Part shown: one piece after another, positions 1 through 64,000 of the stretch
Layout of the letters: the number at the start of each line of letters is the position of its first letter
Position numbering within the stretch: position 1 is the first letter of the stretch
IMG/VR virus record: IMGVR_UViG_3300028048_000068
Coordinates: 64,001 to 128,000 of that record
DNA: 64,000 bases
From: a virus
Taxonomy: Duplodnaviria > Caudoviricetes
Reading direction: 5' to 3' (one strand)
The notes under the pieces: generated by a model
Databases searched by the model: none
What the model was told of the DNA's origin: nothing
Seen by the model: the letters and a program-made list of their open reading frames with translations, nothing else
Made by a program: the position numbers and the translations under genes

Positions 1-1
1 G

Positions 2-2908
2 ACCTATAATGACATAGTTGGCACAACTCAAGCCCAAATCGCTGCATTAGACCAAGTTAAACAAAAAAACAAAGAACTTCTTGAGTCAAACCAGCGTCAA
101 CTTGCAGACTATAGAGCACAACAGCAATATGTAAGTTGGACCGATGGTAATGGAGAATCTCAACGTACATTAATTAATATTGGTCAATTCTTAGCTAGTG
201 ATGGAAAAATCGACTATAATGCAATTCAAAGTTTTGCTGGTGGTAATCGAGCTTTACAAGAGGCCCTCTTTAAAGAGGTAAGCTCTGGTAAGGATATGGC
301 TGATGGAATGCGCAATGCGCTTAAAGCAATTGCTGATGCTGATCAACAGATTGCAGACCTTGGTAAGAAAATTTCTGAAGCATTCTATCAATGGGAGAAT
401 GAACTTACTGAAGTATATAGTTTAACAAAACGTATTAATAATGAAGTTTCATTTACAAATAGATTTACTTCTCAAGTAGAACTTGAACTTGCTAAACTTG
501 GCGCAGGCTTTACTGACACCGCGAAAGCTATTGCAAATACACGAAATGTATTAATACGTAATAATGCTACTATTCAAGCACAAATTAAAAATCAGCAACA
601 AATGGTTGCTGCTCGTCAGCGAGAACTCGAGGCAGCATTAAGTTATGAGGACGAAGTCAATAAATATAAAAAATTTGAAGCCAAAACCGATTGGGATTCT
701 GAAGCAACCAAAACTGCGACACTTGAGTGGGCTAAAAATTTAGAAACAGGCGCAAGGCTTGGCTATAAATATGTTGCAGACAGTATTTTTAAAGATATTG
801 ATGGGTCTATTCAATATCAAATTGATTGGGAAAAATTTAATGCAGATAATGAAGCTAATCCATATTCAAAAGCTGATTATGAAGCAATTAAGAAATATCT
901 TGATGACCTTGATAGCGCGGCGACAGAGTTTAATAATTCAATTAAAGACCAAACAGACTTCATCAAGCAAACCTATGATGCTCTTAAGGAGTATCAAGAT
1001 TATGTTGCTGATATGGAAGATACTCTTATTAAGGGTGTTGAAGAAGAAATTGAAGAAGCTAAGGATAATGCAAAACAAATCAGTGATTCAATCACTAGCG
1101 CATTAAAAGACTTACTTGATGAGGTTAAGCGTAAACTTGATGAGCGTAGAAAACAAGAAGATAATGCGAAGACCGAAAGAGATATATCGCAAAAACAGCA
1201 ACGTCTTGCTATGCTGCGCGCGGATACCGCGGGCGGACATCAAGTTGAAATTGCACAACTTGAAAAAGAAATTGCTGATTCACAACAATCATATCAAAGA
1301 ACTTTAGAAGATCAATTACTTGATAGATTACAACAACAAGCTGATGAGGCTTCTGAACAAAGAGAGCGCCAAATCGCATTGATGGAAGCTGGTAATCAAA
1401 TTGATGCATCGACCAATAAAGAATTGGTTGACATGTGGCTGAAAGACCCTGAAAAGTATAAGGAAGAAATTAAAGCGGCATGGTTAGAAGCTCAAGGATA
1501 TGATGAGAAAGGTGAAGCTGGACAATATGTACTTGAAAGTCAATTTGAATCTGATTTCGCTCAATTAGTTACTGCCGTTGAGGAGTCAAATTTCAAAGAT
1601 AGTTTTAATGCATTAACAGCTGATACGAATTCACTCGCGGCATTACTTAATGAATTAACCAATGGACAACTTGGCAGAGAAGACGAACTTGCTCATAACA
1701 CTAATGCATTATTAGATGTTACAGATAGAAATACAACTTCTATTTTAACCGAAATGCAGAAGCAAAATTCTGCAGCAATGTTAAAAGCTAAAGGAGCAGA
1801 TGCGACCATTCTTAAAACTTTGGGCTATACAGCTCAACAAATGCTTGAAGGCAATTATACACCTGAAGAATTACGACAAGCTGGCTATACTGCAAAAGAA
1901 CTTGCAGAAGGTGGACTAACTGATGTAAGTGCTTTAAAGAATGCTGGATATGGCGCAAAAGATATAAAAGATGCCAATGTTGGTAATGCATCTGATTTCA
2001 AAGAAGCTGGATTTACTGCTGAAGAATTAAAGGATTTATTTAGTCTTGATGAATTAGTTGATGCTTTATTTGATGCTAAAGCCCTTAAAAATGCTGGGTA
2101 TGATGCCAATACTCTTAAGGGAGCGGGATTCGGCATTCAACAGCTGAAAGATGCAGGATTTACATTACCACAATTAAAGAGTGCTTTTTCTGCCACAGAA
2201 TTTGGTGCTGGTGGTATTAGCTATGACGATGCAAAAGCCGCAGGATATGGACTAAATGATTTAAAGCCAGTACTCGAATATGCATCTCGAGCACAACAAG
2301 AACAAGCTGCTATCGACGCGGCCGCGGCCGCTGCGGCAGCCGCAGCACGTGTAGGCAATGGAAATCCTTATGGCGCTGCAAGTCAAACCTCTGGCAAAAT
2401 TAATAAAGGTGATAAAGGAAATCAAGTTCGTTCAATTCAATGGGCTCTTAAACAAATGGGATATTACCATAACTCTATTGATGGAGATTTTGGTAATAAT
2501 ACGAAAAATGCAGTTAAGGCATTTCAAAGAGCTACTGGTATTAGTCAAGATGGAGTGGTTGGAAATCAAACACGTAAAAAATTTGCGGTTTATGGTTATA
2601 AAACCGGTGGTCTTGCTGATTATACCGGTCCAGCTTGGCTCGATGGTACCCCATCAAAACCAGAGCTTGTACTTAATCCAACAGACACAAAGAATTTCCT
2701 TGCACTTCGCGACGTATTAAGTAGTGCAATGAAGTCAACTAGCGCGGTTACAAATTCATATGGCGGCGACGTAATGTATGATATTAATATTCATGTAGAT
2801 AAGATTGAAAAAGATTACGACGTAGATAGAGTAGTAGATAAAGTTAAAAAAGAAATTACAAAAGGCGCCAGTTATAGAAATGTAACGCAAGTTAGAAACT
2901 TTAAATAA
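2..2908 (+). CDS. Tail tape measure protein, C-terminal part (5'-truncated by the window), with LKxAG(Y/F) repeats and a peptidoglycan-binding domain
   Basis: The frame is open from nt 2, upstream of the listed Met at 296. It has a long coiled-coil region, a PG_binding_1-like motif (GDKGNQVRSIQWALKQMGYY..DGDFG..T..AVKAFQ...GISQDGVVG) and a TMP-type C-terminus (YKTGGLADYTGPAWLDGTPSKPELVL). Confidence 0.75.
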   Translation, partial: TYNDIVGTTQAQIAALDQVKQKNKELLESNQRQLADYRAQQQYVSWTDGNGESQRTLINIGQFLASDGKIDYNAIQSFAGGNRALQEALFKEVSSGKDMADGMRNALKAIADADQQIADLGKKISEAFYQWENELTEVYSLTKRINNEVSFTNRFTSQVELELAKLGAGFTDTAKAIANTRNVLIRNNATIQAQIKNQQQMVAARQRELEAALSYEDEVNKYKKFEAKTDWDSEATKTATLEWAKNLETGARLGYKYVADSIFKDIDGSIQYQIDWEKFNADNEANPYSKADYEAIKKYLDDLDSAATEFNNSIKDQTDFIKQTYDALKEYQDYVADMEDTLIKGVEEEIEEAKDNAKQISDSITSALKDLLDEVKRKLDERRKQEDNAKTERDISQKQQRLAMLRADTAGGHQVEIAQLEKEIADSQQSYQRTLEDQLLDRLQQQADEASEQRERQIALMEAGNQIDASTNKELVDMWLKDPEKYKEEIKAAWLEAQGYDEKGEAGQYVLESQFESDFAQLVTAVEESNFKDSFNALTADTNSLAALLNELTNGQLGREDELAHNTNALLDVTDRNTTSILTEMQKQNSAAMLKAKGADATILKTLGYTAQQMLEGNYTPEELRQAGYTAKELAEGGLTDVSALKNAGYGAKDIKDANVGNASDFKEAGFTAEELKDLFSLDELVDALFDAKALKNAGYDANTLKGAGFGIQQLKDAGFTLPQLKSAFSATEFGAGGISYDDAKAAGYGLNDLKPVLEYASRAQQEQAAIDAAAAAAAAAARVGNGNPYGAASQTSGKINKGDKGNQVRSIQWALKQMGYYHNSIDGDFGNNTKNAVKAFQRATGISQDGVVGNQTRKKFAVYGYKTGGLADYTGPAWLDGTPSKPELVLNPTDTKNFLALRDVLSSAMKSTSAVTNSYGGDVMYDINIHVDKIEKDYDVDRVVDKVKKEITKGASYRNVTQVRNFK

Positions 2909-2910
2909 GC

Positions 2911-2946
2911 AATAAAAAAAGAGGACTATTAAGTCCTCTTTTTATT
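2911..2946. terminator. Bidirectional intrinsic terminator
   Basis: AATAAAAAAAGAGGACT-ATTA-AGTCCTCTTTTTATT lies between convergent genes. Confidence 0.85.
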
Positions 2947-2950
2947 TGTC

Positions 2951-3337
2951 TTATTCCATAAAAGGCATAAGTACTTCTAGCTCATCTGGTGTACATTCTA
3001 CATCTTCTCCAAGGTCTGCAAGGGATAGGCCATAATTCTCAATCTGTACTTCCAGATTCTGGAGGTCTTCAAGTGCCTGATTACACTCATCAACCATGCC
3101 ATCTTTAATCATAATCTGATTCCCGTCCTCACTAAAAACAAGTTGGTCATTATCATCTTTCTTTGCGTACTTGTTAACGATTTCCTGGAATTTTTCTACA
3201 TAATATTCGCCTTCTACCTCAACTGCTTTCTTAATTTTATTTAACTTATAAGCTCCCTTAAGTGGAAGAGATGTTTCCGCAAAGAAATCTCCATTATTTC
3301 TAAAAGCAATTATTTGGTCCATTGTTACATTAACCAT
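2951..3337 (-). CDS. Hypothetical acidic phage protein
   Basis: 128 aa ORF with GGAGG RBS. Confidence 0.7.
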   Translation of the reverse strand: MVNVTMDQIIAFRNNGDFFAETSLPLKGAYKLNKIKKAVEVEGEYYVEKFQEIVNKYAKKDDNDQLVFSEDGNQIMIKDGMVDECNQALEDLQNLEVQIENYGLSLADLGEDVECTPDELEVLMPFME

Positions 3338-3350
3338 TAACTAACCTCCA

Positions 3351-4124
3351 TTATTCCCAATCGAATATTTCGACTTTTTTCTTATGTGTTTCACTTATAT
3401 ATTTACCGATACCAATAGCATCAGCCACGTCATCAGAAACAGATACATCAAACCATTCTTTTACTCTCATTTGCATAGAGCGTTTTCTGTCTGCTCGTGC
3501 GCGTCCCTTGACTCCACAATGAGAGCGCCACGTAGCAGGTGGTACGATTACATAATCGGCTTTCTGTTCTGCACATGTAGCCATTAATATACCTTGTAAT
3601 CGTGCGAGTGTTTGATAAGTTGTTACTCCAACGGTTTTATTGTTTAATTGTTGTAATTGAATACCTTCAATACCTATAATATCAGGTTTCCAATTAGCGA
3701 TTAACTGTATAAGCCAGTTTTTAATTTCAATATCACGCTCAATTTCATCATCCGCGATCGCCTCAAAAGTACCAGCATAGATAAGTTCTCCATCATCAAA
3801 TATAGAATAACCAGTAATATGAGTAGCCTGGTCTAATCCAATTGAACGCTGTTTATCTTTTTTCTTTGGGATAATCTTATCATCGAAATAAGTAAATTGA
3901 TTTTTAATGCAAATAGGACATTCCCACTTGTCCCTAACCTTTTTATACGGCAGAAACACATGATGTCCTTCTTCACATATAAATTCAAGAGTTGAATCTA
4001 AATTCTTATATTCTTCTGATATAAGTTCCCAATTATGTTCTATCGCCGCCTTTCTTACATCATCAAGATATATTTTAGCCAATCGTACCTGTAGAACCGA
4101 ATCCGCCTCCGCGGTCTTCGCCAA
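3351..4124 (-). CDS. RuvC-like Holliday junction resolvase with N-terminal Zn-binding module
   Basis: SIGLDQAT..TGYS, IGIEG and DDVADAIGIG RuvC motifs, plus CEEGH...CPIC. The true start may be near 4082. Confidence 0.75.
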   Translation of the reverse strand: MAKTAEADSVLQVRLAKIYLDDVRKAAIEHNWELISEEYKNLDSTLEFICEEGHHVFLPYKKVRDKWECPICIKNQFTYFDDKIIPKKKDKQRSIGLDQATHITGYSIFDDGELIYAGTFEAIADDEIERDIEIKNWLIQLIANWKPDIIGIEGIQLQQLNNKTVGVTTYQTLARLQGILMATCAEQKADYVIVPPATWRSHCGVKGRARADRKRSMQMRVKEWFDVSVSDDVADAIGIGKYISETHKKKVEIFDWE

Positions 4125-5001
4125 TTTCTCCTACAGATTCCACTTGCACGAATTCTGCCTTTGGAACTTGAACTAATCGCATTTGTGCGAATCTCTGACC
4201 CGGCGCGATTGTATAAGATTCTCCATGTAATATGGATTTAATGTGTATGTTACCGGTGGAATCAAATTCGTAGTCGATATCTTTGAAAGGTGGCTCAATG
4301 TTTTCCACGATGACTCCAATTTCATCACGGTATCCGCTGTCAATGAGTCCAGGAGTGTTTGCAATTCGAAGTTTAGTTTTTGCCGACTGACCACTCCTAG
4401 GTTGGATAAGTAAAGCATATCCCTCTGGGATTGCCGCCTTAATACCTGTTGGTATAATAACCGTTTCGCCTGGCGCGATTGTATATTCATCTGGAGAATA
4501 TATATCCATCCCAGCATCTGTATCGTGAGCGTAAGTTGGAATATCGGTTCCTTCGGTAAGTTCGCAGGGTATACGCACCACTCGATTCATTGTATTGATA
4601 GTTTCTTCCAGTTGATTACTAACCATTGTATAGATTTCTTTAAGAAAATCCTTCTTTGGTTCACTTAAGAAATCAATTGAGTTAATTGCTTCGAGCGCAG
4701 TTTCAAAATCAGCCCTTGCGGCTTCTTTTGTGTAGCCCTGCGCGATAGCAAGTGTTCTAAACTCTGTAATACTTTCGGGCTCACGAAGCGTTTCTGCAAA
4801 TAGTTGTAAGAACTGCGGTCTTAACTCATTAAAAGAATCATCATCAAGACTCATAAGTGATTCAAACATATCAAGACCACCGATAAGGTCGATTGCATCT
4901 TGATTGTCTTCATAGAACTGTTGGAGCTCTTCATCAGATATTTCAGAATCAAATGTGTCTTCTTCGATAATTTCTAAACCTTTCTTTTCTTCATCATTCA
5001 T
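4075..5001 (-). CDS. dut: dUTPase with long acidic N-terminal extension
   Basis: Trimeric dUTPase motifs AGMDI, PRSG, GLIDSGYRDEI, RFAQ and RGGGFGSTG. The start is taken at the ATG downstream of GGAGG (5001). Confidence 0.9.
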   Translation of the reverse strand: MNDEEKKGLEIIEEDTFDSEISDEELQQFYEDNQDAIDLIGGLDMFESLMSLDDDSFNELRPQFLQLFAETLREPESITEFRTLAIAQGYTKEAARADFETALEAINSIDFLSEPKKDFLKEIYTMVSNQLEETINTMNRVVRIPCELTEGTDIPTYAHDTDAGMDIYSPDEYTIAPGETVIIPTGIKAAIPEGYALLIQPRSGQSAKTKLRIANTPGLIDSGYRDEIGVIVENIEPPFKDIDYEFDSTGNIHIKSILHGESYTIAPGQRFAQMRLVQVPKAEFVQVESVGEIGEDRGGGFGSTGTIG

Positions 5002-5218
5002 AATCGTCCCAAACTCCTCCAAGTACTTTAGTTATTTTACATACCCAAACCTCTCCAATAATTTCACCTTTGGCCTTCTTTGTTTTATAGGTATATCCAT
5101 TGGCGCCGAGTATATATCCTTCGCTATGAGAATCTTTACGTGCCTTCTCAATCAGTGCAATAGCTTCTTCTTCGGTGTCAACAACAAATTCATCTGTCTG
5201 CTTAATTAATCTCATCAT
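4994..5218 (-). CDS. Hypothetical protein
   Basis: 74 aa, translationally coupled to both neighbours. Confidence 0.65.
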   Translation of the reverse strand: MMRLIKQTDEFVVDTEEEAIALIEKARKDSHSEGYILGANGYTYKTKKAKGEIIGEVWVCKITKVLGGVWDDYE

Positions 5219-7097
5219 TATTCTCCTATTGTTATAAGTTCTCCGCTATAAGGAAGTGTTTTAATCCAGTCGCAAAAATCTGTCCACTCACGCAGTTTAT
5301 GATTCTTACGCTGGAAATATATATTACGTAGATTCGCATAGGACATTGTCACAGTACGAGTCTGCAAATATGCACTTGGAAGTATTTGTATAAGTGCGCG
5401 CCAGTAAGCCTTATCGCCAGTTTCAAGAAACTTTAAACGTAAATTTTCACACATTGTAACTATGTCTTCTACATAATCTTCAAATCTATATTCCCATCCA
5501 TCAGAATGTGGAGCAGTACCTGAAGCTACAATAAGGTCAAGCCCATCGAATTCAAACATTTCTTTTGTAATTGGAATTGATGAAAGTTTATGCATTGTAG
5601 ATGTGGAGTTTGCGACCGTGCCTACTTTATAAGTATCAAACTCTTTCCCATTTGTGGACTATCTTTTACTATATTTCTATAGGATACCATTTCGGCATTT
5701 AAGATGCTTCGTTTCCTAAAACATCGCTACGTATCAATAGTAGCCCTACTCCCCTGCCCAGAAGGTGGAGGGGATAGTCTCTACAGGTTCATAATTATAA
5801 CAAATCTTTTAAAGAGTATTTCATATTAAATGGAATGATAACTAATCGAATATTATGTTTTTTACAATATTCTTGTTTAAGTTCATCATGTTTAGTCATG
5901 ATTTCAAAATTATTACCCCAGTCTCCATCTGGTTGAATATAATGCTGTTTACCATTATATTCTATTAAATGGGATAATTTATGATTACTATTAAAAATAG
6001 CAAAATCAAAACGTAGATGGCCGCCGTTTAAGCCAAATAAATCTGGAAAGGTGTATTGTGTGGCAAATTCAATATTATTTTCTTGTAACATCTTAGCAAT
6101 ATTTTGTTCATTTAAAGAGTGAACACATCCGCAACTTTTAACATAACCTGCACGAATAGACGAGCCACGAGTAATAAAATAATTACCACAATGTTTACAC
6201 ATACATCTCCATAGCGCTGTTCCTTGTTCGTCTGACCCTGCGCGAGAAATAATTTTTAAGTTTTCATCCTCATAATTAGACATATCAATGGTATTATTAG
6301 AAGCTTTTTCTTTTTGTAAGCATCCACAAGATTTTGTATGTCCATTATTTAAATTGCGAGTATCTACATCCAATTCATTTCCACAACGACATTTACAGTG
6401 CCACTTGCCGCCTTTTATATAAAACATTGGTGTTAAATACCCAAATTGTTTACCAGTAATATCTACTCTTGGTTTTGATTTTCTAGTTTGTTTTTCCATT
6501 CTATTTTCCTCCTTCTACTTATAAGTAGAAAAAGGTTTCTTACTCTTTAAGATTTTGAAACTTTTATGTTTCCCACGGGATTCTATGGGTAGTTCCCCGT
6601 TAGCCGCTCATGCGACCCCTACCGATAAGTAGGAAAAGTATTTCATTGGCAGAAAGAATTACCTACCAATACAATGGCGCCGTTATATCGACCGACACAA
6701 AGATTTGTCTCATAAATTTAGCGTGTTCATTTCCTGCTAAAACTAACCTCTGTGCCAAATTAAGGTCGCCCGGTCCAATAAAAGCAACTTCATAAACATG
6801 GTTATGCTCATCTACTCGTAAAATACCTTCAGTGCTTAGCCATTGTTCATACTTTTCTAATACATTATAATACTCATTATAGTCTTCCATATCATGACTA
6901 TATTCTTCGAGTCCGCGCTCTCTACGTTTAATATTCTCGTTTTCAATCCATGCATCACAAACATCAGTTAATGAGTCATCATCAAAAATACTGACTAAAC
7001 CAAAACAGCTATCAGACTTATCCCATGAGTTCATGGGGTTGCGCATACCTCTGATACTACCTTCAAAATTATAAACATGTGTATTTTCAAATTTCAT
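5218..7097 (-). CDS. thyX: ThyX-like FAD-dependent thymidylate synthase, spliced: exon1 7097-6665, exon2 5648-5218 (287 aa)
   Basis: Joining the exons restores ...ITAPLYW-W-KEFDTYKVGTVANSTSTMHKL...LPSAYLQTRTVTMSYANLRNIYFQRKNHKLREW. It is a divergent family lacking the canonical RHRxxS motif. Confidence 0.75.
5795..6499 (-). CDS. Intron-encoded homing endonuclease (two Cys-rich repeats plus a Vsr/DUF559-like nuclease domain)
   Basis: Two WxCxCxxG...KSCGC repeats and a C-terminal RFDFAI...IEYNGKQHY...D..K.EYC..HNI.L..IP. It lies inside the intron. Confidence 0.8.
   Translation of the reverse strand: MEKQTRKSKPRVDITGKQFGYLTPMFYIKGGKWHCKCRCGNELDVDTRNLNNGHTKSCGCLQKEKASNNTIDMSNYEDENLKIISRAGSDEQGTALWRCMCKHCGNYFITRGSSIRAGYVKSCGCVHSLNEQNIAKMLQENNIEFATQYTFPDLFGLNGGHLRFDFAIFNSNHKLSHLIEYNGKQHYIQPDGDWGNNFEIMTKHDELKQEYCKKHNIRLVIIPFNMKYSLKDLL
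6520..6549 (-). promoter_or_regulatory. Putative phage-specific (late) promoter TAAAG-N17-TACTTATA overlapping an RBS-sequestering hairpin
   Basis: The same bipartite motif occurs at 32657, 37541 and 58704. A palindrome spans 6513-6530. Confidence 0.6.
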
Positions 7098-7130
7098 ATA
7101 AAGACTCCTTTCTTCATTTTCTATATATAT

Positions 7131-7159
7131 ATTATATCAGAAAAAAATTTTTTTGTCAA
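7131..7159 (-). promoter_or_regulatory. Sigma-A/70 promoter for thyX
   Basis: TTGACA-17-TATAAT with an extended -10 TG. Confidence 0.85.
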
Positions 7160-7175
7160 AATTTAAAACGCCGGA

Positions 7176-7385
7176 TTACTCCGACGTTTTGTTGCTACCA
7201 TCTTTTAGTCCTTCAGTATAACCTAAAGTATATTGTCTACGCATTTCTTCTTTTATATTTTCAAAAGCTTTAGGAAAACAACTACCAACTAAAAATTCAA
7301 AAGATATTTCTTTCATATTTAATTCTTTAACTTTTTTATGAAGTTTATGAAATTTCTCATAACTTACATGTAAATCATCAATCAT
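7176..7385 (-). CDS. Hypothetical protein
   Basis: 69 aa, overlaps the nrdG stop. Confidence 0.6.
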   Translation of the reverse strand: MIDDLHVSYEKFHKLHKKVKELNMKEISFEFLVGSCFPKAFENIKEEMRRQYTLGYTEGLKDGSNKTSE

Positions 7386-7881
7386 TTTTTATCTCCCAAT
7401 GATTATTTTTTCTTATCCATATACGTTGATTGCGGCTTCCCCTTAGTTGTAAAGATAAGTCTTTTTCTTTTTCGATAAAAGGCCCATCAACTAATATGTC
7501 AATTGTATTTAATATATTTAATAGGTTTTCACTAGGCTGAACCATTAGTTCTTCATAAGTATAGCCTGTCCATAGAATAATTTCAATAGTTGGATATGCA
7601 TGACGTACTGCGTCAATAACTTCCCAAGTCATATCTATGTTTTGTGCCGCCAATGGCTCGCCACCTAATACTGAAAAATTACGATTAATGTTATTGGCTG
7701 CGATTGCTTTAATAATATTCCATTTTACTTCGGGAGTGTAAGGTACACCCCCATGAAAATCCCAAGTTTCTTCATTAAAACAGCCTGGACAGTGGTGCGG
7801 GCAGCCTTGTACAAAAAAACTGACACACACCCCATGTCCGTTGACAACATCATTCGGTATTATTGCACTATATCTACTCAT
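7378..7881 (-). CDS. nrdG: Anaerobic ribonucleotide reductase activase
   Basis: GCPHHCPGCFN radical SAM motif, LGGEPL, D.LVDGPF and LRGSRNQR. Confidence 0.95.
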   Translation of the reverse strand: MSRYSAIIPNDVVNGHGVCVSFFVQGCPHHCPGCFNEETWDFHGGVPYTPEVKWNIIKAIAANNINRNFSVLGGEPLAAQNIDMTWEVIDAVRHAYPTIEIILWTGYTYEELMVQPSENLLNILNTIDILVDGPFIEKEKDLSLQLRGSRNQRIWIRKNNHWEIKND

Positions 7882-8554
7882 TTACATACTCCCATCTAAA
7901 GCCGCCACAATGTTTTAATTTACCTTTACAACATTTTGTAATGGCACTACTATCTATTTTTAAAGTTGTCGCTGCTTCTTTAATACTATCAAAGGTATTG
8001 ATAATATTATTATTATCATCTTTTTGATATACTTTTAATTTTCCACCTTGACGACTTTTATATGGTTTTATAATTTTAGTATCGTCTACTATTTTAAATT
8101 GATAGTTTTTAGTGGATAATCTATATCCTTGTAAAATACCATAAATAGCACTACGAGATACTCCAATAGCTTTTGCGGCCTCAGTAATATTAGGATAAGT
8201 AGTAATATAATTACCTTCTAAATCATATAATTCTATTGGTTTTCCTAAATGAATATGACTTTCGTCTCCACCTAATGTAGAATTATATCCATTATAATAA
8301 CTATCATAATAAGCAATCCAATATTGCTCTCTTTGATTTAATAATTCTTCATTACATTCTTCAATAATTTCGAAAGTAAAATTTTCTATTCCATACTTTC
8401 TCATTGCTTTATAAATCACCATATTATAATCCTTACAATTAGGATTATTATAATTAGATTTATGACCGCGCCATCTATTCGGAATATCTTTAGATAATCC
8501 TATATATACATGATGGTTTATTAAATTTTCAATTTTATAAATTCCACTAATCAT
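7874..8554 (-). CDS. Free-standing GIY-YIG homing endonuclease with NUMOD1-like repeats
   Basis: SGIYKIEN...VYIG and REQYWIAYYDS..NGYN. It sits between nrdD and nrdG and overlaps both. Confidence 0.88.
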   Translation of the reverse strand: MISGIYKIENLINHHVYIGLSKDIPNRWRGHKSNYNNPNCKDYNMVIYKAMRKYGIENFTFEIIEECNEELLNQREQYWIAYYDSYYNGYNSTLGGDESHIHLGKPIELYDLEGNYITTYPNITEAAKAIGVSRSAIYGILQGYRLSTKNYQFKIVDDTKIIKPYKSRQGGKLKVYQKDDNNNIINTFDSIKEAATTLKIDSSAITKCCKGKLKHCGGFRWEYVNE

Positions 8555-11500
8555 AACATTAATTTTTTACTATGTTTAAATCTATCTTCTGTTTCAGCTA
8601 TTTTACCCTTATTAAAAGCTGTTTTATAATCACCAGTTAAATATCCGGTTACCCTACGTAATCTTTGAATGTTCTTAGACCCACACTCTGGACATTCGTT
8701 ATCAATTTCACCTTGCCAACCACAATCAAGACAAGTATCTGCAGGTACGTTCAAAGCAAAATATGGTATATCTTTATCCATTGCATAGTTAACAATTTGT
8801 TCTAAAGCTTCAAGATTTTTTAATACAGCACCTTCAAGCTCAACATAAGTAATACAACCGGCGCTTGAATATCCTGTGAGTTCAGATTCAATATCTATCT
8901 TATCAAATGGCGAAATTTCTTTCCATACAGGTACATGCATTGAGTTGGTGAAGTAATCTCTATCACTGATATTTGGAAGCTTTCCAAAGTCTTCTTGGAA
9001 CTTCTTCATAGCTGTATAACAAAGATTTTCGGCTGGAGTATAGTATACTCCAAAGTTTAATTTATAAGTTTGCTTAAATTCAGCGCACCTATCTTTGAAA
9101 AGTTGTTCAATGCGTTTAGCTAATTGCATACCTTTTTCTGTAGTATGGTCGCAACCAATAAGAATTTGCAGACATTCAGCTAATCCAAGCTGACCAATTA
9201 CAATTGTACCATGCTTCAGCGCGGAACGAATACCCTCTTCTGGTATATATCCCTTCATTGTGCCATTTTCATACATAAACTTTGCGGAGGATGGGCTTTG
9301 AGAACATATATACTCAAACCTCTCAAGTAACATATCCTTTGCTTCGTGAATTTTCTCATCAAGTAAAACCATAAAGTCTTCAACATTTCCTGCCTCCATA
9401 GCCAAAGTTGGCAAAATTATTGTGACAGGGCAAATATTGCCTCTACCATCCTTGAGTTGTCCGAATCCGTTTATGTCGTATCCGTTAGCAGTTCTACACG
9501 TGTTAACCTAATGTTACCATTAGCACTGACTATATGTTCCACCTTTCGGTGGCCTCGCGCTTGGAGTTAGTGCCTATCTCTAACTCTACTCCCTTACACT
9601 CATCAGGGATAGTCGATACACCTTATTCTTCATAATATTCAAATATCCAAGTATTTTTAAACGGAGATTTAATTTGACCGTTTAATCTAGTAGTAATTGA
9701 AGTTTTGCCATTCTTGATTCCACATGCTTGCGCACAAGCTATAACAGTATCAAAAATGTCAATTTCACCAGTTTTAATATTGGTTCGTTTTACTTTTCGT
9801 GCCATTGGATTTTTAGCACCAAGTTTTGTTTGACGAATTTTATCTTTAATAATATTCATTTCTTCTTTAGTTTTAGATTGATAAGTATTACCGCCACATT
9901 TAGAAATAGCATCAGTTTCATTATATCCTTTATTAACCGAGTCATAAAAACGAATCCAATACTGTTCTTTTTTATTTAACTCATCTTGTGTTTCGGCATT
10001 ATCAATAACTTGAAGTTTAAAACTTTGTGGGCCATATTTTCTAATGGCTCTAGCGAAATGAGTATCTAATATGTTATTTAAAGCATCATTAATATGCCTG
10101 TTAAACCTATATTCTACAGGACGAGTTGTTTGTCCTATATAAACTTTATTGTTTTGAATATTTGTTATTATATATATTTCTCCAATAATCATTAATAAGT
10201 CTCCTTTTTAATGAATATTATGAAGAATCTTGGCACGGTCTCATCCACTAGGGACCTAACCGTTAGCCACTATTGTGACACCCGCGGGCGCGGTTCACGA
10301 GGTTTTAGATGGGCTATAGTTTACGCTTACCCATCGTTGAGAAATATGTGCTAGGGTCGTTGCGGTCATATCCCGCGTTGCCCGACCAATCTACATTGGC
10401 ATAGTTTGGATATAAGCGTTTTGCTGTTGATTCAAGAGCAAGTTTATATAAGTCATAATTTGGGGTACCTGGTTTATCATTGACACCTTTCATATATTGG
10501 AAGATTCCACAAGGGAAAATTGCCGTTTTGTGAAGTTTGCCAACTCCTTTGATTGAGCCTTCGAGAAGAGCTTTAATAATCATGCGGCCCTCTGGAAGTG
10601 TGCATGTGCCGTAATTAATTGATGTGAATGGTAGCTGATTGCCGCTGCGCGATTGAAGGGTATTAAGGTTATGATACATTCCTTCAACTGCTTGAGCGAT
10701 TTCTTTTTCTGTCATATCCATGGCATATTTATATGCTTTAGACTTTATTTTAAAAATATCATCATCAATGGATAACTCTACCATTGTATAATTATTCCAA
10801 TAAGAAAAATCTTCTTCAATATAGGTAAGTCCATCTTTAAAATGCTTATAAAAACTTTTTCTTACATATGGAACCATTGTCCAATCAAGATGTGATGCAC
10901 TTACTCCACCAAATTGTTGAAGCGACTGAAGCTGGAACAGAACGGCTACTAACTGAAATGCTGTATTAACTGAATTGGCTGGTCTTACATCTGTTTGTCT
11001 TGTGTTAAATCCATTGGCAAGTAAATCATCAAATGGAACTGTTAAACAGTTATGCATCCCCAGAATATAAGCATCAAGGTCATGAATATAAATCTCATTA
11101 TTTAAATGATTATTACGAGCCATTTTTGAAACAAGATTATCAAGTGCATACTGTTTAAAAATAACCGAATCTGCCTCACCTCTGCGGCCGCCGAATGAGT
11201 ATTCGTCAACATTAGCATTTTGATTCTGTACGTCGGTTGCGGCTAGCTTAACAGCGACGCGGTCCATCATTTGCGTATTCCACTCACGTTCACGATTTCT
11301 GTCTTGTCTATAACGGATATATGCCCTTGCCACATCTTTACGTTTTGTAGACATAAGTCCGTTTTCAACCAAGTCTTGAATTTCTTCTACTGTTAAAATT
11401 TTATTGTTTTCTTTTTCAATAAAAGTAGCTATATTATTGGCTTTATCTATTGCATAGGTAGAGATTTCTCCATCAATTTGTTCAAAAGCTTTTAATATAG

Positions 11501-11564
11501 CATTAACGATTTTGTTTTTATTAAATTCAACTATTCTTCCGTCTCTTTTTTTAATATATTGCAT
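8551..11564 (-). CDS. nrdD: Anaerobic ribonucleoside-triphosphate reductase, spliced: exon1 11564-10329, exon2 9498-8551 (727 aa)
   Basis: ATP cone (IKKRDGRIVEF), a junction restoring STMG-CRTANG, a Zn site CLDC..CPEC and the glycyl radical loop RRVTGYL. Confidence 0.95.
9499..10328 (-). ncRNA. Group I intron in nrdD (830 nt)
   Basis: The exon ends AUGGGU and pairs with GCCCAU (U.G). P7 is CGACUA / AUAUAGUC. A terminal G precedes the UGU Cys codon. Confidence 0.92.
9623..10192 (-). CDS. Intron-encoded GIY-YIG homing endonuclease
   Basis: EIYIITN...VYIGQT and KEQYWIRFYDS..KGYN, inside the nrdD intron. Confidence 0.88.
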   Translation of the reverse strand: MIIGEIYIITNIQNNKVYIGQTTRPVEYRFNRHINDALNNILDTHFARAIRKYGPQSFKLQVIDNAETQDELNKKEQYWIRFYDSVNKGYNETDAISKCGGNTYQSKTKEEMNIIKDKIRQTKLGAKNPMARKVKRTNIKTGEIDIFDTVIACAQACGIKNGKTSITTRLNGQIKSPFKNTWIFEYYEE

Positions 11565-11592
11565 TTATCCCTCCTAAGTAATTAAAAATATA

Positions 11593-11787
11593 TTAAGGAT
11601 TGATTTTTTCGCCACAATAAATACAAACATCATTTTCATATTTGTGTGGACAAATAGACCTAAGATATTCATTATCTTCCATATACTTTTGTACTTCCGG
11701 TTGAAGAATGAATATAGATGGGTCTATTAATGACTGGATTTTTTGATTGTTGAAATTAATTTTATCTCTAATTTCGTCACCTGTCAT
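11593..11787 (-). CDS. Small hypothetical protein with CPH..CxxC motif
   Basis: 64 aa, coupled to the upstream gene. Confidence 0.6.
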   Translation of the reverse strand: MTGDEIRDKINFNNQKIQSLIDPSIFILQPEVQKYMEDNEYLRSICPHKYENDVCIYCGEKINP

Positions 11788-12895
11788 TTCTTACTTCACC
11801 TCCACGATATTCATAAAAGTCTTTGAATAAATCATAATTATTTTCTCTTACAAAATTAAAAATCTTTTGTATAGACTCTTTCTCTAATATTGGCTCTTTT
11901 ATGTGATATTGTTTAATGGCGGCATAACAGTAGCTATATAGTGTTTCAAAAGGTTCAACCGTATTGAAGAACGCAGACCTTCTTTTAACTACTAAATGCT
12001 GTGTATATCTAGCAATTAATTTCATTACGTTTTTCCAGTCATCATCAATGAGAGAGTTCTCATTATATATAAGTGGAAAAACGATATGATAACTTCGTAA
12101 ATTTATGATGTTGCGAAAAATACGTTGAATACCACCATTGATTAATTCTTCATTAGTGTAGCAGTTGGTTAAGTCAACAGATAGTTGTTGATAAGCCGCT
12201 GAAGTTTGCATTACTTCGGTCATTTCTGGGATATATGACTCATCTATTAAACCCTGGTGAGTTAGAGAGAAATAGGTTCCCATTGGCTGAAGTTCTAACC
12301 AAGATATTAAATCTGTTTTATTGTTTACGATGACCGGATACTTCATACCTACTCGGCGGCCAAGCGAATTGGATATCCAATCAGTTAGATTATCTTTAAT
12401 TAGTACTAATGCGCCATCAACATTGTTTAAATTATAGTCATGAAATATAATTCCAAAGTTGTCGCTGTCATGCCGAAATTGTTTTTCAAAGTCTTTCCAA
12501 ACAGTACTTCCATCAAGAGAAAGTCTTACATGTTCAGCGCGGCGCATTGTACTTAAAGCATTTTTATTGTAACCGTGTGCCAATTTTGGATTTAAACTAC
12601 CGTATAATGATATATCGGGTTTCATGCGCTCTATATCTAATGGAAGTGGCTTATATTTATCTCCGTCGAAGGCGCGGCCGCCATATTCGACGTTCGAATA
12701 TGTAGGTAACTGCGTATATGGATTATAGAAGTCTTGACGTACAATAAAATGGTTGTATCGGTTAGGGGAATAGCTGGGCGCTAACCCAACTATTTCCCGT
12801 TTGCGTTTGTAATAAGAGGATAATTTCATTAGTTCCAAATTATAAAAAGGAATTGGATAGTATGGAAGGTCTGCATCATATAATCCATAACTCAT
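11777..12895 (-). CDS. Hypothetical protein resembling the N-terminus of a phage radical-SAM-like family, lacking CxxxCxxC
   Basis: GLYDAD...NLELMKLSSYYK...GG...LPLDIE.MKPD.SLY pattern. Confidence 0.45.
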   Translation of the reverse strand: MSYGLYDADLPYYPIPFYNLELMKLSSYYKRKREIVGLAPSYSPNRYNHFIVRQDFYNPYTQLPTYSNVEYGGRAFDGDKYKPLPLDIERMKPDISLYGSLNPKLAHGYNKNALSTMRRAEHVRLSLDGSTVWKDFEKQFRHDSDNFGIIFHDYNLNNVDGALVLIKDNLTDWISNSLGRRVGMKYPVIVNNKTDLISWLELQPMGTYFSLTHQGLIDESYIPEMTEVMQTSAAYQQLSVDLTNCYTNEELINGGIQRIFRNIINLRSYHIVFPLIYNENSLIDDDWKNVMKLIARYTQHLVVKRRSAFFNTVEPFETLYSYCYAAIKQYHIKEPILEKESIQKIFNFVRENNYDLFKDFYEYRGGEVRNDR

Positions 12896-13716
12896 TGTTT
12901 ATCCTCCACCGTCCAATAAAAATCTTTATAAGGTTTAGAATCATTCAAGCGGCGCTTAATTCCACATAAAATAGTATTATATTGTACTTCTGGGTGAAAC
13001 TGGTGAAAATATTCAGCGGCTTCTTTAATACTGTTAAATGTGTTTATAAGATTATGGTTTAAATCATATTGCTTAGTGATTCTATTTGAGGTTAAACGCT
13101 TACGAAAATCACTAGTATGTATATTATTACTTTGCATATATCCTTGAATTGTTGCCTCGGTTGTCCCTAAAATGAAACCTACCTCTTTGACTTTATACCC
13201 CTCTTTTAAAAGAGGAATTATTTGGGCTTTATCATAATCATTATACCCTTTTCTAATTGGATAACTTTGCCCTTGAATGCGCCAAGCTAAGCCATAATTT
13301 ATACGCCCAATTTGCTCCGCAGACAAATTAAACTGTTCTCCAATTTGTTTATAAGTTTTATTGGTGGTTTGTAATTGATTAATAATATTTTTATAACGCT
13401 GTGGAATAGATAAGTTGGTATAGTGAGTCTCTGGTTTGTTAATATTATAGCCATAAGGAAGATAAGCATTATATAAATCTATATAATAATCTTCTTTATA
13501 AGGTAATTCATCAATTTCACATTCTTCTAATATAGAAAATTCAAACTTATCTATTCCATATTTACGAATTGCTCGATATAGAGGATAGTTTTTTGTTTTA
13601 CTATCGCATCTATGTTGGTTCCATCTATTTAAAATATGCTTGCTTTGCCCCACATAATTTTTTCCGTTTACAGTGTTGTGTATTAAATAAATACCAGTAA
13701 TAATAGTAGTATACAT
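12892..13716 (-). CDS. Free-standing GIY-YIG homing endonuclease
   Basis: TGIYLIHN...YVGQS and LYRAIRKYG, with HTH/NUMOD1-like C-terminus. Confidence 0.88.
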   Translation of the reverse strand: MYTTIITGIYLIHNTVNGKNYVGQSKHILNRWNQHRCDSKTKNYPLYRAIRKYGIDKFEFSILEECEIDELPYKEDYYIDLYNAYLPYGYNINKPETHYTNLSIPQRYKNIINQLQTTNKTYKQIGEQFNLSAEQIGRINYGLAWRIQGQSYPIRKGYNDYDKAQIIPLLKEGYKVKEVGFILGTTEATIQGYMQSNNIHTSDFRKRLTSNRITKQYDLNHNLINTFNSIKEAAEYFHQFHPEVQYNTILCGIKRRLNDSKPYKDFYWTVEDKQ

Positions 13717-16700
13717 TATTCCGCCTCCGCGCGCTCAGAAGTAGTTTCTATTGTTCCGTCCTCTCGTATATAAGTGATTTTTTCTACTAATGAGTATGGA
13801 GTTTTGGAGTATTTTTTAGCTAAAAAATTCGTTTCGTCTTTTTTAATTCCAGTTACAATTATTTTATTTCCTCGGCTAAAATAACTTTTTTCAACTACTT
13901 TTTTAGTACCATCCGCGCGCCGTATAGATATTTGCTTGTCATAATGTGTGAATGCATCACCGAATATCTTTACGGTTACTACGCTATCATTTGTTAATAA
14001 GGTAACCGTTTTTTTGTTTTTATCTCTATCTAACACCGTTCCCGCAATGCGACAAATTTTAAACATCGGAATTCTTCTTCCATCTTTTGAAGGAAAAGTA
14101 TAGTCAACTATTGGTTCATTAGGTAATTTATTGAAACTACTTATTCCATATAAACTATTTTTAAGCTTTTTTAATTCATGGTCGTGGATATAACATGAAA
14201 TCGAATCCATTTCCCACTGACTTATGTTACCTAAACAATATTTGTCCCATAAGTCTTGTCTTAATCTATTGTTTACTTTATTTAATAATTCTTCATTGTT
14301 TTTTTGAATAAATGGACGAATTATATCCATTTGCTTTTTATATATTTTATCCCAATCAGTTTGTTTAATTTGAAATATATATTGAGGTTCAGAACTAACC
14401 ATTAATAAATCCATATCAAAATTATATGAGTAAAAGCCTAATGCTATATCATCTAATCCATATGAATTACCAAATTTAAATTTTTTCAAATACTTATTAA
14501 AATTGTAAACTCTACATTGTAAATCGTATTCTTCTGGAATCAAGCCAAAGTCAATTAACATCTTCATATTTTGAAGTGTAATACGCTTTTTCTTATCTGC
14601 AATCAAATCTATATACACATTCATTGCTTTTATACGGTCGCCGCCATATAATCCATCGAATGCGCCCGACTTAATCAAATTAATCATCTGCGGTTTATTA
14701 ATTTTAATTTTACTTAAAAAATCTTCAATATTCTTATATGGACGATTCTCCATTATTTGCTTTACAATTTCATCGCCTACTTTTGTAATACCACTTAATC
14801 CATATACGATACGATTATTATCTATATCTGGCGAAAATGTATATTTTGATTGATTTATATCAGTTGCAACAATTGATACGCCCTCATGACTCATTTTTCC
14901 AATAGCTGTAGCAATCTTACCATAGTTTGCACTTTTTGCTGGTTTCTTTTTGGACTTAGATTCAGATATATCGGATTCATCTTCATCATCGTCATCACTG
15001 TCTTCAAATACTCCCATTGATAAGTCATAAGTGGTTTCCCCAACATCTTCTCTATCTGTTCCTTCGTCATCATCTTCACTTTCTTTTTCTGCGCCACCGC
15101 TATCAGAGATAAGACACGCGCAATCCCACAAAATCGTTGGATATTTATATGCAAGATTTAATTCCTGTAATCCAATTAACGAATATGCTAATGTATGTGA
15201 TAGGTTAAATCCATATCCTTTTGACATCGCGATTAATACGTTCCATACATAAGTACATAACTTTTCATCTAAACCTTTTTCTTTTATTGTTTTAAAATAC
15301 TCATCGGTTAACTTATCATATTCTGCTGGATTCTTTTTCGCAATTGATTTTCTTAACTTATCCGCCCAAGTCAGATTAAATCCACCTAGCTCTGGGAGCT
15401 GAACCAATTGCATGAACTGTTCTTGTGCAATACACAAACCATATGACGTACTCAATACTGGTTCAAGAATTTCTTTAGCTTCGGCGCCGAGTCCATATTT
15501 CTTTAACTCATAATCCCAATCGCTTGGGTGTGCTTTAAAACGCGCAAGCTTATTAACTGGCATTTCTCCACCCTTTTCTGTCGCCATAAGACGAATTGCA
15601 GAGTTGAGAATTGCCAAGTCATCTACTGATGTTGGTTTCATCGCTGCAATTCCGCTTATTCCAGACTGTTTCTCCATTTGGAATAAACTCATTACCTTAT
15701 GATTCCAACACATCTCCCACATTTCTTTACTATCTCTTTCGAGATTGTAAATACCAATTATTTTTTCATATGTTTCTTTTAATGTGGCTTCTCTTTCCTC
15801 ATAACCATATTCACAAATTAAATCAATACAGTTATGAATTTTATCAAGTGCTTCTACTGAAAGAATATCGTATTTAATAAGTCCTGTATCTTCTGCATCA
15901 TGAAGGTCGAACTGTGTAATAATTTCGCCTTTTGGCGCACGCATAAGTGCGGTTGACTCTGTAAACGGTTCATCAACAAAAATTACACCACCTGCGTGGA
16001 TACCGCAACCATTTATAAGTCCTTCGATACCCTGCGCGACTCTCCATACCTCTGGATAATTCTCTTCCATTTCAGTTCTAAACTGAACCGATGCGCTCAT
16101 TCCGTTGTCTGGGTCACCATAGAATGTTTGTTTGAGAGTTCGAAGCTGTCCTCTATCTGCTTGGATAAATGAAGATAGATATGCAGCTATATCATTGTCA
16201 ATTCCAAGACCACGACAAGCTGTTTGAATTGCCGACTTTGACTTCTCTGTCTTCAAAGTTAATACGTTCGCAACCCTATCTTCTCCATAAATATTACGGA
16301 ATGACTTCAATACTTCTGCGCGCCGGCCGCCCTCGATGTCAATATCTACGTCAAGAACCGATACACGCTCTGGATTTAAGAATCTCCAACGCTTTGTCTG
16401 ACTCTTTTCTCTTAATGGATTTATCTGTGTAATACCTAACAGATATAATAATATAAATCCTACTCCTGAGCCTCGGCCGCAACCGACGAGAGTTCCTGCA
16501 TCCCAACACGCATCAATTATGTTTTGAAGATTTAAAAAATATGCACTCCATCTACTTCCATTTACTTCTGATGAAATCCATGTATCTTCAAGACACGCAT
16601 TAATTTCATCTAATGTACGTTTATTTTGAAATTCATGATATTTACTTATTTTATATATAATTGCTTCTGCTAAACGACGGTCTTCAGAATACTCTGAATT

Positions 16701-17723
16701 CCAAAAATTCTTTAAAAAAGGAACCCTTTCTCCCCAATATGTTATGGCCCAATTCCAATCAAACATATTATACGTTTTCCAATTTAATCTTGGAATTTTT
16801 AATGGCTTCATTAACGAATAATCTTCACACTTATCTCTAATTTCTTCAATTGTCTGATAAGCTGATTGAAGAACTTCTTCACCCATTTCCTTTTCCATAT
16901 ATTCGCGCACTTCTTCATCACTCATAAGATAGGTTGTTGCATAGAAATCGTCGACCTCTCTATCTCCTTGTTGTGAGTTTAAAAATGCTTTATGAATTGG
17001 TCTATCTGCCTTTTTCAAATAATGGGCATCATTCGTTATTATATACTTAATTCCTAACTCTGCGCCCAGCTCAACAAGTTTATGATTCACATAAATCTGG
17101 TCTTTATTAAACGATGGCTGCATTTCAAAATAGAAATCGTCTACTCCAAAAATACTCTGCATCTGTTGAATCCATCTTTTGATTAAATCCATCGAAGGCG
17201 CGCCAGTATCTCTATTACGGATAAGCTGAGTCGGAAGGCATCCTCCCAAACATGCCGTACATCCAATTACATGACCTGGATTAGCTCCAATTATATCAAT
17301 TAAATCTTGATAATAAGTCGGAACTCTTCTCATTCCACGAGTTACATAACTCTTCATCCATGCACGCGAAGAGACCTCGCGGATTTGTTTATGTCCCTCA
17401 AGGTCTTTTGCAAGTAATATGAAATGAAAATATCTGTCTGTTTCTTTTTTATAATTTTGATTATTTAATCCGTTTCTTACAAGATAAATTTCGTTTCCTC
17501 TAATAAGTTTGAAATTCGGATTATTTTTCTTGATTTTATTATAATATTTTTCTGCACGAATGTGCGATGCGATTGTGTCGTGTTCGGTAATTGCTACTCC
17601 ACTATGACCCAATTCGATTGCGTAATCTATAAGACCCTCGACCGTGTTTATGCTATCGCGCAAACGAAAGTTCGAAAAATCTGTGTGATTATGCAGACTT
17701 AAAGGGTATCTTAGTCTATCCAT
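13716..17723 (-). CDS. dnaE: DNA polymerase III alpha subunit (C-family)
   Basis: PHP domain (HNHTDFS, TEHD, NDAHY), GRGSG, DVDID, HAGG, KYDIL, GYGFNLSH and a C-terminal OB fold. Confidence 0.95.
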   Translation of the reverse strand: MDRLRYPLSLHNHTDFSNFRLRDSINTVEGLIDYAIELGHSGVAITEHDTIASHIRAEKYYNKIKKNNPNFKLIRGNEIYLVRNGLNNQNYKKETDRYFHFILLAKDLEGHKQIREVSSRAWMKSYVTRGMRRVPTYYQDLIDIIGANPGHVIGCTACLGGCLPTQLIRNRDTGAPSMDLIKRWIQQMQSIFGVDDFYFEMQPSFNKDQIYVNHKLVELGAELGIKYIITNDAHYLKKADRPIHKAFLNSQQGDREVDDFYATTYLMSDEEVREYMEKEMGEEVLQSAYQTIEEIRDKCEDYSLMKPLKIPRLNWKTYNMFDWNWAITYWGERVPFLKNFWNSEYSEDRRLAEAIIYKISKYHEFQNKRTLDEINACLEDTWISSEVNGSRWSAYFLNLQNIIDACWDAGTLVGCGRGSGVGFILLYLLGITQINPLREKSQTKRWRFLNPERVSVLDVDIDIEGGRRAEVLKSFRNIYGEDRVANVLTLKTEKSKSAIQTACRGLGIDNDIAAYLSSFIQADRGQLRTLKQTFYGDPDNGMSASVQFRTEMEENYPEVWRVAQGIEGLINGCGIHAGGVIFVDEPFTESTALMRAPKGEIITQFDLHDAEDTGLIKYDILSVEALDKIHNCIDLICEYGYEEREATLKETYEKIIGIYNLERDSKEMWEMCWNHKVMSLFQMEKQSGISGIAAMKPTSVDDLAILNSAIRLMATEKGGEMPVNKLARFKAHPSDWDYELKKYGLGAEAKEILEPVLSTSYGLCIAQEQFMQLVQLPELGGFNLTWADKLRKSIAKKNPAEYDKLTDEYFKTIKEKGLDEKLCTYVWNVLIAMSKGYGFNLSHTLAYSLIGLQELNLAYKYPTILWDCACLISDSGGAEKESEDDDEGTDREDVGETTYDLSMGVFEDSDDDDEDESDISESKSKKKPAKSANYGKIATAIGKMSHEGVSIVATDINQSKYTFSPDIDNNRIVYGLSGITKVGDEIVKQIMENRPYKNIEDFLSKIKINKPQMINLIKSGAFDGLYGGDRIKAMNVYIDLIADKKKRITLQNMKMLIDFGLIPEEYDLQCRVYNFNKYLKKFKFGNSYGLDDIALGFYSYNFDMDLLMVSSEPQYIFQIKQTDWDKIYKKQMDIIRPFIQKNNEELLNKVNNRLRQDLWDKYCLGNISQWEMDSISCYIHDHELKKLKNSLYGISSFNKLPNEPIVDYTFPSKDGRRIPMFKICRIAGTVLDRDKNKKTVTLLTNDSVVTVKIFGDAFTHYDKQISIRRADGTKKVVEKSYFSRGNKIIVTGIKKDETNFLAKKYSKTPYSLVEKITYIREDGTIETTSERAEAE

Positions 17724-17758
17724 TCACATTTACTCCTTTTCTTTTATTTTATATTATA

Positions 17759-17787
17759 ATTATATCAGATTTTTATTAATTTGTCAA
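17759..17787 (-). promoter_or_regulatory. Sigma-A promoter for dnaE
   Basis: TTGACA-17-TATAAT with TG extension. Confidence 0.85.
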
Positions 17788-17961
17788 ATTAAAATAGTCT
17801 TTATATAGAAAATATATTTCTAAATCTTCTTTTGAAGGATAAATCCAGCCATCGTGTATTCCAATACACAAATATCGTAAATTAGTTTTATATTGAGCTG
17901 GCATTGGATAAAATCCACCAAATTCAATTGTGGGGTATTTCTTTTTAAATAAGTTAAACAT
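17776..17961 (-). CDS. Small hypothetical protein
   Basis: 61 aa, in a run of tightly packed ORFs. Confidence 0.5.
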   Translation of the reverse strand: MFNLFKKKYPTIEFGGFYPMPAQYKTNLRYLCIGIHDGWIYPSKEDLEIYFLYKDYFNLTN

Positions 17962-17963
17962 AA

Positions 17964-18191
17964 CTAAAATACCTTTGTCATATAATATAATTCTAAATCT
18001 TTTTTAAAATTTTCATATTCAAGTTGTAATTGTTCTATTTTATTCTTCCATTCTTTAGCTTCATCAATTCTACCTTGTCGATAGCCTTCTTCATAAACTT
18101 GACGCAGATGATAACCTTCTTCAAAAGCTTTATGTAAACCATCTGTAATATTATTTTTATCACAAGTTATTATTGCCATAGCTAACCTCAT
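17964..18191 (-). CDS. Small hypothetical protein
   Basis: 75 aa, YEEGYRQG motif, TAATG coupling. Confidence 0.55.
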   Translation of the reverse strand: MRLAMAIITCDKNNITDGLHKAFEEGYHLRQVYEEGYRQGRIDEAKEWKNKIEQLQLEYENFKKDLELYYMTKVF

Positions 18192-18406
18192 TAATCAGTA
18201 ATTAATTTTTCTCTTAAAGAAAAATTCATAGTATGATATTTTTTATATGTCATATAAATATAGAAATATCCAAATAATGCTCCTACCAATGTTGAATATC
18301 CTGCATATAATGGTTGTCCTTGACAGCAAGCTATTACATAGAATTTACAATCGGTTGGTTTGGTCATATTTAACTGTTTCATAATTAATACCCTGCTTGT
18401 TGCCAT
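18191..18406 (-). CDS. Small hypothetical protein, possible TM segment
   Basis: 71 aa, overlapping its neighbours. Confidence 0.5.
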   Translation of the reverse strand: MATSRVLIMKQLNMTKPTDCKFYVIACCQGQPLYAGYSTLVGALFGYFYIYMTYKKYHTMNFSLREKLITD

Positions 18407-18585
18407 TTACATTTTGGACATTTATAAGTATATTGTGGTGGATAACTTGTTAAAACCAAACTCATATTTTTATATATAAAATCTCCACAGTTTGGACATT
18501 CTATGTCTGTTTTTATCCATGTTTGATTGTCATTAAAAAGAAAATGCTCTCTTTGTCTTTCTGCTTGATAATCATACCAGTTCAT
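18385..18585 (-). CDS. Small Zn-ribbon protein
   Basis: CPNCG...YKCPKC. Confidence 0.6.
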   Translation of the reverse strand: MNWYDYQAERQREHFLFNDNQTWIKTDIECPNCGDFIYKNMSLVLTSYPPQYTYKCPKCKWQQAGY

Positions 18586-18587
18586 AA

Positions 18588-20354
18588 TTAAAACCCCAAT
18601 GTTCCATCTTCAATTTGATAATTACTTATAAAAATTTGTGGAGTATAATTCCCCATCCACTCATTTAAATTTGCTCTACCAACGACTTCTAATTTTACAT
18701 CGCCATCATACTTTTCCAATTCTTCAATAAATTCTTTCGCATGAAACTTCATATAAGCAATCCCAAACTTGGTAATTTTAACTGTATCTTGGTTCTTGCC
18801 CATAATCTGTATATCACGCTTTGTTATATTAATGTCTTTAATATGAATTAAAGGCTCATTATTTTGCTGACCCCAAATATCTTCATGGCTTGCGATATCT
18901 ACAATTAAATCTTCAATATCTGTATCTGCAGCGATTCTTTCGAAGTTCACTTCATACCATGACTCACCAAAATCTACATTTTCAAGTTCTTTATTTGCAT
19001 ATTCATGGAAAGCCGCTAAATTCTTATCTAAAATACCTATGCCGCACGCATTATCATGGCCCGCAGTAAAGGTGAAATAACCACTATTATCCATGAAGTT
19101 CTTAAAAGATGTAAGTTCCGATTCATTTAAACCCCTGCTTGACCCTTTAATTTCGCCCTCATCATTAAGACGTGCCACTATGGTTGGCTTCTTATACTTC
19201 GCGCTCAACTTCATAGCAACAAGTCCATTTAACTCCGGTGGAAATTGGTCATCTTCTTCCAACCTAACAAATAATACTTTATTCGAAAGTAAATCGTGTT
19301 TTGCAATTTTAATTTCAAGTTCTTCAACTGCCTTATCGAGTATGCGATTCTGCTTCGCACGCGCATTTGTACACTCGCGCGCAGATTCAATTGCGACTTC
19401 TTCGTAGGTTCCCTTTGCACCACGCTTATGAGATTCTACCATTGCATGACCGTCGATAAAGGCTTGAAAACAGCGTTGTTTTTCGTCTTCTGCGCCAGCT
19501 CTAATCATCGCATTGATAAGTGGAGTTATATAGAAGGCTACGCTAATTGGATTGACTTTGCCGCCCATTGAGAAGGATTGTTTTTCGCATAATGCTTTAA
19601 AGAAATAATTTTTGATATTAGCAAGTCCTGTGTGTACGATATATCTATTCTCAAGCGATAACATCGACATCATATCACTTATCAAACCAAGTGCAGCCAG
19701 GTCGATAAATTCATCTGCATAAGAAGTGCCTTCACACCTATCTACATATCTACAAAACTGCCATGTTACACCCGCGCCGCATAAATCTTTATTTTTATAG
19801 TCATCAGACAACTGATTATTAACGATAACAGCATGCGATGAGAATTTAGTATCTGGCTCTACTATATGGTGGTCTAGAATAAGAAATTGCGGTATTATTT
19901 CATCCTTCTCTCTTGAAGATACTATTTTTTCCATATATTCATAATCATTACTTCCTGCATCTGGAAGCACTACGTAAGAAGGATAAGTATTAGCTACTTC
20001 TTCATATGTATCTGAAAGACCATGACCTTTTGCATTATGAAGAATTGGTACTATATTTACTTCTTGATTGAATTTACGTAGATATTGTATGAATATGGCG
20101 GCCGAGGTAAATCCATCTACATCACTATCTACGACGACTGTAATTGTTTCGTCTTTTGAAGCAACTGTCATATTTTTAAACATTGCCCATGCGCGGTCTA
20201 TATTAGTGAGCCATTTTGGATTTTGCAGATAGTCATCGTTTGGTACTTCAAGGAAGTATTTAATTTCGTCTTCGCTTAACCCGCGCTCTTTAAGTAACTC
20301 AATTGTATAGTTGTTTCTTATGTCTTTATTTACAAGTTTAGTCTTCATTCGCAT
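18588..20354 (-). CDS. recJ: RecJ-like ssDNA exonuclease (DHH family)
   Basis: DSDVDG, DHH, LCGAGV, DLAALG, GSSRG and GHDNACG. Confidence 0.9.
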   Translation of the reverse strand: MRMKTKLVNKDIRNNYTIELLKERGLSEDEIKYFLEVPNDDYLQNPKWLTNIDRAWAMFKNMTVASKDETITVVVDSDVDGFTSAAIFIQYLRKFNQEVNIVPILHNAKGHGLSDTYEEVANTYPSYVVLPDAGSNDYEYMEKIVSSREKDEIIPQFLILDHHIVEPDTKFSSHAVIVNNQLSDDYKNKDLCGAGVTWQFCRYVDRCEGTSYADEFIDLAALGLISDMMSMLSLENRYIVHTGLANIKNYFFKALCEKQSFSMGGKVNPISVAFYITPLINAMIRAGAEDEKQRCFQAFIDGHAMVESHKRGAKGTYEEVAIESARECTNARAKQNRILDKAVEELEIKIAKHDLLSNKVLFVRLEEDDQFPPELNGLVAMKLSAKYKKPTIVARLNDEGEIKGSSRGLNESELTSFKNFMDNSGYFTFTAGHDNACGIGILDKNLAAFHEYANKELENVDFGESWYEVNFERIAADTDIEDLIVDIASHEDIWGQQNNEPLIHIKDINITKRDIQIMGKNQDTVKITKFGIAYMKFHAKEFIEELEKYDGDVKLEVVGRANLNEWMGNYTPQIFISNYQIEDGTLGF

Positions 20355-20550
20355 CTCCTACGTATTGTTTACATTTATTCATCAATAATCCAGACCACAC
20401 TAGTCCTTGTATGAAACCTTGTTTAAATTCTGGATTAGTATATGACATACTAGCTAAAATTTCTTCATATTTTTTTGACCCAATAAAGTCTAAAATGTAA
20501 GAAGCATATTCTGTTGTTTTAATATAATTGCACATCTTCATTAAAACCAA
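20338..20550 (-). CDS. Small hypothetical protein
   Basis: 70 aa, coupled ORF. Confidence 0.5.
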   Translation of the reverse strand: MVLMKMCNYIKTTEYASYILDFIGSKKYEEILASMSYTNPEFKQGFIQGLVWSGLLMNKCKQYVGDANED

Positions 20551-20747
20551 ATCTCCTTATTCATATCGTGTTCTTCCTCATCTGCATTATTAATTATATC
20601 TATTAGTACAGATAAATGTTTAAGAATAGTTCCTGCTGAACATGCACTTGAAGAATCATCAATAGATTTTATCATATGTCCTAAATTATATTGGATAAGA
20701 CTAACTATATTTATTAATTGTTCTCTTTCTTTATTTGTTATCTTCAT
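20541..20747 (-). CDS. Small hypothetical protein
   Basis: 68 aa with GAGG RBS. Confidence 0.55.
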   Translation of the reverse strand: MKITNKEREQLINIVSLIQYNLGHMIKSIDDSSSACSAGTILKHLSVLIDIINNADEEEHDMNKEIWF

Positions 20748-20762
20748 TTTATTACCTCATAT

Positions 20763-21068
20763 TTAAATTATTCCTATTTTACGTGCATGTCTTACGTCAA
20801 ATTTTAAATGATTTTTTGTTTGTATAATGTAATCGGCATTGTCTATTAAATAAGCCACTATTTTAAAATTATTATTTAATAATACATCGCATCCAATACG
20901 CGTATGGAAATAATTTAACAAATCATTAATAGAACCACAGCAACTTAATAAATAACTTTCTTTATAACATTCTTCTATTGTTTTTGTGCTAAGAATGGAT
21001 GATTTTCCATCTCTTGTAAACCATGGACCATTTCCTTGTTCATCTTCAAATCTATATACTTCTATCAT
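20763..21068 (-). CDS. Hypothetical protein
   Basis: 101 aa, ATGA overlap with the primase stop, VYRFED..GNGP start. Confidence 0.6.
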   Translation of the reverse strand: MIEVYRFEDEQGNGPWFTRDGKSSILSTKTIEECYKESYLLSCCGSINDLLNYFHTRIGCDVLLNNNFKIVAYLIDNADYIIQTKNHLKFDVRHARKIGII

Positions 21069-22117
21069 TTTACTCTTACTCTCCTTCTATAAAGCTTCCA
21101 AAAGATTTCACTTCCTTTATCCGTCGGTGAATCTTTCATATCTAACAAGTTTTCTCTATCGTATATAAATGAAAAGTCACAATAGTTCTGATATTTCTTT
21201 CCTATTTGCCACAGCTTATTAAAATAGTCTTCACTACCAAGCAACTCCTCTTTATCAAAACAAATTACGACTTCGCGCGGGTGTGCGGTTTGCATCAACA
21301 GTTTTAAAGCGTGTTTATTAAACTGACTTCCGCATACTGCGGTCGAGCAGTTCGCAAAATCCCACCCCTCCATTTGGAGTACAGATTTTTCTGCCTCTAC
21401 CAAGAAACACGTACCCGTTCGCTTTATGTTGTCTTTAGTCCAGTTCAATCCATACAGATTCAACGACAATGGATGACTATACCATTTACCTTCAATTTGT
21501 ACAGGCATATACTTACCCACATTCTCAATTTCCCATTCGTTGAGTGCGCGCCCTCGTATTCCAACAAGTTCACCTTTTGGATTATAATGTGGTATTATAA
21601 TCTTATTTTGTGGTACTGAATAACGTATATTAAATTTTTCCATACTCGTTTTAGTAATACCATCGTTTAACCACTCCGGAGGATAAAACTTTGTAAATAC
21701 ATCAATTATTCCATTCGGATATGTCGGAAGCTCTATACGCTCGGGCGCAGCGTACGTATCTCGTATACGCTGATACCTCTTCGGCGCAAAGCCGTCTGGC
21801 CTACGATAATTACTACAATCAAGAATTACCTTATATATATCTTGATACCAATCGTAATCATATCCTCTACACTCATAATAATGTTTAAGAAATTTAAAGA
21901 TTGACATATTACCACACTCTGTATAGCATACAAAGAGGTGATTATTTTCATAATAATATAATTTCATAGATGCTTCATCGGCATCTTCATTATGACAAAT
22001 AGTTGGAAAGATTACATATCCTGGTTTTTCAATATAATTATCTGCACCAAGTGTTTCCATTAATTGAATTACTTTTTGTGTATCTAATTGCTCAACTATA
22101 CCTTTATAATCAATCAA
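21065..22117 (-). CDS. DNA primase (DnaG-like)
   Basis: Zn finger (ICHN...CYTEC), IIIPH...GIRGR, LYGLN and a TOPRIM-like VEAEKS...FDKE. Confidence 0.85.
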   Translation of the reverse strand: MIDYKGIVEQLDTQKVIQLMETLGADNYIEKPGYVIFPTICHNEDADEASMKLYYYENNHLFVCYTECGNMSIFKFLKHYYECRGYDYDWYQDIYKVILDCSNYRRPDGFAPKRYQRIRDTYAAPERIELPTYPNGIIDVFTKFYPPEWLNDGITKTSMEKFNIRYSVPQNKIIIPHYNPKGELVGIRGRALNEWEIENVGKYMPVQIEGKWYSHPLSLNLYGLNWTKDNIKRTGTCFLVEAEKSVLQMEGWDFANCSTAVCGSQFNKHALKLLMQTAHPREVVICFDKEELLGSEDYFNKLWQIGKKYQNYCDFSFIYDRENLLDMKDSPTDKGSEIFWKLYRRRVRVK

Positions 22118-23681
22118 TTACTTCACCTTGATTTAACCTTTCTACTATTACCTTAAAATGTTCATCTTCAGAATCTTCCCAACTTTTAATATTATAATCA
22201 GTTCTTGTATAGAAGTCTTCAACTGGGTCCATTCGTGAATCTGTAATAAATAAATCTCTTTTCTTTAAAGTTCCCAAATTCATATCAGACCAAATTCTTA
22301 CCTGCGTCCATTCACCACTTCTGACTTTAAAAATATCAGTTACTAAGTTCGGTTTATTCTCTGGATGATTTTCATACAGCGGCGCGAGAACCTCTAATTC
22401 TTCCTTTGTTGGTCTTGCCATAATCGCACCATTATCAGCTTTATTAATTGTACTGCGGCCGCCCGCTAATGAACCTTCATTTCTTATATCTTTATTGTCA
22501 TCACCTTTTGCATTAAGCTGGGTTGACGTAAACATAGCCACATCCAACTCAACAGCTAAATCTTTTAGCGCCGTTGCAAACATCAACAATACCTCATCGT
22601 TTCTTAACGCAAAACCTTTAAATTCATTTAACAATGATGGTCCAATAAATATATAGTCATAAAATACATAACCTATATCATATACAATACAATTTTCTCT
22701 CACAATTGTTTTAACTGACTCAATTGTTGGATTCGGCATTTTAACAAGAATTAAATTATTATATTTTTCCATCAGTGCAATTGCTTGTGTTATTACTCCA
22801 CGCTCTCTATCAGAAAAATCTGCATATTTAAATCTTGTTGCATTTATATCTGTTAAGTAAGCCAAAATCATTGTTCTGACTTCTTTAAATCTTTGCTCTG
22901 TTACAATAAATAAAACCTTTTCACAATTTCCAACCTGTTCCCATTCACAAGTCGTACTATTATATCTAATCGGATAAGCCAAATAACACGCATCAGCTAC
23001 CGCATTTCTTGTCTTACCTACACCAGATGCGGCCGACCTAATTGTTAAAGTTCCTTTCTTTGCTCCATCAATAACTTGGTTAAAAATTTCTCCCTGTATC
23101 GGCATACCAATTTCATACGCCGCGCCAAGTTCATCGACTAATGTGTTCATTCCTTGAGCTGCAGATTCAACTTCTATTTCATCAGTTGTTTCATATTTGG
23201 CTTCAACACCTAATAATTTTTTTCTAACTGCATCAGTTATCAGTTTCGGACTTAACATATTAAAAGCCTGGTTAATTTCTTCGGCTTTTGGATTTAATAA
23301 ATCTTCGCAATAAAATTCGCTTGTATCAAAACCCTGCTTTTTTAAGTCCTTAAGTAAATTAAACATCTTAAAACGATTATAATAGAAGTCAAAATTATCA
23401 ACTTCTGATAACTCTATTATATCTTGCAGATATTCAATTCCATTTTTGTCTTTAAATAATTTTGCCGATACTTGGTCTGGTTCTATAAAATTTTCTATAT
23501 CTATAGGTTGTATTTTTGTTGCTCCGTTTCTATACAACCCATTAATTGCCATAAAAATTGACCGCTCGAATCTTGAAGGAAAATCAGTTAGAATGAATGA
23601 ATATTTATCTATTTCACTCAATAACTGCGGTTTCTTCATCAAACAGCCGAGTATCTGTTGAGTATCTCGTTTATCTATCAT
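22110..23681 (-). CDS. Replicative DnaB-like helicase
   Basis: Walker A AASGVGKT, FYDYI and STQLN, adjacent to the primase. Confidence 0.85.
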   Translation of the reverse strand: MIDKRDTQQILGCLMKKPQLLSEIDKYSFILTDFPSRFERSIFMAINGLYRNGATKIQPIDIENFIEPDQVSAKLFKDKNGIEYLQDIIELSEVDNFDFYYNRFKMFNLLKDLKKQGFDTSEFYCEDLLNPKAEEINQAFNMLSPKLITDAVRKKLLGVEAKYETTDEIEVESAAQGMNTLVDELGAAYEIGMPIQGEIFNQVIDGAKKGTLTIRSAASGVGKTRNAVADACYLAYPIRYNSTTCEWEQVGNCEKVLFIVTEQRFKEVRTMILAYLTDINATRFKYADFSDRERGVITQAIALMEKYNNLILVKMPNPTIESVKTIVRENCIVYDIGYVFYDYIFIGPSLLNEFKGFALRNDEVLLMFATALKDLAVELDVAMFTSTQLNAKGDDNKDIRNEGSLAGGRSTINKADNGAIMARPTKEELEVLAPLYENHPENKPNLVTDIFKVRSGEWTQVRIWSDMNLGTLKKRDLFITDSRMDPVEDFYTRTDYNIKSWEDSEDEHFKVIVERLNQGEVID

Positions 23682-23896
23682 TTTCTAACTTTACCCTCTT
23701 TATAAAATTCTATATTAAACCACAGCCACATAAATTGACATGAATATGTAATACCACCATTTTTGAGTTGACTAATTTCAATGGTCGGAAGAAGATAAAT
23801 AGATTTATAATAGGTTTTCCAACTAATACCACGTCTTCTATTACGAAAAATCATATTATTCCTCGTCCTCCAAATCATCCAACACACTAAAATCAA
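23678..23896 (-). CDS. Small hypothetical protein (start probably near 23854)
   Basis: ATGA overlap with the helicase start. Confidence 0.45.
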   Translation of the reverse strand: MILVCWMIWRTRNNMIFRNRRRGISWKTYYKSIYLLPTIEISQLKNGGITYSCQFMWLWFNIEFYKEGKVRK

Positions 23897-24371
23897 CCTG
23901 ATGTTTCGTTTTAGGTTTTTTAGTTACACTAACTTTAGTTCTTTCTGCAGCTGCGCGCATCTGACGTTCAATCTCTGCGATTGTTCCAGCAGACTGACGT
24001 TCTCGCGCGGCCCAGTACGCACAAGCATCACTGTATATAAAAGGAACTATACCAATTCCGCCATGTCCTTTTTCCCAATCACCGTGCTTTATCTCATAAA
24101 AATATTTCAATGCAAATAAGATGCCCTTATTGGTCATCTTCTCTTTTAAAAACTTTTTACGCTGTGCTTCACACACCCAATAATCATACGCAGCTTTGAG
24201 GTCGCGCGCGATAAAGTCATAAATTAAATCTACATAATCTTCATCATTGTCGGGTTGTGCTTTCTTCCAATTCTTATAACACTGCCTATGGTAATAGTAA
24301 TTACGCGACGGCATAATCCAATCATCTTTTTCTTTGTCTATTTCAATATTACAAATCCTACATTTTGCCAT
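23856..24371 (-). CDS. Hypothetical Zn-finger protein, first gene of the helicase-primase operon
   Basis: CRIC...YYHRQC, with RBS and promoter upstream. Confidence 0.7.
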   Translation of the reverse strand: MAKCRICNIEIDKEKDDWIMPSRNYYYHRQCYKNWKKAQPDNDEDYVDLIYDFIARDLKAAYDYWVCEAQRKKFLKEKMTNKGILFALKYFYEIKHGDWEKGHGGIGIVPFIYSDACAYWAARERQSAGTIAEIERQMRAAAERTKVSVTKKPKTKHQVDFSVLDDLEDEE

Positions 24372-24397
24372 ATCAAAACTCCTTTCTTCTTTATTAT

Positions 24398-24426
24398 ATT
24401 ATAACACAAAAATGAAAATAAGTCAA
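24398..24426 (-). promoter_or_regulatory. Sigma-A promoter
   Basis: TTGACT-17-TATAAT with TG extension. Confidence 0.8.
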
Positions 24427-24430
24427 ATTT

Positions 24431-24457
24431 AAAAAGAGTAGGCTTAACCTACTCTTT
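24431..24457 (-). terminator. Intrinsic terminator
   Basis: AAAGAGTAGG-TTAAG-CCTACTCTTTTT on the minus strand. Confidence 0.8.
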
Positions 24458-24462
24458 CTAAT

Positions 24463-25431
24463 TTATTTAACCATATCTCTCATTTCAAGTAATACTAAGA
24501 AGAAAGGCTCTTTTTGGTCTTCGGTTATCTCTGATAACTTAAGTTTTCTACCAAAAATCATTTCAACTTTCTTTAAAACACGCTCTGCATTAGCCGGATC
24601 GGCGTTAACTAATTTTGCCCAAATCTGTTGGGCCTCATCACGTATCTCAGTGAAGCTAAGTTCTTCTTCTACTTTCTTTTCGAGCTTGTCTACTACTGTC
24701 GCGCCATCAAGGTCTCTCTGTTTATCAATAGCCTCATTAATTGCTTCAACAAGTTCATCATAACCAAGCTTAATCTTTGGCGCAAGATACGGGAATCGAC
24801 TGCCCGCCATAACGGTTGGAGTCTGTCTAGTATACAGCCACCTATGGCTATTACCATCTTCATCCCATTCAGTAGCAATATAACCAATAATATCTACTAT
24901 TTGATTTACTACTTCATAGCAACGCTTTGGCATCGACGGAGCAAGAATTTCAATCTCACTATCATCAGCAGTCTTTTCTTTTCTTGTCTCAATATGAGAG
25001 ATAAGAACTAGACCATAGCCAAGCATTGTTATTTTTCTTAAACAAGTTTCAAACTCTTTTTTAGCCAGAGTCCAACCCTGACCCCAAGGAATATCACGAA
25101 TTGACTGAACTCCATTCTGGCTGCATACAAACTGTTCACACATTTCATACGCAATAGTAGTTGTATCAATTGTAATCGTATCATACATAGCCTGAGCTTC
25201 TGGTTTCTCTAATTGCCTTAAAACCTGACGAAATTCTGACCACTTATTAATATCAACGGCCTTAATTCCATCAATGGCATTATAGCCTTTCTCAAAAGCA
25301 ATTAAAAGATTTTTAGGAAACCGGGAAGCCATAGTAGTCTTCCCGGTTTTAGGCTTACCATATAAAAGTAAATACTTACCTTTTAAATCTCTAGAAATAA
25401 CCGTAGGCTCAATGGATAAAATATCAATCAT
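24463..25431 (-). CDS. AAA_24/Sak4-like P-loop ATPase (recombination)
   Basis: YGKPKTGKTT, TITIDT, LVLISH and AGSR. Confidence 0.8.
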   Translation of the reverse strand: MIDILSIEPTVISRDLKGKYLLLYGKPKTGKTTMASRFPKNLLIAFEKGYNAIDGIKAVDINKWSEFRQVLRQLEKPEAQAMYDTITIDTTTIAYEMCEQFVCSQNGVQSIRDIPWGQGWTLAKKEFETCLRKITMLGYGLVLISHIETRKEKTADDSEIEILAPSMPKRCYEVVNQIVDIIGYIATEWDEDGNSHRWLYTRQTPTVMAGSRFPYLAPKIKLGYDELVEAINEAIDKQRDLDGATVVDKLEKKVEEELSFTEIRDEAQQIWAKLVNADPANAERVLKKVEMIFGRKLKLSEITEDQKEPFFLVLLEMRDMVK

Positions 25432-25446
25432 TGAAGCCCACCTCCA

Positions 25447-26364
25447 TTAAAATCCAAGGTCAGCGAATCCATTCTTTGGAGACTGCTGCGGTGCCTGTCT
25501 TGTAGCAGCTCTGGACATATCTCTGTCCTTCTGCTTCTCAAGTCTAATCTTTCTTTCTGCAAGAGCGTTCTGAATCTCTGCATTATCGAAAGCATAATCA
25601 CCCTCAAGTGGCTCCTGCGAACCGCCAGTGATGATAAGGTCACTTCTATTAATGGTTCTTGTCTTCTCAATTGGCTCACCAAAGTCAACTTCCTCGATAA
25701 TTGTCTCAGTTGTTGCAGAGAAATCAAGTCTACCGTTTGCCTTAACAGTATTACCAACTTCCCAATAAGTAGATACTGCGCTGATTACGCCCTCACTCTG
25801 TGCGAACATAGGAACGACATCGACCTTTCCACCATACTGTGGAATAATTGCGTCAATTCTATATCTACCTGTAGCCTCTCCATTTCTATCAATCTCTTCA
25901 CTCTTGTTAGCAACTACAAACTCTGCTGTATAAGTTGCCTCTGGCTTGCACTCAGCCTTGGAAATACGATTGACAAACGAAGCATTAATTCTTGGGAAGG
26001 AAATAAGTCTACCGTCTGCACTATAATACTCGTTCATACGAATACTTGCATTAGTAATACGAACTCTATCTGCGCCATCTTCACCATTGTCAGATGCTGC
26101 GATACTTACATACTCGTCAGCAATTTTCTTAATTGACTCATATGCTGGGTTCGGTGTACCCTTATTTGTCAGCTTCGAAGCAAACATGTGAACCGGAATA
26201 GCCAGTTCCTTTTCTTCTCCACTAATCTTCTGAGTAACCTTAACTGTAATCGAACCGCCAATAGATTCTACTGTCTGTCCATTCTTATTAAATGAACCTG
26301 GCTTAATATCAATTTCAGCGAGAATTCCTTCTATCTTTGCCCTGTTTTCTGCTTGTCTTAACAT
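25447..26364 (-). CDS. Putative ssDNA-binding protein (tandem OB-fold-like)
   Basis: Beta-rich, next to the Sak4-like gene, C-terminal FADLGF tail. The function is inferred from context. Confidence 0.5.
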   Translation of the reverse strand: MLRQAENRAKIEGILAEIDIKPGSFNKNGQTVESIGGSITVKVTQKISGEEKELAIPVHMFASKLTNKGTPNPAYESIKKIADEYVSIAASDNGEDGADRVRITNASIRMNEYYSADGRLISFPRINASFVNRISKAECKPEATYTAEFVVANKSEEIDRNGEATGRYRIDAIIPQYGGKVDVVPMFAQSEGVISAVSTYWEVGNTVKANGRLDFSATTETIIEEVDFGEPIEKTRTINRSDLIITGGSQEPLEGDYAFDNAEIQNALAERKIRLEKQKDRDMSRAATRQAPQQSPKNGFADLGF

Positions 26365-26987
26365 TTATAATCTCCTAATTTCATATAAGTATAATCTTTA
26401 TTTAAGTTCTGTTTATTATTACATATCCTCGAAATTGAGGCAACCGAACAATTTTCATGTTCTGCTGCCTCGGTCATAGAAGAAAATTCTTGTAAAATAT
26501 GATTAGTTTTTATATCAATTTTTACAACTGCTTTCTTGCTATTACCATATTTACCTTTTTGTCTTTGTTGTGGCGTAAGGTCAAAATTTTTTAAGGCTCT
26601 TGTAATAGTATGTTTTTCACATCCTAATTTTTGAGCTATCTCTTTTTGATTCATACCGGACAAAAATAATGAATAAATAATGTCATAATCATATTTTAAA
26701 TTACCCTCTCCACCTTGGGTTTCATTATATCCATTATAATATGAATTATAATATTTAATCCAATATATTTCTCTTTCAGACACTTCCTCAAGTGAACAGG
26801 TTTCAATTTCAGTAATTTTAAAATGATTAATACCATATTTACGCATTGCTCGATGAATGGCATAATTACTATGTTGTGTAAAAGCTTCTGATATATGTTT
26901 ATTATATCTATCGCTAATAGTGGATACTGTTTTACCAACATATACATTATTATTTATATCATTAGAAATAAGATAAATGTATGCCAT
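26358..26987 (-). CDS. Free-standing GIY-YIG homing endonuclease
   Basis: YIYLISN...VYVGKT, REIYWIKYYNS and an HTH. Confidence 0.88.
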   Translation of the reverse strand: MAYIYLISNDINNNVYVGKTVSTISDRYNKHISEAFTQHSNYAIHRAMRKYGINHFKITEIETCSLEEVSEREIYWIKYYNSYYNGYNETQGGEGNLKYDYDIIYSLFLSGMNQKEIAQKLGCEKHTITRALKNFDLTPQQRQKGKYGNSKKAVVKIDIKTNHILQEFSSMTEAAEHENCSVASISRICNNKQNLNKDYTYMKLGDYKC

Positions 26988-27012
26988 ATGCCACCTCTTA
27001 AGAAATAATAAT

Positions 27013-27033
27013 GGAGGGTTTATTCAACCCTCC
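27013..27033. other. Intergenic hairpin (terminator-like or processing site)
   Basis: GGAGGGTT-TATTC-AACCCTCC. Confidence 0.55.
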
Positions 27034-27040
27034 TATTTAA

Positions 27041-27292
27041 TTACTCCTCGTCTTCGCTTGGAACAAATACCTTGCCCTCATCTGTCAGTGCTACATAAGT
27101 AATCGGCTTATCAGCGCCCTCAACCTCAACCTTCTCTCTCATAGCGAGGCCCTTCTTTGTGAGGTCTGTTACGTTAGCTCCTACCGAACGCTCTGTTCTA
27201 TCAAGAGCATTTGCCAGCTCAGGAATCGAAACCTTTCCACCATTGTTCTTTACATACTCGAATACTTCATTTGACTTTTCTGTAAGCTTCAT
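27041..27292 (-). CDS. Winged-helix DNA-binding protein
   Basis: SIPELANALDRTERSVGANVTDLTKKGL...YVALTDEG. Confidence 0.75.
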   Translation of the reverse strand: MKLTEKSNEVFEYVKNNGGKVSIPELANALDRTERSVGANVTDLTKKGLAMREKVEVEGADKPITYVALTDEGKVFVPSEDEE

Positions 27293-27368
27293 AATTTTAA
27301 AATCTCCTTGTTTAAATAAATTAATAAATGTGTTTTTCTCTGAAAGTTTCTCTCAACTTTCTATAAAT

Positions 27369-27397
27369 ATTATACTAAATTTTTGAATTAAACTCAA
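27369..27397 (-). promoter_or_regulatory. Sigma-A promoter
   Basis: TTGAGT-17-TATAAT. Confidence 0.7.
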
Positions 27398-27413
27398 ATT
27401 TTGATTTCTCTAC

Positions 27414-29765
27414 TTACATAACAAGCAGTCCAATAATTTTTGCGTTTGAAAGTTTCATTGATTTTGTTCCCTGTGCACCCTTTGAAAGAAGATTTATCTC
27501 ATTTAAATTAATTTTAATTTGTGCATTGGAAGCCACTACAATGGTTTCTCTTTCATTGTTTATAGGAGCAAAAGCTATTAGTTTATCATCATTATCTTTG
27601 AGCGAGTGGATTTTACTTCCTTTTGTTGCTCTTCCGGTTATTGTAAAATCTTTTGCGGTTGTTCGTTTAATATATCCTTTTTCACTTACGCTTAAAAATT
27701 CTTTTGTGTCAGAAGGAATTACCTTTGCTGATACAAGAACATCGCCATCATTAAGAGTTATACCCTTAACTCCCCTTGCTACTCGTCCTATTGGACGAAT
27801 ATCCTTTGTTTCACACAATACGAACTGACCGCGCGCAGTCATCATACCAACTTGTTCATTATCTACAAAAAGAATTGACACTATTTCATCGTTATTATCT
27901 AAGTTTAGAGCCTTAACACCGCCTTTGCGTTTTATGTTATACTCTGAAAGCCTACTTTTCTTTAAAATACCTTTTTTTGTAAAAAAGATTATGTGTTCTT
28001 TTTGTTTCTTTTTGTTGAGGAAAACAAGTTCTTCAATGCGCTCTCCTGCACTTAATTCTACGATGCTTTCAATTGGAATAACTTCTTCAAATTGAAGTTC
28101 AGAAGGCATTAAATGGAAGCAGTTTCCAAGATTCGAGAAAAGAAGAACGGTGTCAATGTTAGTGCCTGAAGCAGTAGCAATTACATATTCTCCCTTACTC
28201 ATTTTGAATTTATTTCCCACACCTCCGCGCCGTTGTGAGTAGAGCGTAGAAGTGGTGGTAACATAGATATTGTTTTGGTTCGACAGATTGATAAGTAGCT
28301 CTTGTGTTTCTGTCGGTTCTTCATCATCTTTTGAGATGTTGAGAATTTGTGTATGGCGCGCATCGCCAAATTTGTTTGCTACATCGCGCCACCCTTTAAT
28401 GAGTTGAGCATTGAACTCACTTTCATTGTTAATTATATTATAGATGAATTCTCGTTCTTTTTCAAGTTTTGACTTTTCAGATTTTAACTTTTCGACTTCA
28501 AGGTGTGCAAGTCGAGAAAGTTTCATATCGAGGATTGCTTTGGTTTGAACTTCATCAAGTGCGTATTCGCTCATCAGACGCTGGCGCGCCACCGATGTAG
28601 ATTCGGATGTTTTGATGAGGCGGACTACATTGTCGATGTCCTCGATTACTTTAAGAAGACCTTCGATTATGTGGAGACGGTCTTCGATTTTTTTGAGGTC
28701 AAATTCATAACCTCTTCTATATACCTCTTTTTCGTGGTCGATGTGCGCTTGAAGCATTTCTTTCCATGTGAATACTTTTGGAAAGCGTCCGTTGTCAAGC
28801 ATTGTAAAGTTTATTGAATAGTGAGATTGAAGTGAAGTATTTTTGAATAGATATTTTAATACCTTGTTTGGATTTGCCTTTTTAGCGAGATAGATTTTAA
28901 TTAATGGGGTTTTGCCAGTGAGGTCATTAAATCTATCAACTCCTGGATTTTCTTCTCCATTGATGATGTCTTCAAGCTCACCACAAATTGTATTTGTATA
29001 GACTCCATATGGTATCTCCGTTACTACAAAACAGTTTTCTTTTTTATCGTAATCTACTACGCTGCGCAACTTACAAGCAAAACCAGTACCTTTCTTCATT
29101 GAGGCTTTTACTTCGTCTTCGTTTAATAACACCGCACCCGTTGCAAAATCTGGTGCGATGTATATATCATTGAAATCGCAGTTTGGATTAAGAAGAAGAT
29201 GTTCGAGTGCCTTATTCATTTCGCAGAGGTTAAACTGCGGAATCGACGAGGCCATACCAATACCAATTCCCGTACTACCGTTGCAAATACCATAAAAGCC
29301 TTTACTTGGTGTAATGGCAGGATAGTGTTTACTTTCATCTATACCTTCGCGCCATTCTTGAATTGTTTCTTTTTCAATACCTTGGAAGATATATTCGCCC
29401 AAAGGGGAAAGTCTGCTTTTGGTATAACGGGCAGCAGCGTAGTTGCCACTTGAAATTAATGTACCTGCGTTGCCTTTAACATTGACTAACGGATACCGCA
29501 TTGCGAATGGCTGGGCCGCCCTCATGATAATGCCGAGACATGAAGCGTCACCATGGATGTAGTAGGATTTCATGGCATCTCCAATAGGGCCGGTTGTAGG
29601 CTGCGGAGGCTTGTTTGATAGATATTTATTTTCATACATACAATATAAGATTTGACGTGCAGATGGTTTGAGGCCATCGCGTACATCGACGAGGGCGCGG
29701 TTCTGTAAAACCGCACCACTATATTGTATCATTGATTCTTCTATGATTGGTTTTAAATTACTCAT
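27414..29765 (-). CDS. gyrA: DNA gyrase subunit A
   Basis: RDGLKP, HGDAS, catalytic AARYT, GyrA-box QRRGGVG and beta-pinwheel repeats. Confidence 0.92.
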   Translation of the reverse strand: MSNLKPIIEESMIQYSGAVLQNRALVDVRDGLKPSARQILYCMYENKYLSNKPPQPTTGPIGDAMKSYYIHGDASCLGIIMRAAQPFAMRYPLVNVKGNAGTLISSGNYAAARYTKSRLSPLGEYIFQGIEKETIQEWREGIDESKHYPAITPSKGFYGICNGSTGIGIGMASSIPQFNLCEMNKALEHLLLNPNCDFNDIYIAPDFATGAVLLNEDEVKASMKKGTGFACKLRSVVDYDKKENCFVVTEIPYGVYTNTICGELEDIINGEENPGVDRFNDLTGKTPLIKIYLAKKANPNKVLKYLFKNTSLQSHYSINFTMLDNGRFPKVFTWKEMLQAHIDHEKEVYRRGYEFDLKKIEDRLHIIEGLLKVIEDIDNVVRLIKTSESTSVARQRLMSEYALDEVQTKAILDMKLSRLAHLEVEKLKSEKSKLEKEREFIYNIINNESEFNAQLIKGWRDVANKFGDARHTQILNISKDDEEPTETQELLINLSNQNNIYVTTTSTLYSQRRGGVGNKFKMSKGEYVIATASGTNIDTVLLFSNLGNCFHLMPSELQFEEVIPIESIVELSAGERIEELVFLNKKKQKEHIIFFTKKGILKKSRLSEYNIKRKGGVKALNLDNNDEIVSILFVDNEQVGMMTARGQFVLCETKDIRPIGRVARGVKGITLNDGDVLVSAKVIPSDTKEFLSVSEKGYIKRTTAKDFTITGRATKGSKIHSLKDNDDKLIAFAPINNERETIVVASNAQIKINLNEINLLSKGAQGTKSMKLSNAKIIGLLVM

Positions 29766-29886
29766 TTAGCTCTACTCCGAATTTTTCTTTTATTATTTCT
29801 ATATAATGATATTTCAATCCCATATGTTCTTCTTCTAATCCATTAAGTAAAAATAGAACAATTTCTAACCATTTTTTATCAGTCAT
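29758..29886 (-). CDS. 42-aa ORF between gyrB and gyrA (not in the ORF track)
   Basis: MTDKKWLEIVLFLLNGLEEEHMGLKYHYIEIIKEKFGVELNE. TAATG overlap with gyrB, and it also overlaps the gyrA start. Confidence 0.6.
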   Translation of the reverse strand: MTDKKWLEIVLFLLNGLEEEHMGLKYHYIEIIKEKFGVELNE

Positions 29887-31757
29887 TATTCTCTCACCTT
29901 ACTAAAATCAACCTTTTCCATTATAAAATTCTTTCTAGGTTCTACTTCCTCGCCCATTAAATCGTAAAGTAAATCAATCGCTTCATCGTCCCATTCCATT
30001 ACGTCTAATCTCTGATATTCCGGCGAAAACATAGAATTTCTTGCTTGTTCTGCTTCGAGCGCACCTAATCCCTTGTTTCTTTGAAGGTGTCCTTTAATTT
30101 TGTTTTTCTTTTTGGCTTTTTCTAATTCTTCATCGGTAAAGTAATAAGTTTCTTTACCTTTGTATTCTTCTATATATAGAGGTGAGCGAAGCCAGCATAG
30201 ACGTCCTTCTCGTATAAACTCTGGCGCAAGATATTGTAATGCCGCCATTATAAGCAGGCCGATATGGTAGCCGTCACTATCTGCATCGGTACATATAGCG
30301 AGTTTACCGTAACGAAGTTTAGAACTATTATACTTACCTGGCACTATATTCATAGCGCTTAGAAGAAGTTTGATTTCTTCGTTGTTGTAAATTTTTTCTT
30401 CTGGATTGGAAAGACAGTTGATAATCTTTCCTCTCAATGCCATAATACCATATCTTGTGTAGTCTCTACCTTGTGCGAGTCCACCAAGAGCGGAATCACC
30501 TTCAGCAAGGAGAAGAATTGAGTTTGGTCCGAGAAACTCTGCATCTTTGAGTTTGTCGGAGGCAAAAACCTTTTTCTTCTGATTCTTTTCAATTTCCTTT
30601 GATGCTTCAAGAACTTGCTTGCGCGCCTTCTCTGCGGCTCGTTCAGCTTTAAGTTCTTTTGTGAGCAATTCTATTATTTGGTCAAATTCATTTGGAAAGC
30701 GTCGACTAAAGTCTTCAAGCATTTGAGTAGTACATCTTTGTGCTAGACCACGAAGTTCTGGATTTGTAATTTTATTCTTGGTCTGACCATCATATATTGG
30801 ATTTTTTAAATTAACTGAACAAATATAAACCAAACCTGCGCGCACTACATCGCCAGACCCCAAATCTTTAACTTTCTTTTTGAAGAAGTTGGTTAATGCC
30901 GTTTTAATACCCGTAATTGGAGTGCCGCCATTTTCATTTTCACCACCATTTGAAAAAAGATAAAACTTTTCTCTACCAGTAGTCCAGTTAAGTATAATTT
31001 CAATATCAATATCATCTTCGGTAGTCTGAATATGAATTGGATGTTTATGAATTCGCTTTGGTACCTTTGTATCTGCAAAATCCATAAGACCGTTTTTACT
31101 TATATAAGACTTTTTCTCTTTAGTTTCTGCATTAGTAACAATAAATTCAACACCCTTATTGAAATATGAATACTCTTCTATTATACTACAAATTTCTTCA
31201 AAATCAAAATGTATTGGTTCAGCATTAAAAACGTCCTGGCTTGGTTTGTATATGATGTACGTACCCTGCGCGCGGTCGTTCAAAGGTTTTTTCTGACATG
31301 TATCCCATTTAGGGATTCCTTTTTCAAACTCCATATACCACTCGGCGCCATCGCGATAACTTGATATTTTAAACCAGTCAGAAGAACAACACGTTGCGGC
31401 ACTGCCTGTTCCATTGAGTCCACGCGACTTGCCGCCGTATGCGTTATCATCAAATTTTGCGCCCGAGTGGTTCTCAGTTAGAAGATTTATCATTACTTCG
31501 TTGGAGAAATCATTTGGGCCATGCGGCATACCACGACCATAATCGCGACAACTTGCCCAATCTGGACCAATTTCTATTTCTATTTTTGTTGCAGTAGGAC
31601 AAACTAGCGCCTCATCAGTGGCATTATTTACTAACTCTAAAAGCCCCGCAATTACTCCTGTATGGTCTGCGGAGCCGAGATAAATACCGATACGTTTTCG
31701 GCAAGCCTCAACGAAGTTTAATTGTTGAATACTTTTTGCTCCATATAATTCACTCAT
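29886..31757 (-). CDS. gyrB: DNA gyrase / type IIA topoisomerase subunit B
   Basis: GHKL motifs (ELVNNATDE, DYGRGMP, HSGAKF, GLNGTG), EGDSA, LRGK and DADSDG. Confidence 0.92.
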   Translation of the reverse strand: MSELYGAKSIQQLNFVEACRKRIGIYLGSADHTGVIAGLLELVNNATDEALVCPTATKIEIEIGPDWASCRDYGRGMPHGPNDFSNEVMINLLTENHSGAKFDDNAYGGKSRGLNGTGSAATCCSSDWFKISSYRDGAEWYMEFEKGIPKWDTCQKKPLNDRAQGTYIIYKPSQDVFNAEPIHFDFEEICSIIEEYSYFNKGVEFIVTNAETKEKKSYISKNGLMDFADTKVPKRIHKHPIHIQTTEDDIDIEIILNWTTGREKFYLFSNGGENENGGTPITGIKTALTNFFKKKVKDLGSGDVVRAGLVYICSVNLKNPIYDGQTKNKITNPELRGLAQRCTTQMLEDFSRRFPNEFDQIIELLTKELKAERAAEKARKQVLEASKEIEKNQKKKVFASDKLKDAEFLGPNSILLLAEGDSALGGLAQGRDYTRYGIMALRGKIINCLSNPEEKIYNNEEIKLLLSAMNIVPGKYNSSKLRYGKLAICTDADSDGYHIGLLIMAALQYLAPEFIREGRLCWLRSPLYIEEYKGKETYYFTDEELEKAKKKNKIKGHLQRNKGLGALEAEQARNSMFSPEYQRLDVMEWDDEAIDLLYDLMGEEVEPRKNFIMEKVDFSKVRE

Positions 31758-32628
31758 AATATGTATAAATTAATTTCTCCTTTTCATCTAATCTAATGTG
31801 CTGATAGGTTTTGCTATGATTTAATCCATATCGAATTGCACTTGCTACTTGTTTTACTACCTTACTTCGTGTTAAATCATTGCTAATAAACCATTTTGCA
31901 CACTCACATAGGTTTTCAAATTGCAAGTTATAATCTAGTAATATAATATATTTTTGTTGTGGATTTAAATTTATAGGCTTACCTATATCTTCTACATATT
32001 GCCAACCATACCCAAGATAGGAAGGTTTTTTCCCTTTACAAATATTTACAATAGTTGCTCCGTATTTCACATCTCCCATAAAACGACCCGCGTCGGCTAT
32101 GGAATTAAAGGTATTTAATACTTTTCCTGTTTGTAAATCTATTTGGTTTACTTTTCTTTTCATTGAATCATGGTCGGTTTGATTTATTTCTTCCCAAGAC
32201 CTACGTTCGTATCCCATACTTTTAATTATATCTGAAATATAAGCCTTATCTGTATTATAATGTTTTGCTGTTTTAGTAAAGCTTCTATTGGCTTCATTTA
32301 ACCAATAATCTAATACTTCTTCATAATTATATTTGGTGCCATTTTTCCCACCATAAGTACAATTATAGCCATTCTCTTTGGTATCATAATAAGCTATCCA
32401 ATACTTTTCTCTATCGTTTAGTTCATCGTTTGGTACTTCTTCAATGACTTCCCATTTAGTATTTTCTAAACCGACTTTATTAAGCATACGATAAAGCGGC
32501 CAATTACAATATGGCTCTTTTAGTCTGTCGCGCTTATGGTCAGCCCATCTTTCCTTATATGGACGTACTGTTTGTCCGATATAAGCTAAATTATTTGTTA
32601 AATTTGTAATTTTGTATATATATCCCAT
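31750..32628 (-). CDS. Free-standing GIY-YIG homing endonuclease
   Basis: GYIYKITN...YIGQT and REKYWIAYYDT..NGYN. Confidence 0.88.
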   Translation of the reverse strand: MGYIYKITNLTNNLAYIGQTVRPYKERWADHKRDRLKEPYCNWPLYRMLNKVGLENTKWEVIEEVPNDELNDREKYWIAYYDTKENGYNCTYGGKNGTKYNYEEVLDYWLNEANRSFTKTAKHYNTDKAYISDIIKSMGYERRSWEEINQTDHDSMKRKVNQIDLQTGKVLNTFNSIADAGRFMGDVKYGATIVNICKGKKPSYLGYGWQYVEDIGKPINLNPQQKYIILLDYNLQFENLCECAKWFISNDLTRSKVVKQVASAIRYGLNHSKTYQHIRLDEKEKLIYTYYE

Positions 32629-32656
32629 AATTTTTCTCCTTATATTTCTTTCTAAA

Positions 32657-32686
32657 TATAAGTAGAATTATCGTACTTCTACTCTA
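32657..32686 (-). promoter_or_regulatory. Putative phage-specific (late) promoter TAGAG-N17-TACTTATA with RBS hairpin
   Basis: Shared motif. A hairpin at 32634-32667 covers AAGGAG. Confidence 0.6.
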
Positions 32687-32708
32687 AAATTTTAGTGTCG
32701 GAGTACGA

Positions 32709-34411
32709 TTAAATATCCTCTTTTTCAATTAGTATATCATCATCTCTTACATCAATGTCAAAGCCCACAACTTTTGCACCATCAATACTTACTAGAGTTT
32801 CAACTCTTGCATCTTTTGATGCAGTGAATGTTATTTTCTGTCCACAATAATTGTCAATTGTAATTGTAATTGGATTTTCTTCCATAGTCAAATTTTCTCC
32901 ATAATCTTTATTTCTTATCCATAAAACATAGCATATACTTATAATACCTATTGCTATTGCTATGTTATTTAGATAATATGATATTAATCCTAGCGTATCC
33001 ATAATTAAAACGGTGTGTCCTCATCAATTAAATCACCTGCTTGTGCAATCTCCGTACGCACATTTATTTTGTTGAGTGCGCCGGGGTCAACATTTGGCGG
33101 TACATACTTATGCGCTGGCCGCCACCTCCATGCGCCCGCTGACCAAACAAGGAAATATGTCTGGTGAAAAGTATCGTTGTAATCAACCGCAAGGACTGTC
33201 TCAATATTACCGTTATCTATTCGTTTTGCTTTAAACATTGACGTTGCCTTTCTTTATAATTTCAAAATCATCTACATCTAGAATAACTGCCAAACCACCC
33301 CAAGAACCGAATAATTGACCAAAATCATCTATGGTACGAATTATTCCTTCTTTACCTGTATATTGTGGTTCATCTTTCATATAGTTAATTCTAATTGTAT
33401 CTCCTACTTCTGGCATTAATCTATCTCCTTAAATTTTACTCTATCTGAAAGTTTTCTCGCACATCTATCACAAAATGGACTTATCCAACCTTTAGCAATT
33501 TTAGTGGCCGGCCGCCCACAACATATACATGTACGGTAAGAAAGTTCTTCATACTTCCAAATTATATCTTGAAGTTCACGATAAATTGACGAAGGCGCGC
33601 CCTCATCGTACCAACGAAGACCACCAAATTTTTCTTTTACTTGTGCAACACGATAATCGTAAAGATACCCTCCTTTAATTAAAACTTTTCTAATTTCCTC
33701 ACACATTTGTTTTCCAAACGCTCGTTTCCATCCATCTGGCATATCATCGAGATAAGTGTATGGATATTCTATTGGCTTATTGGTTTTCCAGTTTCGTATA
33801 ATAAGGAATGGATAGCGTTTGCAAATTTGTTTATACTTCATTTTTGTTTGTTTCTTTTTAATTCGTTTATTCATATATACCCCTTTTCTTTCATAGCCCA
33901 AGAAATATATTCATAATGAGCCTTTAAACCATTATATTCTTGTTTCATTTCATCAAGTAGCTTGTCGAAGTATTCTTCGGTGAGACTCCATGTGATTACT
34001 TCGCCAGTGGACTTTGATATGAGTTCGATATCATACATTGATACACCAACCGAAGTGGTCCAATGAGTTATTTCTCCTACATCATAAAAATCTGTTAAAT
34101 TAATTGTCATTTTATTCCTTTCATTCTTGTATAAATAACACAAAATTATGTTTTAACGTTTCTAAAAAATCAATAAAATCTTTTAATTCTTCATAGGTAG
34201 AATTACTATATAAATAAATCAATTTTTCGTCTGAATTATTTACATCAAAAAACTCTTTAATATCTTCATAACTATAATCTTTATAATTAAATATATAATT
34301 ACTAAAAAGACATCCTGGTGTACCATCAATAGTACATCCTAACTCATCTTCTTTTTTCCAATATGAGAACAAACGTCCTTTTCCAACTTTGCCATATACT
34401 TTATAAACCAT
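32709..34411 (-). CDS. Run of six small hypothetical genes (32709-33002, 33005-33238, 33231-33416, 33416-33901, 33871-34143, 34121-34411)
   Basis: Tightly packed or overlapping ORFs downstream of a sigma-A promoter. 33231-33416 resembles DUF4314 and 33416-33901 has QVKEKFGGLRWY plus CxxC. Confidence 0.6.
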
Positions 34412-34439
34412 TTTTATACTCCTTTCTTATTCTATTATA

Positions 34440-34468
34440 ATTATATCATATTTTAATTAAAAATGCAA
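34440..34468 (-). promoter_or_regulatory. Sigma-A promoter
   Basis: TTGCAT-17-TATAAT with TG extension. Confidence 0.75.
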
Positions 34469-34480
34469 ATTTAGCCAATT

Positions 34481-34505
34481 AAAAAACGGGCTTAATTGCC
34501 CGTTA
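34481..34505 (-). terminator. Intrinsic terminator
   Basis: AACGGGC-AATTAA-GCCCGTTTTTT on the minus strand. Confidence 0.8.
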
Positions 34506-34509
34506 TTTT

Positions 34510-34812
34510 TTATTCACCGCCAACTTTAGGTTCTTCAGTAGGAGTTGTAGGTGTTGTAGGATTTTCTTTTCCACCTTCTTCTCCGCCTTCTGCCTCTTTA
34601 GCTTCTTCTGCCTTAATAAAATCTGCATCAGCCTTACTAATAAGTCCTGCTGCATATGCATAATCCCAAATAGATGCATCTTCATCAAGTGCTAAAAATT
34701 GACTAAAAATAGCCGGATTTTCTATTCTTGTAGCAATGGCTTCAAATTGAGCCGCTGCTGGCATTGCTTTTAACCAATCAATTCTTTCTTGGCTTTGCTT
34801 ACTAATATCCAT
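34510..34812 (-). CDS. Small acidic hypothetical protein with Pro/Thr tail
   Basis: 100 aa, AGGAGG RBS. Confidence 0.7.
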   Translation of the reverse strand: MDISKQSQERIDWLKAMPAAAQFEAIATRIENPAIFSQFLALDEDASIWDYAYAAGLISKADADFIKAEEAKEAEGGEEGGKENPTTPTTPTEEPKVGGE

Positions 34813-34858
34813 TTAGATACCTCCTTATAAATATATCCTATTTATAAGTAAAAAACTT

Positions 34859-35935
34859 CTATTCCCAATTCACTGTTCCGGTGCTCTTCTTTCTTTTCTT
34901 CGGAGGCATTTTTGCCCAGATGAGGAAGTCTCGCGCGCGGGTGGCAGAGACGTAGCACACTTTGGCTTCGTCATCGTTATAGGCGCGGATGTTATAGGAA
35001 AGAACGTATTTACTCTCTAACCCCTTTGCACTATGGACTGTGAGTATTTTAACTGTATTTGCTTTTAATCTGTCTTCAATTTGAGAATTGGTTAATTCTG
35101 ATTGTTTAAAAGTATCAGTTGGTATTCCTTTTTTCTCAAATAGCGACTTAAATAATTCTATATCTGCGTTTGTTCTACAAAGTACAAACCAGTCGCCCCA
35201 TTCTGCGCCCAGGTGATTCGAAGTCATTATAAGGGCTTCTACCGCCTCAGATGGCGTGTAGTTACCTTCTAATACGTGCGGCCGCCCATCCGATGTCCTC
35301 ATTGCAATAGAGCCGTCTTCATAGTTTGGACCGAGTCGATATAAAAATTTCTTTGCGAAACGTAATATGTCTCCATAGTTGCGGAAATTTTGTTGCATAT
35401 AGAAGACAGTTACATCATTGTCAAACTCTTTAGCAATTAAGTAGTCTGGGTCTGCATCACGCCAAGCGAATAGTGTTTGGCGTACGTCATAGAAGTACAT
35501 ATAATTATCTGGGTGTATCATTTCATAAAACTCAAATTGTAGAGTTGATACATCTTGTGATTCGTCTGATATTAAGTAGGCCACATGTTTAATACATTCT
35601 GGGTTCTTTTTAATCTCTTCAAACAAATCATCAAATCGTTCTTCGCTTAAAATTTGTGTTGTGTCAATTGCATTTCCTCTCAGTAAATAGTTACAGTATG
35701 AATGGATAGTCCCGATAAACAACCCATTTGGATAACCCAATCGTTCATACATTACCGAGGCCGCGTTGTTCGTAAAAGTAATAGCAACAATTTCTTCTGG
35801 TGGTACACCTTGGTCAAGTAAATATTTAATCCTGCCAACTAATGTTTGCGTTTTACCCGATGCGGCCGCGCTTGCGACTAATACATGAGGTTTGTCTGTA
35901 GTGATAATTTTTTTCTGTATGTTGGTAAATTCCAT
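34859..35935 (-). CDS. Compact UvrD/Rep-like SF1 helicase
   Basis: AAASGKT, TFTN, DESQD, QNFR, TVHSAKGLE and YVSATRAR. Confidence 0.88.
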   Translation of the reverse strand: MEFTNIQKKIITTDKPHVLVASAAASGKTQTLVGRIKYLLDQGVPPEEIVAITFTNNAASVMYERLGYPNGLFIGTIHSYCNYLLRGNAIDTTQILSEERFDDLFEEIKKNPECIKHVAYLISDESQDVSTLQFEFYEMIHPDNYMYFYDVRQTLFAWRDADPDYLIAKEFDNDVTVFYMQQNFRNYGDILRFAKKFLYRLGPNYEDGSIAMRTSDGRPHVLEGNYTPSEAVEALIMTSNHLGAEWGDWFVLCRTNADIELFKSLFEKKGIPTDTFKQSELTNSQIEDRLKANTVKILTVHSAKGLESKYVLSYNIRAYNDDEAKVCYVSATRARDFLIWAKMPPKKRKKSTGTVNWE

Positions 35936-35950
35936 TTAAACTCCTCGCGG

Positions 35951-37045
35951 TCAACTGTCGTTGCCGCCTTTCAATTTATTTTGCTCACCCCTAATGGTAT
36001 TAAGCCCATAGTTTTTTGAATCGTAGAAATCAATGTAATACGATTCTCTTTCACTTAATTTATCTTTCGGAACCTCTTCTAAAAGTTCAAACAAGAAATT
36101 CTCACACCCATCGGCCGCCATAGCTCGATGCAGTTGAGAAGAAGCCAATGTTCCAACACCGAGTGCTGTTTTGCAGTGTTCGGACCATCTTGTTGAAACG
36201 TTCGTGGCCTTTCCAATATATATCTCACCTGTTTTAATGCGAGTGATTTTATATATACCGCTGCCTTCAATAGCAACTCGTTTACGAAGTTCTGCTAATG
36301 GTTTCTGATAATATGCGCTCCAAATAACCTTGTTAATCGCTTCCGGATGTCTAAGCCTCGGCGCGATACTGCGTAAAATCTCAACGTCATTCTTATCTTC
36401 TTCGTCAAACTGAATACGATAGAAATCCTGCTTCATTTCAACTTCTTTTTGTCTACGAATTTCCTCATTAATGGCCGCGCGCTTACTACGTTCTACTTCT
36501 AATTCAGCCTTAATTCGGTCAATTTCTGTTTGCATTCGAACCTTTTGAATGATATAGCTATCAACTTGATTGTTAAAGTCGCTATTTGCTTGAAGTTCTC
36601 TTTGTTTAAGCGCTTGCTCAATCTCCGTACGTCTACGTTGTTCGTACTCTGCGGCCGTGCTATCAATTTCCTTCATCTTGCCTTCTCGATAAAGGTCTAA
36701 ATCTTGATTGACTTCTATATATCGTTTTTCTTTTTCTTTTAATTGTGCATTTAACTTATCTAATACACCGTTAATTTGCGCTTTACTAATTTCTAAATCT
36801 GAATTCAATTTTATAGACTCAGATTTTGCTTCTTCGCGCTTTAATTGTATACGATTATCTAATTCATTTGATTCTTTTTTCCACTCTTCTTCAAAGTAGT
36901 TTTTTAATTCTTCCTTTTTTAATACCTCTAAATCATGTTTTTCAAATATAGTTTTTTCTAATATTTTTTGTTTACTTTTAAGCCGTAAAATTAATATAAT
37001 AATGATAATACTTAAAAGAAGAGGGATTAATAAATAATAATTCAT
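35951..37045 (-). CDS. Membrane-anchored coiled-coil protein with C-terminal GIY-YIG domain
   Basis: N-terminal TM segment, ~200 aa coiled coil, and SGIYKIT...IYIG...RESYYIDFY. Confidence 0.75.
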   Translation of the reverse strand: MNYYLLIPLLLSIIIIILILRLKSKQKILEKTIFEKHDLEVLKKEELKNYFEEEWKKESNELDNRIQLKREEAKSESIKLNSDLEISKAQINGVLDKLNAQLKEKEKRYIEVNQDLDLYREGKMKEIDSTAAEYEQRRRTEIEQALKQRELQANSDFNNQVDSYIIQKVRMQTEIDRIKAELEVERSKRAAINEEIRRQKEVEMKQDFYRIQFDEEDKNDVEILRSIAPRLRHPEAINKVIWSAYYQKPLAELRKRVAIEGSGIYKITRIKTGEIYIGKATNVSTRWSEHCKTALGVGTLASSQLHRAMAADGCENFLFELLEEVPKDKLSERESYYIDFYDSKNYGLNTIRGEQNKLKGGNDS

Positions 37046-37096
37046 ATTAATTCCTCTATATATAATATATTTTTTTTGTTTTTCTCTTTCTATTAT

Positions 37097-37126
37097 ATTA
37101 TAGCAATTTTAGCGTCGGTGTGTCAA
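37097..37126 (-). promoter_or_regulatory. Sigma-A promoter
   Basis: TTGACA-18-TATAAT with TG extension. Confidence 0.7.
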
Positions 37127-37516
37127 ATTTTTGTGTTGTTGCCAATCGAGGTCATTTTTCCATTTTGAAGTCGCGCGAAAACGAGGGTTGAATAGGTCGG
37201 CCGCAGTATGCAGATTGTCAAGCTCCCAATAGGGGATTATATAGAGCGGAATATTGTGTGCGAGGCAATAACTTATCTTTCGTCTATCTCGCTCTTGTGC
37301 TTGTACGAACTCTGCGCGCGTGCGATAAAATTTGCGAACAGGTTGATAGTGTTGTTCGCCCTGTACCTCTACGCAACATGGAATCGCTCGGCCGCCGTAT
37401 ATGTAAAAATCAAAACGATAATGACCTTTTTTCAAATCACTAAATCGTTTCTCTCTTTCAAATTTATATTTACCTTTCTGTAACAAGGCAATAACTTTTT
37501 CTTCATATCTACTCAT
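37109..37516 (-). CDS. Vsr/DUF559-like endonuclease
   Basis: YRFDFY...EVQGEQHY...D.RK..YC..HNI.L..IPYW. The start is the ATG after GGAGG (37516). Confidence 0.7.
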   Translation of the reverse strand: MSRYEEKVIALLQKGKYKFEREKRFSDLKKGHYRFDFYIYGGRAIPCCVEVQGEQHYQPVRKFYRTRAEFVQAQERDRRKISYCLAHNIPLYIIPYWELDNLHTAADLFNPRFRATSKWKNDLDWQQHKNLTHRR

Positions 37517-37540
37517 ATCCAATCCTCCACTGCTAAAAAG

Positions 37541-37570
37541 TAGAGTTTTCCCCAATCAACTCCACTTATA
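37541..37570 (+). promoter_or_regulatory. Putative late promoter TAGAG-N17-CACTTATA heading the tail operon
   Basis: Shared motif, with no sigma-A consensus at this site. Confidence 0.6.
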
Positions 37571-37616
37571 AACGAAAGGATATGTCCTAGTAAGGATAAT
37601 AAAACGGAGGTAGTAA

Positions 37617-38084
37617 ATGGATTATATTAATACGATTGCTCAATATGGAGCGATTGGTATTCTAATTATCCTTGCTGGGATGATAAAAATACCAAAAATC
37701 GAACTTAATCTTTGGAATTGGATTGGGCGCACTGTAGGTCGCTCTATAAATAAGGAAATGATGGACCAGGTTAACGACTTACAGAGTGAAATTAAAGGAA
37801 TGAAAACTGAAATTGATACGCTGAAAAAAGAAGAAGAATTAGAACGTGTGCGTCAAGCCCGTCAGTGTATTCTTCGCTTTAACGATGAAATTCTTTTTGA
37901 AAAGCGTCATTCGAAAGAACATTTCGATGAAATTTTAGATAATATAGATATTTATGAAGAGTACTGCCGTACTCACGAGGAATACGAGAATAATAAAGCT
38001 GTTTTAGCCATCGCAACAATTCGTGAAGTGTATAAGGATTGTTTAAAAACACACGATTTTTTAACCCACGCGAAGAAAGGCTAG
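37617..38084 (+). CDS. Membrane protein, holin-like / lysis-region hypothetical
   Basis: N-terminal TM segment and coiled coil, ILRF.DE...Y.NNKA pattern. Confidence 0.5.
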   Translation: MDYINTIAQYGAIGILIILAGMIKIPKIELNLWNWIGRTVGRSINKEMMDQVNDLQSEIKGMKTEIDTLKKEEELERVRQARQCILRFNDEILFEKRHSKEHFDEILDNIDIYEEYCRTHEEYENNKAVLAIATIREVYKDCLKTHDFLTHAKKG

Positions 38085-38109
38085 TAAGTTAATTTAGGAG
38101 TAAAAGGAA

Positions 38110-39204
38110 ATGGGAGACTTTTTAGGTTTTACCTTTGGCGGCGTCCATAGTTCTGACCTGGGAATCACCCGCGTCTCTGGGGGAGACAGATATGAAGAAG
38201 AGTTACATCCAGAGATAAAGGACAGAACGGCTGAGGTACCGGGATTAAACGGACAATATTATTTTGGAAGTGATTTCGGAGAAAAAACTTTTGATTTAGA
38301 AATTGCTTATGACCACTTAACTGAAGAACAGTTTAGGAAACTTAGACAAGTTTTTGGGACTAAAGAGATTAAAGCTTTAATCTTTGATGAGCATCCTTAT
38401 AAAACATATATGGTAAAAATTGGAAGCCCAATTGAACTTTCTTATATTTGTTTTGATGAACCGAAGAAAGTAGTGGGTGCGCAACGTGATGGAATTAGAC
38501 GAATTACAAGAACAGAAGAAGAAACAGTAATTGATGAAGAAACTGGAGAAGAAACTACTCAAACAGTTATTCATCGAGATATAGAACAGGTTACTCCTTA
38601 TGAAATTCTTGAAGGCACTGAGCGCATTTATAAAGGCGAAGGTAAAATTAGTTTTATTGCTTATTTTCCTTTCGCTAAGTCTACTTTTGAGGTTTTACCA
38701 CAATCAGGGAACAAATATTACGAAGGAAGTGAAAGTTGGGCCGATTTTAGTGGAATTTTATCAGCAGATGAATATAATCAAAGTCAAATAAATACATATG
38801 ATAGCGAGACTAGTCAAATGACTATATACAATGGTGGAGATTTACCGGTAGGTTTTCGCTTATATATACCGGCCGCGCTACTGAGTAATAATATTAGTTT
38901 AAAATATAAACCAGATACTATAAATACTACAGCAGAATTGAATTTAGAATCTTTTACTTTAAAAGAGGGAGAAGAGGGCATATTGATTGACACCACTAGT
39001 GAATTAATTGTAGGTGTTTCAGAAGTTAATGATACTAGTTCGGGAGCTACCTACACTACCTCGGGTAATTTATATAATGGACATATAACTAGTGGTTATT
39101 TATTCCACTTTGAACCTAATTTAAATAGAAGTGACAGGTCAATCTTACAAATTGATAATGGGTCAGAAGATATTAAAATATTCTATGATTACTTATATTT
39201 CTAG
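38110..39204 (+). CDS. Distal tail (Dit)-like protein
   Basis: GFTFGGVHSSDLGI...VPGLNGQYYFG N-terminus, located just before the Tal-like gene. Confidence 0.7.
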   Translation: MGDFLGFTFGGVHSSDLGITRVSGGDRYEEELHPEIKDRTAEVPGLNGQYYFGSDFGEKTFDLEIAYDHLTEEQFRKLRQVFGTKEIKALIFDEHPYKTYMVKIGSPIELSYICFDEPKKVVGAQRDGIRRITRTEEETVIDEETGEETTQTVIHRDIEQVTPYEILEGTERIYKGEGKISFIAYFPFAKSTFEVLPQSGNKYYEGSESWADFSGILSADEYNQSQINTYDSETSQMTIYNGGDLPVGFRLYIPAALLSNNISLKYKPDTINTTAELNLESFTLKEGEEGILIDTTSELIVGVSEVNDTSSGATYTTSGNLYNGHITSGYLFHFEPNLNRSDRSILQIDNGSEDIKIFYDYLYF

Positions 39205-39213
39205 GAGGCACAC

Positions 39214-42200
39214 ATGGGTGGGAATCTAATTAAACCATATGAAATTTCCGTTTGGGAAGACAAACTCACCCAAGACGGTTTTACAGAAAAGAAAATAGCG
39301 GTCATCGGCTCAAATACAATGACAGGGTTTAACAAGGTTTATGACCCTGTTTTTAATAAGAAATCAAATGGAGAAAAGACCTTATCTTTTTCTTTAAAAT
39401 ATAGATACTTTGACCCTTATACTGGTAATGAAGGAGTGGTTAATCCATTCGCCGCGCTTCTAGTTAATGAGCGTAAAGTTAAATTACATTATGATAATAA
39501 GTGGTATGAGTTTATTATTAAAGAACATTCTGAATCAAGTGATGGATTGGAGTGGACTTATAACTGTACCGATGCATTTGTTTTAGAATTATCAAAGAAT
39601 GGATATAATATCACTTTTGATTCTGAATTAAATAACAATCAAGGTACGGCGCGCGAGTTAACAAAAGAAACCTTAAAGAATACGGATTGGCAAGTTGGTA
39701 CTACTAATATCGGTAGGCAAATGGTGGCTGAGCCGATTTATAAAGGTACGATTGTTAATGCATTTGCTGCGTTAAATACAGATACAAATTCACTTGAGTC
39801 ATGTAGTGGTGAGGTATATGTATTTTATAGCTATGTAAAAAATAAGAGTGGTAAGTTTGTACAATTTATTAAGCAAGCTGATACATATACAATTGATGAT
39901 AAGAATGTAATTACTGCTACAAATTATCGTATTATAAGAGATAATATTACAGTTACTAATACTGAAATTAAGTCTGGTGATATAACCCTTATTACTCTTA
40001 ATGGTCTTGAAAATAAGTATCAGGCAAATAGATTAGTCTATGGACAGCGCACAACTTATGACCCAGTAATGCAGCGCACTGTAGATTTATTTAAAGCAGA
40101 TGACAGAGAAATTTACAGATATACTGATTATACCTATACAACCTCAAATGTGGTAACCAATTTAATTACCAATGGAGATAATTTCAATGTACTTGAAGAT
40201 GGTACGTTACAAGGTTGGAATCCATATGTAGATTTTACTCCATTAGATGAGGATGATAAAATTGATAAGTTAGAACTAGTTACTCGACCAGAACTTGGTA
40301 CGGGTAAAGGGTTAGCAGATTTAGTTTTACTTTCTCAAATTGAAGGATTTTTAAAGGCTTCTTTTAAAGGAGCTTTAACTTCCGATTATAAAAATGCTAT
40401 TTTTAATAGCGGTATTGAAAATAATAGTTCAACAATAGAATCAATTTCTAAAGGTCAGAGGTTTGTATTTAGGTGGCGCGCGGGCCATGGAGAGCTGGAT
40501 ACGTTAGAGCCTGAACAAAATTTAGGCTTAATTGTTGCTAAATATACACAAGATGACCCAAATCCATATAGATATTATTATAAGCATATAGACCCTGATA
40601 ATATCATAATGAGGTTTGAGGGTACTCCGATAGAATTAAATAACTATATACGTAACGGCGCGCTAATAACGGGCGAAGACGGAAAACAAACTTATGTAAT
40701 TGATAGGGTGGCACAAACTCCATCAACAAAATATATATATGTAAATAACAATGATAATCAAGAATATGTATGGAATGGACAAAATGGTGAATTTGAGTTA
40801 AAATCAAATACCAACTATCTTCCATATTATTATTTAACTGCTACCGCAGAAAAAGCAATTAAAAATAGCGATTTAACAGACCCAACTCAAAAATTTGGTA
40901 TATTTATATATACTAATAGTGGCACTTCACCCGTATATATACAAGATATTCAATTAACTCGCCTAATTGAAGATGCAGAAGGCAAACCAATTTTAATTGG
41001 TAATGTACCTACTGCCACTTCAAATTCAACAGAGTACTATTATGTTAAGCCTTCGGATGGCACGGCCGCAGAAGACGTAGAAACATATACGTCAATTGAT
41101 GAATTGGCAGATGAGTTAACGATAGACACCCAAACAATTCAACCAGTTTATAATGAAAATTCAGAAAAGATATTATCAATTAGTGCTTCTCAATCGAATT
41201 GTTTCAATATACTTCAAACAATAGCTGAAACATTTGAATGTTGGGTTGATTTGGTTGTTGGTCATGATAACCGTGGTTATATTACATATACTGATGGTAA
41301 GCCTAATAAGTATGTATATTTAAGAGAATATGCTGGTAAAGATAATTGGGCTGGCTTTAAATATGGAATTAATTTAGATACTATTGAAAGAACGATTAAT
41401 TCTGATGAAATTGTAACTAAATTAATTGTAGACTCTTCACAATCTGAATATGTAGATGAGGGTTATGTATCTATTACAAGCGCGCCTTCTAACCAGAGTG
41501 GAGAATCTTATATAGTTAACTTTGACTATTATTATAATCAAGGTTTACTTGATAGGGAAACAGTTGAAGCTGATAGATTAGAATTTATTGAAAAAGTTGC
41601 AGAAAAGAATCTTCAAATTCAAGAAAAAGAAAAACAGCGCAGAGATTTAGAGGCTGCGATTACTAGTTTAGGTAGTAATCGAAACGTATTTACTGAACTA
41701 ATTGAAACTGCACGCGATACTCAAACAAGAGCGTTAGCGGAATTTGAAGCCTTAACCGGTCAGTCTTATGAAGAATATAGAGAAGAACACACAACTCTTG
41801 AAGAAGACGATCAATTAACCGAAGAAGAAACAGTTTATGATTTACTTGGTGAATTATACACAAGTTCTGCGACGATTAATAATTATTCCGGTATTTTAAC
41901 TAACGTAGACCAAGAATATTGGGAAAAGAGAAAACAATTACGTGGTAGTGAAAACTATAATATTAAAATTTGGGTTGACAAAGATGAAAATTTAGTTCGT
42001 CATATATTTGTTGAACTTAATGATTATTTACCAGATTTTAGTTTTGAAATTGGTGGCTCTACTTATACTTCTACAGTTAGTAAAAAATATTGGGATTTAG
42101 AGAAAGACGATACTGAAATTACATTTACTGCGCCAGAGGGTTATACAATCGAAACGGCGCAATATACGATTAATGATAATAAAGTTGCAAAATTTAAAAT

Positions 42201-44724
42201 TACTTCTAATGTTACGGTTGAAGGTGTTGAAGATGAGATTGAAGACCTTCAAGAGCAAAAAGAAGAAATTGTAAAAGAGTTTAATAACAAATATAGTCGT
42301 TATATTCAAGAGGGTACTTGGAATTCAACAGATTATATAGATTCTGAACTTTATTATCTTGATGCTTTACAAGTTTCTAATACTTCAGCACAACCAACGG
42401 TTTCATATACAATTAATGTAGTCGAAGTCAGCGAGCTTGAGGGATTAGAATGGTATACATTTGATGCTGGAGATAAGACCTATGTAGAAGATACAGAATT
42501 CTTTGGTTGGGCGAACATTGATGGTGTACTTACACCCGCGCGCGAAGAAGTAATTGTATCTGAAGTTGAATGGCATTTAGATGAGCCAGACCAAAATGTA
42601 ATTACTGTCCAAAATTATAAAACACGATTTGAAGATTTGTTCCAACGTATTAGCGCGGCGGTTCAAACGGTTCAATATAATGAAGCCACCTATGCTAAAA
42701 TTAGCAGCCTACTTGATGCTAATGGAACAATTAATCAAGATGTACTTCTTGAGTCATTAAATCGAATAAGTGGTCAAAACTATAATCTTACAAGTGATGG
42801 TTCTGTTATGATTGACGGAGACAACATACTTGTGCAAAATTTGACCAATCCTGCTAATCGTGTTATAATAAATAGTGAAGGAATTAGAATTTCTTCAGAT
42901 GGCGGTCAAACATGGAGAACCGCAATTGATGGTCAAGGAATTAATATTGGTACGGTTTATACTGGTACTTTAAATACCAATAATGTAATTATTGGTAGTG
43001 AAGATAACCCAAGTTTTCGTTGGGACAAATCTGGTATTAGCGCATATAAATCAAATAGTAATACAGGAATTTATGATTTACAAACTTATGTACGCTATGA
43101 TGAATATGGTTTATATGGTATCAAAGAAGGGGGCTCTTTTAAAGCTCAGAACTTAGAAGATGTATTAAATAAAGCGCATTTTGCGGTCACTTGGGACGGA
43201 TTTTTTATTAAAAATTCATATGAAGGTGGCGGTCGAGTCGAAATTACATCGGATAATGATTTTAGAGTTTTAAAAGCAGGTGGTATAGAAAAAGTTAAGA
43301 TTGGCGCACTTGAATGGGGCAAAAATGGAGATATTCCAATTACAAGCCCTGATGCAGAGGGTGCGACTGCGGCTCCAACATTGTATGGTATTCGAATAAA
43401 GAATGATGCTGGCACGGAAGTAATGAAAACTGGTGATGATGGAAACTTAACAATCACTGGTACAATTAATGCAAATGCTGGCGTATTTGATGGTAATGTA
43501 CAGGTTGGTACCAGCACTCCACATATTGATATTGATGGCGTTAATGCAGTTATTAAATCTTCGAATTATAATGGAGGCTCAAGTACAAGTGCGACTTATG
43601 GTTGGATGATTAATGCTGATGGCGATGCAGTTTTTAATAATATAACTGCGCGTGGTGCAATTAAAACAGCCGTTTTTGAATATGCAGAAATTCAAGCAGT
43701 TGGTGGCATATTCATTTTCAGACCATCATCGACTATACGCTCAGCCGCAGTAAATGGAAATAATTTAGTTTTAACTGTAGAAAAACCAGTATTATTTAAA
43801 GATGGTCAATGGTGTAAGGTTAGTAACTATACTGCTGATGGAGAAGCTGAAAATCCAGATAGTTCAGATATATTATTAAATAATGGATTAACTCATGTCT
43901 ATCAAGTACAACGAACTCAAGGAAGTAACGAAATAACTTTACTTGGCGCGGCCGCGATGGTCGAAGGTCAAAATGCAGTTGTTAGTTCTGCTTCTGAATT
44001 GATTGGTGGCGCGCTTGTAGATATGGGTAATAAAGCAGGCACTTCGAACTATGGAATTGGAATTAATAGTTCTGATAACACAGTTGACTTACCGGCTCGC
44101 GCAATTAGTTTATTTGAGACAGTAATTGATGAAACTAAAGAACCAAAAGTTTCATATAACTATCGTGGTATTTTAGGTACGCTGCCGCATATGACTTCTG
44201 GAGTTAATACATCTATCTATCAACACATGGAAGGCACCCAAGGTATTTATACCGATAATATGTATATTGGTGATGCTACTCAGTTTATTAGTTTTTATGA
44301 AGATACTGATGATTTAGATGGACAAGGAAATCCGAAAAAGAAGTTAAGAATTAAGGCTAATGAAATAATGTTTGAAGCTGTAGACCCAGAGACACATGAG
44401 CCTACAGGTGAATATCATGATGTAAGTCAAATTGAAGCAGAGGGTGGGCCTGGACCAGCGGGAGAAGATGCGATTAATGTAGTGATTGAATCATCTACTG
44501 GTAATATGTTCTATAGAGAAGATGTTAATGCAACTTTGACTTGTACAGTTTACAAGGGTTCAACAGATATAACAACTCAAGTTACAAAATTTACTTGGAA
44601 AAAGAAAAATAGTGACGGGACTATAGATGATGATTGGCAACGATTAGCAGCAGGTCGTTCAATTAATATTGGTCCGAGTGATATAGATTCTAAAGCTATT
44701 TTCATTTGTGAAGTAGAATTTTAG
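39214..44724 (+). CDS. Large baseplate hub / Tal-like tail protein
   Basis: 1836 aa. FKYGINL..IERT.NSDEIVTKL and GDKTYVED motifs, coiled coils and a beta-helical spike-like region. Confidence 0.7.
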   Translation: MGGNLIKPYEISVWEDKLTQDGFTEKKIAVIGSNTMTGFNKVYDPVFNKKSNGEKTLSFSLKYRYFDPYTGNEGVVNPFAALLVNERKVKLHYDNKWYEFIIKEHSESSDGLEWTYNCTDAFVLELSKNGYNITFDSELNNNQGTARELTKETLKNTDWQVGTTNIGRQMVAEPIYKGTIVNAFAALNTDTNSLESCSGEVYVFYSYVKNKSGKFVQFIKQADTYTIDDKNVITATNYRIIRDNITVTNTEIKSGDITLITLNGLENKYQANRLVYGQRTTYDPVMQRTVDLFKADDREIYRYTDYTYTTSNVVTNLITNGDNFNVLEDGTLQGWNPYVDFTPLDEDDKIDKLELVTRPELGTGKGLADLVLLSQIEGFLKASFKGALTSDYKNAIFNSGIENNSSTIESISKGQRFVFRWRAGHGELDTLEPEQNLGLIVAKYTQDDPNPYRYYYKHIDPDNIIMRFEGTPIELNNYIRNGALITGEDGKQTYVIDRVAQTPSTKYIYVNNNDNQEYVWNGQNGEFELKSNTNYLPYYYLTATAEKAIKNSDLTDPTQKFGIFIYTNSGTSPVYIQDIQLTRLIEDAEGKPILIGNVPTATSNSTEYYYVKPSDGTAAEDVETYTSIDELADELTIDTQTIQPVYNENSEKILSISASQSNCFNILQTIAETFECWVDLVVGHDNRGYITYTDGKPNKYVYLREYAGKDNWAGFKYGINLDTIERTINSDEIVTKLIVDSSQSEYVDEGYVSITSAPSNQSGESYIVNFDYYYNQGLLDRETVEADRLEFIEKVAEKNLQIQEKEKQRRDLEAAITSLGSNRNVFTELIETARDTQTRALAEFEALTGQSYEEYREEHTTLEEDDQLTEEETVYDLLGELYTSSATINNYSGILTNVDQEYWEKRKQLRGSENYNIKIWVDKDENLVRHIFVELNDYLPDFSFEIGGSTYTSTVSKKYWDLEKDDTEITFTAPEGYTIETAQYTINDNKVAKFKITSNVTVEGVEDEIEDLQEQKEEIVKEFNNKYSRYIQEGTWNSTDYIDSELYYLDALQVSNTSAQPTVSYTINVVEVSELEGLEWYTFDAGDKTYVEDTEFFGWANIDGVLTPAREEVIVSEVEWHLDEPDQNVITVQNYKTRFEDLFQRISAAVQTVQYNEATYAKISSLLDANGTINQDVLLESLNRISGQNYNLTSDGSVMIDGDNILVQNLTNPANRVIINSEGIRISSDGGQTWRTAIDGQGINIGTVYTGTLNTNNVIIGSEDNPSFRWDKSGISAYKSNSNTGIYDLQTYVRYDEYGLYGIKEGGSFKAQNLEDVLNKAHFAVTWDGFFIKNSYEGGGRVEITSDNDFRVLKAGGIEKVKIGALEWGKNGDIPITSPDAEGATAAPTLYGIRIKNDAGTEVMKTGDDGNLTITGTINANAGVFDGNVQVGTSTPHIDIDGVNAVIKSSNYNGGSSTSATYGWMINADGDAVFNNITARGAIKTAVFEYAEIQAVGGIFIFRPSSTIRSAAVNGNNLVLTVEKPVLFKDGQWCKVSNYTADGEAENPDSSDILLNNGLTHVYQVQRTQGSNEITLLGAAAMVEGQNAVVSSASELIGGALVDMGNKAGTSNYGIGINSSDNTVDLPARAISLFETVIDETKEPKVSYNYRGILGTLPHMTSGVNTSIYQHMEGTQGIYTDNMYIGDATQFISFYEDTDDLDGQGNPKKKLRIKANEIMFEAVDPETHEPTGEYHDVSQIEAEGGPGPAGEDAINVVIESSTGNMFYREDVNATLTCTVYKGSTDITTQVTKFTWKKKNSDGTIDDDWQRLAAGRSINIGPSDIDSKAIFICEVEF

Positions 44725-44737
44725 GAGGTAAAGGAGA

Positions 44738-47413
44738 ATGGCAACAAGTTATGGTTCTATAACCATAGTTGATATTACAGATATTGGAGAATTTAGCGTT
44801 TATCCTACTGCTAATAATCCTAGAACTCAAATCTATAGCCCAGACCATACAAGCGGTTCGGGTTATATGCCAGATTGGAGTAGTACGAATTTGCTTATAA
44901 CACCTGTAGCATATTATGCTAGTCAGAATGTTAGTACAACGGCAACTTATACATGGAAAAGACGAGATGGTGCGGGAAATGTAGTAGATTTAACAGCGGA
45001 TGAAACCGTTATTAATTTTCCAGACACACAACATCCAGGAGTATTGCAGGTTAGTAATAATGTATTAGGTAATAGTACAAGTGGTATTATTTCTTATATC
45101 GTGACTGCTCACTATACAGTGGATAATGTTCCATTGGAGGCGGTTGGCGAAATAGATTTCTCGTTAACTCGTCAAGGAAGTGTTGCAAAAACAGCCACTA
45201 TCACGGGAGAAAGTATTTTTAAATATAATAGTGCCGGCCAACTATTGCCAGATAATAATAAAACAATTACTTTAAATGGTAAGGTAGCTGGTGTATCAAT
45301 TACTACTTGGCAGTATAAAAATACTAATGGATGGGCTACATATCCAAATAGTACTACGGGTAGTTCTTCATTAGTGGTTAGGCCTACCGATTCTGTGTTT
45401 AATAATGATAGTGTAACTATTAGATTAAATACTAATGACAATACTGTTTATGATTTATTCACAATAACTAAGCTATATGATGGTGTTAAGGGTGATTCGG
45501 TTAATTCAGCAGTATTAAGTAATGAAGATCAAATGTTACCTGCTGATAAGAACGGTAAAGTGACTTCTTATAGTGGTGCAGAAACGACTTTAACAATTAG
45601 AGAAGGAACGCAAGATGTTACGAACAGTTGGTACATTACAAAAACTTATTCGCCAACTAGTTTAAGTACATTAGATTCTGCTGCCAATGATTACGAAGTT
45701 GACTTTACTGGGATAAGTGTTAGTGATACAACTTTTAATAATATAGATACTGCCTATGTATTGTTTGAGTGTCGTAAGACCTCAACTGGTGCTGTGGAAT
45801 TTAGTAGAAAGTTTTCTCTTGTAAAAGTGAAAACTGGACAAGACGGAGAAACGCCAACTATTTATAGTCTACAAGTAAGCGCATTGGCAGTTAATACAGA
45901 ACCGGCAAATGGAGGGGTACATCCAAATCCAAACCCAACACAAGTTGTCTTTAATGCTTATCAGCAAACTGGAAATGCCTTACCTACAGCTTATGATGGT
46001 AGAATTCAATTTTATATAAATGATAGTTCTACAATTAGTGTTCCTGTAACAACTAACACTTCTACTAGAATAATTAATTTTACTGATAGTCCTTGGAATG
46101 CAGATACTGTTAAAAGTGTTAAGGCAGTTTTATACGAAGCGGGCGCCAATACTAAACAACTTGATTCTCAAACCGTGGTTATAGTAAACGATGGTTCAAA
46201 AGGTACAGATGGTGCTCCTGGTGCCACTGGTTTCGGAGCAGTTAATGTTATTATTGGAAATGAAGCAGATGTTATTCCTTGTAATTCTAGTAATCATCCA
46301 CTGTCTCAATTTACTATTGATATTCCTTATGAAGGATATCAAGGTACGACTTTAAAAACAACAAGCGTAAACGCACCATCGTTGCCAGCTAGTGACTTTG
46401 GTAGAGTAATAGCAGCAGATACCAGTACAGCAGGTCATGTTAAATATATGATTAAAACTACAGACACTTTATCTGCAGGTGGCCAAGTAACTCTTACTTT
46501 TACAGTGAATTGTAAAGATTATGATGCCAATGGTGCAGTTATTGATAAAACGGTTTCAATAAGTAAAATTTATACTTGGACACGTAGTTCAGCCGCAGTT
46601 AATGGACAAAATGCAATTGTTTTACAAGTGGCCACTCCAAATGGAACAGTTATTGTAAATGGAGATGGTACATTATACGCACGAGCTATTTTATCAAATG
46701 GTGCCGGTGAAGCAAGCGGAGAAACATATACTTGGAGTCAATTTAAAAATGGAGCATATACCCCTATTAGTTCATCTACGACTCCTGGTGTAGAGACAGG
46801 GCATTTAAATAGTACAACATGGACCTCAGGCGATAATGGTAGTGCAGATAATGTTTCTGATTACATTAAGATTACTCCAACAGCAGTTGAAGGATATGCT
46901 TCTTTTCAAGTTGTTTCTAACTATAAATCAAAATCATATACGCAGTATATTTCGGTAATTGATAAAACCGACCCAGTGCAAGTATCTTTACATTCTACTG
47001 TTGGTACACAAATTAAAAATTCACAAGGGCAAGGATGTGTATATGCTAGAGTAGTTAGGAGTGATAAGGAGTTAGATATAGTACCACAAAATATAGAGGC
47101 TGGTACTTCTACTCCAGAATCTGGCATGACGAATGGAGATTACTTTGTTTTACTATCTAATGATTCTACGGTTACCAATAGAACTGCTAGGTTATATAAA
47201 TATAATGGTACTATTTGGGTTGATATAAATACTATACCAGCAGAGAAACGGGTAGGTAAATATACTTGGACTTTTAGAAATTCAGATAATACTCCAATTA
47301 CAACTGGAGTGCCTTATCAAGATACTGTAGATAGGACACAAAATCAATTTATTTATATAGATGCTAGTTTAATAAATCAAAAAATTACAATTGATTGTCA
47401 AGTTGAAATTTAA
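44738..47413 (+). CDS. Tail/baseplate structural protein
   Basis: 891 aa, beta-rich, short G-X-Y tracts, YGSITIVD start. Confidence 0.65.
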   Translation: MATSYGSITIVDITDIGEFSVYPTANNPRTQIYSPDHTSGSGYMPDWSSTNLLITPVAYYASQNVSTTATYTWKRRDGAGNVVDLTADETVINFPDTQHPGVLQVSNNVLGNSTSGIISYIVTAHYTVDNVPLEAVGEIDFSLTRQGSVAKTATITGESIFKYNSAGQLLPDNNKTITLNGKVAGVSITTWQYKNTNGWATYPNSTTGSSSLVVRPTDSVFNNDSVTIRLNTNDNTVYDLFTITKLYDGVKGDSVNSAVLSNEDQMLPADKNGKVTSYSGAETTLTIREGTQDVTNSWYITKTYSPTSLSTLDSAANDYEVDFTGISVSDTTFNNIDTAYVLFECRKTSTGAVEFSRKFSLVKVKTGQDGETPTIYSLQVSALAVNTEPANGGVHPNPNPTQVVFNAYQQTGNALPTAYDGRIQFYINDSSTISVPVTTNTSTRIINFTDSPWNADTVKSVKAVLYEAGANTKQLDSQTVVIVNDGSKGTDGAPGATGFGAVNVIIGNEADVIPCNSSNHPLSQFTIDIPYEGYQGTTLKTTSVNAPSLPASDFGRVIAADTSTAGHVKYMIKTTDTLSAGGQVTLTFTVNCKDYDANGAVIDKTVSISKIYTWTRSSAAVNGQNAIVLQVATPNGTVIVNGDGTLYARAILSNGAGEASGETYTWSQFKNGAYTPISSSTTPGVETGHLNSTTWTSGDNGSADNVSDYIKITPTAVEGYASFQVVSNYKSKSYTQYISVIDKTDPVQVSLHSTVGTQIKNSQGQGCVYARVVRSDKELDIVPQNIEAGTSTPESGMTNGDYFVLLSNDSTVTNRTARLYKYNGTIWVDINTIPAEKRVGKYTWTFRNSDNTPITTGVPYQDTVDRTQNQFIYIDASLINQKITIDCQVEI

Positions 47414-47423
47414 TTAATCTGTC

Positions 47424-47451
47424 GCGGCCGACCTAATCAACGCTCGGCCGC
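47424..47451. other. GC-rich intergenic hairpin
   Basis: GCGGCCGA...TCGGCCGC. Confidence 0.5.
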
Positions 47452-47496
47452 AGAGTACATATGACAGGTAAATAGAACTTATAGGGAGAAACATAA

Positions 47497-50400
47497 ATGA
47501 GTCAAGTTTCTTACGGAACGATTACTATTGTAGATACAAACGACATAGAAAGTATTATAATTGAATATGCTCAAAATCAAAGTAGTTCTGACCCTCCAGA
47601 ATCTGGTTGGAGTACGACTCGGCCTACTTGGAAACAAAATTATTTTATTTGGCAAAGGACGCGTATTCATAAAAGTGGTACAACCGCAGATAAAGATAGC
47701 TTTGGTGCAGCAGTTTGTTTAACTGGTTCAACTGGGGCCACGGGTAGTACAGGTCAAAGTTTATCTACGACTAAAACTCAATATACTCATGTGGCTTCAA
47801 ATGTAACAATTACTACTAGTAATCATACTTCATATAGTTGGACAGATAATGTACCAGAATATGATAGTACTAAGCCCGTATATTGGGGCAGAATTACGAA
47901 TACATATATAAATCCTGCAAAAACAGAATACATAATTTATAAAGATAACGGTCTTACCGAAGCAATAGCCAATTCTGTTGAAGCTAATGCTAATGCATCT
48001 GATGCACTTGATAAAGCAAATGAATCCAATTCAATCGCAACCCATGCAAACGAAAATGCACAGGGCGCCTTATCCATATCCCGCGCGACCCAACAACATT
48101 TCTGGTTTAATTCAACAACTTCTGGTTCAATTGAGGCTGGCGCGTACATAACAGACACTCCAATTGATACGTTTAAAAATGGGAAAAGTGGAGGTTATTT
48201 ACTTGCTAGGTCCGATGGGTTAGAATTGGGTCGTGGAACGAATAAGTTTATGACTTTGAGTGCGACTACTTTGAACTTTTATAGACCAGGAACGACTACA
48301 ATTGATGCAACGTTAGCTTCGAATGGATTACAAATTACAAATGGTTCTATTGTTTTGGGAACTACCAGTGGTACTGCGGCGGGAAACGTAACTTTATCTA
48401 ACGTAGATTTTACTCGCGCTATTAATGGGATAAGTAGGTCTAATTTAAGATTTGCAATTGGAAAAAATTTTGGTGTTAAAAACGACGGTACTTTATACGG
48501 TACTAATGTAGATATAAATGGACGAATTACTGCTATTGCTGGTTTAATTGGTGGATGGAATATTGGAACTGATACTAATAAATCTTTATATTATGGTAAT
48601 CAAGTTCCTGGTGCTACTATAACTAATTTAGTTATATCTAAAGGTTCTGTTGAAAATACTAATGCTATAGCAGGGAGTGAATTAAATAAGACTTGGTTTT
48701 TAACAGCAGGAAGACAATTTGGCGTTGATACCAATGGTATTTTATATGCTAGTGGAGCAAATATACAAGGTAAAATTACAGTTACTTCGGGAAGTAACGT
48801 ATACACGAAGACAGAGGCTGATGCTGCTTATGATGCTAAGGGCGCTGCCCAGACCGCAGTCGATGGCATTGAGATTGGCGGGAGGAATTTGTTAATTGGT
48901 ACGCCAAACTTCCACCTTACAAACGGAAGCGTATTAGACACAAAGACAAATTTTTTACTATACGTTTGGACGACTCCAGGGAAAACGTATAGCGGATATA
49001 AATCAATAATGCCGGCAAAGGTTTATTCTTCGCCAGGTCATATTACAGAAACATTCGTCGCTCAAAATGACTCGTTATCATATTTTTGTATAAAGCATAA
49101 CGGCACCAAACACGACTATAACGTTTTCTTTGATGCGCCAACAGAGGCTGTAAAAGCCGGAGAAACATATACTTTGTCGTTCGATATCGTTGGGGCAAAC
49201 CCATCTGTAGAAAACGGACTCGACGTTAAAAACTTTAAACTCGAACGCGGAAACCGAGCCACCGACTGGACACCAGCACCAGAGGATGTTGAGGCCTATA
49301 CGGACACACAAGTGTCAGCGGCCAAAGCTGAGATAAAGGTCACTACGGACGGTATATCCACAGAGGTCAGTAAGAAGGTTGGTTCGTCAGAAATCATATC
49401 CAAAATTAACCAGTCTGCTGAAGCAATAAAAATACAAGCGTCAAAAATTGAAATTGACGGTACTGCTACGTTTAATGCAATAAAATCTAATGTTGAGAAT
49501 ACAGTTAACACCGCCGTAAATGATATTGAGATTGGTGGGAGGAATTTAGTTGAGAAATCAAATAATGGAAATATATATACATGGATGCAGAATAAGGGAG
49601 CATTTACTAAAACTGTAGATGACCTTGGTGCTACATTTACTATAACTACTTTGCCGGAAGCCAATAGTTGGGGCGCATTTGTGGACAATGGTACAGCTAA
49701 TGTGGTTGAAAAAATAGAAGCTGGTGCCGAATATCGAGTGTCATTTGACCTTCGCACAAGTGTTGCTATATCAAATCTTCTTATTGCAGCGAGTGTGAGA
49801 AAAACTAATGGCACCGAACCTTTTACAACAGGTACTACTATTTCATTAAATACTACAGCTGACACCTGGCATCATATTGTAGCAAGTACTACAGCAGTTG
49901 CAACCTTACCTGATGTAGATGATCAACGATTATATATTTCGATGCCAAAGTTAAAGGAACAATTGGGCTCGTTCTCTATAAAGAATGTCAAACTAGAAAA
50001 AGGTAATAAGGCAACCGATTGGACTCCGGCGCCAGAAGATATAGAAGTAGATTTAACTAATACGGCCAATGATCTTGAACAAAGAATGTCAGCTACCGAA
50101 GGAACGGTATCAACTCTTTCTGGAACTATAGATGAACAAAAAGACAATATTGACGATTTAAAAACAAAAACAGATGCTAATTCCAATAATATATCAACTA
50201 ATGCAAAAGCTATCTCGATGATACAAGGTGAACAAACAGAAATTCATAATTCTATTTCACAAGTTACTTCTACAACTTATGAACTTGATACTAGAATAGC
50301 AGATATAGAGAAAGGGGTAGTTATTGATCCAAATGAACCTTCTGTATCTGTAGTGTCACAAAATGGAGCGGTTAAAGTAACAGATGAAAAAGTAATGATT

Positions 50401-50586
50401 AAAGGAGCCGGTAATACGGTTTCTTGGGCCGATGAAGAATCGTTTAATGCAAAAAGATTAGTTTCTTCAGATATTCGTCCAAGATATATAACTTTTGCAA
50501 ATAATGGTCAGGTAACTACTACCGGTTCTTTTGCTCTTATTGGACGTAGCAATGGACATATGTCAATAATTAGAACTTTAACATAG
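47497..50586 (+). CDS. Tail fibre / host-specificity protein with two IGGRNL...KLE.GN.ATDWTPAPED cassettes
   Basis: Motifs typical of Firmicutes siphophage antireceptors, with a C-terminal coiled coil. Confidence 0.75.
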   Translation: MSQVSYGTITIVDTNDIESIIIEYAQNQSSSDPPESGWSTTRPTWKQNYFIWQRTRIHKSGTTADKDSFGAAVCLTGSTGATGSTGQSLSTTKTQYTHVASNVTITTSNHTSYSWTDNVPEYDSTKPVYWGRITNTYINPAKTEYIIYKDNGLTEAIANSVEANANASDALDKANESNSIATHANENAQGALSISRATQQHFWFNSTTSGSIEAGAYITDTPIDTFKNGKSGGYLLARSDGLELGRGTNKFMTLSATTLNFYRPGTTTIDATLASNGLQITNGSIVLGTTSGTAAGNVTLSNVDFTRAINGISRSNLRFAIGKNFGVKNDGTLYGTNVDINGRITAIAGLIGGWNIGTDTNKSLYYGNQVPGATITNLVISKGSVENTNAIAGSELNKTWFLTAGRQFGVDTNGILYASGANIQGKITVTSGSNVYTKTEADAAYDAKGAAQTAVDGIEIGGRNLLIGTPNFHLTNGSVLDTKTNFLLYVWTTPGKTYSGYKSIMPAKVYSSPGHITETFVAQNDSLSYFCIKHNGTKHDYNVFFDAPTEAVKAGETYTLSFDIVGANPSVENGLDVKNFKLERGNRATDWTPAPEDVEAYTDTQVSAAKAEIKVTTDGISTEVSKKVGSSEIISKINQSAEAIKIQASKIEIDGTATFNAIKSNVENTVNTAVNDIEIGGRNLVEKSNNGNIYTWMQNKGAFTKTVDDLGATFTITTLPEANSWGAFVDNGTANVVEKIEAGAEYRVSFDLRTSVAISNLLIAASVRKTNGTEPFTTGTTISLNTTADTWHHIVASTTAVATLPDVDDQRLYISMPKLKEQLGSFSIKNVKLEKGNKATDWTPAPEDIEVDLTNTANDLEQRMSATEGTVSTLSGTIDEQKDNIDDLKTKTDANSNNISTNAKAISMIQGEQTEIHNSISQVTSTTYELDTRIADIEKGVVIDPNEPSVSVVSQNGAVKVTDEKVMIKGAGNTVSWADEESFNAKRLVSSDIRPRYITFANNGQVTTTGSFALIGRSNGHMSIIRTLT

Positions 50587-50596
50587 GAGGAATAAA

Positions 50597-52024
50597 ATGG
50601 CAACAGTTTATGGTGCGTATAACCCAACTGGTTGGAAGCCATCTGGCTCTTCTTATTATAAATATTATCAAGCATGGGTAGAGTATTGGATTTCTGCAGA
50701 GACGGATACTACTATTAGTTTTTCTGCCTATATGGGTGTTCATATTAGTTCATCAGTTAATGCTTCTTTTAACGCGAGGTTAGACTTCTCCGATTATGGG
50801 GCTGTAGCAACCGCGACCGGAAGTACAGTATTTGGACAAAGCAATACAGTTACTCTTATTGGTACACATACTTATACTTATCAAAAAGGTGAAACTGCAA
50901 GAACTATAGCTACTACGGGATATGTATGGTCTTCACAGGGCAAATGGACAGGTGAGTGGGTATCTGCAACTGGTTATGTTACAGTACCAGCGCTTGCTTC
51001 TTATGCTATAACATATGACGCAAATGGTGGTCAAGATGCTCCTGGCAACCAAGTAAAATATCTTAATAAATCAATAACTCTTTCAAGTAGACAACCAACT
51101 AGAATAGGATATACGTTTTCAAAATGGAACACTGCGGCAGATGGAAGTGGAACTGATTACAATCCAGGTGGAACTTATACCGAAAATGCTGCAGCAACAT
51201 TATATGCTCAGTGGACTAAAAACACTTATACAGTTACATATAATGCTAATGGCGGAAGCGGCTCTATGAGCGCTAGTACATTTACATATGATGTTGAGGC
51301 TACGCTAAAAACCAATAGTTTTACAAGAGCTGATTATTTATTTTTAGGCTGGAGTACTACTAATAATGGAGCAGTTGTATATACAAATGGTCAAAAGGTT
51401 AAAAATTTAGCTACATCTGGGACAGTCCCATTATATGCAGTATGGAAAAAACAATTTACTCCTCCAGATTTACAAACACCTAACGCAAGAAGAGCTACCA
51501 ATGGCATTTATGATGATGATGGTACAGGGGCAATATTTTCAGTATATTGTACTCCAGCTCGAAAAGAAACGTCACTTGGTAATTTTTCATATATACCAAC
51601 CACAATTACAGTTAAGTATAAATTATCTACTGCAGCAGATTCGACATATCAAACACTTAGTAATCCACAAACAATATCTTCGCCGCAAAATGTACCGGCC
51701 AATCAGTCAACTTGGACGCTTGCGGATTCATCTATTTTAACAGATGAGCAATATACAGTTTTATTCCTTGCAGAAGGTAAAGATAATAATGTTGTAAAAG
51801 AAAGTTCTACACTTACAACTATTATACCGTTTGCTAAATTTACTGTAGATTTTAATCCAGAAAATAATTCAATAGGAATATTTACCGTCGCTTCTTCAGA
51901 TGATGATTCTGTGACAATTGCGGGAGATGTATTTTTAATACTTAATGATAATGATAGTGGAGGAACTGATGATCGGCTTCTTACTGCTTTTAGAAAACGT
52001 GGTTGGACTATTTATAATGATTAA
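50597..52024 (+). CDS. Tail-associated protein with Listeria-Bacteroides (InlB B-like) repeats
   Basis: Two YDANGG...R.GY.F..W.T...Y....LYA.W repeats. Confidence 0.75.
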   Translation: MATVYGAYNPTGWKPSGSSYYKYYQAWVEYWISAETDTTISFSAYMGVHISSSVNASFNARLDFSDYGAVATATGSTVFGQSNTVTLIGTHTYTYQKGETARTIATTGYVWSSQGKWTGEWVSATGYVTVPALASYAITYDANGGQDAPGNQVKYLNKSITLSSRQPTRIGYTFSKWNTAADGSGTDYNPGGTYTENAAATLYAQWTKNTYTVTYNANGGSGSMSASTFTYDVEATLKTNSFTRADYLFLGWSTTNNGAVVYTNGQKVKNLATSGTVPLYAVWKKQFTPPDLQTPNARRATNGIYDDDGTGAIFSVYCTPARKETSLGNFSYIPTTITVKYKLSTAADSTYQTLSNPQTISSPQNVPANQSTWTLADSSILTDEQYTVLFLAEGKDNNVVKESSTLTTIIPFAKFTVDFNPENNSIGIFTVASSDDDSVTIAGDVFLILNDNDSGGTDDRLLTAFRKRGWTIYND

Positions 52025-52036
52025 AAGGAGAAAAGT

Positions 52037-52261
52037 ATGTTTTATATAATAGAAACACAAGAAAATGTTGATGGAACTGCTACAATTTTAACATATCAGG
52101 AACCAACTAAAAATGGAGCCTTATCTAAGTGGCATGATGTTTTATATTATGCTGCAATTTCATCAATATATTTACATTCATGTGTAGTTTTAGATAGTTC
52201 GCTTAAAACCGTGGCGAGAGAGTCTTATATTCACCCAGAAACGGAGATCACAGATGAGTAA
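52037..52261 (+). CDS. Small hypothetical protein
   Basis: 74 aa, AGGAG RBS. Confidence 0.65.
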   Translation: MFYIIETQENVDGTATILTYQEPTKNGALSKWHDVLYYAAISSIYLHSCVVLDSSLKTVARESYIHPETEITDE

Positions 52262-52430
52262 AATTAATCTTCAAGAAACACTTATTAATATAGCAGATAG
52301 TGTTGATATTATAGGTTATACCACGACAGTACCGACTGCAGCTAACACTAATGGCTTAAAAGTTGCATTATTAGATAGTGAACCTGCGACAAAATATGAT
52401 GGATGGATATATTTGATACAGGAGAGTTAG
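52254..52430 (+). CDS. 58-aa fibre-like protein (not in the ORF track)
   Basis: MSKINLQETLINIADS...EPATKYDGWIYLIQES fills the gap between two coupled genes. Confidence 0.6.
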   Translation: MSKINLQETLINIADSVDIIGYTTTVPTAANTNGLKVALLDSEPATKYDGWIYLIQES

Positions 52431-52431
52431 T

Positions 52432-53589
52432 ATGAGTTTTAATGTAAGTGGACATAATATATTTGATATTTATGTGGGAAATAGTAAGCTTGACAAGATA
52501 TTTGTCGGTGAGGATTTGGTGTATTCAAGTGGGCCGAATTATATGCCTTTATGTTTTGAAATAGCTTCAGCATCAGTGTCTACTGCTCAAATATCTTTTC
52601 AACGAGATGAGACTATGGGCGCTGTAGTTGAGACCTGTAAAAAGTATGATTTATCTTCAATGGTTTCGTTATATCCGTCTTATACAGATCCTTCATGGTT
52701 ATATTCATTTGATGGAAATACGTGGGTACAATATGAAGTAGGTACAAATATAGTTTTAGGGGGAAGTAATAGTAGAAAGGTGTATTTAAAAAGTGCTGTT
52801 GATTATACTGCTTCTGAAACCGCACCTTGGAATCAAGTAAGAGTAGACACAAGCAGTAAATTTTCAACTACATATTATTCTTTTTTAAGATTTTGTTCTG
52901 ATGCTGCGTTAAATGTTAGTGGCGTCTGTAATAGTATATTATCTGACCATAATAAAAAATGGAATATAGATCTAAGACGTTGTTTCTTAGGTTTATTCGC
53001 TTATGCACCTATTATTAGTGCTCCTGAATTACCTGCATTAAGTCTTCATGATTATTCCTATGGTAGTATGTTCTTTAATTGCACATCGCTTACTACACCG
53101 CCGATATTACCTGCATTAGATTTAGGTTCTTATTGCTATTCGGGGATGTTTAGTAATTGCAGTGCGCTTAATTACGCACCTGAATTGCCTGCGCTAAATT
53201 TAGCTTCTTATTGTTATAGAGGTATGTTTGAAGATGCCAAAGTTCTTGTCCCGCCATATTTACCTGCTACAGAACTTGCAGAGCATTGTTACGACTCTAT
53301 GTTTCGTAAGACTCTTACTAGTAACCCTGGTAAGTTAACTACAGTTCCTAAACTACTTGCTACTGATAATCTTCCTGCTGGTGCGTATTATGCAATGTTT
53401 GAAAGTAATGTAACATCTTCTGAAACATCTACAAGTACTTGTCCTTATGCATATCGAATACCATATACCGGTACTGGTACAGCAGATCCTTCTGCAGCTA
53501 TGGAACCTACAAGTCTTATGTTTGGAGATAGTTATCGAACTCCAGCTCTTAATCAAACGTTTTATATAAGTGTTCCTGTTCAGCAATAG
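52432..53589 (+). CDS. BspA-like leucine-rich-repeat protein
   Basis: Repeats of LPA..L..YCY..MF..C..L...P. Confidence 0.75.
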   Translation: MSFNVSGHNIFDIYVGNSKLDKIFVGEDLVYSSGPNYMPLCFEIASASVSTAQISFQRDETMGAVVETCKKYDLSSMVSLYPSYTDPSWLYSFDGNTWVQYEVGTNIVLGGSNSRKVYLKSAVDYTASETAPWNQVRVDTSSKFSTTYYSFLRFCSDAALNVSGVCNSILSDHNKKWNIDLRRCFLGLFAYAPIISAPELPALSLHDYSYGSMFFNCTSLTTPPILPALDLGSYCYSGMFSNCSALNYAPELPALNLASYCYRGMFEDAKVLVPPYLPATELAEHCYDSMFRKTLTSNPGKLTTVPKLLATDNLPAGAYYAMFESNVTSSETSTSTCPYAYRIPYTGTGTADPSAAMEPTSLMFGDSYRTPALNQTFYISVPVQQ

Positions 53590-53597
53590 GAGGTAAT

Positions 53598-54263
53598 ATG
53601 GTTATATATTTTAAAAATCAAAAGGCATATGAATATAGAACAAATAAGGCGCAAAATGATGCATTTATTGAAGGATGTATAGATGCCGTATATACAGGTA
53701 AACGAGATATTGATATAAAGTACGGAATTGAAAGTTTATTTCTATCCAAACGTGAAGCCGTATCTGTTGTTTTTCCTATTGAAAGTTCTTTTATTAATTA
53801 CAGTGATGAACTAGATTTTGATAAAAAGTATTGTGATTTAAATAATATTCAATATAGATATCAAGATAGAAAAGGCAGTACTGTAATGGCTTTTCAAGGA
53901 GATATATATATTTATGATTTAAGATTGAATAAAGATCATGAACCTTTAATCCACAAATTTATACAAGATGTAATTACATATTTAAAAATTCGTACTGGTA
54001 AAGAAGCAGTACTCGATGGTAACGATATACTTCTTGATAATAAGAAAATATTTGGTATGGTATTTCAATATTATCCAACAAAATATGGTGATTATAGTTA
54101 TATGGGAGGCATATTATCTATTAATTCAGATGCTAATGTGATTGAAAAAGTATGTTATAAGAAATCAGGTAAAATTCCAGGATCATTAATGGAGTATTCG
54201 ATCACAACAGATGAAATGGTAGAGTGGCTTCTTAAGTGGTTTCATCAGCATAGTATTCAATAA
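53598..54263 (+). CDS. Lipoate-protein ligase (LplA/BPL)-like protein
   Basis: GNDILLDNKKIFG, and a degenerate R.GSTV...GD motif. Confidence 0.6.
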   Translation: MVIYFKNQKAYEYRTNKAQNDAFIEGCIDAVYTGKRDIDIKYGIESLFLSKREAVSVVFPIESSFINYSDELDFDKKYCDLNNIQYRYQDRKGSTVMAFQGDIYIYDLRLNKDHEPLIHKFIQDVITYLKIRTGKEAVLDGNDILLDNKKIFGMVFQYYPTKYGDYSYMGGILSINSDANVIEKVCYKKSGKIPGSLMEYSITTDEMVEWLLKWFHQHSIQ

Positions 54264-54267
54264 AATC

Positions 54268-54293
54268 AAAGACTACATCGTAGTCTTTTTTTT
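54268..54293 (+). terminator. Intrinsic terminator
   Basis: AAAGACTAC-ATC-GTAGTCTTTTTTTT. Confidence 0.85.
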
Positions 54294-54362
54294 ATTGCTT
54301 AAATTTTTTAACCTCTTGACTCAAAAAGTTATAACCTCCTAATCCAAAACCCACTTTCCTTA

Positions 54363-54501
54363 TGAGTAAGGGAGTTCAACCTTCTAAAATAAAAAGTTAA
54401 ACTTACTAGCCAAACCCCCTTACTCAAGTTAACCGATAGGCACAAGACTTAACTCTTTGAGCCTAGGGATAAACTAATTTACATAACTTCTCTAGGCTCA
54501 A
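54363..54501 (+). ncRNA. Structured 5' leader of the six-gene operon
   Basis: Stems 54363-76/54413-26 and 54457-69/54489-501. The segment 54435-50 is complementary to 55526-41. Confidence 0.55.
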
Positions 54502-54522
54502 CCCTACATAGGAGGTATATAA

Positions 54523-54900
54523 ATGTCTTACGTCTATTACAACCCAAATCCACTTAAACTATCCGTTGGCGATTGCACAATCCGCGCCATTTCATGCGCA
54601 TTAAACTTCACATGGGAACAAACTTACAACGCACTCGCACGGCAAGGCTTCGAAATGTGTGATATGCCATCGGCTAATAGAGTATGGGGAACTTTTTTGA
54701 AGCAACAAGGTTTTAAAAAGTATCAAATGCCAGACCTATGTCCAGATTGTTATACAGTTAGAGATTTCTGTTATAATAGTCCCTATGGCACGTTCATTCT
54801 CGGAACGGGAGAACACGTAGTATGTGTCATAGATGGAGATTACTATGACTCTTGGGACTCTGGCAACGAGATACCATTATATTATTTTAAAAGGAGTTAG
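54523..54900 (+). CDS. Operon gene 1: small putative papain-like Cys peptidase
   Basis: GDC.IRA...HVVCVIDG.YYDSWDS gives a candidate Cys-His-Asp triad. Confidence 0.55.
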   Translation: MSYVYYNPNPLKLSVGDCTIRAISCALNFTWEQTYNALARQGFEMCDMPSANRVWGTFLKQQGFKKYQMPDLCPDCYTVRDFCYNSPYGTFILGTGEHVVCVIDGDYYDSWDSGNEIPLYYFKRS

Positions 54901-54902
54901 TC

Positions 54903-55334
54903 ATGGCTTACAACAATTATTTTCCACAGACGTATACGTCTCCGACTTACACATACGGCGCGACTGCAGCCCCTGTACAGACATGGGCGACACCGGCGCA
55001 ATCGACAAACCAACAAGTAAATGCAATTAATTGGGTACAAGGTGAAGCTGGCGCAAAATCAGTACCCGTGGCGCCAGGTCAAAAGGTTCTGCTTATGGAT
55101 AGTGAAACCAATGTATTCTATGTCAAATCATCTGACGTCTCTGGTATGCCATTACCTCTTCGTATTTTTGAATACAAAGAGGTGTCCAAAGTCGCGTCAG
55201 ACGAGGTGAACGCTAGCGCGCAGAATACGTATGTCACCCACGAAGAGCTTGAGCGTATACTTGCAGATTTAAAAACAAAAGAACAGTCAAAACAAGAGAA
55301 GAAGGAGGTAAAGAAAAATGAGTTCATTATATAA
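54903..55334 (+). CDS. Operon gene 2: hypothetical protein with low-complexity N-terminus
   Basis: WVQGEAGAKS.PVAPG..VLLMDSE...FYVKS.D.SGMP core. Confidence 0.75.
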   Translation: MAYNNYFPQTYTSPTYTYGATAAPVQTWATPAQSTNQQVNAINWVQGEAGAKSVPVAPGQKVLLMDSETNVFYVKSSDVSGMPLPLRIFEYKEVSKVASDEVNASAQNTYVTHEELERILADLKTKEQSKQEKKEVKKNEFII

Positions 55335-55521
55335 TGATTTCAATCCAGGACCAATAGGTAATATTGCCAATCTTCTTTCTCAATTTCACCAGTTTAGCTC
55401 GACTTTTTCTGGCAATCCAGAAATGCGAGTAAAACAAATGCTACAAAATGGTCAGATGAGTCAAGAACAATTTAATCAAATAGCTCAAATGGCTAATCAG
55501 TTATATCGTTTTATTAAGTAA
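55318..55521 (+). CDS. Operon gene 3: small Gln-rich helical protein
   Basis: GNPE..V.QMLQNGQMSQEQFNQ, AGGAGG RBS. Confidence 0.75.
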   Translation: MSSLYNDFNPGPIGNIANLLSQFHQFSSTFSGNPEMRVKQMLQNGQMSQEQFNQIAQMANQLYRFIK

Positions 55522-55575
55522 TTTAAAGTCTTGTGTCTATCTCACTAAATTTTTATTTTTAAGGAGGTAGACTAA

Positions 55576-57159
55576 ATGTCACTTACAGATGGTAATGGAT
55601 TAAGTGCTGCTGATGTTGCAGCAGTAACAGGCAACGGCGGTGGCTTCGGCAATGGCTGGGGCGGAGATGGTGCTTGGTAGATAACTGCCAAGGGTAAATC
55701 GCGGAATTAAGCGGGAAGGCTGAGATGCTAATCCGAACCGAAGGTTATAGGTAAAACTATAATCAGGGGCAACGCATAGGTTCTGAAACTCTATATGAGA
55801 ATATAATGAACCCACGAGGCCGCGATAGTTTTTAGAACTTGACATTTTAATATAATTATGATATAATATAATTAGGAAAATTAGAATGTCAATAAGAGGT
55901 ACGATATGAAGAAAGGTAGTTTTTATACAATAGATGATTACGAAATTACATACGATGGGCAAGTTATAAATAAACATAATGATTATGTTCTAAAAGGGCG
56001 ACCTAATTCAAAAGGTTACCTAAGAGTAAAAATTGGCGGGAAAATGATGTTTATTCATCGACTTGTTGCTGAAAAGTATGTTCCTAATCCAGACAATAAA
56101 ATGCAAGTTAATCACAAAGATGGTAATAAACTAAATAACTCTGCTGATAATCTTGAATGGGTAGATAATCAAGAGAATCGTAATCACGCAGTAAAAGAAT
56201 TTTTACATTTACAAGGTGAAGATTGTCCTTATTCTAAATTGAATTGGGAGGCTGTAGATTATATTCGAGCCAATCCAGATCATCTTTTACAAAGAGAGCT
56301 TGGCGAAATGTTTGGAGTATCAAGAACTACCATCGGTGATATAATTCATTATCGTACTTGGAAACGTAAACCTAAAAACTAAAAAGATATGCTGAACTTA
56401 TACGAATAAGAAGTATAAGAAATAAGAGATAAAAAACTCTTATGATAACAAATTGGGTTACTCGTTCTTTTCCTTTTTGCTTTCAATGGCAACTGGGGAA
56501 ATGGTTGGGGCAACAATGGCGGAAGCAACGGCTACGTAGTTTCTGATGTACAAAGAGGTTTCGACCAGAGCGCAATCATGAACGGAATCAGTGGTGTTCA
56601 GAGCGCAGTTACAAACGGCTTCGTAGACACAGCGGCTGCTCTGTGTAATGGATTCGCTGGCGTAAACGGCGCAATCTCCAATGGCTTCGCACAAGCTGAA
56701 ATTGCTAACAACGCTCGTCAAATGGCCAACATGCAACAGGTCTATGGACTTCAGTCTCAATTCGCTGATTGCTGCTGCGAGAACAGACTCGCTTCGGCAG
56801 ACCTGAAGTACACAATTGCAACGGAAAACTGCGCAGATAGAACTGCCCTTTCCGATGGTGTCAGAGACATTCTCACAAACCAGAACAACGGTATTCAAAG
56901 AATTCTCGACCAGATGTGCAACGACAAAATCGACGCCAAGAACGAAAGAATTGCTGACCTTGAGAGACAGCTTACAATGGCTAATCTCGCTGCTTCACAG
57001 AGCGCGCAGACAGCTCAAATTCTTGCTAACAACGATGCACAGACAAACGCTCTGGAGCAATACCTTGCACCAGTTCCACGTCCAGCATATATCGTTCAGA
57101 ACCCTAATGGATGCGGATGCAACAGCATAAATAGCTGTGGATGCGGTTGTGCATTCTAG
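55576..57159 (+). CDS. Operon gene 4, spliced: exon1 55576-55678, exon2 56456-57159 (268 aa); Gly-rich/hydrophobic N-terminus, coiled coil, Cys-rich tail
   Basis: AAGGAGG RBS at 55561. Splicing gives MSLTDGNGLSAADVAAVTGNGGGFGNGWGGDGAW-W-LLVLFLFAFNGNWGNGWG..., in frame with ORF 56578-57159. Confidence 0.85.
55679..56455 (+). ncRNA. Group I intron in operon gene 4 (777 nt)
   Basis: P1 is CUUGGU/AG pairing with CUGCCAAG. P3 is AUCGCGG(55698)/CCGCGAU(55820). P7 is GCAUA/UAUGC. There are P9 hairpins and a terminal G. Confidence 0.88.
55906..56382 (+). CDS. Intron-encoded HNH homing endonuclease
   Basis: GYLRV...HRLVA...VNHKDGNKLNN.ADNLEW....N..H plus a C-terminal HTH. Confidence 0.9.
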   Translation: MKKGSFYTIDDYEITYDGQVINKHNDYVLKGRPNSKGYLRVKIGGKMMFIHRLVAEKYVPNPDNKMQVNHKDGNKLNNSADNLEWVDNQENRNHAVKEFLHLQGEDCPYSKLNWEAVDYIRANPDHLLQRELGEMFGVSRTTIGDIIHYRTWKRKPKN

Positions 57160-57170
57160 GAGGTAGTACT

Positions 57171-57623
57171 ATGGCAGAATATTTAGCTAATGCTACACAA
57201 CTGGTTGACCTTAATCAGCCAGTAGTATTCAGTGCTTCTATTCCGTGTCAGAATGGATATGTAATTCATGAAGACGAAACTGGAATTTTTATTCTACGAG
57301 GCGCTACTCCTAATTGCTTTGCAAGATACCAAGTTACTTTTAATGGTAATATTGCTGTACCTGAAGGTGGAACAGTTGGACCGATTGCGGTTTCAATTGC
57401 GGTTAATGGCGAAGCTAGAACGACTTCGCGCGCGATTGTAACGCCGGCCGCGGTAGAAGAGTATAACAATGTAACTTCAACTGCAATTGTAACTGTCCCA
57501 CGTGGATGCTGCTTCAGTGTTAGCGTCCGCGCAGTCAGCGGAATTGTCGATGATGCGGCAGGTACCCCTGCGCCGGCAATTAATGTAACCAATTCTAACT
57601 TGGTAATCAACAGAATCGCATAG
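57171..57623 (+). CDS. Operon gene 5: beta-sandwich protein, BclA-CTD/C1q-like
   Basis: All-beta pattern G.F.L.G....YQVTFNGNI...V.V.......IN..N.NL.I.RIA. The start follows GGAGG. Confidence 0.55.
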   Translation: MAEYLANATQLVDLNQPVVFSASIPCQNGYVIHEDETGIFILRGATPNCFARYQVTFNGNIAVPEGGTVGPIAVSIAVNGEARTTSRAIVTPAAVEEYNNVTSTAIVTVPRGCCFSVSVRAVSGIVDDAAGTPAPAINVTNSNLVINRIA

Positions 57624-57634
57624 GAGGTATATGT

Positions 57635-58147
57635 ATGGAAAAGAAAACAATGGATGCTCTCCGCGCGATGCTTTGTGGAGAGATTGAGGATATTGCAAAG
57701 AAAGGCAATTTAACTCATGAGTCGCTGGATATATTAAAGGACTTAATTGAAACCGAAAAGAATTTAGGTAAAATTGAATACTATGATAAAGAAAAAGAAG
57801 AGTCTCAGGCACTTATGATTCCGGGATATAGTCAGAGAAAGTATTATATAGATGCTGACTATCAACCAGGCCAGATGTCATACGCTGGGCCGCGAGGTTC
57901 ATACAACATGGGCGGAGGCTCATACGGTATGGGCGGAAACTCATATGGCGGCCGCATGGTTTATGATGTTGATAGAAACTCTTATATGTATATGACTCCG
58001 CAATATGACCAATCAATGGCAAGAGGATATAGTAGAACAGGGTCGAAGACGGAGATGGTAGAAGAGTTAAAGACTATGATGAATGAGACCACCGATCAGA
58101 CAGTGAAAACAGCTATTCAAGATGCTATTGCTAAAATGAATAAGTAA
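57635..58147 (+). CDS. Operon gene 6: helical ends with a Tyr/Gly/Met/Ser low-complexity core
   Basis: GSYNMGGGSYGMGGNSYGG and RGYSR. Confidence 0.75.
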   Translation: MEKKTMDALRAMLCGEIEDIAKKGNLTHESLDILKDLIETEKNLGKIEYYDKEKEESQALMIPGYSQRKYYIDADYQPGQMSYAGPRGSYNMGGGSYGMGGNSYGGRMVYDVDRNSYMYMTPQYDQSMARGYSRTGSKTEMVEELKTMMNETTDQTVKTAIQDAIAKMNK

Positions 58148-58152
58148 GTTTG

Positions 58153-58181
58153 AAAACGGGTACTATATGTACCCGTTTTTT
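58153..58181 (+). terminator. Intrinsic terminator
   Basis: AAAACGGGTAC-TATAT-GTACCCGTTTTTT. Confidence 0.88.
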
Positions 58182-58293
58182 GTATACGAAATACGTTGAG
58201 AGCGGCCGCTCAATTTCTTGTATAAGTCAGTTCAACTTGCTCATAAAATAGGTTGACCGCGCGCCCTCAACGTACAACTTCTACGTTCAAAAT

Positions 58294-58322
58294 TTGACTT
58301 TGTGTACCTTTTGTTATATACT
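58294..58322 (+). promoter_or_regulatory. Sigma-A promoter
   Basis: TTGACT-17-TATACT. Confidence 0.65.
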
Positions 58323-58388
58323 ATTAATAGAGGGTATGCATATCCATGTTAGACTAAAATTAAACTTATACCTACGGAGGACAAGACA

Positions 58389-58640
58389 ATGAAAGTTAAA
58401 ACTTTTAAAGGACAGTATGAATTAGTCGAATTTGACCATTACATGGACGCTAATGATGGTGCAATGGTATGCGTACTAGATTTACTTTTACGTACAGACG
58501 ATTTAGACCATGTAGAAGATGAATTACACGACATCTTCGCGGTAGATACAGACAAACAGTCATATGTATTTTCACACTATGAAATTACTGATTGTTTTAT
58601 TGATGATAACGGCCTTGTTCGAGTAATTTGTGTCAAGTGA
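58389..58640 (+). CDS. Stand-alone small acidic hypothetical protein
   Basis: 83 aa with its own promoter, RBS and terminator. Confidence 0.7.
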   Translation: MKVKTFKGQYELVEFDHYMDANDGAMVCVLDLLLRTDDLDHVEDELHDIFAVDTDKQSYVFSHYEITDCFIDDNGLVRVICVK

Positions 58641-58659
58641 AAATTTAATTTTCGAGATT

Positions 58660-58686
58660 GAGAACGGGCATCGGCTCGTTCTTTTT
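58660..58686 (+). terminator. Intrinsic terminator
   Basis: GAGAACGGGC-ATCG-GCTCGTTCTTTTT. Confidence 0.75.
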
Positions 58687-58703
58687 CTTATGTCCTAAAA
58701 AGG

Positions 58704-58733
58704 TAAAGTTAACGCGTCTAATCTCTACTTATT
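58704..58733 (+). promoter_or_regulatory. Putative late promoter TAAAG-N17-TACTTATT
   Basis: Shared motif, heading the second structural operon. Confidence 0.6.
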
Positions 58734-58765
58734 AGATAGAGAAATTTTGTGTGAGGTAAACAAAT

Positions 58766-59191
58766 ATGATTATACGTGGAACAACACCATATCATAATTT
58801 CATACTTCCAATTTTAGTAGAAGATATAAAAGCAATCTATGTAACTTATTTACAGAATGATGAGGTTATTCTCGATAAAAAAATGTTAGAAGGTGAAGAA
58901 GAAAGTAGCGACTTTATAATTGCTAATTTAAAAGACCTTGAAAATGCTTCAATGGAAGACCTTTCTGAAGAAGAGCGTGAATCTTGCCAATTATCTCTTC
59001 ACCTTTCTCAAGAAGATACACTTGCTTTTCACTTCTATCCCGCTGCAAGAAAAAATATCGCAGTAATTCAAATACGTATTCTTACAACTGACGACGAAGC
59101 ATTTGCTTCAATGCCTATCAATGAACGTATTTTCGGTGTGCTCCACGATGGGGTAATTCCAGACCAAGAGGAGTCAACAAATGAAGGGTAA
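58766..59191 (+). CDS. BppU-N-like baseplate/fibre adaptor
   Basis: RGTTP...LSQEDTL.F......QIR pattern. Confidence 0.55.
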   Translation: MIIRGTTPYHNFILPILVEDIKAIYVTYLQNDEVILDKKMLEGEEESSDFIIANLKDLENASMEDLSEEERESCQLSLHLSQEDTLAFHFYPAARKNIAVIQIRILTTDDEAFASMPINERIFGVLHDGVIPDQEESTNEG

Positions 59192-59375
59192 TAGCGATAG
59201 AAGTTTCAAAGTACAATTTAATACTTCGGGAAACACATATTCAAAAATTAAGTTCAATAGAACGACTAATAACTTCAAACCAAAGGCGGAAGTTACTCCT
59301 ACCGAGCAAGATATATATTACGATGAAATAATATACTACGACGGAGGAGGCGTGCACGGATATGGCGACGATTAA
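59181..59375 (+). CDS. Small hypothetical protein
   Basis: 64 aa, overlapping its neighbours. Confidence 0.55.
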   Translation: MKGNSDRSFKVQFNTSGNTYSKIKFNRTTNNFKPKAEVTPTEQDIYYDEIIYYDGGGVHGYGDD

Positions 59376-59676
59376 AAAGCATGTTAAGGCTATAATTCAA
59401 CTGCGCCGCGCCACTGAGCCAGAGTGGATTGAGGTTAATCCAATCCTGCGCGTAGGCGAACCGGCGCTCTCAACGGATGTTTATAAATTAAAAATCGGCA
59501 ATGGACATGACCATTGGTCAGATATTCCTTATTTACTTCAATCTGAATATGAGCAAATTATGGATTTAATAGACTATGGTATGTATAAGGCTGGTAATGG
59601 AATTACTTTAGACAATAGAGTAATTGCATTGGACGATTTAATTCTTGATTGTGGCACTAGTACCACAAATATATAG
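59362..59676 (+). CDS. Mtd-N / hyaluronidase-N-like fibre module
   Basis: IQLRR.T...W...NPIL..GE....TD...KIGNG...W..IPY. Confidence 0.7.
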   Translation: MATIKKHVKAIIQLRRATEPEWIEVNPILRVGEPALSTDVYKLKIGNGHDHWSDIPYLLQSEYEQIMDLIDYGMYKAGNGITLDNRVIALDDLILDCGTSTTNI

Positions 59677-59686
59677 GAGGTGGACT

Positions 59687-60079
59687 ATGAGTGCTACAGT
59701 TAATACAAGGATTCAATTAAAAAGAGATACTACTCAACATTGGAATGAAGCTATTGGATTTGTTCCTTTGCCTGGTGAAGTTATAGTCTATGAAGACTAT
59801 GAAACTAAGACTTATGAAGTAGAAGAATATGGTGAAATAGTTACAAAAACTGTTAATATACCTAATATAAAAATTGGAACTGGAAATGCTTATGTTCAAG
59901 ACTTAGCTTTCGTAGATGAAAAAACGCGTGATATATTAATGGCTCATATACAGAACCACGATATTCACGTAACATTAGCCGAAAAATTATTTTGGAATAA
60001 TAAAATTAACGTTGATGACGCAGATGAACAAATATCTGGCGAGCTAGAAGATGAAACGTTAATTCTTAATAGAAATTAA
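59687..60079 (+). CDS. Mtd-N-like fibre module
   Basis: RIQLKRDT...W......P..GE.I.Y...KIG.G......L.F. The start follows GGAGG. Confidence 0.65.
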   Translation: MSATVNTRIQLKRDTTQHWNEAIGFVPLPGEVIVYEDYETKTYEVEEYGEIVTKTVNIPNIKIGTGNAYVQDLAFVDEKTRDILMAHIQNHDIHVTLAEKLFWNNKINVDDADEQISGELEDETLILNRN

Positions 60080-60092
60080 AAGGAGAGATAAC

Positions 60093-61394
60093 ATGGCGGA
60101 AATTAGTAAAATAACGTTACCTTCTGGTAATACCTATGAACTCAAAGACGCGACAGCTCGCCAAATGATTAGCGGCGGTGTTAGTTTTATAGTAGCATGG
60201 GATGGTACTGGTACTGCCGTTGCAGCAAATGTGCCGAAAGGCGTTAATGCTGGTGGTGTTACGGGTACGTTGGAAGCGGCCGATGCTCAGGCGGGCGCAT
60301 TTTATTTAGTTAAATCAGCATCTACACCAAGTTCAGAAACATTAGATATTTATGATGAATATGTAGTTATTGGTTCAACTACAAAAAGTTGGGAAAAAAT
60401 TGGAGATACTCAACTTAATTTATCTGATGTAGTTACTGGAGTTAGTTTAACTAAACAAACTGATGTAGTACTTGGTGAAGCGACTACTTTTACAAATGCT
60501 AGTTCATCAGTTTCATTTACTGGTGGAACTACTGATAAGGTACTCGGTGAAGCTACAACTTTTTCTGTAAGTAAACCAGCTATTACAGTTACTCCATCAA
60601 CTACTAATATTAAAGCTACTGCTAGTGGTGCAGCAGTTGGAGCGAATGGTACAGCAAAAGTAATTACCGGATTTGGTACTCATACAACAGATACTTTTGT
60701 TAAGTCAGTTACTGCTGAAACTGGAAAGAATTTAGTTACGACTACAGTACCTAATGTTACTGGTAATACTACTGTAACAATTCCTAATGTAACTGGAAAT
60801 ACAAATGTTACTATTCCAAATGTGACAAGTGTGGGTAGTGCTTCTACATGGAATTTTGCGATGGGAAGTGGCGATGCCGCAGAAACTTTAATTATTAGTG
60901 GAGCTAATTCAACTGCACCAACTTTAGGAACAGCTTTAAGTGCTTCAAAAGTAACACTTGGAACTGCGCTTACTGCAACAAATACGACACTTGGTACTGC
61001 GAAGACGGTAGCTACAGGAGCTACATCAACTACTGGTACTGGTGATGCAGTTGTTACTGGAGTTACTGTAGGTGATTCAGCTACAGCTATTACAGCTCTT
61101 GGAACTCCTACTACAGCAGATGCATTAACAGGAGTTAAGGTTACTACACAACCTACAATTGCACTTGCTACTGGCGCCACAGCTGGTACTGGAGTTATTA
61201 GTGTTGCAACTGGAATCAGTTCGGCTACTGCTGGAGACCAAACAGTCACAGTTGGTACAAATGATAAGGTTACGGCTGTTACTGGAATTGGAACAGGTAC
61301 TGCGGCAGCTCAAACGATTACAGTTGGAACTAATGATAAGGTTACCGTACTTAAGAATACTACAGATGTTAGCGTAACAAAAGGCAACGCATAA
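60093..61394 (+). CDS. Thr/Gly/Ala-rich fibre-like virion protein
   Basis: ISKITLPSG.TY.LKD..AR start, WEKIG, and internal repeats (VTIPNVTGNT; TVGTNDKVT). Confidence 0.65.
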   Translation: MAEISKITLPSGNTYELKDATARQMISGGVSFIVAWDGTGTAVAANVPKGVNAGGVTGTLEAADAQAGAFYLVKSASTPSSETLDIYDEYVVIGSTTKSWEKIGDTQLNLSDVVTGVSLTKQTDVVLGEATTFTNASSSVSFTGGTTDKVLGEATTFSVSKPAITVTPSTTNIKATASGAAVGANGTAKVITGFGTHTTDTFVKSVTAETGKNLVTTTVPNVTGNTTVTIPNVTGNTNVTIPNVTSVGSASTWNFAMGSGDAAETLIISGANSTAPTLGTALSASKVTLGTALTATNTTLGTAKTVATGATSTTGTGDAVVTGVTVGDSATAITALGTPTTADALTGVKVTTQPTIALATGATAGTGVISVATGISSATAGDQTVTVGTNDKVTAVTGIGTGTAAAQTITVGTNDKVTVLKNTTDVSVTKGNA

Positions 61395-61409
61395 TAGGGG
61401 GTGATTTAA

Positions 61410-61841
61410 ATGGCAAATATAAGTGCTATTAAATTACCTAATGGGACGACATATACATTAAAAGATAACGGGGCTTTGCAACTGACCGGAGGCCAGGTAA
61501 CTGGCCCCGTTAGTTTTGGTGATTCGGTTTCTATTGATGAGGCTACCTTAGGAGATTTAGTTGTCAATGGAAGCGCTAGTTTTACGAATGGGATTGCTAA
61601 TTTTAAATCTGTATCGGTTTCACTTCCAGTTGCTTCTTGGTCTTCAAATTCACAAACGGTTACTGTTTCGGGGGTTACTGCAACAAATACTGTTGTAGTT
61701 TCTCCTGCGCCTGCTTCTTTTGGAGATTATAGTACTAGTGTGGTACATTGTACTGCACAGGGAAGTAATTCATTGACTTTTACTTGCAGTGAGGTGCCAG
61801 CAGGCGCACTAACAGTTAATGTATTAATAATGAATATTTAA
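61410..61841 (+). CDS. Fibre-associated protein
   Basis: N-terminus is paralogous to that of the previous gene. Confidence 0.65.
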   Translation: MANISAIKLPNGTTYTLKDNGALQLTGGQVTGPVSFGDSVSIDEATLGDLVVNGSASFTNGIANFKSVSVSLPVASWSSNSQTVTVSGVTATNTVVVSPAPASFGDYSTSVVHCTAQGSNSLTFTCSEVPAGALTVNVLIMNI

Positions 61842-61855
61842 GGAGGTGAGAAGGA

Positions 61856-63376
61856 ATGATATTTAATATGGTCGGTGGTGCCGGCTCTGGAGAATCACTT
61901 CTCATCTCTGATACTATAGATGCGAATGGGGGTACTATTCGTACTATTACTGGAAAGGTTGTAAAACTACAAACGAAGACAATTACGCCAACAAGTTCTG
62001 TTCAGAATGTATTACCTGATACAGGATATGATGGCTTTAGTCAAGTTACAGTTGGGGCGTCGAGTGGCTCAACGATTAATAATCAAAATAAAACAGTTAG
62101 TCCGTCTACTTCACAGCAAACTATAACGGCAGATTCTGGATATACGGGATTAGGTACGGTCACCGTCAATGCAATGCCAACTATGACGCTTCCAACGTCG
62201 GCATCATCTTCTGCTACGTCTGGTTATACTTCCAAAGCTACAATTGGACGTAGTACCGCGGCCCAGTATATAAATATACCACCGGGTTACAATAGTGCCG
62301 GTGCATATTATGTAATTAGTGCAGTAGCTAATGGTTCGGCAACTGGACCGACAAGTTTGAGTGGTTCAAGTGCTACAATTACAACCGGCACTAATACAAT
62401 CACACTTACCAAAACCGGTGTTACAACAACGCCAACTGTCTCTGCTGGTTATGTATCCAGCGCGACGGCATCAACTGCTACGGTGGCGCTCACTGCGTCA
62501 GTCACAGTCAATCCAACTCCGACGGCATCAGGGGCAACGGTTACAATACCAGCTGGTTATTACAGCGCACAAACAACTAAATCAGTTACATCTGGTAGTG
62601 CGACAGCGCCTTCATCAATCAGTGGGACGGCCGCGAGTGTAAGTACAGGCACAAATACATTAACACTTACAAAGACAGTTAGTGTAACGCCGACAGTTAC
62701 TGCAGGCTATGTAAGTAGTGGAACGGCAGGCAATAGCTCAGTTTCACTTACCGCTTCTGTTACAACCAAAGCGGCAGCTACAATAACTCCTACAACTACA
62801 AATCAAACAATTGCGGCTGGTACATATCTCACTGGCATCCAAACAATTGCAGGAGATGCTGACCTTGTAGCTGCAAATATAAAGAAAAATGTTAACATTT
62901 TCGGAGTTACAGGTAGTTACGAACCAGATGATTTTATTGTTACATTAACTCAAGATTCAAATAATAATTGGGTTCCAGATTGTACTTTTGCTGAATTAGC
63001 AGCGGCATATAGTAGTGGTAAAAATATAAGCTATTATGCTGAGTATCCTGCTGTTGCTACTGGTTCAGGTAGTTATAATGATTTTGATAATGTTATTAGT
63101 TATATCGTAATAGAAGATTTTGCAAATGGTAATAGTTGGGGAGTTGTTGAAAAATCATATAAATTTAAGTCATCTGGAGTAACCCTAGATTTAACAGATA
63201 CTTATTATTTAACTGGCACTGCTACAGCTCAACCATCTAATGTAGTTTCTGGTCAAATTTTCTTTAATGGTAGTGGTTATCAAACTGGTACATTAGACCT
63301 TACGGACGTATATATTCGTAGTGCTGCGCCGACTTCATGGGTTGGTAGCGATGGCGATATATATATTCAAGAATAG
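61856..63376 (+). CDS. Thr/Ser-rich fibre-like protein with internal repeats
   Basis: K...P....Q....D.GY.G...VTV repeats, GDADLVAANIKKNVNIFGVTG, and a GSDGDIYIQ end. Confidence 0.65.
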   Translation: MIFNMVGGAGSGESLLISDTIDANGGTIRTITGKVVKLQTKTITPTSSVQNVLPDTGYDGFSQVTVGASSGSTINNQNKTVSPSTSQQTITADSGYTGLGTVTVNAMPTMTLPTSASSSATSGYTSKATIGRSTAAQYINIPPGYNSAGAYYVISAVANGSATGPTSLSGSSATITTGTNTITLTKTGVTTTPTVSAGYVSSATASTATVALTASVTVNPTPTASGATVTIPAGYYSAQTTKSVTSGSATAPSSISGTAASVSTGTNTLTLTKTVSVTPTVTAGYVSSGTAGNSSVSLTASVTTKAAATITPTTTNQTIAAGTYLTGIQTIAGDADLVAANIKKNVNIFGVTGSYEPDDFIVTLTQDSNNNWVPDCTFAELAAAYSSGKNISYYAEYPAVATGSGSYNDFDNVISYIVIEDFANGNSWGVVEKSYKFKSSGVTLDLTDTYYLTGTATAQPSNVVSGQIFFNGSGYQTGTLDLTDVYIRSAAPTSWVGSDGDIYIQE

Positions 63377-63386
63377 GAGGTGAGTT

Positions 63387-64000
63387 ATGTCTAAAACAAT
63401 AAACGTACAAGACACCTATACCTCCAATACAGTTAGTTTTGATTCAACGAACTCCAATTATGCTTCTGTAGTAAGTGGTTATCCAATAGAAAATGGTATT
63501 GGTGATGGTAGTGGTACATATGCAGGTTTTGTACTTGCGAATGGTTCTAGTGCCGTCACCAACATATATTATAATTTCAATTGTAGTGGCATACCATCGG
63601 GCGCGACGATTACGTCCGTGGCTTGCCGTGCGAGAGCATCAAGGTCTTCAACAAGCTCAAACTATATTGCAAGTGCATATTTACAATTATGTACTGGTAC
63701 AACAACCAAGGGTTCTCAAACAAGTGTTGCTACAACAACCGCGACTTACTTTGATTTAACTCCTGGTACTTGGACGCGCGCTGAACTTCAAAATGCAAAA
63801 ATTAGATTTAGAGGTACAAGAGGTACTCGTAGTACTTCTTCAACCTCTTATTCATTAAGATTTTTCGGAGCAGTTTTAACAGTTGAATATACCTATCAAG
63901 GTCTTGCATACACAGTTACAGCTACAAGTTCAGTAACTGGAGTTACAACCGACCCAGTAACACAAGATGTAATTGCTGGTAATGATTGTGAAGTTATAAT
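63387..64000 (+). CDS. Ser/Thr-rich virion protein, 3'-truncated by the window
   Basis: GGAGG RBS, then MSKTINVQDTYTSN..., open to the window end. Confidence 0.7.
   Translation, partial: MSKTINVQDTYTSNTVSFDSTNSNYASVVSGYPIENGIGDGSGTYAGFVLANGSSAVTNIYYNFNCSGIPSGATITSVACRARASRSSTSSNYIASAYLQLCTGTTTKGSQTSVATTTATYFDLTPGTWTRAELQNAKIRFRGTRGTRSTSSTSYSLRFFGAVLTVEYTYQGLAYTVTATSSVTGVTTDPVTQDVIAGNDCEVI

Follow-up and report, generated by a model that had tools for sequence, protein, structure and literature searches.

Why should an AT-rich phage genome be strewn with copies of a word made only of G and C? We examined a large rumen phage through a window of 64,000 nucleotides (35.6% G+C), in which the original prediction had placed 26 CGGCCG sites, all extending to GCGGCCG on one strand. 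Each of those positions is exact and 26/26 sites extend: GCGGCCG occurs 15 times, CGGCCGC 21 times and the octamer GCGGCCGC 10 times, and since 15+21-10 = 26, every site carries the 7-mer. The whole phage genome (136,627 bp, or 136.6 kb; 36.5% GC) has 54 CGGCCG sites, 53 with the 7-mer and 16 of the 54 full palindromes (GCGGCCGC-type octamers). Motif density is 1 per 2.5 kb, and GCGGCCG copies stand about tenfold above expectation.

Results

The number of hexamer sites expected in the window is about 2 at order 0, 2.5-3 at orders 1-2 and 5.7 at order 3. Synonymous codons were then shuffled within genes 300 times, with the protein and each gene's codon usage preserved. CGGCCG occurs 34 times in genes versus 6.1±2.5 in the shuffles (maximum 16 in the 300; z≈11) and GCGGCCG 26 times versus 2.4, the motif excess over codon-preserving shuffles giving z≈11-15. 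The enrichment on which the original prediction had staked its claim thus persists when amino acids and codons are held constant; the iterated word is genuine at the DNA level and no codon artefact. GCGCGC and CGCGCG, also said to be frequent, are so (51 versus 8.9 and 40 versus 8.3). Other enriched GC-only hexamers are mostly 1.5-2.9-fold over expectation and fall below CGGCCG, with the GCGCGC family alone coming near (3.7-5.6-fold).

The sites occupy all three reading frames, both orientations and, as predicted, intergenic DNA, which holds at least 13-20 of the 54 and makes up 9-19% of the genome. Spacing between sites is Poisson-like (CV 1.04). Eight sites do fall at 33.5-38.9 kb, but they form no significant cluster (scan statistic P=0.054 for the window, 0.14 for the genome).

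The unit is the asymmetric 7-mer CGGCCGC and not a simple HIP1-type palindrome. About 50% of sites in this phage and its three close relatives (G000 and G001-G003, respectively) run on, on the C side only, into an asymmetric consensus of some 20 nt (~20-28 nt in this lineage), G-nn-CG[GC][GC]CGC-AG-nG-nn-CGTA(CAAC). This flank accompanies 50% of asymmetric sites on the C side, 1% on the other side and 0.5% of random positions. The two central positions of the core accept only G/C (CGGCCGC 69, CGCGCGC 35, CGGGCGC 19, CGCCCGC 10; centres containing A or T, 1-12), and these G/C variants substitute for one another at orthologous positions. The motif lies in the direction of transcription 42 times and against it 46 times; this lack of orientation bias argues for a DNA-level and against an RNA-level reading. 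Departures from the octamer palindrome are confined to the first or last base, a HIP1-like signature. The proposal of a HIP1-like iterated motif therefore stands as regards an iterated DNA word with such departures, and falls as regards a palindrome, the unit being an asymmetric 7-mer with a one-sided extension.

Single in-gene copies, found in every frame and both orientations, are built stepwise through silent and amino-acid changes. Two overlapping GCGGCCGC octamers (2318..2331, unstranded; CGGCCG at 2319 and 2325) lie in the Ala-rich part of a 3340-aa structural protein gene. Further unstranded GCGGCCGC octamers lie in the NrdD N-terminal ORF (11184..11191, where G001, G002 and G003 keep CGGCCG at the corresponding position), ORF 11777-12895(-) (12674..12681; extended flank score 7.4), the DnaB-like helicase gene (22455..22462), the short UvrD-like helicase gene (35278..35285 and 35862..35869), the 1836-aa tail gene (43948..43955; extended flank 8.8) and ORF 57635-58147 (57948..57955). 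Minus-strand GCGGCCG sites occur in the RecJ-like gene (20098..20104), again in the DnaB-like gene (23029..23035) and in ORF 60093-61394 (60276..60282). On the plus strand, CGGCCGC falls in a 161-aa ORF with a C-terminal CxxC...CxxC motif (33509..33515), the GIY-YIG endonuclease ORF (36112..36118), a Dit-like tail gene (38870..38876), ORF 57141-57623 (57445..57451) and ORF 61856-63376 (62628..62634). Two more plus-strand copies lie in the DnaE-type polymerase gene, at its EGGRR motif (16324..16330; kept in relatives to 56% aa identity) and its GCGRGSG motif (16474..16480; kept in 19 relatives), and both persist in relatives down to 56-63% aa identity.

The GIY-YIG ORF carries a full extended motif (CGGCCGC, 36651..36657, minus strand; flank score 16.0), whose place is taken in G001-G003 by the variants GCGGCCGC, GCGGGCGC and GCTGCCGC. 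The 1836-aa tail gene has a full extended motif (CGGCCGC, 41063..41069, plus strand; 14.6) that arises, relative to G002 and G003, through silent and amino-acid changes with length unchanged. A CGGGCGC-core extended motif (13.9) at 21742..21748 (plus strand) is matched by GCGGCC at the same place in G003. Within gyrB (CGCGCGC core, 31268..31274, minus strand; 15.7), the ~21-nt motif has graded, stepwise intermediates across close relatives, and GGT-ACG-TAC is retained at silent positions by motif-bearing relatives alone, a constraint on the DNA inside a gene.

Between genes, the long signal of about 20 bases forms the ends of small insertions of about 100 bases. Inverted pairs of the long motif, 40-56 bp apart, make these elements, five of which have cores 55-56 bp apart. 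Close pairs number 15, 14, 10 and 8 in G000-G003 against 3.6-6.3 expected, and none is found in G005, another relative, or in motif-free relatives. One element (58175..58290, unstranded) has CGGCCGC on its left arm (58202-58208, minus) and CGCGCGC on its right (58258-58264, plus), cores 55 bp apart, and is preceded by an intrinsic terminator. A closer intergenic inverted pair, GCGGCCG-N13-CGGCCGC (47424..47451, unstranded; sites 47425 and 47445), bears the extended motif (14.6) on its right arm, with the next tail gene 52 nt downstream. Both arms of a pair keep the consensus, and the central dinucleotide and spacer are not complementary between arms. Two elements are missing at the same intergenic spot in relatives, and arms of ~17-21 nt reappear at unrelated places there. 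Inspection by eye showed no target duplications around the elements, and the search for a Y1/RAYT transposase was negative.

Across the phage family the enrichment is patchy, including on the polymerase tree: CGGCCG(C) heads the list of over-represented words in five genomes, and five others have almost none. G005 is enriched in the bare 7-mer without extension or pairs, so core and long motif may differ in cause. No binding protein emerged: the genes common to motif-bearing genomes only are small ORFs without a family match. Positions of sites are conserved between genomes, as the original prediction suggested checking, only slightly more than those of other GC-rich hexamers; together with random spacing, this would also fit a mutational or conversion drive. 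Among bacteria, GCGGCCG occurs 4 times in a 2-Mb Bacilli MAG (G006) versus 69 times in the 0.137-Mb phage, a candidate AT-rich host-type genome has, per Mb, about 250 times fewer copies of the GC-only 7-mer than the phage has, and 0/401 sampled Bacilli genomes reach phage-like density.

Discussion

We tentatively read the motif as a dispersed recognition site for a putative DNA-binding or DNA-processing protein of the phage lineage. Of the functions first proposed, a protein-binding signal is still the best reading, if a putative one; a recombination signal is not borne out, since the sites are absent from the edges of homology blocks, which argues against recombination junctions. In this reading a sequence-specific protein would recognize a DNA-level site whose GC-only core is GCGGCCG/CGGCCGC, and selection on the DNA itself would maintain 30-54 copies in each genome. 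Single sites stand within genes in whatever frame and orientation, and two inverted sites 40-56 bp apart form the ~100-bp elements, gained and lost between relatives like REPINs or MITEs. We infer that the motif is read by a protein and serves the genome as a whole, not particular genes; it may, for instance, mark phage DNA for a process of replication, recombination or nuclease control. The reader may instead be a host factor.

An unlikely explanation is that the motif is a by-product of methylation-linked repair with the methylase supplied by the host, either through a CGGCCG methyltransferase and a bias toward G before methylated C, as proposed for HIP1, or through Dcm/Vsr short-patch repair. 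As in Elhai's HIP1, the hexamer core rarely lacks a flanking G or C and departs at the first or last base; sites are randomly distributed without orientation bias, the excess is larger where constraint is weaker, and patchiness among relatives could track host strain. The original prediction had offered such a link as one reading, noting a Vsr-like nuclease where sites are densest and suggesting a look for a C5 methyltransferase elsewhere in the genome. No PF00145 (C5) methyltransferase is present in the phage or 10 relatives, PF03852 is absent from the phage, and PF01555 (N4/N6 methyltransferase) from the phage and 4 relatives. One-off T/A variants, the neighbours that deamination would yield, show no depletion (TGGCCG 1.2, CGGTCG 1.1 and CAGCCG 0.9 of expectation), no sampled Bacilli genome has a comparable excess, and a one-sided extension in half of the sites is unexpected for a hexamer methylase.

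The nuclease itself (37109..37555, minus strand; PD-(D/E)XK, EDxHD-like) does have a Vsr-type fold (1vsr, TM 0.48), but it matches no Vsr Pfam model and, as above, lies in no significant cluster. It resembles the I-Bth0305I homing endonuclease domain (TM 0.63 by target) and is grouped by PHROGs with homing endonucleases. Its ORF carries CGGCCGC at 37198..37204 and 37389..37395 (both plus strand; extended flank 12.2 at the latter) and a CGCGCGC-core extended motif (16.8) at 37314..37320 (minus strand). Homologues 48-50% identical occur in motif-free relatives, and the gene is not tied to the motif.

Slightly less probable is selfish spread, in which a REPIN/MITE-like mini-element has the long motif as its terminal repeat and in-gene singles are decayed copies, or copies converted by short-patch gene conversion, without benefit to the phage. 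The inverted ends, the near-constant core distance in five pairs, the occupied or empty intergenic positions and the reappearing arms all suit it. The missing transposase and target duplications, the in-gene copies that arise by point changes without change of length while silent positions are held, and the core enrichment of G005 without pairs speak against it.

Known Firmicutes Chi sites resemble the motif in length, G+C richness, density, use of all frames and lineage specificity. The 7-mer might accordingly modulate the activity of a helicase-nuclease, either the host's AddAB/RecBCD or an enzyme of the phage, and thereby shield phage DNA during replication and favour recombination; the phage has a recombination module of Sak4-like AAA_24, RecJ-like and UvrD-like genes. 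We nevertheless regard this as improbable: there is no polarity along the genome, even in G002 with its fixed ends (direct terminal repeats), and we put down the strand bias in G005 (6 versus 20) to gene-strand bias with a mild sense-strand preference. A host's own Chi should be enriched, yet it is so in no sampled Bacilli genome, and the one-sided extension and inverted pairs are left unexplained.

Decidedly improbable is that the DNA gyrase encoded by the phage prefers these sites, much as in the case of the Mu strong gyrase site or E. coli BIME-2/REP, with the GGCC centre serving as a GxxC cleavage stagger in place of avoided GATC. The phage encodes GyrA and GyrB, GATC is tenfold depleted, and 63% of sites have G at -4 from such a cut. 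S. pneumoniae gyrase cleaves GxxC, most often GATC (PMC12630141), and that of E. coli favours BIME-2 repeats and those parts of their stems that are not complementary (PMC6379681). However, G+C around 204 sites shows no 10-11-bp phasing, motif-free relatives also carry gyrase genes, GATC depletion does not track motif density across the family, and the bases flanking GGCC are unlike the published gGatCc.

An RNA-level role, the motif supplying GC-rich arms with which AT-rich transcripts would form hairpins for termination or processing, is already disfavoured and highly improbable: strong hairpins or terminators do contain some of the intergenic sites (the element at 26325/26380, with a predicted fold of -46 kcal/mol and z -3.6; terminators at genome 24591 and 27292, whose G-U pairs make them functional on one strand only), but most sites are single in-gene copies, both orientations are equally common, arms lack compensating changes and folds around sites (-32.5 kcal/mol) are no better than around other GC-only hexamers (-29.9).

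Comparison with known systems

HIP1 (GCGATCGC) and the alternate highly iterated palindromes of cyanobacteria (Elhai 2015, PMC4390886) share with the phage motif a strongly over-represented hexamer palindrome flanked by G and C (G-CGGCCG-C in the phage, G-CGATCG-C in HIP1), found in genes in all frames, 7-mers that carry as much information as the octamer, and deviations at its first or last base. HIP1 is denser (~1 per kb), and the phage motif differs in its few full palindromes, its apparent restriction to phage as far as bacterial genomes were sampled, the failure to find a cognate methyltransferase, and, in half of the sites, a one-sided ~20-nt extension not reported for HIP1.

REPINs and REP-BIME elements (Bertels & Rainey 2011, PMC3116915; PMC3337134) likewise consist of two inverted G+C-rich repeats of ~20-28 nt around a short spacer, ~100 bp in total, intergenic, multi-copy, accompanied by singlets and variably present between relatives, and they too were discovered through over-represented short words. 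The phage elements differ in having no RAYT (Y1 transposase) found and arms that are not fully complementary; most phage singlets sit in genes and evolve by point change, and the genome is that of a phage.

Chi sites and DNA uptake sequences (USS/DUS) are also short, asymmetric, many-copy words, lineage-specific, present in genes in all frames and subject to turnover of position. Unlike them, the phage motif has no polarity to genome ends or gene strand, is not enriched in sampled candidate host-class genomes and extends to ~20 nt. Finally, while single in-gene copies genome-wide have not been reported for the PeSL (promoter-early stem-loop) cassettes of T4-type phages, and the sequences are unrelated, those cassettes share with our elements the placing of repeated hairpin-type units between small early-gene cassettes, beside sigma-70-type early promoters.

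The CGGCCG excess acts at the DNA level

The enrichment of CGGCCG in this phage genome (G000) is real and acts at the level of DNA. All 26 positions listed for the window in the original prediction are exact, and every site extends to GCGGCCG on one strand (15 + 21 − 10 = 26). Base composition leads to an expectation of about 2 sites, near the 1–2 proposed, and Markov models of orders 1–3 give 2.5–5.7. Across the whole genome there are 54 copies, all but one (53) extended by the seventh base, and the octamer palindrome GCGGCCGC occurs 16 times against about 0.1–1.3 expected; like HIP1, it is over-represented genome-wide, coding DNA included. When synonymous codons for a given residue were permuted gene by gene (300 shuffles), genic CGGCCG numbered 6.1 ± 2.5 (maximum 16), compared with 34 in the actual genes; for genic GCGGCCG the expectation was 2.4 and the count 26. 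Thus, the enrichment persisted under shuffles that preserve amino acids and codons; its disappearance was what the original prediction had named as a refutation.

Most other over-represented GC-only hexamers are raised just 1.5–2.9-fold, a level for which local G+C patchiness alone can account, whereas the CGGCCG/GCGGCC family stands out at 4.6–6.2-fold, and patchiness does not explain an excess of about 6-fold. Words of the GCGCGC/CGCGCG/CCGCGC family, the first two of which were suspected from the outset to be frequent, reach 4–5.6-fold. Sites occupy 10–19% of the positions that the protein sequences permit. Together, the codon-preserving shuffles and the hexamer and occupancy comparisons rule out a codon or amino-acid artefact. 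Spacing is Poisson-like (CV 1.04), with sites neither evenly spread nor clustered: eight do lie within window 33.5–38.9 kb, but this grouping falls short of significance (P = 0.054 for the window, 0.14 for the genome).

The core lies within a longer asymmetric motif

Among the 54 hexamers, 16 carry the seventh base on both flanks, 37 on one and 1 on neither, where independence predicts 22, 25 and 7; the unit is therefore an asymmetric 7-mer. When sites are aligned as CGGCCGC, G occupies position −3 in 63%, T is almost absent at +7, and C-G-T-A follows at +13 to +16. The two central bases vary: counting both strands, cores with a G/C centre comprise CGGCCGC (69), CGCGCGC (35), CGGGCGC (19) and CGCCCGC (10), and those with A/T-containing centres occur 1–12 times each. 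A flank matrix trained on five genomes, with a cut-off passed by 0.5% of random positions, accepts 39 of 133 cores in G000 and 23–37 in each of three close relatives (G001–G003), and only 5 of 58 in a further relative, G005. Among asymmetric sites, 50% have the extension on the C side and 1% have it on the opposite side. Consequently, the seventh base belongs to an asymmetric motif of about 20 nt, G-nn-CG[GC][GC]CGC-AG-nG-nn-CGTA, and intergenic copies often continue to ACGTACAAC(C/T)T. The proposed HIP1-like palindrome therefore holds in its over-representation and in its variants, which depart mainly at the first or last octamer base, but the symmetric palindrome is not the unit.

Extended sites are intergenic in 37% of cases, and the motif's orientation does not follow that of the genes (42 on the same strand, 46 on the opposite one). 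A promoter reading was rejected because the motif faces either way with equal frequency and many sites lie deep within long genes. Rfam searches returned tRNAs and one ROOL RNA only, with no match at the sites, and RNA folding around sites is no better than in controls, structure being confined to a few intergenic copies.

Single copies within genes

Comparison with relatives shows that single genic copies arise by point change and are constrained. At the gyrB site, G000 reads AAC GAC CGC GCG CAG GGT ACG TAC where G002 reads AAT AAT CAA AAA CAA GGA ACA TAT; graded intermediates of the motif are found in 17 closer relatives, and only those that bear it retain GGT-ACG-TAC/T at the silent positions. 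A tail-gene site at window 41063 shows the same kind of point changes, with length unchanged. The signal is strong enough to alter protein sequences and to keep silent codon positions from drifting. Two sites in the DnaE-type polymerase gene lie on the conserved protein motifs GCGRGSG and EGGRR, and keep TGC-GGC-CGN and GGC-GGC-CGN down to 56–63% protein identity, with adjacent silent positions varying. At orthologous places, core variants swap for one another.

Where the protein is unchanged, however, exact retention over all sites is 0.67, 0.50, 0.17 and 0.50 in G001, G002, G003 and G005, compared with 0.63, 0.35, 0.32 and 0.27 for other GC-only hexamers, so most positions turn over.

Inverted pairs between genes

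Neighbouring cores 15–75 nt apart number 15 in G000 against 6.3 expected. Five pairs are exactly 55–56 nt apart, four of them combining a CGGCCG arm with a CGCGCG arm. Such pairs number 14, 10 and 8 in G001, G002 and G003, and none was counted in G005 or in motif-free relatives. The close pairs of G000–G003 have the arrangement of REPINs and REP-BIMEs, and form intergenic elements of about 100 bp, often immediately downstream of a terminator or immediately upstream of a TTGAAA-N17-TATAAT early promoter. Both arms conform to the consensus, but they do not pair at the central dinucleotide (GC opposite CG) or in the 5-nt spacer; folding is uneven (z of −3.6 for one element, +0.4 to −3.2 for the others).

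Two elements show the presence/absence at orthologous sites that marks REPIN mobility: G001 and G002 lack the one at genome 7478 in the corresponding intergenic spot, and G002 and G003 lack the one at genome 51717 in theirs. A third is retained in G001. What recurs in other genomes is confined to the 17–21-nt arms. No RAYT (Y1 transposase, PF01797) was found in G000, G001, G002, G003 or G005.

Distribution among relatives and bacteria

CGGCCG(C) is the most over-represented word in G000, G001, G002, G003 and G005, with 30–54 sites each. Five further family genomes, complete or nearly so, contain 0–4 GCGGCCG matches, both strands counted; in one of the family phages, G009, none of 144 GGCC occurrences lies within CGGCCG. 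The trait is patchy on the polymerase tree, and the most distant member carries it. Enrichment of GCGC and GCGCGC is family-wide, and other lineages favour other GC-rich words, such as GGCGCGA(A) in G012. Separately, G011 has just 9 GGCC in 111 kb, and (A)CGTCTAA(A), a possible promoter element, is present in 30–52 copies in G003, G009 and G012. G005 has the excess of the bare core, a warning that the core and its longer form may differ in origin.

The iterated signal appears to be phage-specific. None of 401 genomes sampled from the candidate host class, Bacilli, comes near the phage's roughly 500 sites per Mb at low G+C. Among genomes, relatives of the polymerase occur only on short metagenome-assembled contigs labelled 'Bacilli'; one such assembly, a 2-Mb goat-rumen genome, includes a 3-kb contig with 79% identity to the phage polymerase and has 4 GCGGCCG in total. 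Homologues of GyrA and the endolysin led to a single label of a metagenome-assembled genome, Oceanobacillus sp., which gives no usable host name. A scan of viral contigs with the long motif yielded for the most part isolated chance matches in unrelated contigs, and the only genes that track motif-bearing against motif-free genomes are small ORFs without family matches. Small early ORFs confined to G000–G003 lie at genome 1941–2339, 6324–6611, 7562–7861, 28918–29238, 31065–31520, 37046–37489 and 97005–97238; with a Zn-ribbon ORF at window 33416–33901, they are the first candidates for a motif-binding protein.

Gene content of the phage

The IMG/VR phage record (136,627 bp, 36.5% G+C, CheckV completeness 100%), of which the window covers bases 64,001–128,000, is that of a large siphovirus, distantly SPbeta-like, with a DnaE-type polymerase 36% identical to YorL and Dit and Tal-like tail genes. 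Its family comprises many 110–145-kb phage contigs, mostly from rumen and gut metagenomes, going by sample numbers. The phage encodes DnaB-like helicase, RecJ-like and Sak4-like AAA_24 proteins and, from GyrB (window 29886–31757) and GyrA (window 27414–29765), both on the minus strand, a full DNA gyrase. The anaerobic ribonucleotide reductase gene nrdD is split into minus-strand ORFs for the N-terminal (window 10314–11564) and C-terminal (window 8551–9414) parts, with a 189-aa ORF between them (window 9623–10192); the split (window 8551–11564) is likely an intron or homing-endonuclease insertion.

Several other features of the genome were observed. At window 34859–37555 lies a row of endonuclease-type genes: first an ORF of 358 aa for a short UvrD-like helicase, in which both the N-terminal and the C-terminal helicase domain are present, then a GIY-YIG endonuclease ORF whose N-terminus is a long coiled coil, and last a Vsr-fold nuclease ORF. 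Outside the window are a full-length ROOL RNA (L001:5585–6183, in genome numbering; Rfam RF03087, 285 bits) and 25 tRNA genes in the early region (L001:9426–16800); an RtcB-type tRNA ligase gene lies at L001:18893–20140. Repeated modules at L002:12800–19700 (genome 31.8–38.7 kb) carry CGAACATATGTTCG, which resembles a Firmicute LexA box, together with TTGTTAA...TTAACAA palindromes and GCCCGGGC, whose 8 sites top all 8-mers of the genome for over-representation. Nearby, an array of four repeats of about 20–37 nt of GTATACGTATTACGTATACG type, with CGTATACG palindromes (L002:11172–11650, genome 30.17–30.65 kb), may be an origin or operator cluster. At window 2318–2331, GCGGCCGCGGCCGC forms two overlapping octamers that encode Ala-Ala-Ala-Ala in an Ala-rich stretch of a 3340-aa protein (genome 56886–66908).

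GATC is depleted tenfold (28 observed, 278 expected). Of its 19 sites in the window, 12 fall within 49.9–54.2 kb (49921–54200), and both G001 and G002 lack homologues of the genes at window 50597–54263. This segment therefore looks recently acquired.

Alternative explanations

The best-supported reading is that the core is a dispersed recognition site for a putative lineage-specific protein. This site doubles, in one lineage, as the termini of small intergenic elements that resemble REPINs. Foremost among the remaining rivals is methylation-linked bias, a possible cause of the enrichment that the original prediction had tied to repair and to a Vsr-like nuclease. The cognate methyltransferase of a HIP1-type signal was sought elsewhere in the genome, and no C5 methyltransferase (PF00145) was found in G000 or 10 relatives, no N4/N6 methylase (PF01555) in G000 or 4 relatives, and no Vsr family match (PF03852) in G000. 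Nor is there a VSP-type loss of neighbours: internal one-off variants, including those that deamination would yield, are at expectation. The unenriched state of the 401 genomes from the candidate host class also counts against it, though not decisively.

The nuclease itself (window 37109–37555, 148 aa, model pLDDT 90.5) has a predicted PD-(D/E)XK fold, with Vsr and the I-Bth0305I homing-endonuclease domain as best small matches. The predicted fold is thus Vsr-like (TM 0.48 and 24% identity to 1vsr), but I-Bth0305I is equally close, and membership of the Vsr family and the partner methyltransferase both failed to appear. Its match to PF24579 is weak (E 0.15), PHROGs groups it with homing endonucleases, and homologues 48–50% identical are found in motif-free phages.

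A selfish conversion drive comes second and is possible. Recombination, also suggested at first, found no backing, as sites are not enriched at mosaic or recombination junctions. A Chi-like role is third and possible; against it, G000 shows no orientation polarity (20 against 17), changes of orientation are as frequent as chance predicts, and the two halves of G002, a genome with terminal repeats, do not differ. None of the 401 genomes from the candidate host class shows the over-representation that a host's own Chi should have. The last possibility, gyrase sites, is suggested by the GxxC centre and the BIME precedent, but phased G+C periodicity of about 10.5 bp is absent around 204 sites and gyrase genes also occur in phages without the motif.

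Comparison with known iterated signals

Beyond the reading as a dispersed recognition site, a fuller proposal is that one family of large rumen phages keeps a genome-wide tag, a GC-only 7-mer within an asymmetric site of about 20 nt, read by an undescribed protein that is neither a methylase nor a RAYT, with this site also driving REPIN-like mini-elements. We consider this unlikely as a whole. If true, it would be a phage-borne iterated-signal system, marking phage DNA as self or mobilizing DNA, without a described counterpart.

In presence/absence and paired-arm behaviour, the phage elements are like REPINs and MITEs (PMC3116915, PMC3337134). They differ from REPIN/REP-BIME systems, which have an associated RAYT, in being without a Y1/RAYT transposase.

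An excess of a GC-rich 'palindrome' in phage DNA does not have to reflect restriction or methylation. Sister phages without the signal and one lineage with the core alone provide natural controls, and the on/off pattern in more than 100 related contigs should make the reader protein or driving process findable by comparative genomics and binding assays. HIP1, Chi, USS/DUS and REP are iterated words of bacterial chromosomes, and to our knowledge HIP1 is still without an explanation even in bacteria. Here, a comparable iterated signal is carried by a phage family rather than by a bacterial chromosome.

Follow-up and report, generated by a model that had tools for sequence, protein, structure and literature searches.

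The exosporium and F-ENA appendages of Bacillus contain BxpB/ExsFA and the BclA CTD (PDB 8d02, 9h3d, 1wck, 9h38), jelly-roll structures of which BxpB and ExsF stand alone at ~150 aa, without a collagen stalk. ExsF and BxpB take Pro-rich leader peptides as ligands, and BclA loses its residues 1-19 by cleavage (PMC12357932, PMC10470788). C39 peptidase domains, such as those of ComA, PCAT1, and LahT (PDB 3k8u, 6mpz, 7s5j), adopt a papain-like fold of ~125-150 aa with the Cys near residue 18 and the His and Asp near residues 98 and 109. Phages also harbour group I introns that contain HNH genes (T4 td/nrdB type; Bacillus AR9 and PBS1; Listeria LIS04), in genes of DNA metabolism or core structural genes, and T4 holin T, the i-spanin Rz, and PBSX XhlA are single-anchor lysis proteins with large helical, cysteine-containing domains. 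The locus compared here with these systems is a six-gene cassette (g1-g6; Table 1) of a Caudoviricetes genome (IMG/VR record IMGVR_UViG_3300028048_000068, positions 64,001 to 128,000; this entire 64-kb stretch is referred to as the window).

The cassette and its products

All six of the tightly linked genes described in the initial annotation are real and lie on the + strand, and they are a true cassette that travels together in fixed order among many Bacillota phages of gut and rumen. Over 100 related loci with full flanks, the exact order g1-g6 is kept in 71, and the single genes occur in 99 (g5), 90 (g1), 88 (g6, scored by family HMM), 86 (g2), and 72 (g3). A permuted form that retains all six families was also found, and Butyrivibrio phage Ceridwen carries g1-g5 in the same order. 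Co-occurrence in other genomes is thus strong, and the suggestion that similar clusters exist elsewhere is borne out by their recurrence in gut and rumen Clostridia phages. The cassette encodes a small Cys peptidase (g1), a Cys-rich protein with a putative anchor and coiled coil (g4), a BclA-like protein (g5), and three low-complexity proteins (g2, g3, and g6), and is best read as a mobile, self-contained accessory unit of Bacillota phages. None of the six proteins matched a Pfam, NCBIfam, or PADLOC family at threshold, and five (g1-g5) match PHROGs lacking an assigned function.

Table 1. Positions of the cassette genes and flanking elements in the window.
Feature	Position	Strand	Description
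Upstream terminator	54268-54296	+	Intrinsic; closes upstream tail-fibre/LplA-like unit
Promoter-like region	54310-54383	+	Block conserved in 10 relatives
5' leader	54384-54522	+	13-bp hairpin (54457-54501) directly before g1 ribosome-binding site
g1	54523-54900	+	125 aa; predicted minimal papain-like cysteine peptidase; phrog_3754
g2	54903-55334	+	143 aa; phrog_21718
g3	55318-55521	+	67 aa, Q/N-rich; phrog_22984
g4 exon 1	55576-55678	+	Acidic Gly-rich N-tail and start of hydrophobic segment; matches N-termini of intron-less homologues
Intron	55679-56455	+	777 nt, self-splicing type; HNH homing endonuclease ORF 55906-56382
Intron-internal promoter	55839-55867	+	Consensus sigma-70
g4 exon 2	56456-57159	+	Remaining hydrophobic segment through GCGC tail; phrog_16490
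g5	57171-57623	+	150 aa; predicted stand-alone BclA-CTD/BxpB-like (TNF/C1q-fold) jelly roll; phrog_20016
g6	57635-58147	+	170 aa; helical ends flank Y/G/M/S/R-rich low-complexity core
3' terminator-like hairpin	58153-58181	+	11-bp stem, six T; read from sequence

The description of g1 as a Cys-His-Asp peptidase-like protein is upheld by its predicted model (pLDDT 95), which shows a papain-like fold with the nucleophile Cys at a helix N-terminus, and by a triad, C18/H98/D109, that is invariant in alignments. The top structural matches are all clan-CA Cys peptidases (Z 6.4-7.1), double-glycine C39 domains included, and weaker fold matches include the CHAP, Tae, and Tse wall peptidases. The g1 model resembles the C39 domains of ComA, PCAT1, and LahT in fold, in length, and in where the triad lies (Z 6.2-6.6), but g1 has no sequence-family match, is neither fused to nor beside an ABC transporter, and has an extra conserved CPDC motif (residues 73-76). 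Judged by size, C39 and Josephin domains are nearest to g1 (Z ~7), and because Josephin and staphopain score equal to C39, the peptidase subfamily is not fixed. Relatives of g1 occur alone in the early regions of Bacillus Tsamsa-like phages.

The predicted model of g5 (pLDDT 94.7) shows the BclA-CTD/BxpB fold, matching the Bacillus structures at Z 14.6-17.6 with an rmsd of ~2 Å over 121-130 residues (17.6 for the F-BclA CTD, 15.4-15.7 for the BclA CTD, and 14.7 for BxpB). The C1q/BclA-like beta-sandwich noted at the outset accordingly has its nearest structural counterparts in the exosporium, namely BclA-CTD, BxpB, and ExsF; other matches include fibres of cyanophages A-1(L) and A4 and the phi812 spike knob. 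Like BxpB and ExsF, g5 is nearly always stand-alone (two longer forms were found) and lacks a collagen stalk. Unlike BxpB and BclA, it has no Pfam or NCBIfam match, is encoded by phages, those of non-sporulating hosts included, and has neighbours that are not exosporium genes. Its start is placed at 57171 rather than 57141 because relatives are 149-150 aa long and the g4 stop codon lies inside the TAGGAGGT ribosome-binding site, an arrangement repeated at the g5/g6 junction.

The low-complexity proteins have the compositions first described, Q-rich for g2 and g3 and G/M/Y-rich for g6. In g2, a small domain that is conserved (WVQGEAGAK...) lies between a Y/P/Q/T-rich N-terminus and a tail rich in K and E, and searches of PDB and Pfam gave no match; g3 has a sub-threshold match to SHOCT_2, and g6 has neither a family nor a PDB match.

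The g4 protein and its intron

In the rumen, a 777-nt intron is excised precisely to yield the g4 mRNA. In metatranscriptome contigs of two RNA runs from one sample (X2 and X3), position 55678 is joined to 56456 with exactly 777 nt absent, whereas contigs of DNA runs X1 and X4 lack this junction and retain the intron. The homing intron proposed in the initial annotation is thereby seen to be excised, and divergent alleles carry an insertion at the identical site; homologues that lack the intron have ...GAWW|LLVLF... at this place. As in known phage group I introns, P1 (CTTGGT, 55673-78, paired with GCCAAG, 55687-92) places a U.G at the 5' splice site, the intron ends in a terminal G at 56455, the HNH ORF (HNH_3 and phrog_59 matches) is free-standing, and the core is similar to those of the AR9, PBS1, and LIS04 introns; the Rfam RF00028 model gives the intron no score. 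It differs from its known counterparts in that its host gene lacks an assigned function.

The spliced product is 268 aa long. Behind the hydrophobic segment it continues through a Gly/Trp-rich linker, a Cys-rich helical region (LCNGF, CCCENR, ENCADR, and ILDxxC motifs), a coiled-coil-like stretch, and a Pro-rich stretch to an NGCGC...CGCGCAF tail, with 11 Cys in all. The hydrophobic segment and coiled coil previously proposed are recognizable in the sequence as a Trp-flanked segment and a probable coiled-coil region in a Cys-rich protein; the composition and the GCGC..CGCGC tail also stand, but the supposed CC pair is really DCCCE, with three Cys. At least 8,000 close relatives exist, and the family, unannotated, comprises 2,412 clusters at 50% identity. 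In this family the hydrophobic core is 11-15 aa long, the median number of Cys is 11, and aligned Cys columns are invariant, the CCC among them; the N-tail has a median length of 33 aa and lacks K/R in 126 of 149 sequences.

Like T4 holin T, Rz, and XhlA, g4 appears to combine a short hydrophobic anchor close to its N-terminus with a long domain, helical or coiled-coil, that contains Cys (conserved in g4), and its gene often adjoins holin and endolysin genes. It differs from them in its core of a mere 11-15 residues, in its five partner genes, and in its Gly/Trp-rich flanks, CCC motif, and GCGC tail, which have no counterpart there, and sequence similarity is undetectable.

Boundaries and transcription

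The cassette is transcribed in the cattle rumen. The operon claim of the initial annotation is mostly borne out, though confirmed only in part where insulation and promoter are concerned. The upstream terminator is listed by the scanner as a 9-bp stem (hairpin 54268-54288) with a T-run, relatives preserve the shape of the hairpin despite a changed stem sequence, and upstream RNA contigs stop at 54250/54252. At the 3' end, the hairpin is absent from the scanner's list and RNA contigs continue ~12 kb past it, so insulation on that side is not established; the cassette and downstream tail-fibre-region genes share an RNA contig.

The promoter-like region is conserved, and has a TTGACT box at 54316-54321, where related locus L010 has a full TTGACT-17-TATAAT. 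The variant late promoter initially placed here (TATAA-N17-CACTTTC, 54330-54358) occurs once in the window and finds a match in 7 of 100 shuffles, and therefore is not verifiable as a recurring late promoter. One RNA contig begins at 54383, right behind Illumina adapter letters, which, together with the upstream contig ends, gives a weak hint of a possible transcription start. The leader behind this position folds with a z of -2.0 over its whole length; the arms of its 13-bp stem (TTGAGCCTAG / CTAGGCTCAA) and the box GATAGGCACAAGAC are kept in relatives.

Candidate roles of the cassette

Our leading reading, to which we give somewhat less than an even chance, is that the six products are related parts of one multi-protein assembly made late, with g4 as anchored stalk, g5 as head, and g1 as processing enzyme. 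The g4 scaffold would be held in or on the cytoplasmic membrane by the Trp-flanked segment behind its acidic, K/R-free N-tail, unless that segment is instead buried within an oligomer core, and its Cys-rich helical and coiled-coil part may form an oligomeric stalk. A g5 trimer could dock on the conserved Pro-rich g4 peptide, by analogy with the ExsF/BxpB trimers that bind the Pro-rich leaders of BclA and F-Anchor. The g1 peptidase would trim g4, or else the low-complexity proteins, within a Gly-rich segment, and g2, g3, and g6 may be adaptors or matrix. The hydrophobic core is short for a membrane helix, which counts against such an assembly. The five partners of g4 show, by eye, no hydrophobic stretch suggestive of a signal peptide, so that an external structure would need lysis or another export route. 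The occurrence of g1 alone in Tsamsa-like phages and of g4 alone, without g5, in Vibrio phages, behind tail or lysozyme genes, implies that either protein can act without the others, and gene linkage could reflect co-regulation instead of a complex.

It is fairly unlikely that the cassette is instead a lysis or exit accessory, in which g4 would be a late membrane-active protein like T4 holin T, XhlA, or a spanin and the other products would adjust when, or how completely, the envelope breaks down, g1 perhaps cutting wall or envelope proteins. In 56 loci and in Ceridwen, genes for a holin and an NlpC/P60 endolysin precede the cassette, Vibrio g4-like genes lie after a lysozyme gene and two overlapping small genes or near an endolysin gene, and wall peptidases are among the weaker matches of g1. 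However, these phages already have a holin and an endolysin, the nearest endolysin-like gene in this genome is ~48 kb away, monoderm hosts do not need a spanin, and g1 lacks an export signal and best matches intracellular-type peptidases. The direct succession of Dit/Tal/RBP genes and cassette here, its position behind receptor-binding protein genes in close relatives, and the RNA contig shared with tail-fibre-region genes would suit an auxiliary fibre or decoration, with a trimeric g4 stalk, a distal g5 head of the kind that caps the A-1(L), A4, and phi812 structures, a maturation protease in g1, and assembly chaperones in g2, g3, and g6. We consider this unlikely, given that most small phages carry the cassette outside the structural block, after lysis genes, that no cassette protein matches a virion-annotated PHROG, that a Trp-flanked hydrophobic segment is unusual for a fibre, and that g5 is missing beside the Vibrio g4 relatives. 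In many small phages the cassette lies between holin/endolysin and integrase genes, the classic position of cargo, and a moron whose envelope-anchored complex, made from a prophage or in late infection, blocks other phages or alters the cell surface would also fit a separate unit bounded by terminators and preceded by a conserved region, a small HTH-like gene immediately upstream in 33 loci, and the two copies in Butyrivibrio sp. INlla21. This is quite unlikely, since Ceridwen, a phage whose observed growth on Butyrivibrio fibrisolvens is exclusively lytic (PMC7372960), also has the cassette, PADLOC gave no match, and six conserved genes are many for exclusion.

Two further readings draw on the likenesses of single products. 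C39-like g1 might remove a leader from g4, freed by lysis to act on neighbouring cells as a bacteriocin-like toxin; fold, size, and triad positions of g1 agree, and the N-tail of one g4 subfamily (L-S-x-x-D-V-x-x-V-x-G-x) is close to the double-glycine leader pattern. Yet the other subfamily does not match that pattern, the cassette has no ABC exporter or immunity gene, g1 has no Pfam C39 match, and typical double-glycine peptides are far smaller than g4, which makes a toxin highly improbable. Of the initial interpretation, co-occurrence, peptidase, BclA fold, intron, and recurrence in phages have stood, but the cassette is unlikely to serve in a spore coat or exosporium, and remodelling of host spores by phage-supplied exosporium- or coat-like proteins is very improbable. 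Structurally, g5 is nearest to proteins of the exosporium and of endospore appendages, the richness in Cys, Tyr, Gly, and Gln is reminiscent of coat proteins, and SpoIVA was found in 7 of 9 carrier genomes. Against this, carriers are not enriched in SpoIVA relative to the sampled class (7/8 versus 304/399; Fisher p = 0.69), INlla21 and Selenomonas sp. AE3005 carry the cassette without SpoIVA, the host of Ceridwen is a Butyrivibrio, and Vibrio phages have g4 relatives. Lying where the late region ends, next to genes for receptor binding or lysis, the cassette more probably serves some function at the host envelope as infection ends, be it exit, exclusion, or masking of debris, than a spore-specific one.

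A mobile six-gene cassette in the phage late region

The window carries a mobile six-gene cassette, g1 to g6, which is expressed and spliced in vivo and combines a modelled cysteine peptidase fold with a modelled BclA/BxpB fold. The window covers bases 64001-128000 of a 136.6-kb IMG/VR virus record, rated complete by CheckV. The plus-strand late region of the window encodes Dit, a 1,836-aa Tal-like protein, tail proteins and receptor-binding-type proteins, and the receptor-binding cluster is followed by a weak LplA-like gene and then by the cassette. This LplA-like gene, which closes the cluster directly before the cassette, encodes a stand-alone 221-aa protein with a sub-threshold match to the LplA/LipB catalytic domain (E 1e-4).

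Gene coordinates were derived from the ORF listing and comparison with relatives (see table). The start of g5 is placed at the ATG at 57171, and the g4 stop falls within TAGGAGGT, seven bases 5' of this ATG; the g5-g6 junction is formed by the same TAGGAGGT. A longer g5 start at 57141 was rejected, being absent from relatives.

Coordinates of cassette genes and related features (window positions unless a locus or contig is named)
Feature	Position	Strand	Length	Family
LplA-like gene	53598-54263		221 aa	
Upstream terminator	54268-54288			
TTGACT	54316-54321			
GATAGGCACAAGAC box	54430-54446			
Leader hairpin	54457-54501		13 bp	
g1	54523-54900	+	125 aa	PHROG 3754
g2	54903-55334	+	143 aa	PHROG 21718
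g3	55318-55521	+	67 aa	PHROG 22984
g4	55576-55678 plus 56456-57159	+	268 aa	PHROG 16490
Intron promoter	55839-55867			
g5	57171-57623	+	150 aa	PHROG 20016
g6	57635-58147	+	170 aa	
Downstream hairpin	58153-58181			
Endolysin match	5795-6499	-		
Vibrio g4-like locus	L165:4243-5033			
Vibrio g4-like locus	L166:3929-4771			
Vibrio g4-like locus	L167:3932-4772			
ORF-less g4 intron	L139:7439-7740			
79-aa upstream gene	L079:4749-4988		79 aa	
g1-like peptidase, Bacillus phage Izhevsk	L164:4471-4866			
g4 copy, Butyrivibrio sp. INlla21	C22:111403-112146			
g4 copy, Butyrivibrio sp. INlla21	C22:192297-193058			

Five of the six proteins match PHROGs, all of unknown function, and g6 has no PHROG match. 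Scans of the six proteins and divergent members against Pfam, NCBIfam and PADLOC gave nothing at threshold, PDB sequence-profile searches with the g1, g5, g4, g2 and g6 alignments gave chance-level rows at most, and the ESM Atlas returned solely these proteins' own unnamed viral clusters. Literature searches, including for BclA-like phage cassettes, retrieved nothing relevant, the cassette being undescribed there.

Related loci were collected from an IMG/VR search with g5 (438 relatives) and a g4 search limited to one genome per species (175); 160 loci were kept, and family HMMs built from them were run on all ORFs. At the 100 fully flanked loci, g4 is accompanied by g5 in 99, g1 in 90, g6 in 88, g2 in 86 and g3 in 72, and the exact order g1-g2-g3-g4-g5-g6 is found in 71, so that the linked block proposed in the initial annotation is borne out by synteny. 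A minority form shifts g1 to the end and retains all six families. The surroundings differ: in small phages a holin and an NlpC/P60 plus PG_binding_1 endolysin most often lie upstream, and an integrase on the opposite strand most often lies downstream; in the cultured Butyrivibrio phage Ceridwen, g1-g5 follow in order directly after an endolysin and two small genes; and in large relatives of the window phage the cassette lies beside receptor-binding genes that vary between genomes. Conserved linkage amid changing neighbours therefore indicates that the cassette travels as one block and comes to lie distally in the late region. The sole match in the window genome to the cassette-neighbour endolysins lies ~48 kb away on the opposite strand.

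Phage genomes with the cassette come from the rumen, the human gut, lemurs and rodents. MAG labels such as Prevotella, Methanobrevibacter or Saccharibacteria were rejected as host evidence, as the cassette contigs look like chance-binned phage. An argument from co-variation, in which g1 similarity tracks the g4 N-terminal type, was likewise dropped, since a single crossover within g4 would produce the same linkage of adjacent genes. Directly upstream of g1 in 33 loci, many of them in small phages, is a 79-aa gene that is absent from the window and has no Pfam or PHROG match; judged by eye only, its product looks like a sigma-70 region-4 or LuxR-type HTH protein, and it may be a dedicated cassette regulator.

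Transcription of the cassette and splicing of g4

The upstream terminator and its T-run were detected by the scanner, and in relatives the hairpin shape is kept while the stem sequence varies. On its 3' side is a block common to relatives that contains TTGACT and reads as a full TTGACT-17-TATAAT in the related locus L010, followed by a CACTT box and a leader with a conserved GATAGGCACAAGAC box. A 13-bp hairpin lies in the leader directly 5' of the g1 ribosome-binding site, and both hairpin and box are kept in ten relatives despite differing surroundings; placed upstream of g1, they may act as a regulatory RNA or be bound by a protein. The motif initially put forward as a variant late promoter, TATAA-N17-CACTTTC, occurs once within the window, and neither it nor its -10-like box recurs elsewhere in it.

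RNA contigs from the upstream genes end at 54250/54252, and a 16.3-kb RNA contig starts at 54383, immediately after Illumina adapter letters, spans the cassette, crosses the downstream hairpin and enters the downstream genes. A 5' boundary of cassette transcription is plausible; the insulation at the 3' side originally described is not supported by these contigs. A single transcript cannot be proven from contigs, and RNA contig depths were left out of gene ranking.

The intron recognized in g4 at the outset is confirmed, and its splicing takes place in the animal. In two metatranscriptome runs from one bovine sample, compared with two DNA runs, contigs placed on the region contain the joint 55678|56456, in which exactly 777 nt are skipped; the joint is present in both RNA runs and absent from both DNA runs. 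In close homologues with an uninterrupted gene (262-275 aa), GAWW LLVLF runs straight through the position of the predicted junction. The exon end CTTGGT (55673-78) pairs with GCCAAG (55687-92) to form P1, which places a U.G pair at the 5' splice site; the last intron base is G (56455). The intron ORF encodes an HNH_3 endonuclease, and 39 nt 5' of it is a perfect sigma-70 promoter (TTGACA-17-TATAAT with an extended TG), so the endonuclease can be transcribed independently of g4. The intron 5' core resembles introns of Bacillus phages AR9 and PBS1, Listeria phage LIS04 and a Staphylococcus phage. The Rfam RF00028 covariance model gave no match at E <= 1 in 54000-58500 or at E <= 10 in the 5' core, probably because the ORF splits the intron core. 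This site also carries an insertion in two other loci: L019, where g4 is a close allele, and L154, whose g4 allele is only 40-47% identical. In L139, a related contig of ~130 kb, a different, ORF-less intron (RF00028, 70.5 bits) interrupts g4 at the CCC motif. Introns thus target g4 repeatedly, at two separate sites that are its most conserved stretches, which makes the gene a useful example of group I intron homing outside DNA-metabolism genes.

Folds and relatives of g1, g5 and g4

The AlphaFold model of g1, built from a 50-sequence alignment, has a pLDDT of 95.3. Residues N9, D17, C18, R21, W31, H98, D109 and S113 are invariant across the 50 sequences and the CPDC motif is nearly so; in the model, C18 begins a helix, with H98 on one strand and D109 on the next. 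Foldseek gave weak matches only, and in an exhaustive structural search all top rows were clan-CA cysteine peptidases, among them Josephin-2 (Z 7.1), staphopain C (Z 6.9), a double-glycine C39 protease with leader peptide and PCAT1 (both Z 6.6), and ComA and AvrPphB (both Z 6.4); by PDB entry, 6mpz and 7s5j score Z 6.6 and 5xe8 and 3b79 Z 6.4. On this model, a papain-like fold with the Cys/His/Asp triad that the initial annotation had suggested can safely be assigned to g1 at the level of fold, subfamily excepted. Peptidase C39 shares this fold and triad, but g1 has no Pfam, NCBIfam or PDB-sequence match to the C39 profile even at E <= 1, and whereas C39 is fused to or beside an ABC exporter, g1 is a stand-alone 125-aa protein with no transporter among the neighbour families in more than 100 loci. 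C39 peptidases cut the double-glycine leader off a partner peptide; the N-tail of one g4 subfamily carries what we take to be a double-glycine leader-like pattern, and the other g4 subfamily is without it. Elsewhere, g1 relatives stand alone in Geobacillus phage GBK2, in Lak megaphages and in the early regions of Tsamsa-like Bacillus phages such as Izhevsk, where they are encoded beside a Ser/Thr kinase and an Ocr-like gene; their presence in Tsamsa-like and Prevotella Lak phages shows that the peptidase family is wider than the cassette.

The model of g5 (pLDDT 94.7) gave Foldseek matches with probability 1.00 and TM 0.62-0.76. Its closest matches are the F-BclA head (Z 17.6; rmsd 1.9 Å over 125 residues), BclA-CTD (Z 15.4-15.7), BxpB (Z 14.7) and ExsF with the F-Anchor peptide (Z 14.6), and these exosporium-type structures outrank C1q and TNF proteins (Z 13-14) and cyanophage fibre tips (Z 12.6). 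The modelled fold is accordingly the ten- to eleven-strand jelly roll of BclA-C and BxpB (TNF-C1q-like), in agreement with the C1q/BclA-like beta-sandwich first proposed. The BclA_C profile was not matched in Pfam or NCBIfam (E <= 1 or 0.1), and the PDB profile search was empty. In BFVD, the closest models belong to uncultured gut phages and are stand-alone proteins 130-142 aa long; two longer fused forms were found, both probable gene-call fusions, and this near absence of fused forms makes the g5 architecture BxpB/ExsF-like rather than BclA-like. In BxpB and ExsF trimers, inter-subunit clefts dock Pro-rich leader peptides, and BclA residues 1-19 are removed by proteolysis (PMC10470788, PMC12357932).

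Clustering at 50% identity divides the g4 family into 2,412 clusters; its close members number at least 8,000, and a search for longer forms found no fused g4. The protein begins with a conserved M-[AS]-L-T and an acidic N-tail of ~33 residues, which is without K/R in 126 of 149 sequences, followed by a Trp-flanked hydrophobic core within Gly/Trp/Asn-rich flanks. A putative helical region bears invariant LC, CCC, ENCADR and ILDxxC motifs, and the C-terminal part runs from a heptad-like through a Pro-rich stretch to a GCGC tail; the median Cys count per protein is 11. In 140 records of Vibrio phages, ~200-aa relatives retain the hydrophobic patch, CCC and ILDKLC, encoded either downstream of a lysozyme gene plus a pair of small overlapping genes or behind a tail gene, and an unrelated ~65-aa gene then follows in all three records examined (12VC501, 82E32.3 and D474). 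The pair appears to be a cassette relative of two genes in phages of Gram-negative hosts, and the Vibrio relatives argue that g4 function is independent of a Gram-positive or sporulating host.

A possible role at the cell envelope

BclA-C and BxpB belong to the spore surface of a spore-forming host, whereas g5 is phage-borne and present in the SpoIVA-less bacterial genomes G001 and G002. Among 399 sampled Clostridia genomes, eight carry g4, and SpoIVA is found in seven of these eight versus 304 of the 399 overall (Fisher p = 0.69); Butyrivibrio sp. INlla21 and Selenomonas sp. AE3005 carry g4 and are without SpoIVA. Ceridwen has been observed only to grow lytically, with B. fibrisolvens as host (PMC7372960). 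The cassette is therefore unlikely to have a spore-specific role, and the spore coat or exosporium-like layer envisaged in the initial annotation is not upheld. INlla21 (G001) has two g4 copies on the same contig, separated by ~80 kb and presumably belonging to two prophages.

We infer that the cassette products form one assembly, and the position beside receptor-binding and lysis genes suggests that it acts at the envelope at the end of infection. From sequence features, g4 would be an anchored, oligomeric, Cys-rich scaffold whose conserved Pro-rich peptide would be docked by a putative g5 trimer; g1 would trim a Gly-rich segment, and g2, g3 and g6 may serve as adaptors or matrix. The same genes could instead encode a virion fibre, a possible reading for proteins encoded beside receptor-binding genes and including a jelly roll that also matches cyanophage fibre tips. 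A lysis accessory is possible as well: the cassette lies beside lysis genes at many loci but not in the window genome, and g4, with a hydrophobic core of only 11-15 residues, matches no holin or spanin family. An exclusion moron and a released toxin are further possibilities.

Another reading, to which we give very little credence, is that gut-Bacillota phages of sporulating and non-sporulating hosts alike are equipped to build an exosporium-like protein layer or matrix that would form on infected-cell remnants or round progeny at lysis, with g4 as an anchored Cys-rich lattice or stalk, g5 as BxpB-like docking trimers, g2, g3 and g6 as Tyr/Gly/Gln-rich filler and g1 as the processing protease. 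If true, such a layer would protect or tether virions in transmission, as a bacterial-virus counterpart of the occlusion body. 

The cassette is common and expressed in vivo, and no library used here supplies a function; the union of an exosporium-type fold, a small Cys peptidase and a Cys-rich anchored protein beside tail-fibre and lysis genes points to an infection-cycle stage in gut Bacillota that lies outside current models. With Ceridwen growing on Butyrivibrio fibrisolvens DSM 3071, a cultured system exists in which the role of the cassette is directly testable.

Follow-up and report, generated by a model that had tools for sequence, protein, structure and literature searches.

A long-range RNA helix around three genes of a rumen-phage late operon and its possible role at the ribosome-binding site of the fourth

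Long-range pairing in bacterial mRNAs and in a rumen-phage operon

In the RNA phages MS2 and Q-beta and in hok-type toxin mRNAs, a start site is controlled by mutually exclusive local and long-range pairings; at least one of the partners is coding or 3'-terminal, and the trigger is the passage of ribosomes or trimming of the 3' end. Exclusive local and long-range pairing of this kind has been described for a toxin mRNA (PMC6733600). Bacillus subtilis offers two further cases: RNase III targets long-range duplexes of 10-36 bp in mRNAs, the cut sites being as much as 505 nt apart (PMC11780869), and isoform-specific long-range occlusion of a ribosome-binding site (RBS) distinguishes sigma-B from sigma-A transcripts (PMC8208050); anti-SD-like long-range pairing has also been reported in Bacillus (PMC12697547). 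Pairing between the 5'-UTR and 3'-UTR of icaR in Staphylococcus aureus covers the Shine-Dalgarno sequence (SD), represses translation and triggers decay by RNase III (PMC3868564). Activation is exemplified by DsrA, which stimulates rpoS by anti-antisense pairing with the inhibitory strand of the RBS hairpin, the DsrA-rpoS duplex being an RNase III site as well (PMC2831331). That bacterial mRNAs commonly fold over long ranges has been shown only lately, chiefly for repressive structures and RNase III substrates of Bacillus.

The locus described here is part of a late operon of a rumen phage, in which genes 1-3 are followed by gene 4, all on the + strand. It was studied in a window of 64,000 nt, the whole stretch of DNA analysed (bases 64001-128000 of a 136.6-kb virus record estimated to be complete); unless stated otherwise, positions are those of the window. 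Genes 1-4 all belong to phage protein families without assigned function.

54363-76/54413-26, +: leader stem 1; 6 pairs change on both sides among the few sequences alignable
54435..54450, +: 5' arm of the long-range helix, GATAGGCACAAGACTT; non-coding, proposed anti-anti-Shine-Dalgarno strand
54457-68/54490-54501, +: leader stem 2; 10 of 12 pairs change on both sides; present in minimum-free-energy (MFE) and centroid folds
54523..54900, +: gene 1, 125 aa, phrog_3754; possibly a papain-like peptidase
54903..55334, +: gene 2, 143 aa, phrog_21718
55318..55521, +: gene 3, 67 aa, phrog_22984; stop codon at 55519-21
55526..55541, +: 3' arm of the long-range helix, AAGTCTTGTGTCTATC; non-coding
55576..55678, +: gene 4, exon 1, with the start at 55576
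55679..56455, +: gene 4 intron with an HNH endonuclease ORF (55906-56382), spliced in RNA contigs
56456..57159, +: gene 4, exon 2, phrog_16490

An initial annotation of the sequence had drawn attention to the complementarity of the two arms, and its description of the layout holds throughout. The arms form a 16-bp helix (15 of 16 pairs Watson-Crick, one G.U on the + strand) across an intervening distance of 1075 nt, enclosing genes 1-3 in a 1.1-kb loop; both are non-coding. The 5' arm sits between two leader stems, both of which co-vary, and the 3' arm lies between the gene 3 stop and the gene 4 RBS, starting 5 nt past the former and ending 21 nt ahead of the gene 4 GGAGG. Downstream of it the spacer is A/U-rich and leads, through AAGGAGGTAGAC, to the gene 4 start.

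The closest described systems share individual traits with this arrangement. Like the B. subtilis RNase III targets (PMC11780869), it joins distant segments of one Firmicute transcript through a duplex of similar length, but the loop of 1.1 kb holds three protein genes and the span exceeds the 505-nt maximum. As in the RNase III stems that enclose 16S and 23S rRNA, the arms flank a whole functional unit; unlike in those stems, the 3' arm is here also part of a predicted RBS-sequestering hairpin. In the Bacillus cases of long-range occlusion (PMC8208050, PMC12697547) distant mRNA segments likewise decide access to an RBS, and the presence of the upstream segment alters translation; there, however, the distant segment blocks the RBS, whereas here it would free the RBS by capturing a local blocker. 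DsrA and rpoS offer a mechanistic likeness, in that base-pairing of an RNA to the inhibitory side of the RBS hairpin exposes the RBS; DsrA, however, is a separate small RNA needing Hfq, while the proposed activator strand resides in the same mRNA, 1.1 kb upstream. Like icaR, also from a Firmicute, the locus pairs non-coding regions on either side of a coding unit over a long range. In icaR, by contrast, the SD lies inside the helix of a single-gene mRNA, whereas three genes are enclosed here and neither arm contains or pairs with an SD; repression of the icaR type was rejected on this ground. From MS2, Q-beta and hok the locus differs in that both arms are non-coding. From the known long-range mRNA helices of Firmicutes discussed here, it differs in enclosing three cistrons and in having both arms non-coding, and it would differ in acting positively.

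The locus can be viewed as a natural case, strongly supported by evolutionary comparison, of a leader that seems to exert a positive effect within an operon on a cistron 1.1 kb downstream. Its 27 natural variants, which include compensatory changes and a bulged form, make up a ready mutational series, and the locus suggests that uncultured rumen phages use RNA architecture, besides promoters and terminators, to organise late-gene expression.

The helix in the window and among its relatives

By a single-sequence statistic the helix is not significant. First-order Markov shuffles of the window, searched for 16-mer inverted repeats with at most one mismatch within 3 kb, give an expectation of about 8 such repeats per 64-kb window of like composition, and 7 distinct ones are observed. 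Similar inverted repeats elsewhere in the window have at least one arm inside an ORF, and their number matches the chance expectation; the 54435/55526 pair is the only repeat of this quality with both arms outside ORFs, and the arm motif occurs at only these two places in the 136.6-kb genome. The MFE and centroid structures of the whole 1.25-kb RNA retain the long-range helix, which closes a large domain, together with both leader stems. A search of Rfam 15 returned no match at the gathering threshold or at E up to 1.

The case for the helix is comparative. Relatives were collected with the gene 2 and gene 1 proteins as probes, so that loci were not chosen on their arms, and the gene 1-5 module was recovered from 58 viral contigs, at least 80 metagenome contigs and 51 genome contigs. 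The contigs come mostly from rumen and gut, with remote relatives in metagenome-assembled genomes (MAGs) of Ruminococcus, Oscillospiraceae and other Clostridia. A search of the phage collection by nucleotide sequence gave no close relative, and protein matches there, at 30-50% identity, are too distant for a test of the arms; scanning DNA for the pattern of the gene 4 RBS yielded mainly unrelated matches and only two new loci. The core set consists of 27 non-redundant relatives, namely complete loci whose gene 2 is at least 63% identical to that of the window, plus L204 (48%).

Helices were sought by ungapped scans with reversed-sequence controls, RNAduplex on long windows having given inflated, uninformative duplexes. 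In every locus of the core set the best leader-to-spacer helix is the homologue of the window helix, with scores of 34-44 against 17-25 for the controls. Its placement is likewise stable: the 5' arm lies 65-88 nt ahead of gene 1, the 3' arm starts 44-57 nt ahead of gene 4, and 2-8 nt separate it from the gene 3 stop in all relatives. Below 60% identity in gene 2, no leader-to-spacer helix rises above control, the exceptions being the homologous helix of L204 and possibly L209, whose candidate long-range helix does not overlap the anti-RBS strand described below. One further locus is L312, from a contig binned with an Oxalobacter MAG, in which unrelated repetitive sequence stands in place of the entire leader and of gene 1 up to codon 36, with an intact 3' arm and RBS; such a structure would come either from a chimeric assembly or from a recent rearrangement, too young for a natural experiment on the arms.

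Covariation between the arms in homologous operons, the check that the initial annotation had proposed, was found in the 27 relatives. Pairing fills 93% of cells in alignment A2, taken from MAFFT without editing, and 6 pairs change on both sides; the covariation score of the MAFFT alignment of the 27 relatives was reached by none of 500 shuffles, and shifting the 3' partner by 1-3 columns lowers pairing to 29-61%. With a structure-aware pairing, in which each sequence was duplex-folded and numbered from the conserved cores, positions 2-14 form standard pairs in all 27, and changes on both sides occur at seven pairs:

Pair 2: A-U or G-C
Pair 8: A-U, G.U or G-C
Pair 10: A-U or U-A
Pair 12: G-C or A-U
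Pair 14: C-G, U.G, U-A or A-U
Pair 15: U-A, A-U, U.G or C-G
Pair 16: U-A or C-G

Mapped on a tree built from the coding sequence inside the loop, the double change at pair 2 has two or more independent origins, and position 8 has undergone five or more changes. The helix varies from 14 to 20 bp among relatives, its ends shifting by compensated changes, and one subgroup carries a single bulged base; the duplex energy nevertheless stays near -25 kcal/mol (-21 to -29). Conservation of the arms (0.88-0.89) equals that of codon positions 1-2, whereas the flanking non-coding bases, at 0.56-0.67, behave like third positions.

One-sided changes tell the strand on which the pairing matters. There are at least 11 such events, spread over six positions, and every one leaves a G.U pair on the + strand; A.C never appears. 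This points to the sense-strand RNA, since in the other strand the same mutations would give A.C. Judged from these substitutions and from the compensatory changes, the pairing is a selected helix in the sense-strand RNA, and not a DNA repeat, the end of a mobile element or a product of chance. The earlier proposal of selection at the RNA level, made from the lone G.U pair of the window, is thereby strongly supported, also by the presence of both arms on one RNA contig.

Transcripts, the gene 4 ribosome-binding site and readings of the helix

The operon is expressed, and both arms are carried by one RNA. Two metatranscriptome runs (X1 and X2) of a single bovine sample contain 84-88% of the sampled words of the stretch, and relatives of the stretch are present in other rumen RNA runs. 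A 16.3-kb RNA contig starts at 54383, after Illumina adapter letters, runs unbroken through both arms to 55678, skips 55679-56455 and continues past 57300. The 5' arm lies inside RNA contigs of three runs, and a further run, of unknown kind, reads through leader and intron without a break.

The 3' arm shares bases with a second predicted structure, a local hairpin at the RBS of gene 4, whose strands are as follows:

55535..55543, +: anti-RBS strand, GUCUAUCUC; comprises the last 7 nt of the 3' arm (55535-41) and two more bases
55564..55572, +: RBS strand, GAGGUAGAC; lies inside the invariant GGAGGTAGAC

The RBS strand consists of the last four bases of the gene 4 SD and the five following bases, and is complementary to the anti-RBS strand. 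The GUCUAUCUC/GAGGUAGAC hairpin is the MFE structure of the intergenic RNA in 27 of 27 relatives, with energies of -8 to -16 kcal/mol (median -12.5), and an inner extension of it often covers the remaining SD bases. GGAGGTAGAC is found once in the genome and does not vary across the clade, L204 or L209. As the RBS strand does not vary, the hairpin itself is unable to show covariation within the clade.

Helix and hairpin are mutually exclusive, owing to the 7-nt overlap at 55535-41; at about -25 against about -12 kcal/mol, the global fold picks the helix in silico. The substitution pattern agrees with such competition. The portion of the long-range helix that lacks covariation (UAGGC/GUCUA) is exactly the portion that the hairpin also uses, which a mutual constraint among three strands would predict. 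The freedom of pair 2 to be either A-U or G-C is accounted for by the hairpin, where the 3' base of the pair lies opposite a G that tolerates U as well as C. At 3'-arm position 9' a U to C change (L013 and L018) finds its match twice, in an A to G change of the 5' arm and in the G that follows GAC on the RBS strand; this single event is suggestive of the same three-strand constraint. Against a role at the RBS, blocking the 3' arm in silico raises the predicted accessibility of the gene 4 SD in the window only from 0.15 to 0.37, a modest rise because the A/U-rich spacer gives other weak partners. A crude survey of SD accessibility over all module genes in the wider family likewise found the gene 4 SD no more occluded than the others. 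In favour of such a role, the nearest outgroup (L206-L208) has no leader arm, and its gene 4 SD lies in a different, much stronger hairpin of 15-18 bp with a predicted unpaired probability of 0.00-0.02.

On balance we favour, tentatively and as something possible rather than probable, the reading of the leader arm as a cis-acting anti-anti-Shine-Dalgarno sequence. By default, the gene 4 RBS would be folded into the local hairpin, with 55535-43 on 55564-72. Complementarity to the leader arm covers 7 nt of the anti-RBS strand and the 9 nt upstream of that strand; once the more stable long-range helix forms, the hairpin would be excluded and the RBS open, and the leader would thereby license translation of gene 4 in cis. 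Host RNase III, in a Firmicute-type host, might in addition cut the near-perfect 15-20 bp duplex, which would render the opening irreversible and separate the gene 1-3 message from that of gene 4. Translational control had been one branch of the earlier proposal, and the overlap of the 3' arm with a strand that would otherwise sequester the gene 4 RBS lends it specific support.

A less likely, though substantial, alternative by analogy is that the helix is purely an element of processing or stability. It would serve as an RNase III site, or as a downstream structure for an RNase Y cut in the A/U spacer followed by a block to RNase J1, so as to split the gene 1-3 message from the message of gene 4 onwards and set their lifetimes, the RBS hairpin being incidental. 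Non-coding arms that exactly flank whole cistrons would suit such a role, as would a near-perfect duplex of 15-20 bp, within the 10-36 bp range of the B. subtilis RNase III targets (PMC11780869). RNase III genes are present in four of four Ruminococcus/Acutalibacter-type genomes that hold remote relatives of the module and represent the likely host group, but the phage genome has no RNase III gene of its own. Distant relatives also fit processing: about 40% of them have a local hairpin in the gene 3-gene 4 spacer whose end lies 25-45 nt ahead of the gene 4 ATG, matching the end of the 3' arm in the clade (e.g., L022, L268, L288, L290 and L299). These hairpins may be functional counterparts of the long-range helix, or protein-binding sites. 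The RNA contigs, on the other hand, run unbroken through both arms, which would also be seen if cleavage were partial, and the similar depths in run X2 of the contig with genes 1-3 (89.5) and of the downstream contig (78.7) speak weakly against a split. Processing also leaves unexplained why GGAGGTAGAC is invariant and complementary to the arm. The initial annotation had also envisaged an RNase III-type site that excises or circularises the genes 1-3 message. Its RNase III part is plausible by analogy; excision or a circle finds no counterpart in the RNA contigs, where no joint linking the arms was seen and the sole joint is that of the spliced gene 4 intron, although contigs drop rare forms.

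The cis-acting anti-anti-Shine-Dalgarno reading and RNase III cleavage are compatible, since cleavage of the helix would remove the anti-RBS strand and lock the RBS open, as with DsrA and rpoS (PMC2831331). A more elaborate form, which we consider rather unlikely, is a bistable switch in which one intergenic strand is contested by the leader arm and the gene 4 RBS, with a balance tuned near -25 kcal/mol, and in which ribosome traffic at the gene 3 stop, or leader processing, times gene 4. With gene 4 as a possible double-glycine-like precursor and gene 1 as a possible peptidase, such a switch, if real, would ensure that the peptidase is made ahead of its substrate.

Two further RNA-level explanations have low standing. 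That the leader is a small, stable, processed RNA acting in trans on the gene 3-gene 4 spacer of the same or other mRNAs, like C4 RNA of phage P1, is improbable: the two co-varying stems flanking the 5' arm would befit such an RNA, but no terminator was found after stem 2 and the RNA contigs run on from the leader into gene 1. There is similarly little likelihood of a closed loop that brings the gene 3 stop beside the gene 1 start for ribosome recycling, or of a folding insulator separating genes 1-3 from the gene 4 start region. The short and conserved gap between the gene 3 stop and the 3' arm, and the large domain closed by the helix in the global fold, agree with it; a bacterial precedent for recycling via an RNA clamp was not found, and nothing specific to the locus speaks in favour.

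Inverted repeats around a gene cassette are the usual signature of invertible segments, terminal repeats of mobile cassettes or paired protein-binding sites. Such a DNA-level origin is nonetheless highly improbable and was rejected, given the strand asymmetry of the one-sided substitutions, the single orientation of the locus (no relative has genes 1-3 inverted or missing), the lack of a recombinase gene or target duplication beside the arms, and arm ends that extend to varying length by compensatory changes. A functionless chance repeat, of which about 8 would be expected per window, is refuted by the covariation across 27 relatives and by arms conserved far above their flanks, and has next to no likelihood.

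Gene content, leader and promoter region

Cys18 and His98 are invariant in gene 1, and a fold search gave papain-like or C39-like peptidase matches that are only weak and non-significant; for genes 1 and 5, sequence and fold searches returned no significant match. The N-terminus of gene 4, M-S-L-T-x-G-x-G-L-S-A-A-D-V-A-A-V-T-G-N, is conserved in relatives and resembles the double-glycine leader consensus of exported peptides. Genes 1 and 4 may be a peptidase and its substrate. The gene 4 intron matched no group I model in Rfam. Its splicing is seen in contigs of runs X1 and X2, where 55678 is joined to 56456, restoring a Trp codon (T|GG); gene 4 is uninterrupted in all relatives examined, and the intron has no counterpart there.

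Upstream of the helix, two elements precede the leader stems:

54268..54288, +: intrinsic terminator (9-bp stem, then a T run) that ends the preceding gene and insulates the operon on its 5' side
54310..54362, +: promoter-like block with TTGACT (54316-21), CCACTT (54351-56) and TATGAG (54361-66), conserved in alignment A2

No sigma-70 consensus was called on the + strand of the leader. The motif YYACTT-N5-TATGR occurs at three intergenic places in the genome, 9064, 118351 (window 54351) and 132257 in genome coordinates, each just upstream of genes, and may be a phage-specific promoter element. RNA contigs of the preceding gene end at 54250 and 54252, and those of other runs start at 54417 and 54423; the 5' boundary of the RNA lies between the terminator and 54383. 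The start of the main contig at 54383, with its adapter letters, suggests a real RNA 5' end. This position falls in the loop of stem 1, so that stem 1 is uncertain in the mature RNA: either the transcript is processed in the stem 1 loop, or stem 1 acts before processing.

Some minor similarities within the leader and spacer may be added. In distant relatives the local spacer hairpins are often perfect palindromes with a GC-rich centre, such as ATCGTGCGCACGAT or AAATGTGCGCACATTT. The UAGGC of the 5' arm (54437-54441) recurs in the 3' strand of stem 2 (54494-54498), and its counterpart at the gene 4 RBS is UAGAC (55568-55572). With GCCUA in the 5' strand of stem 2 (54460-54464) and GUCUA in the 3' arm, further alternative pairings could form. 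Relatives with quite different stem 2 sequences still hold a GCCUA-like word there.
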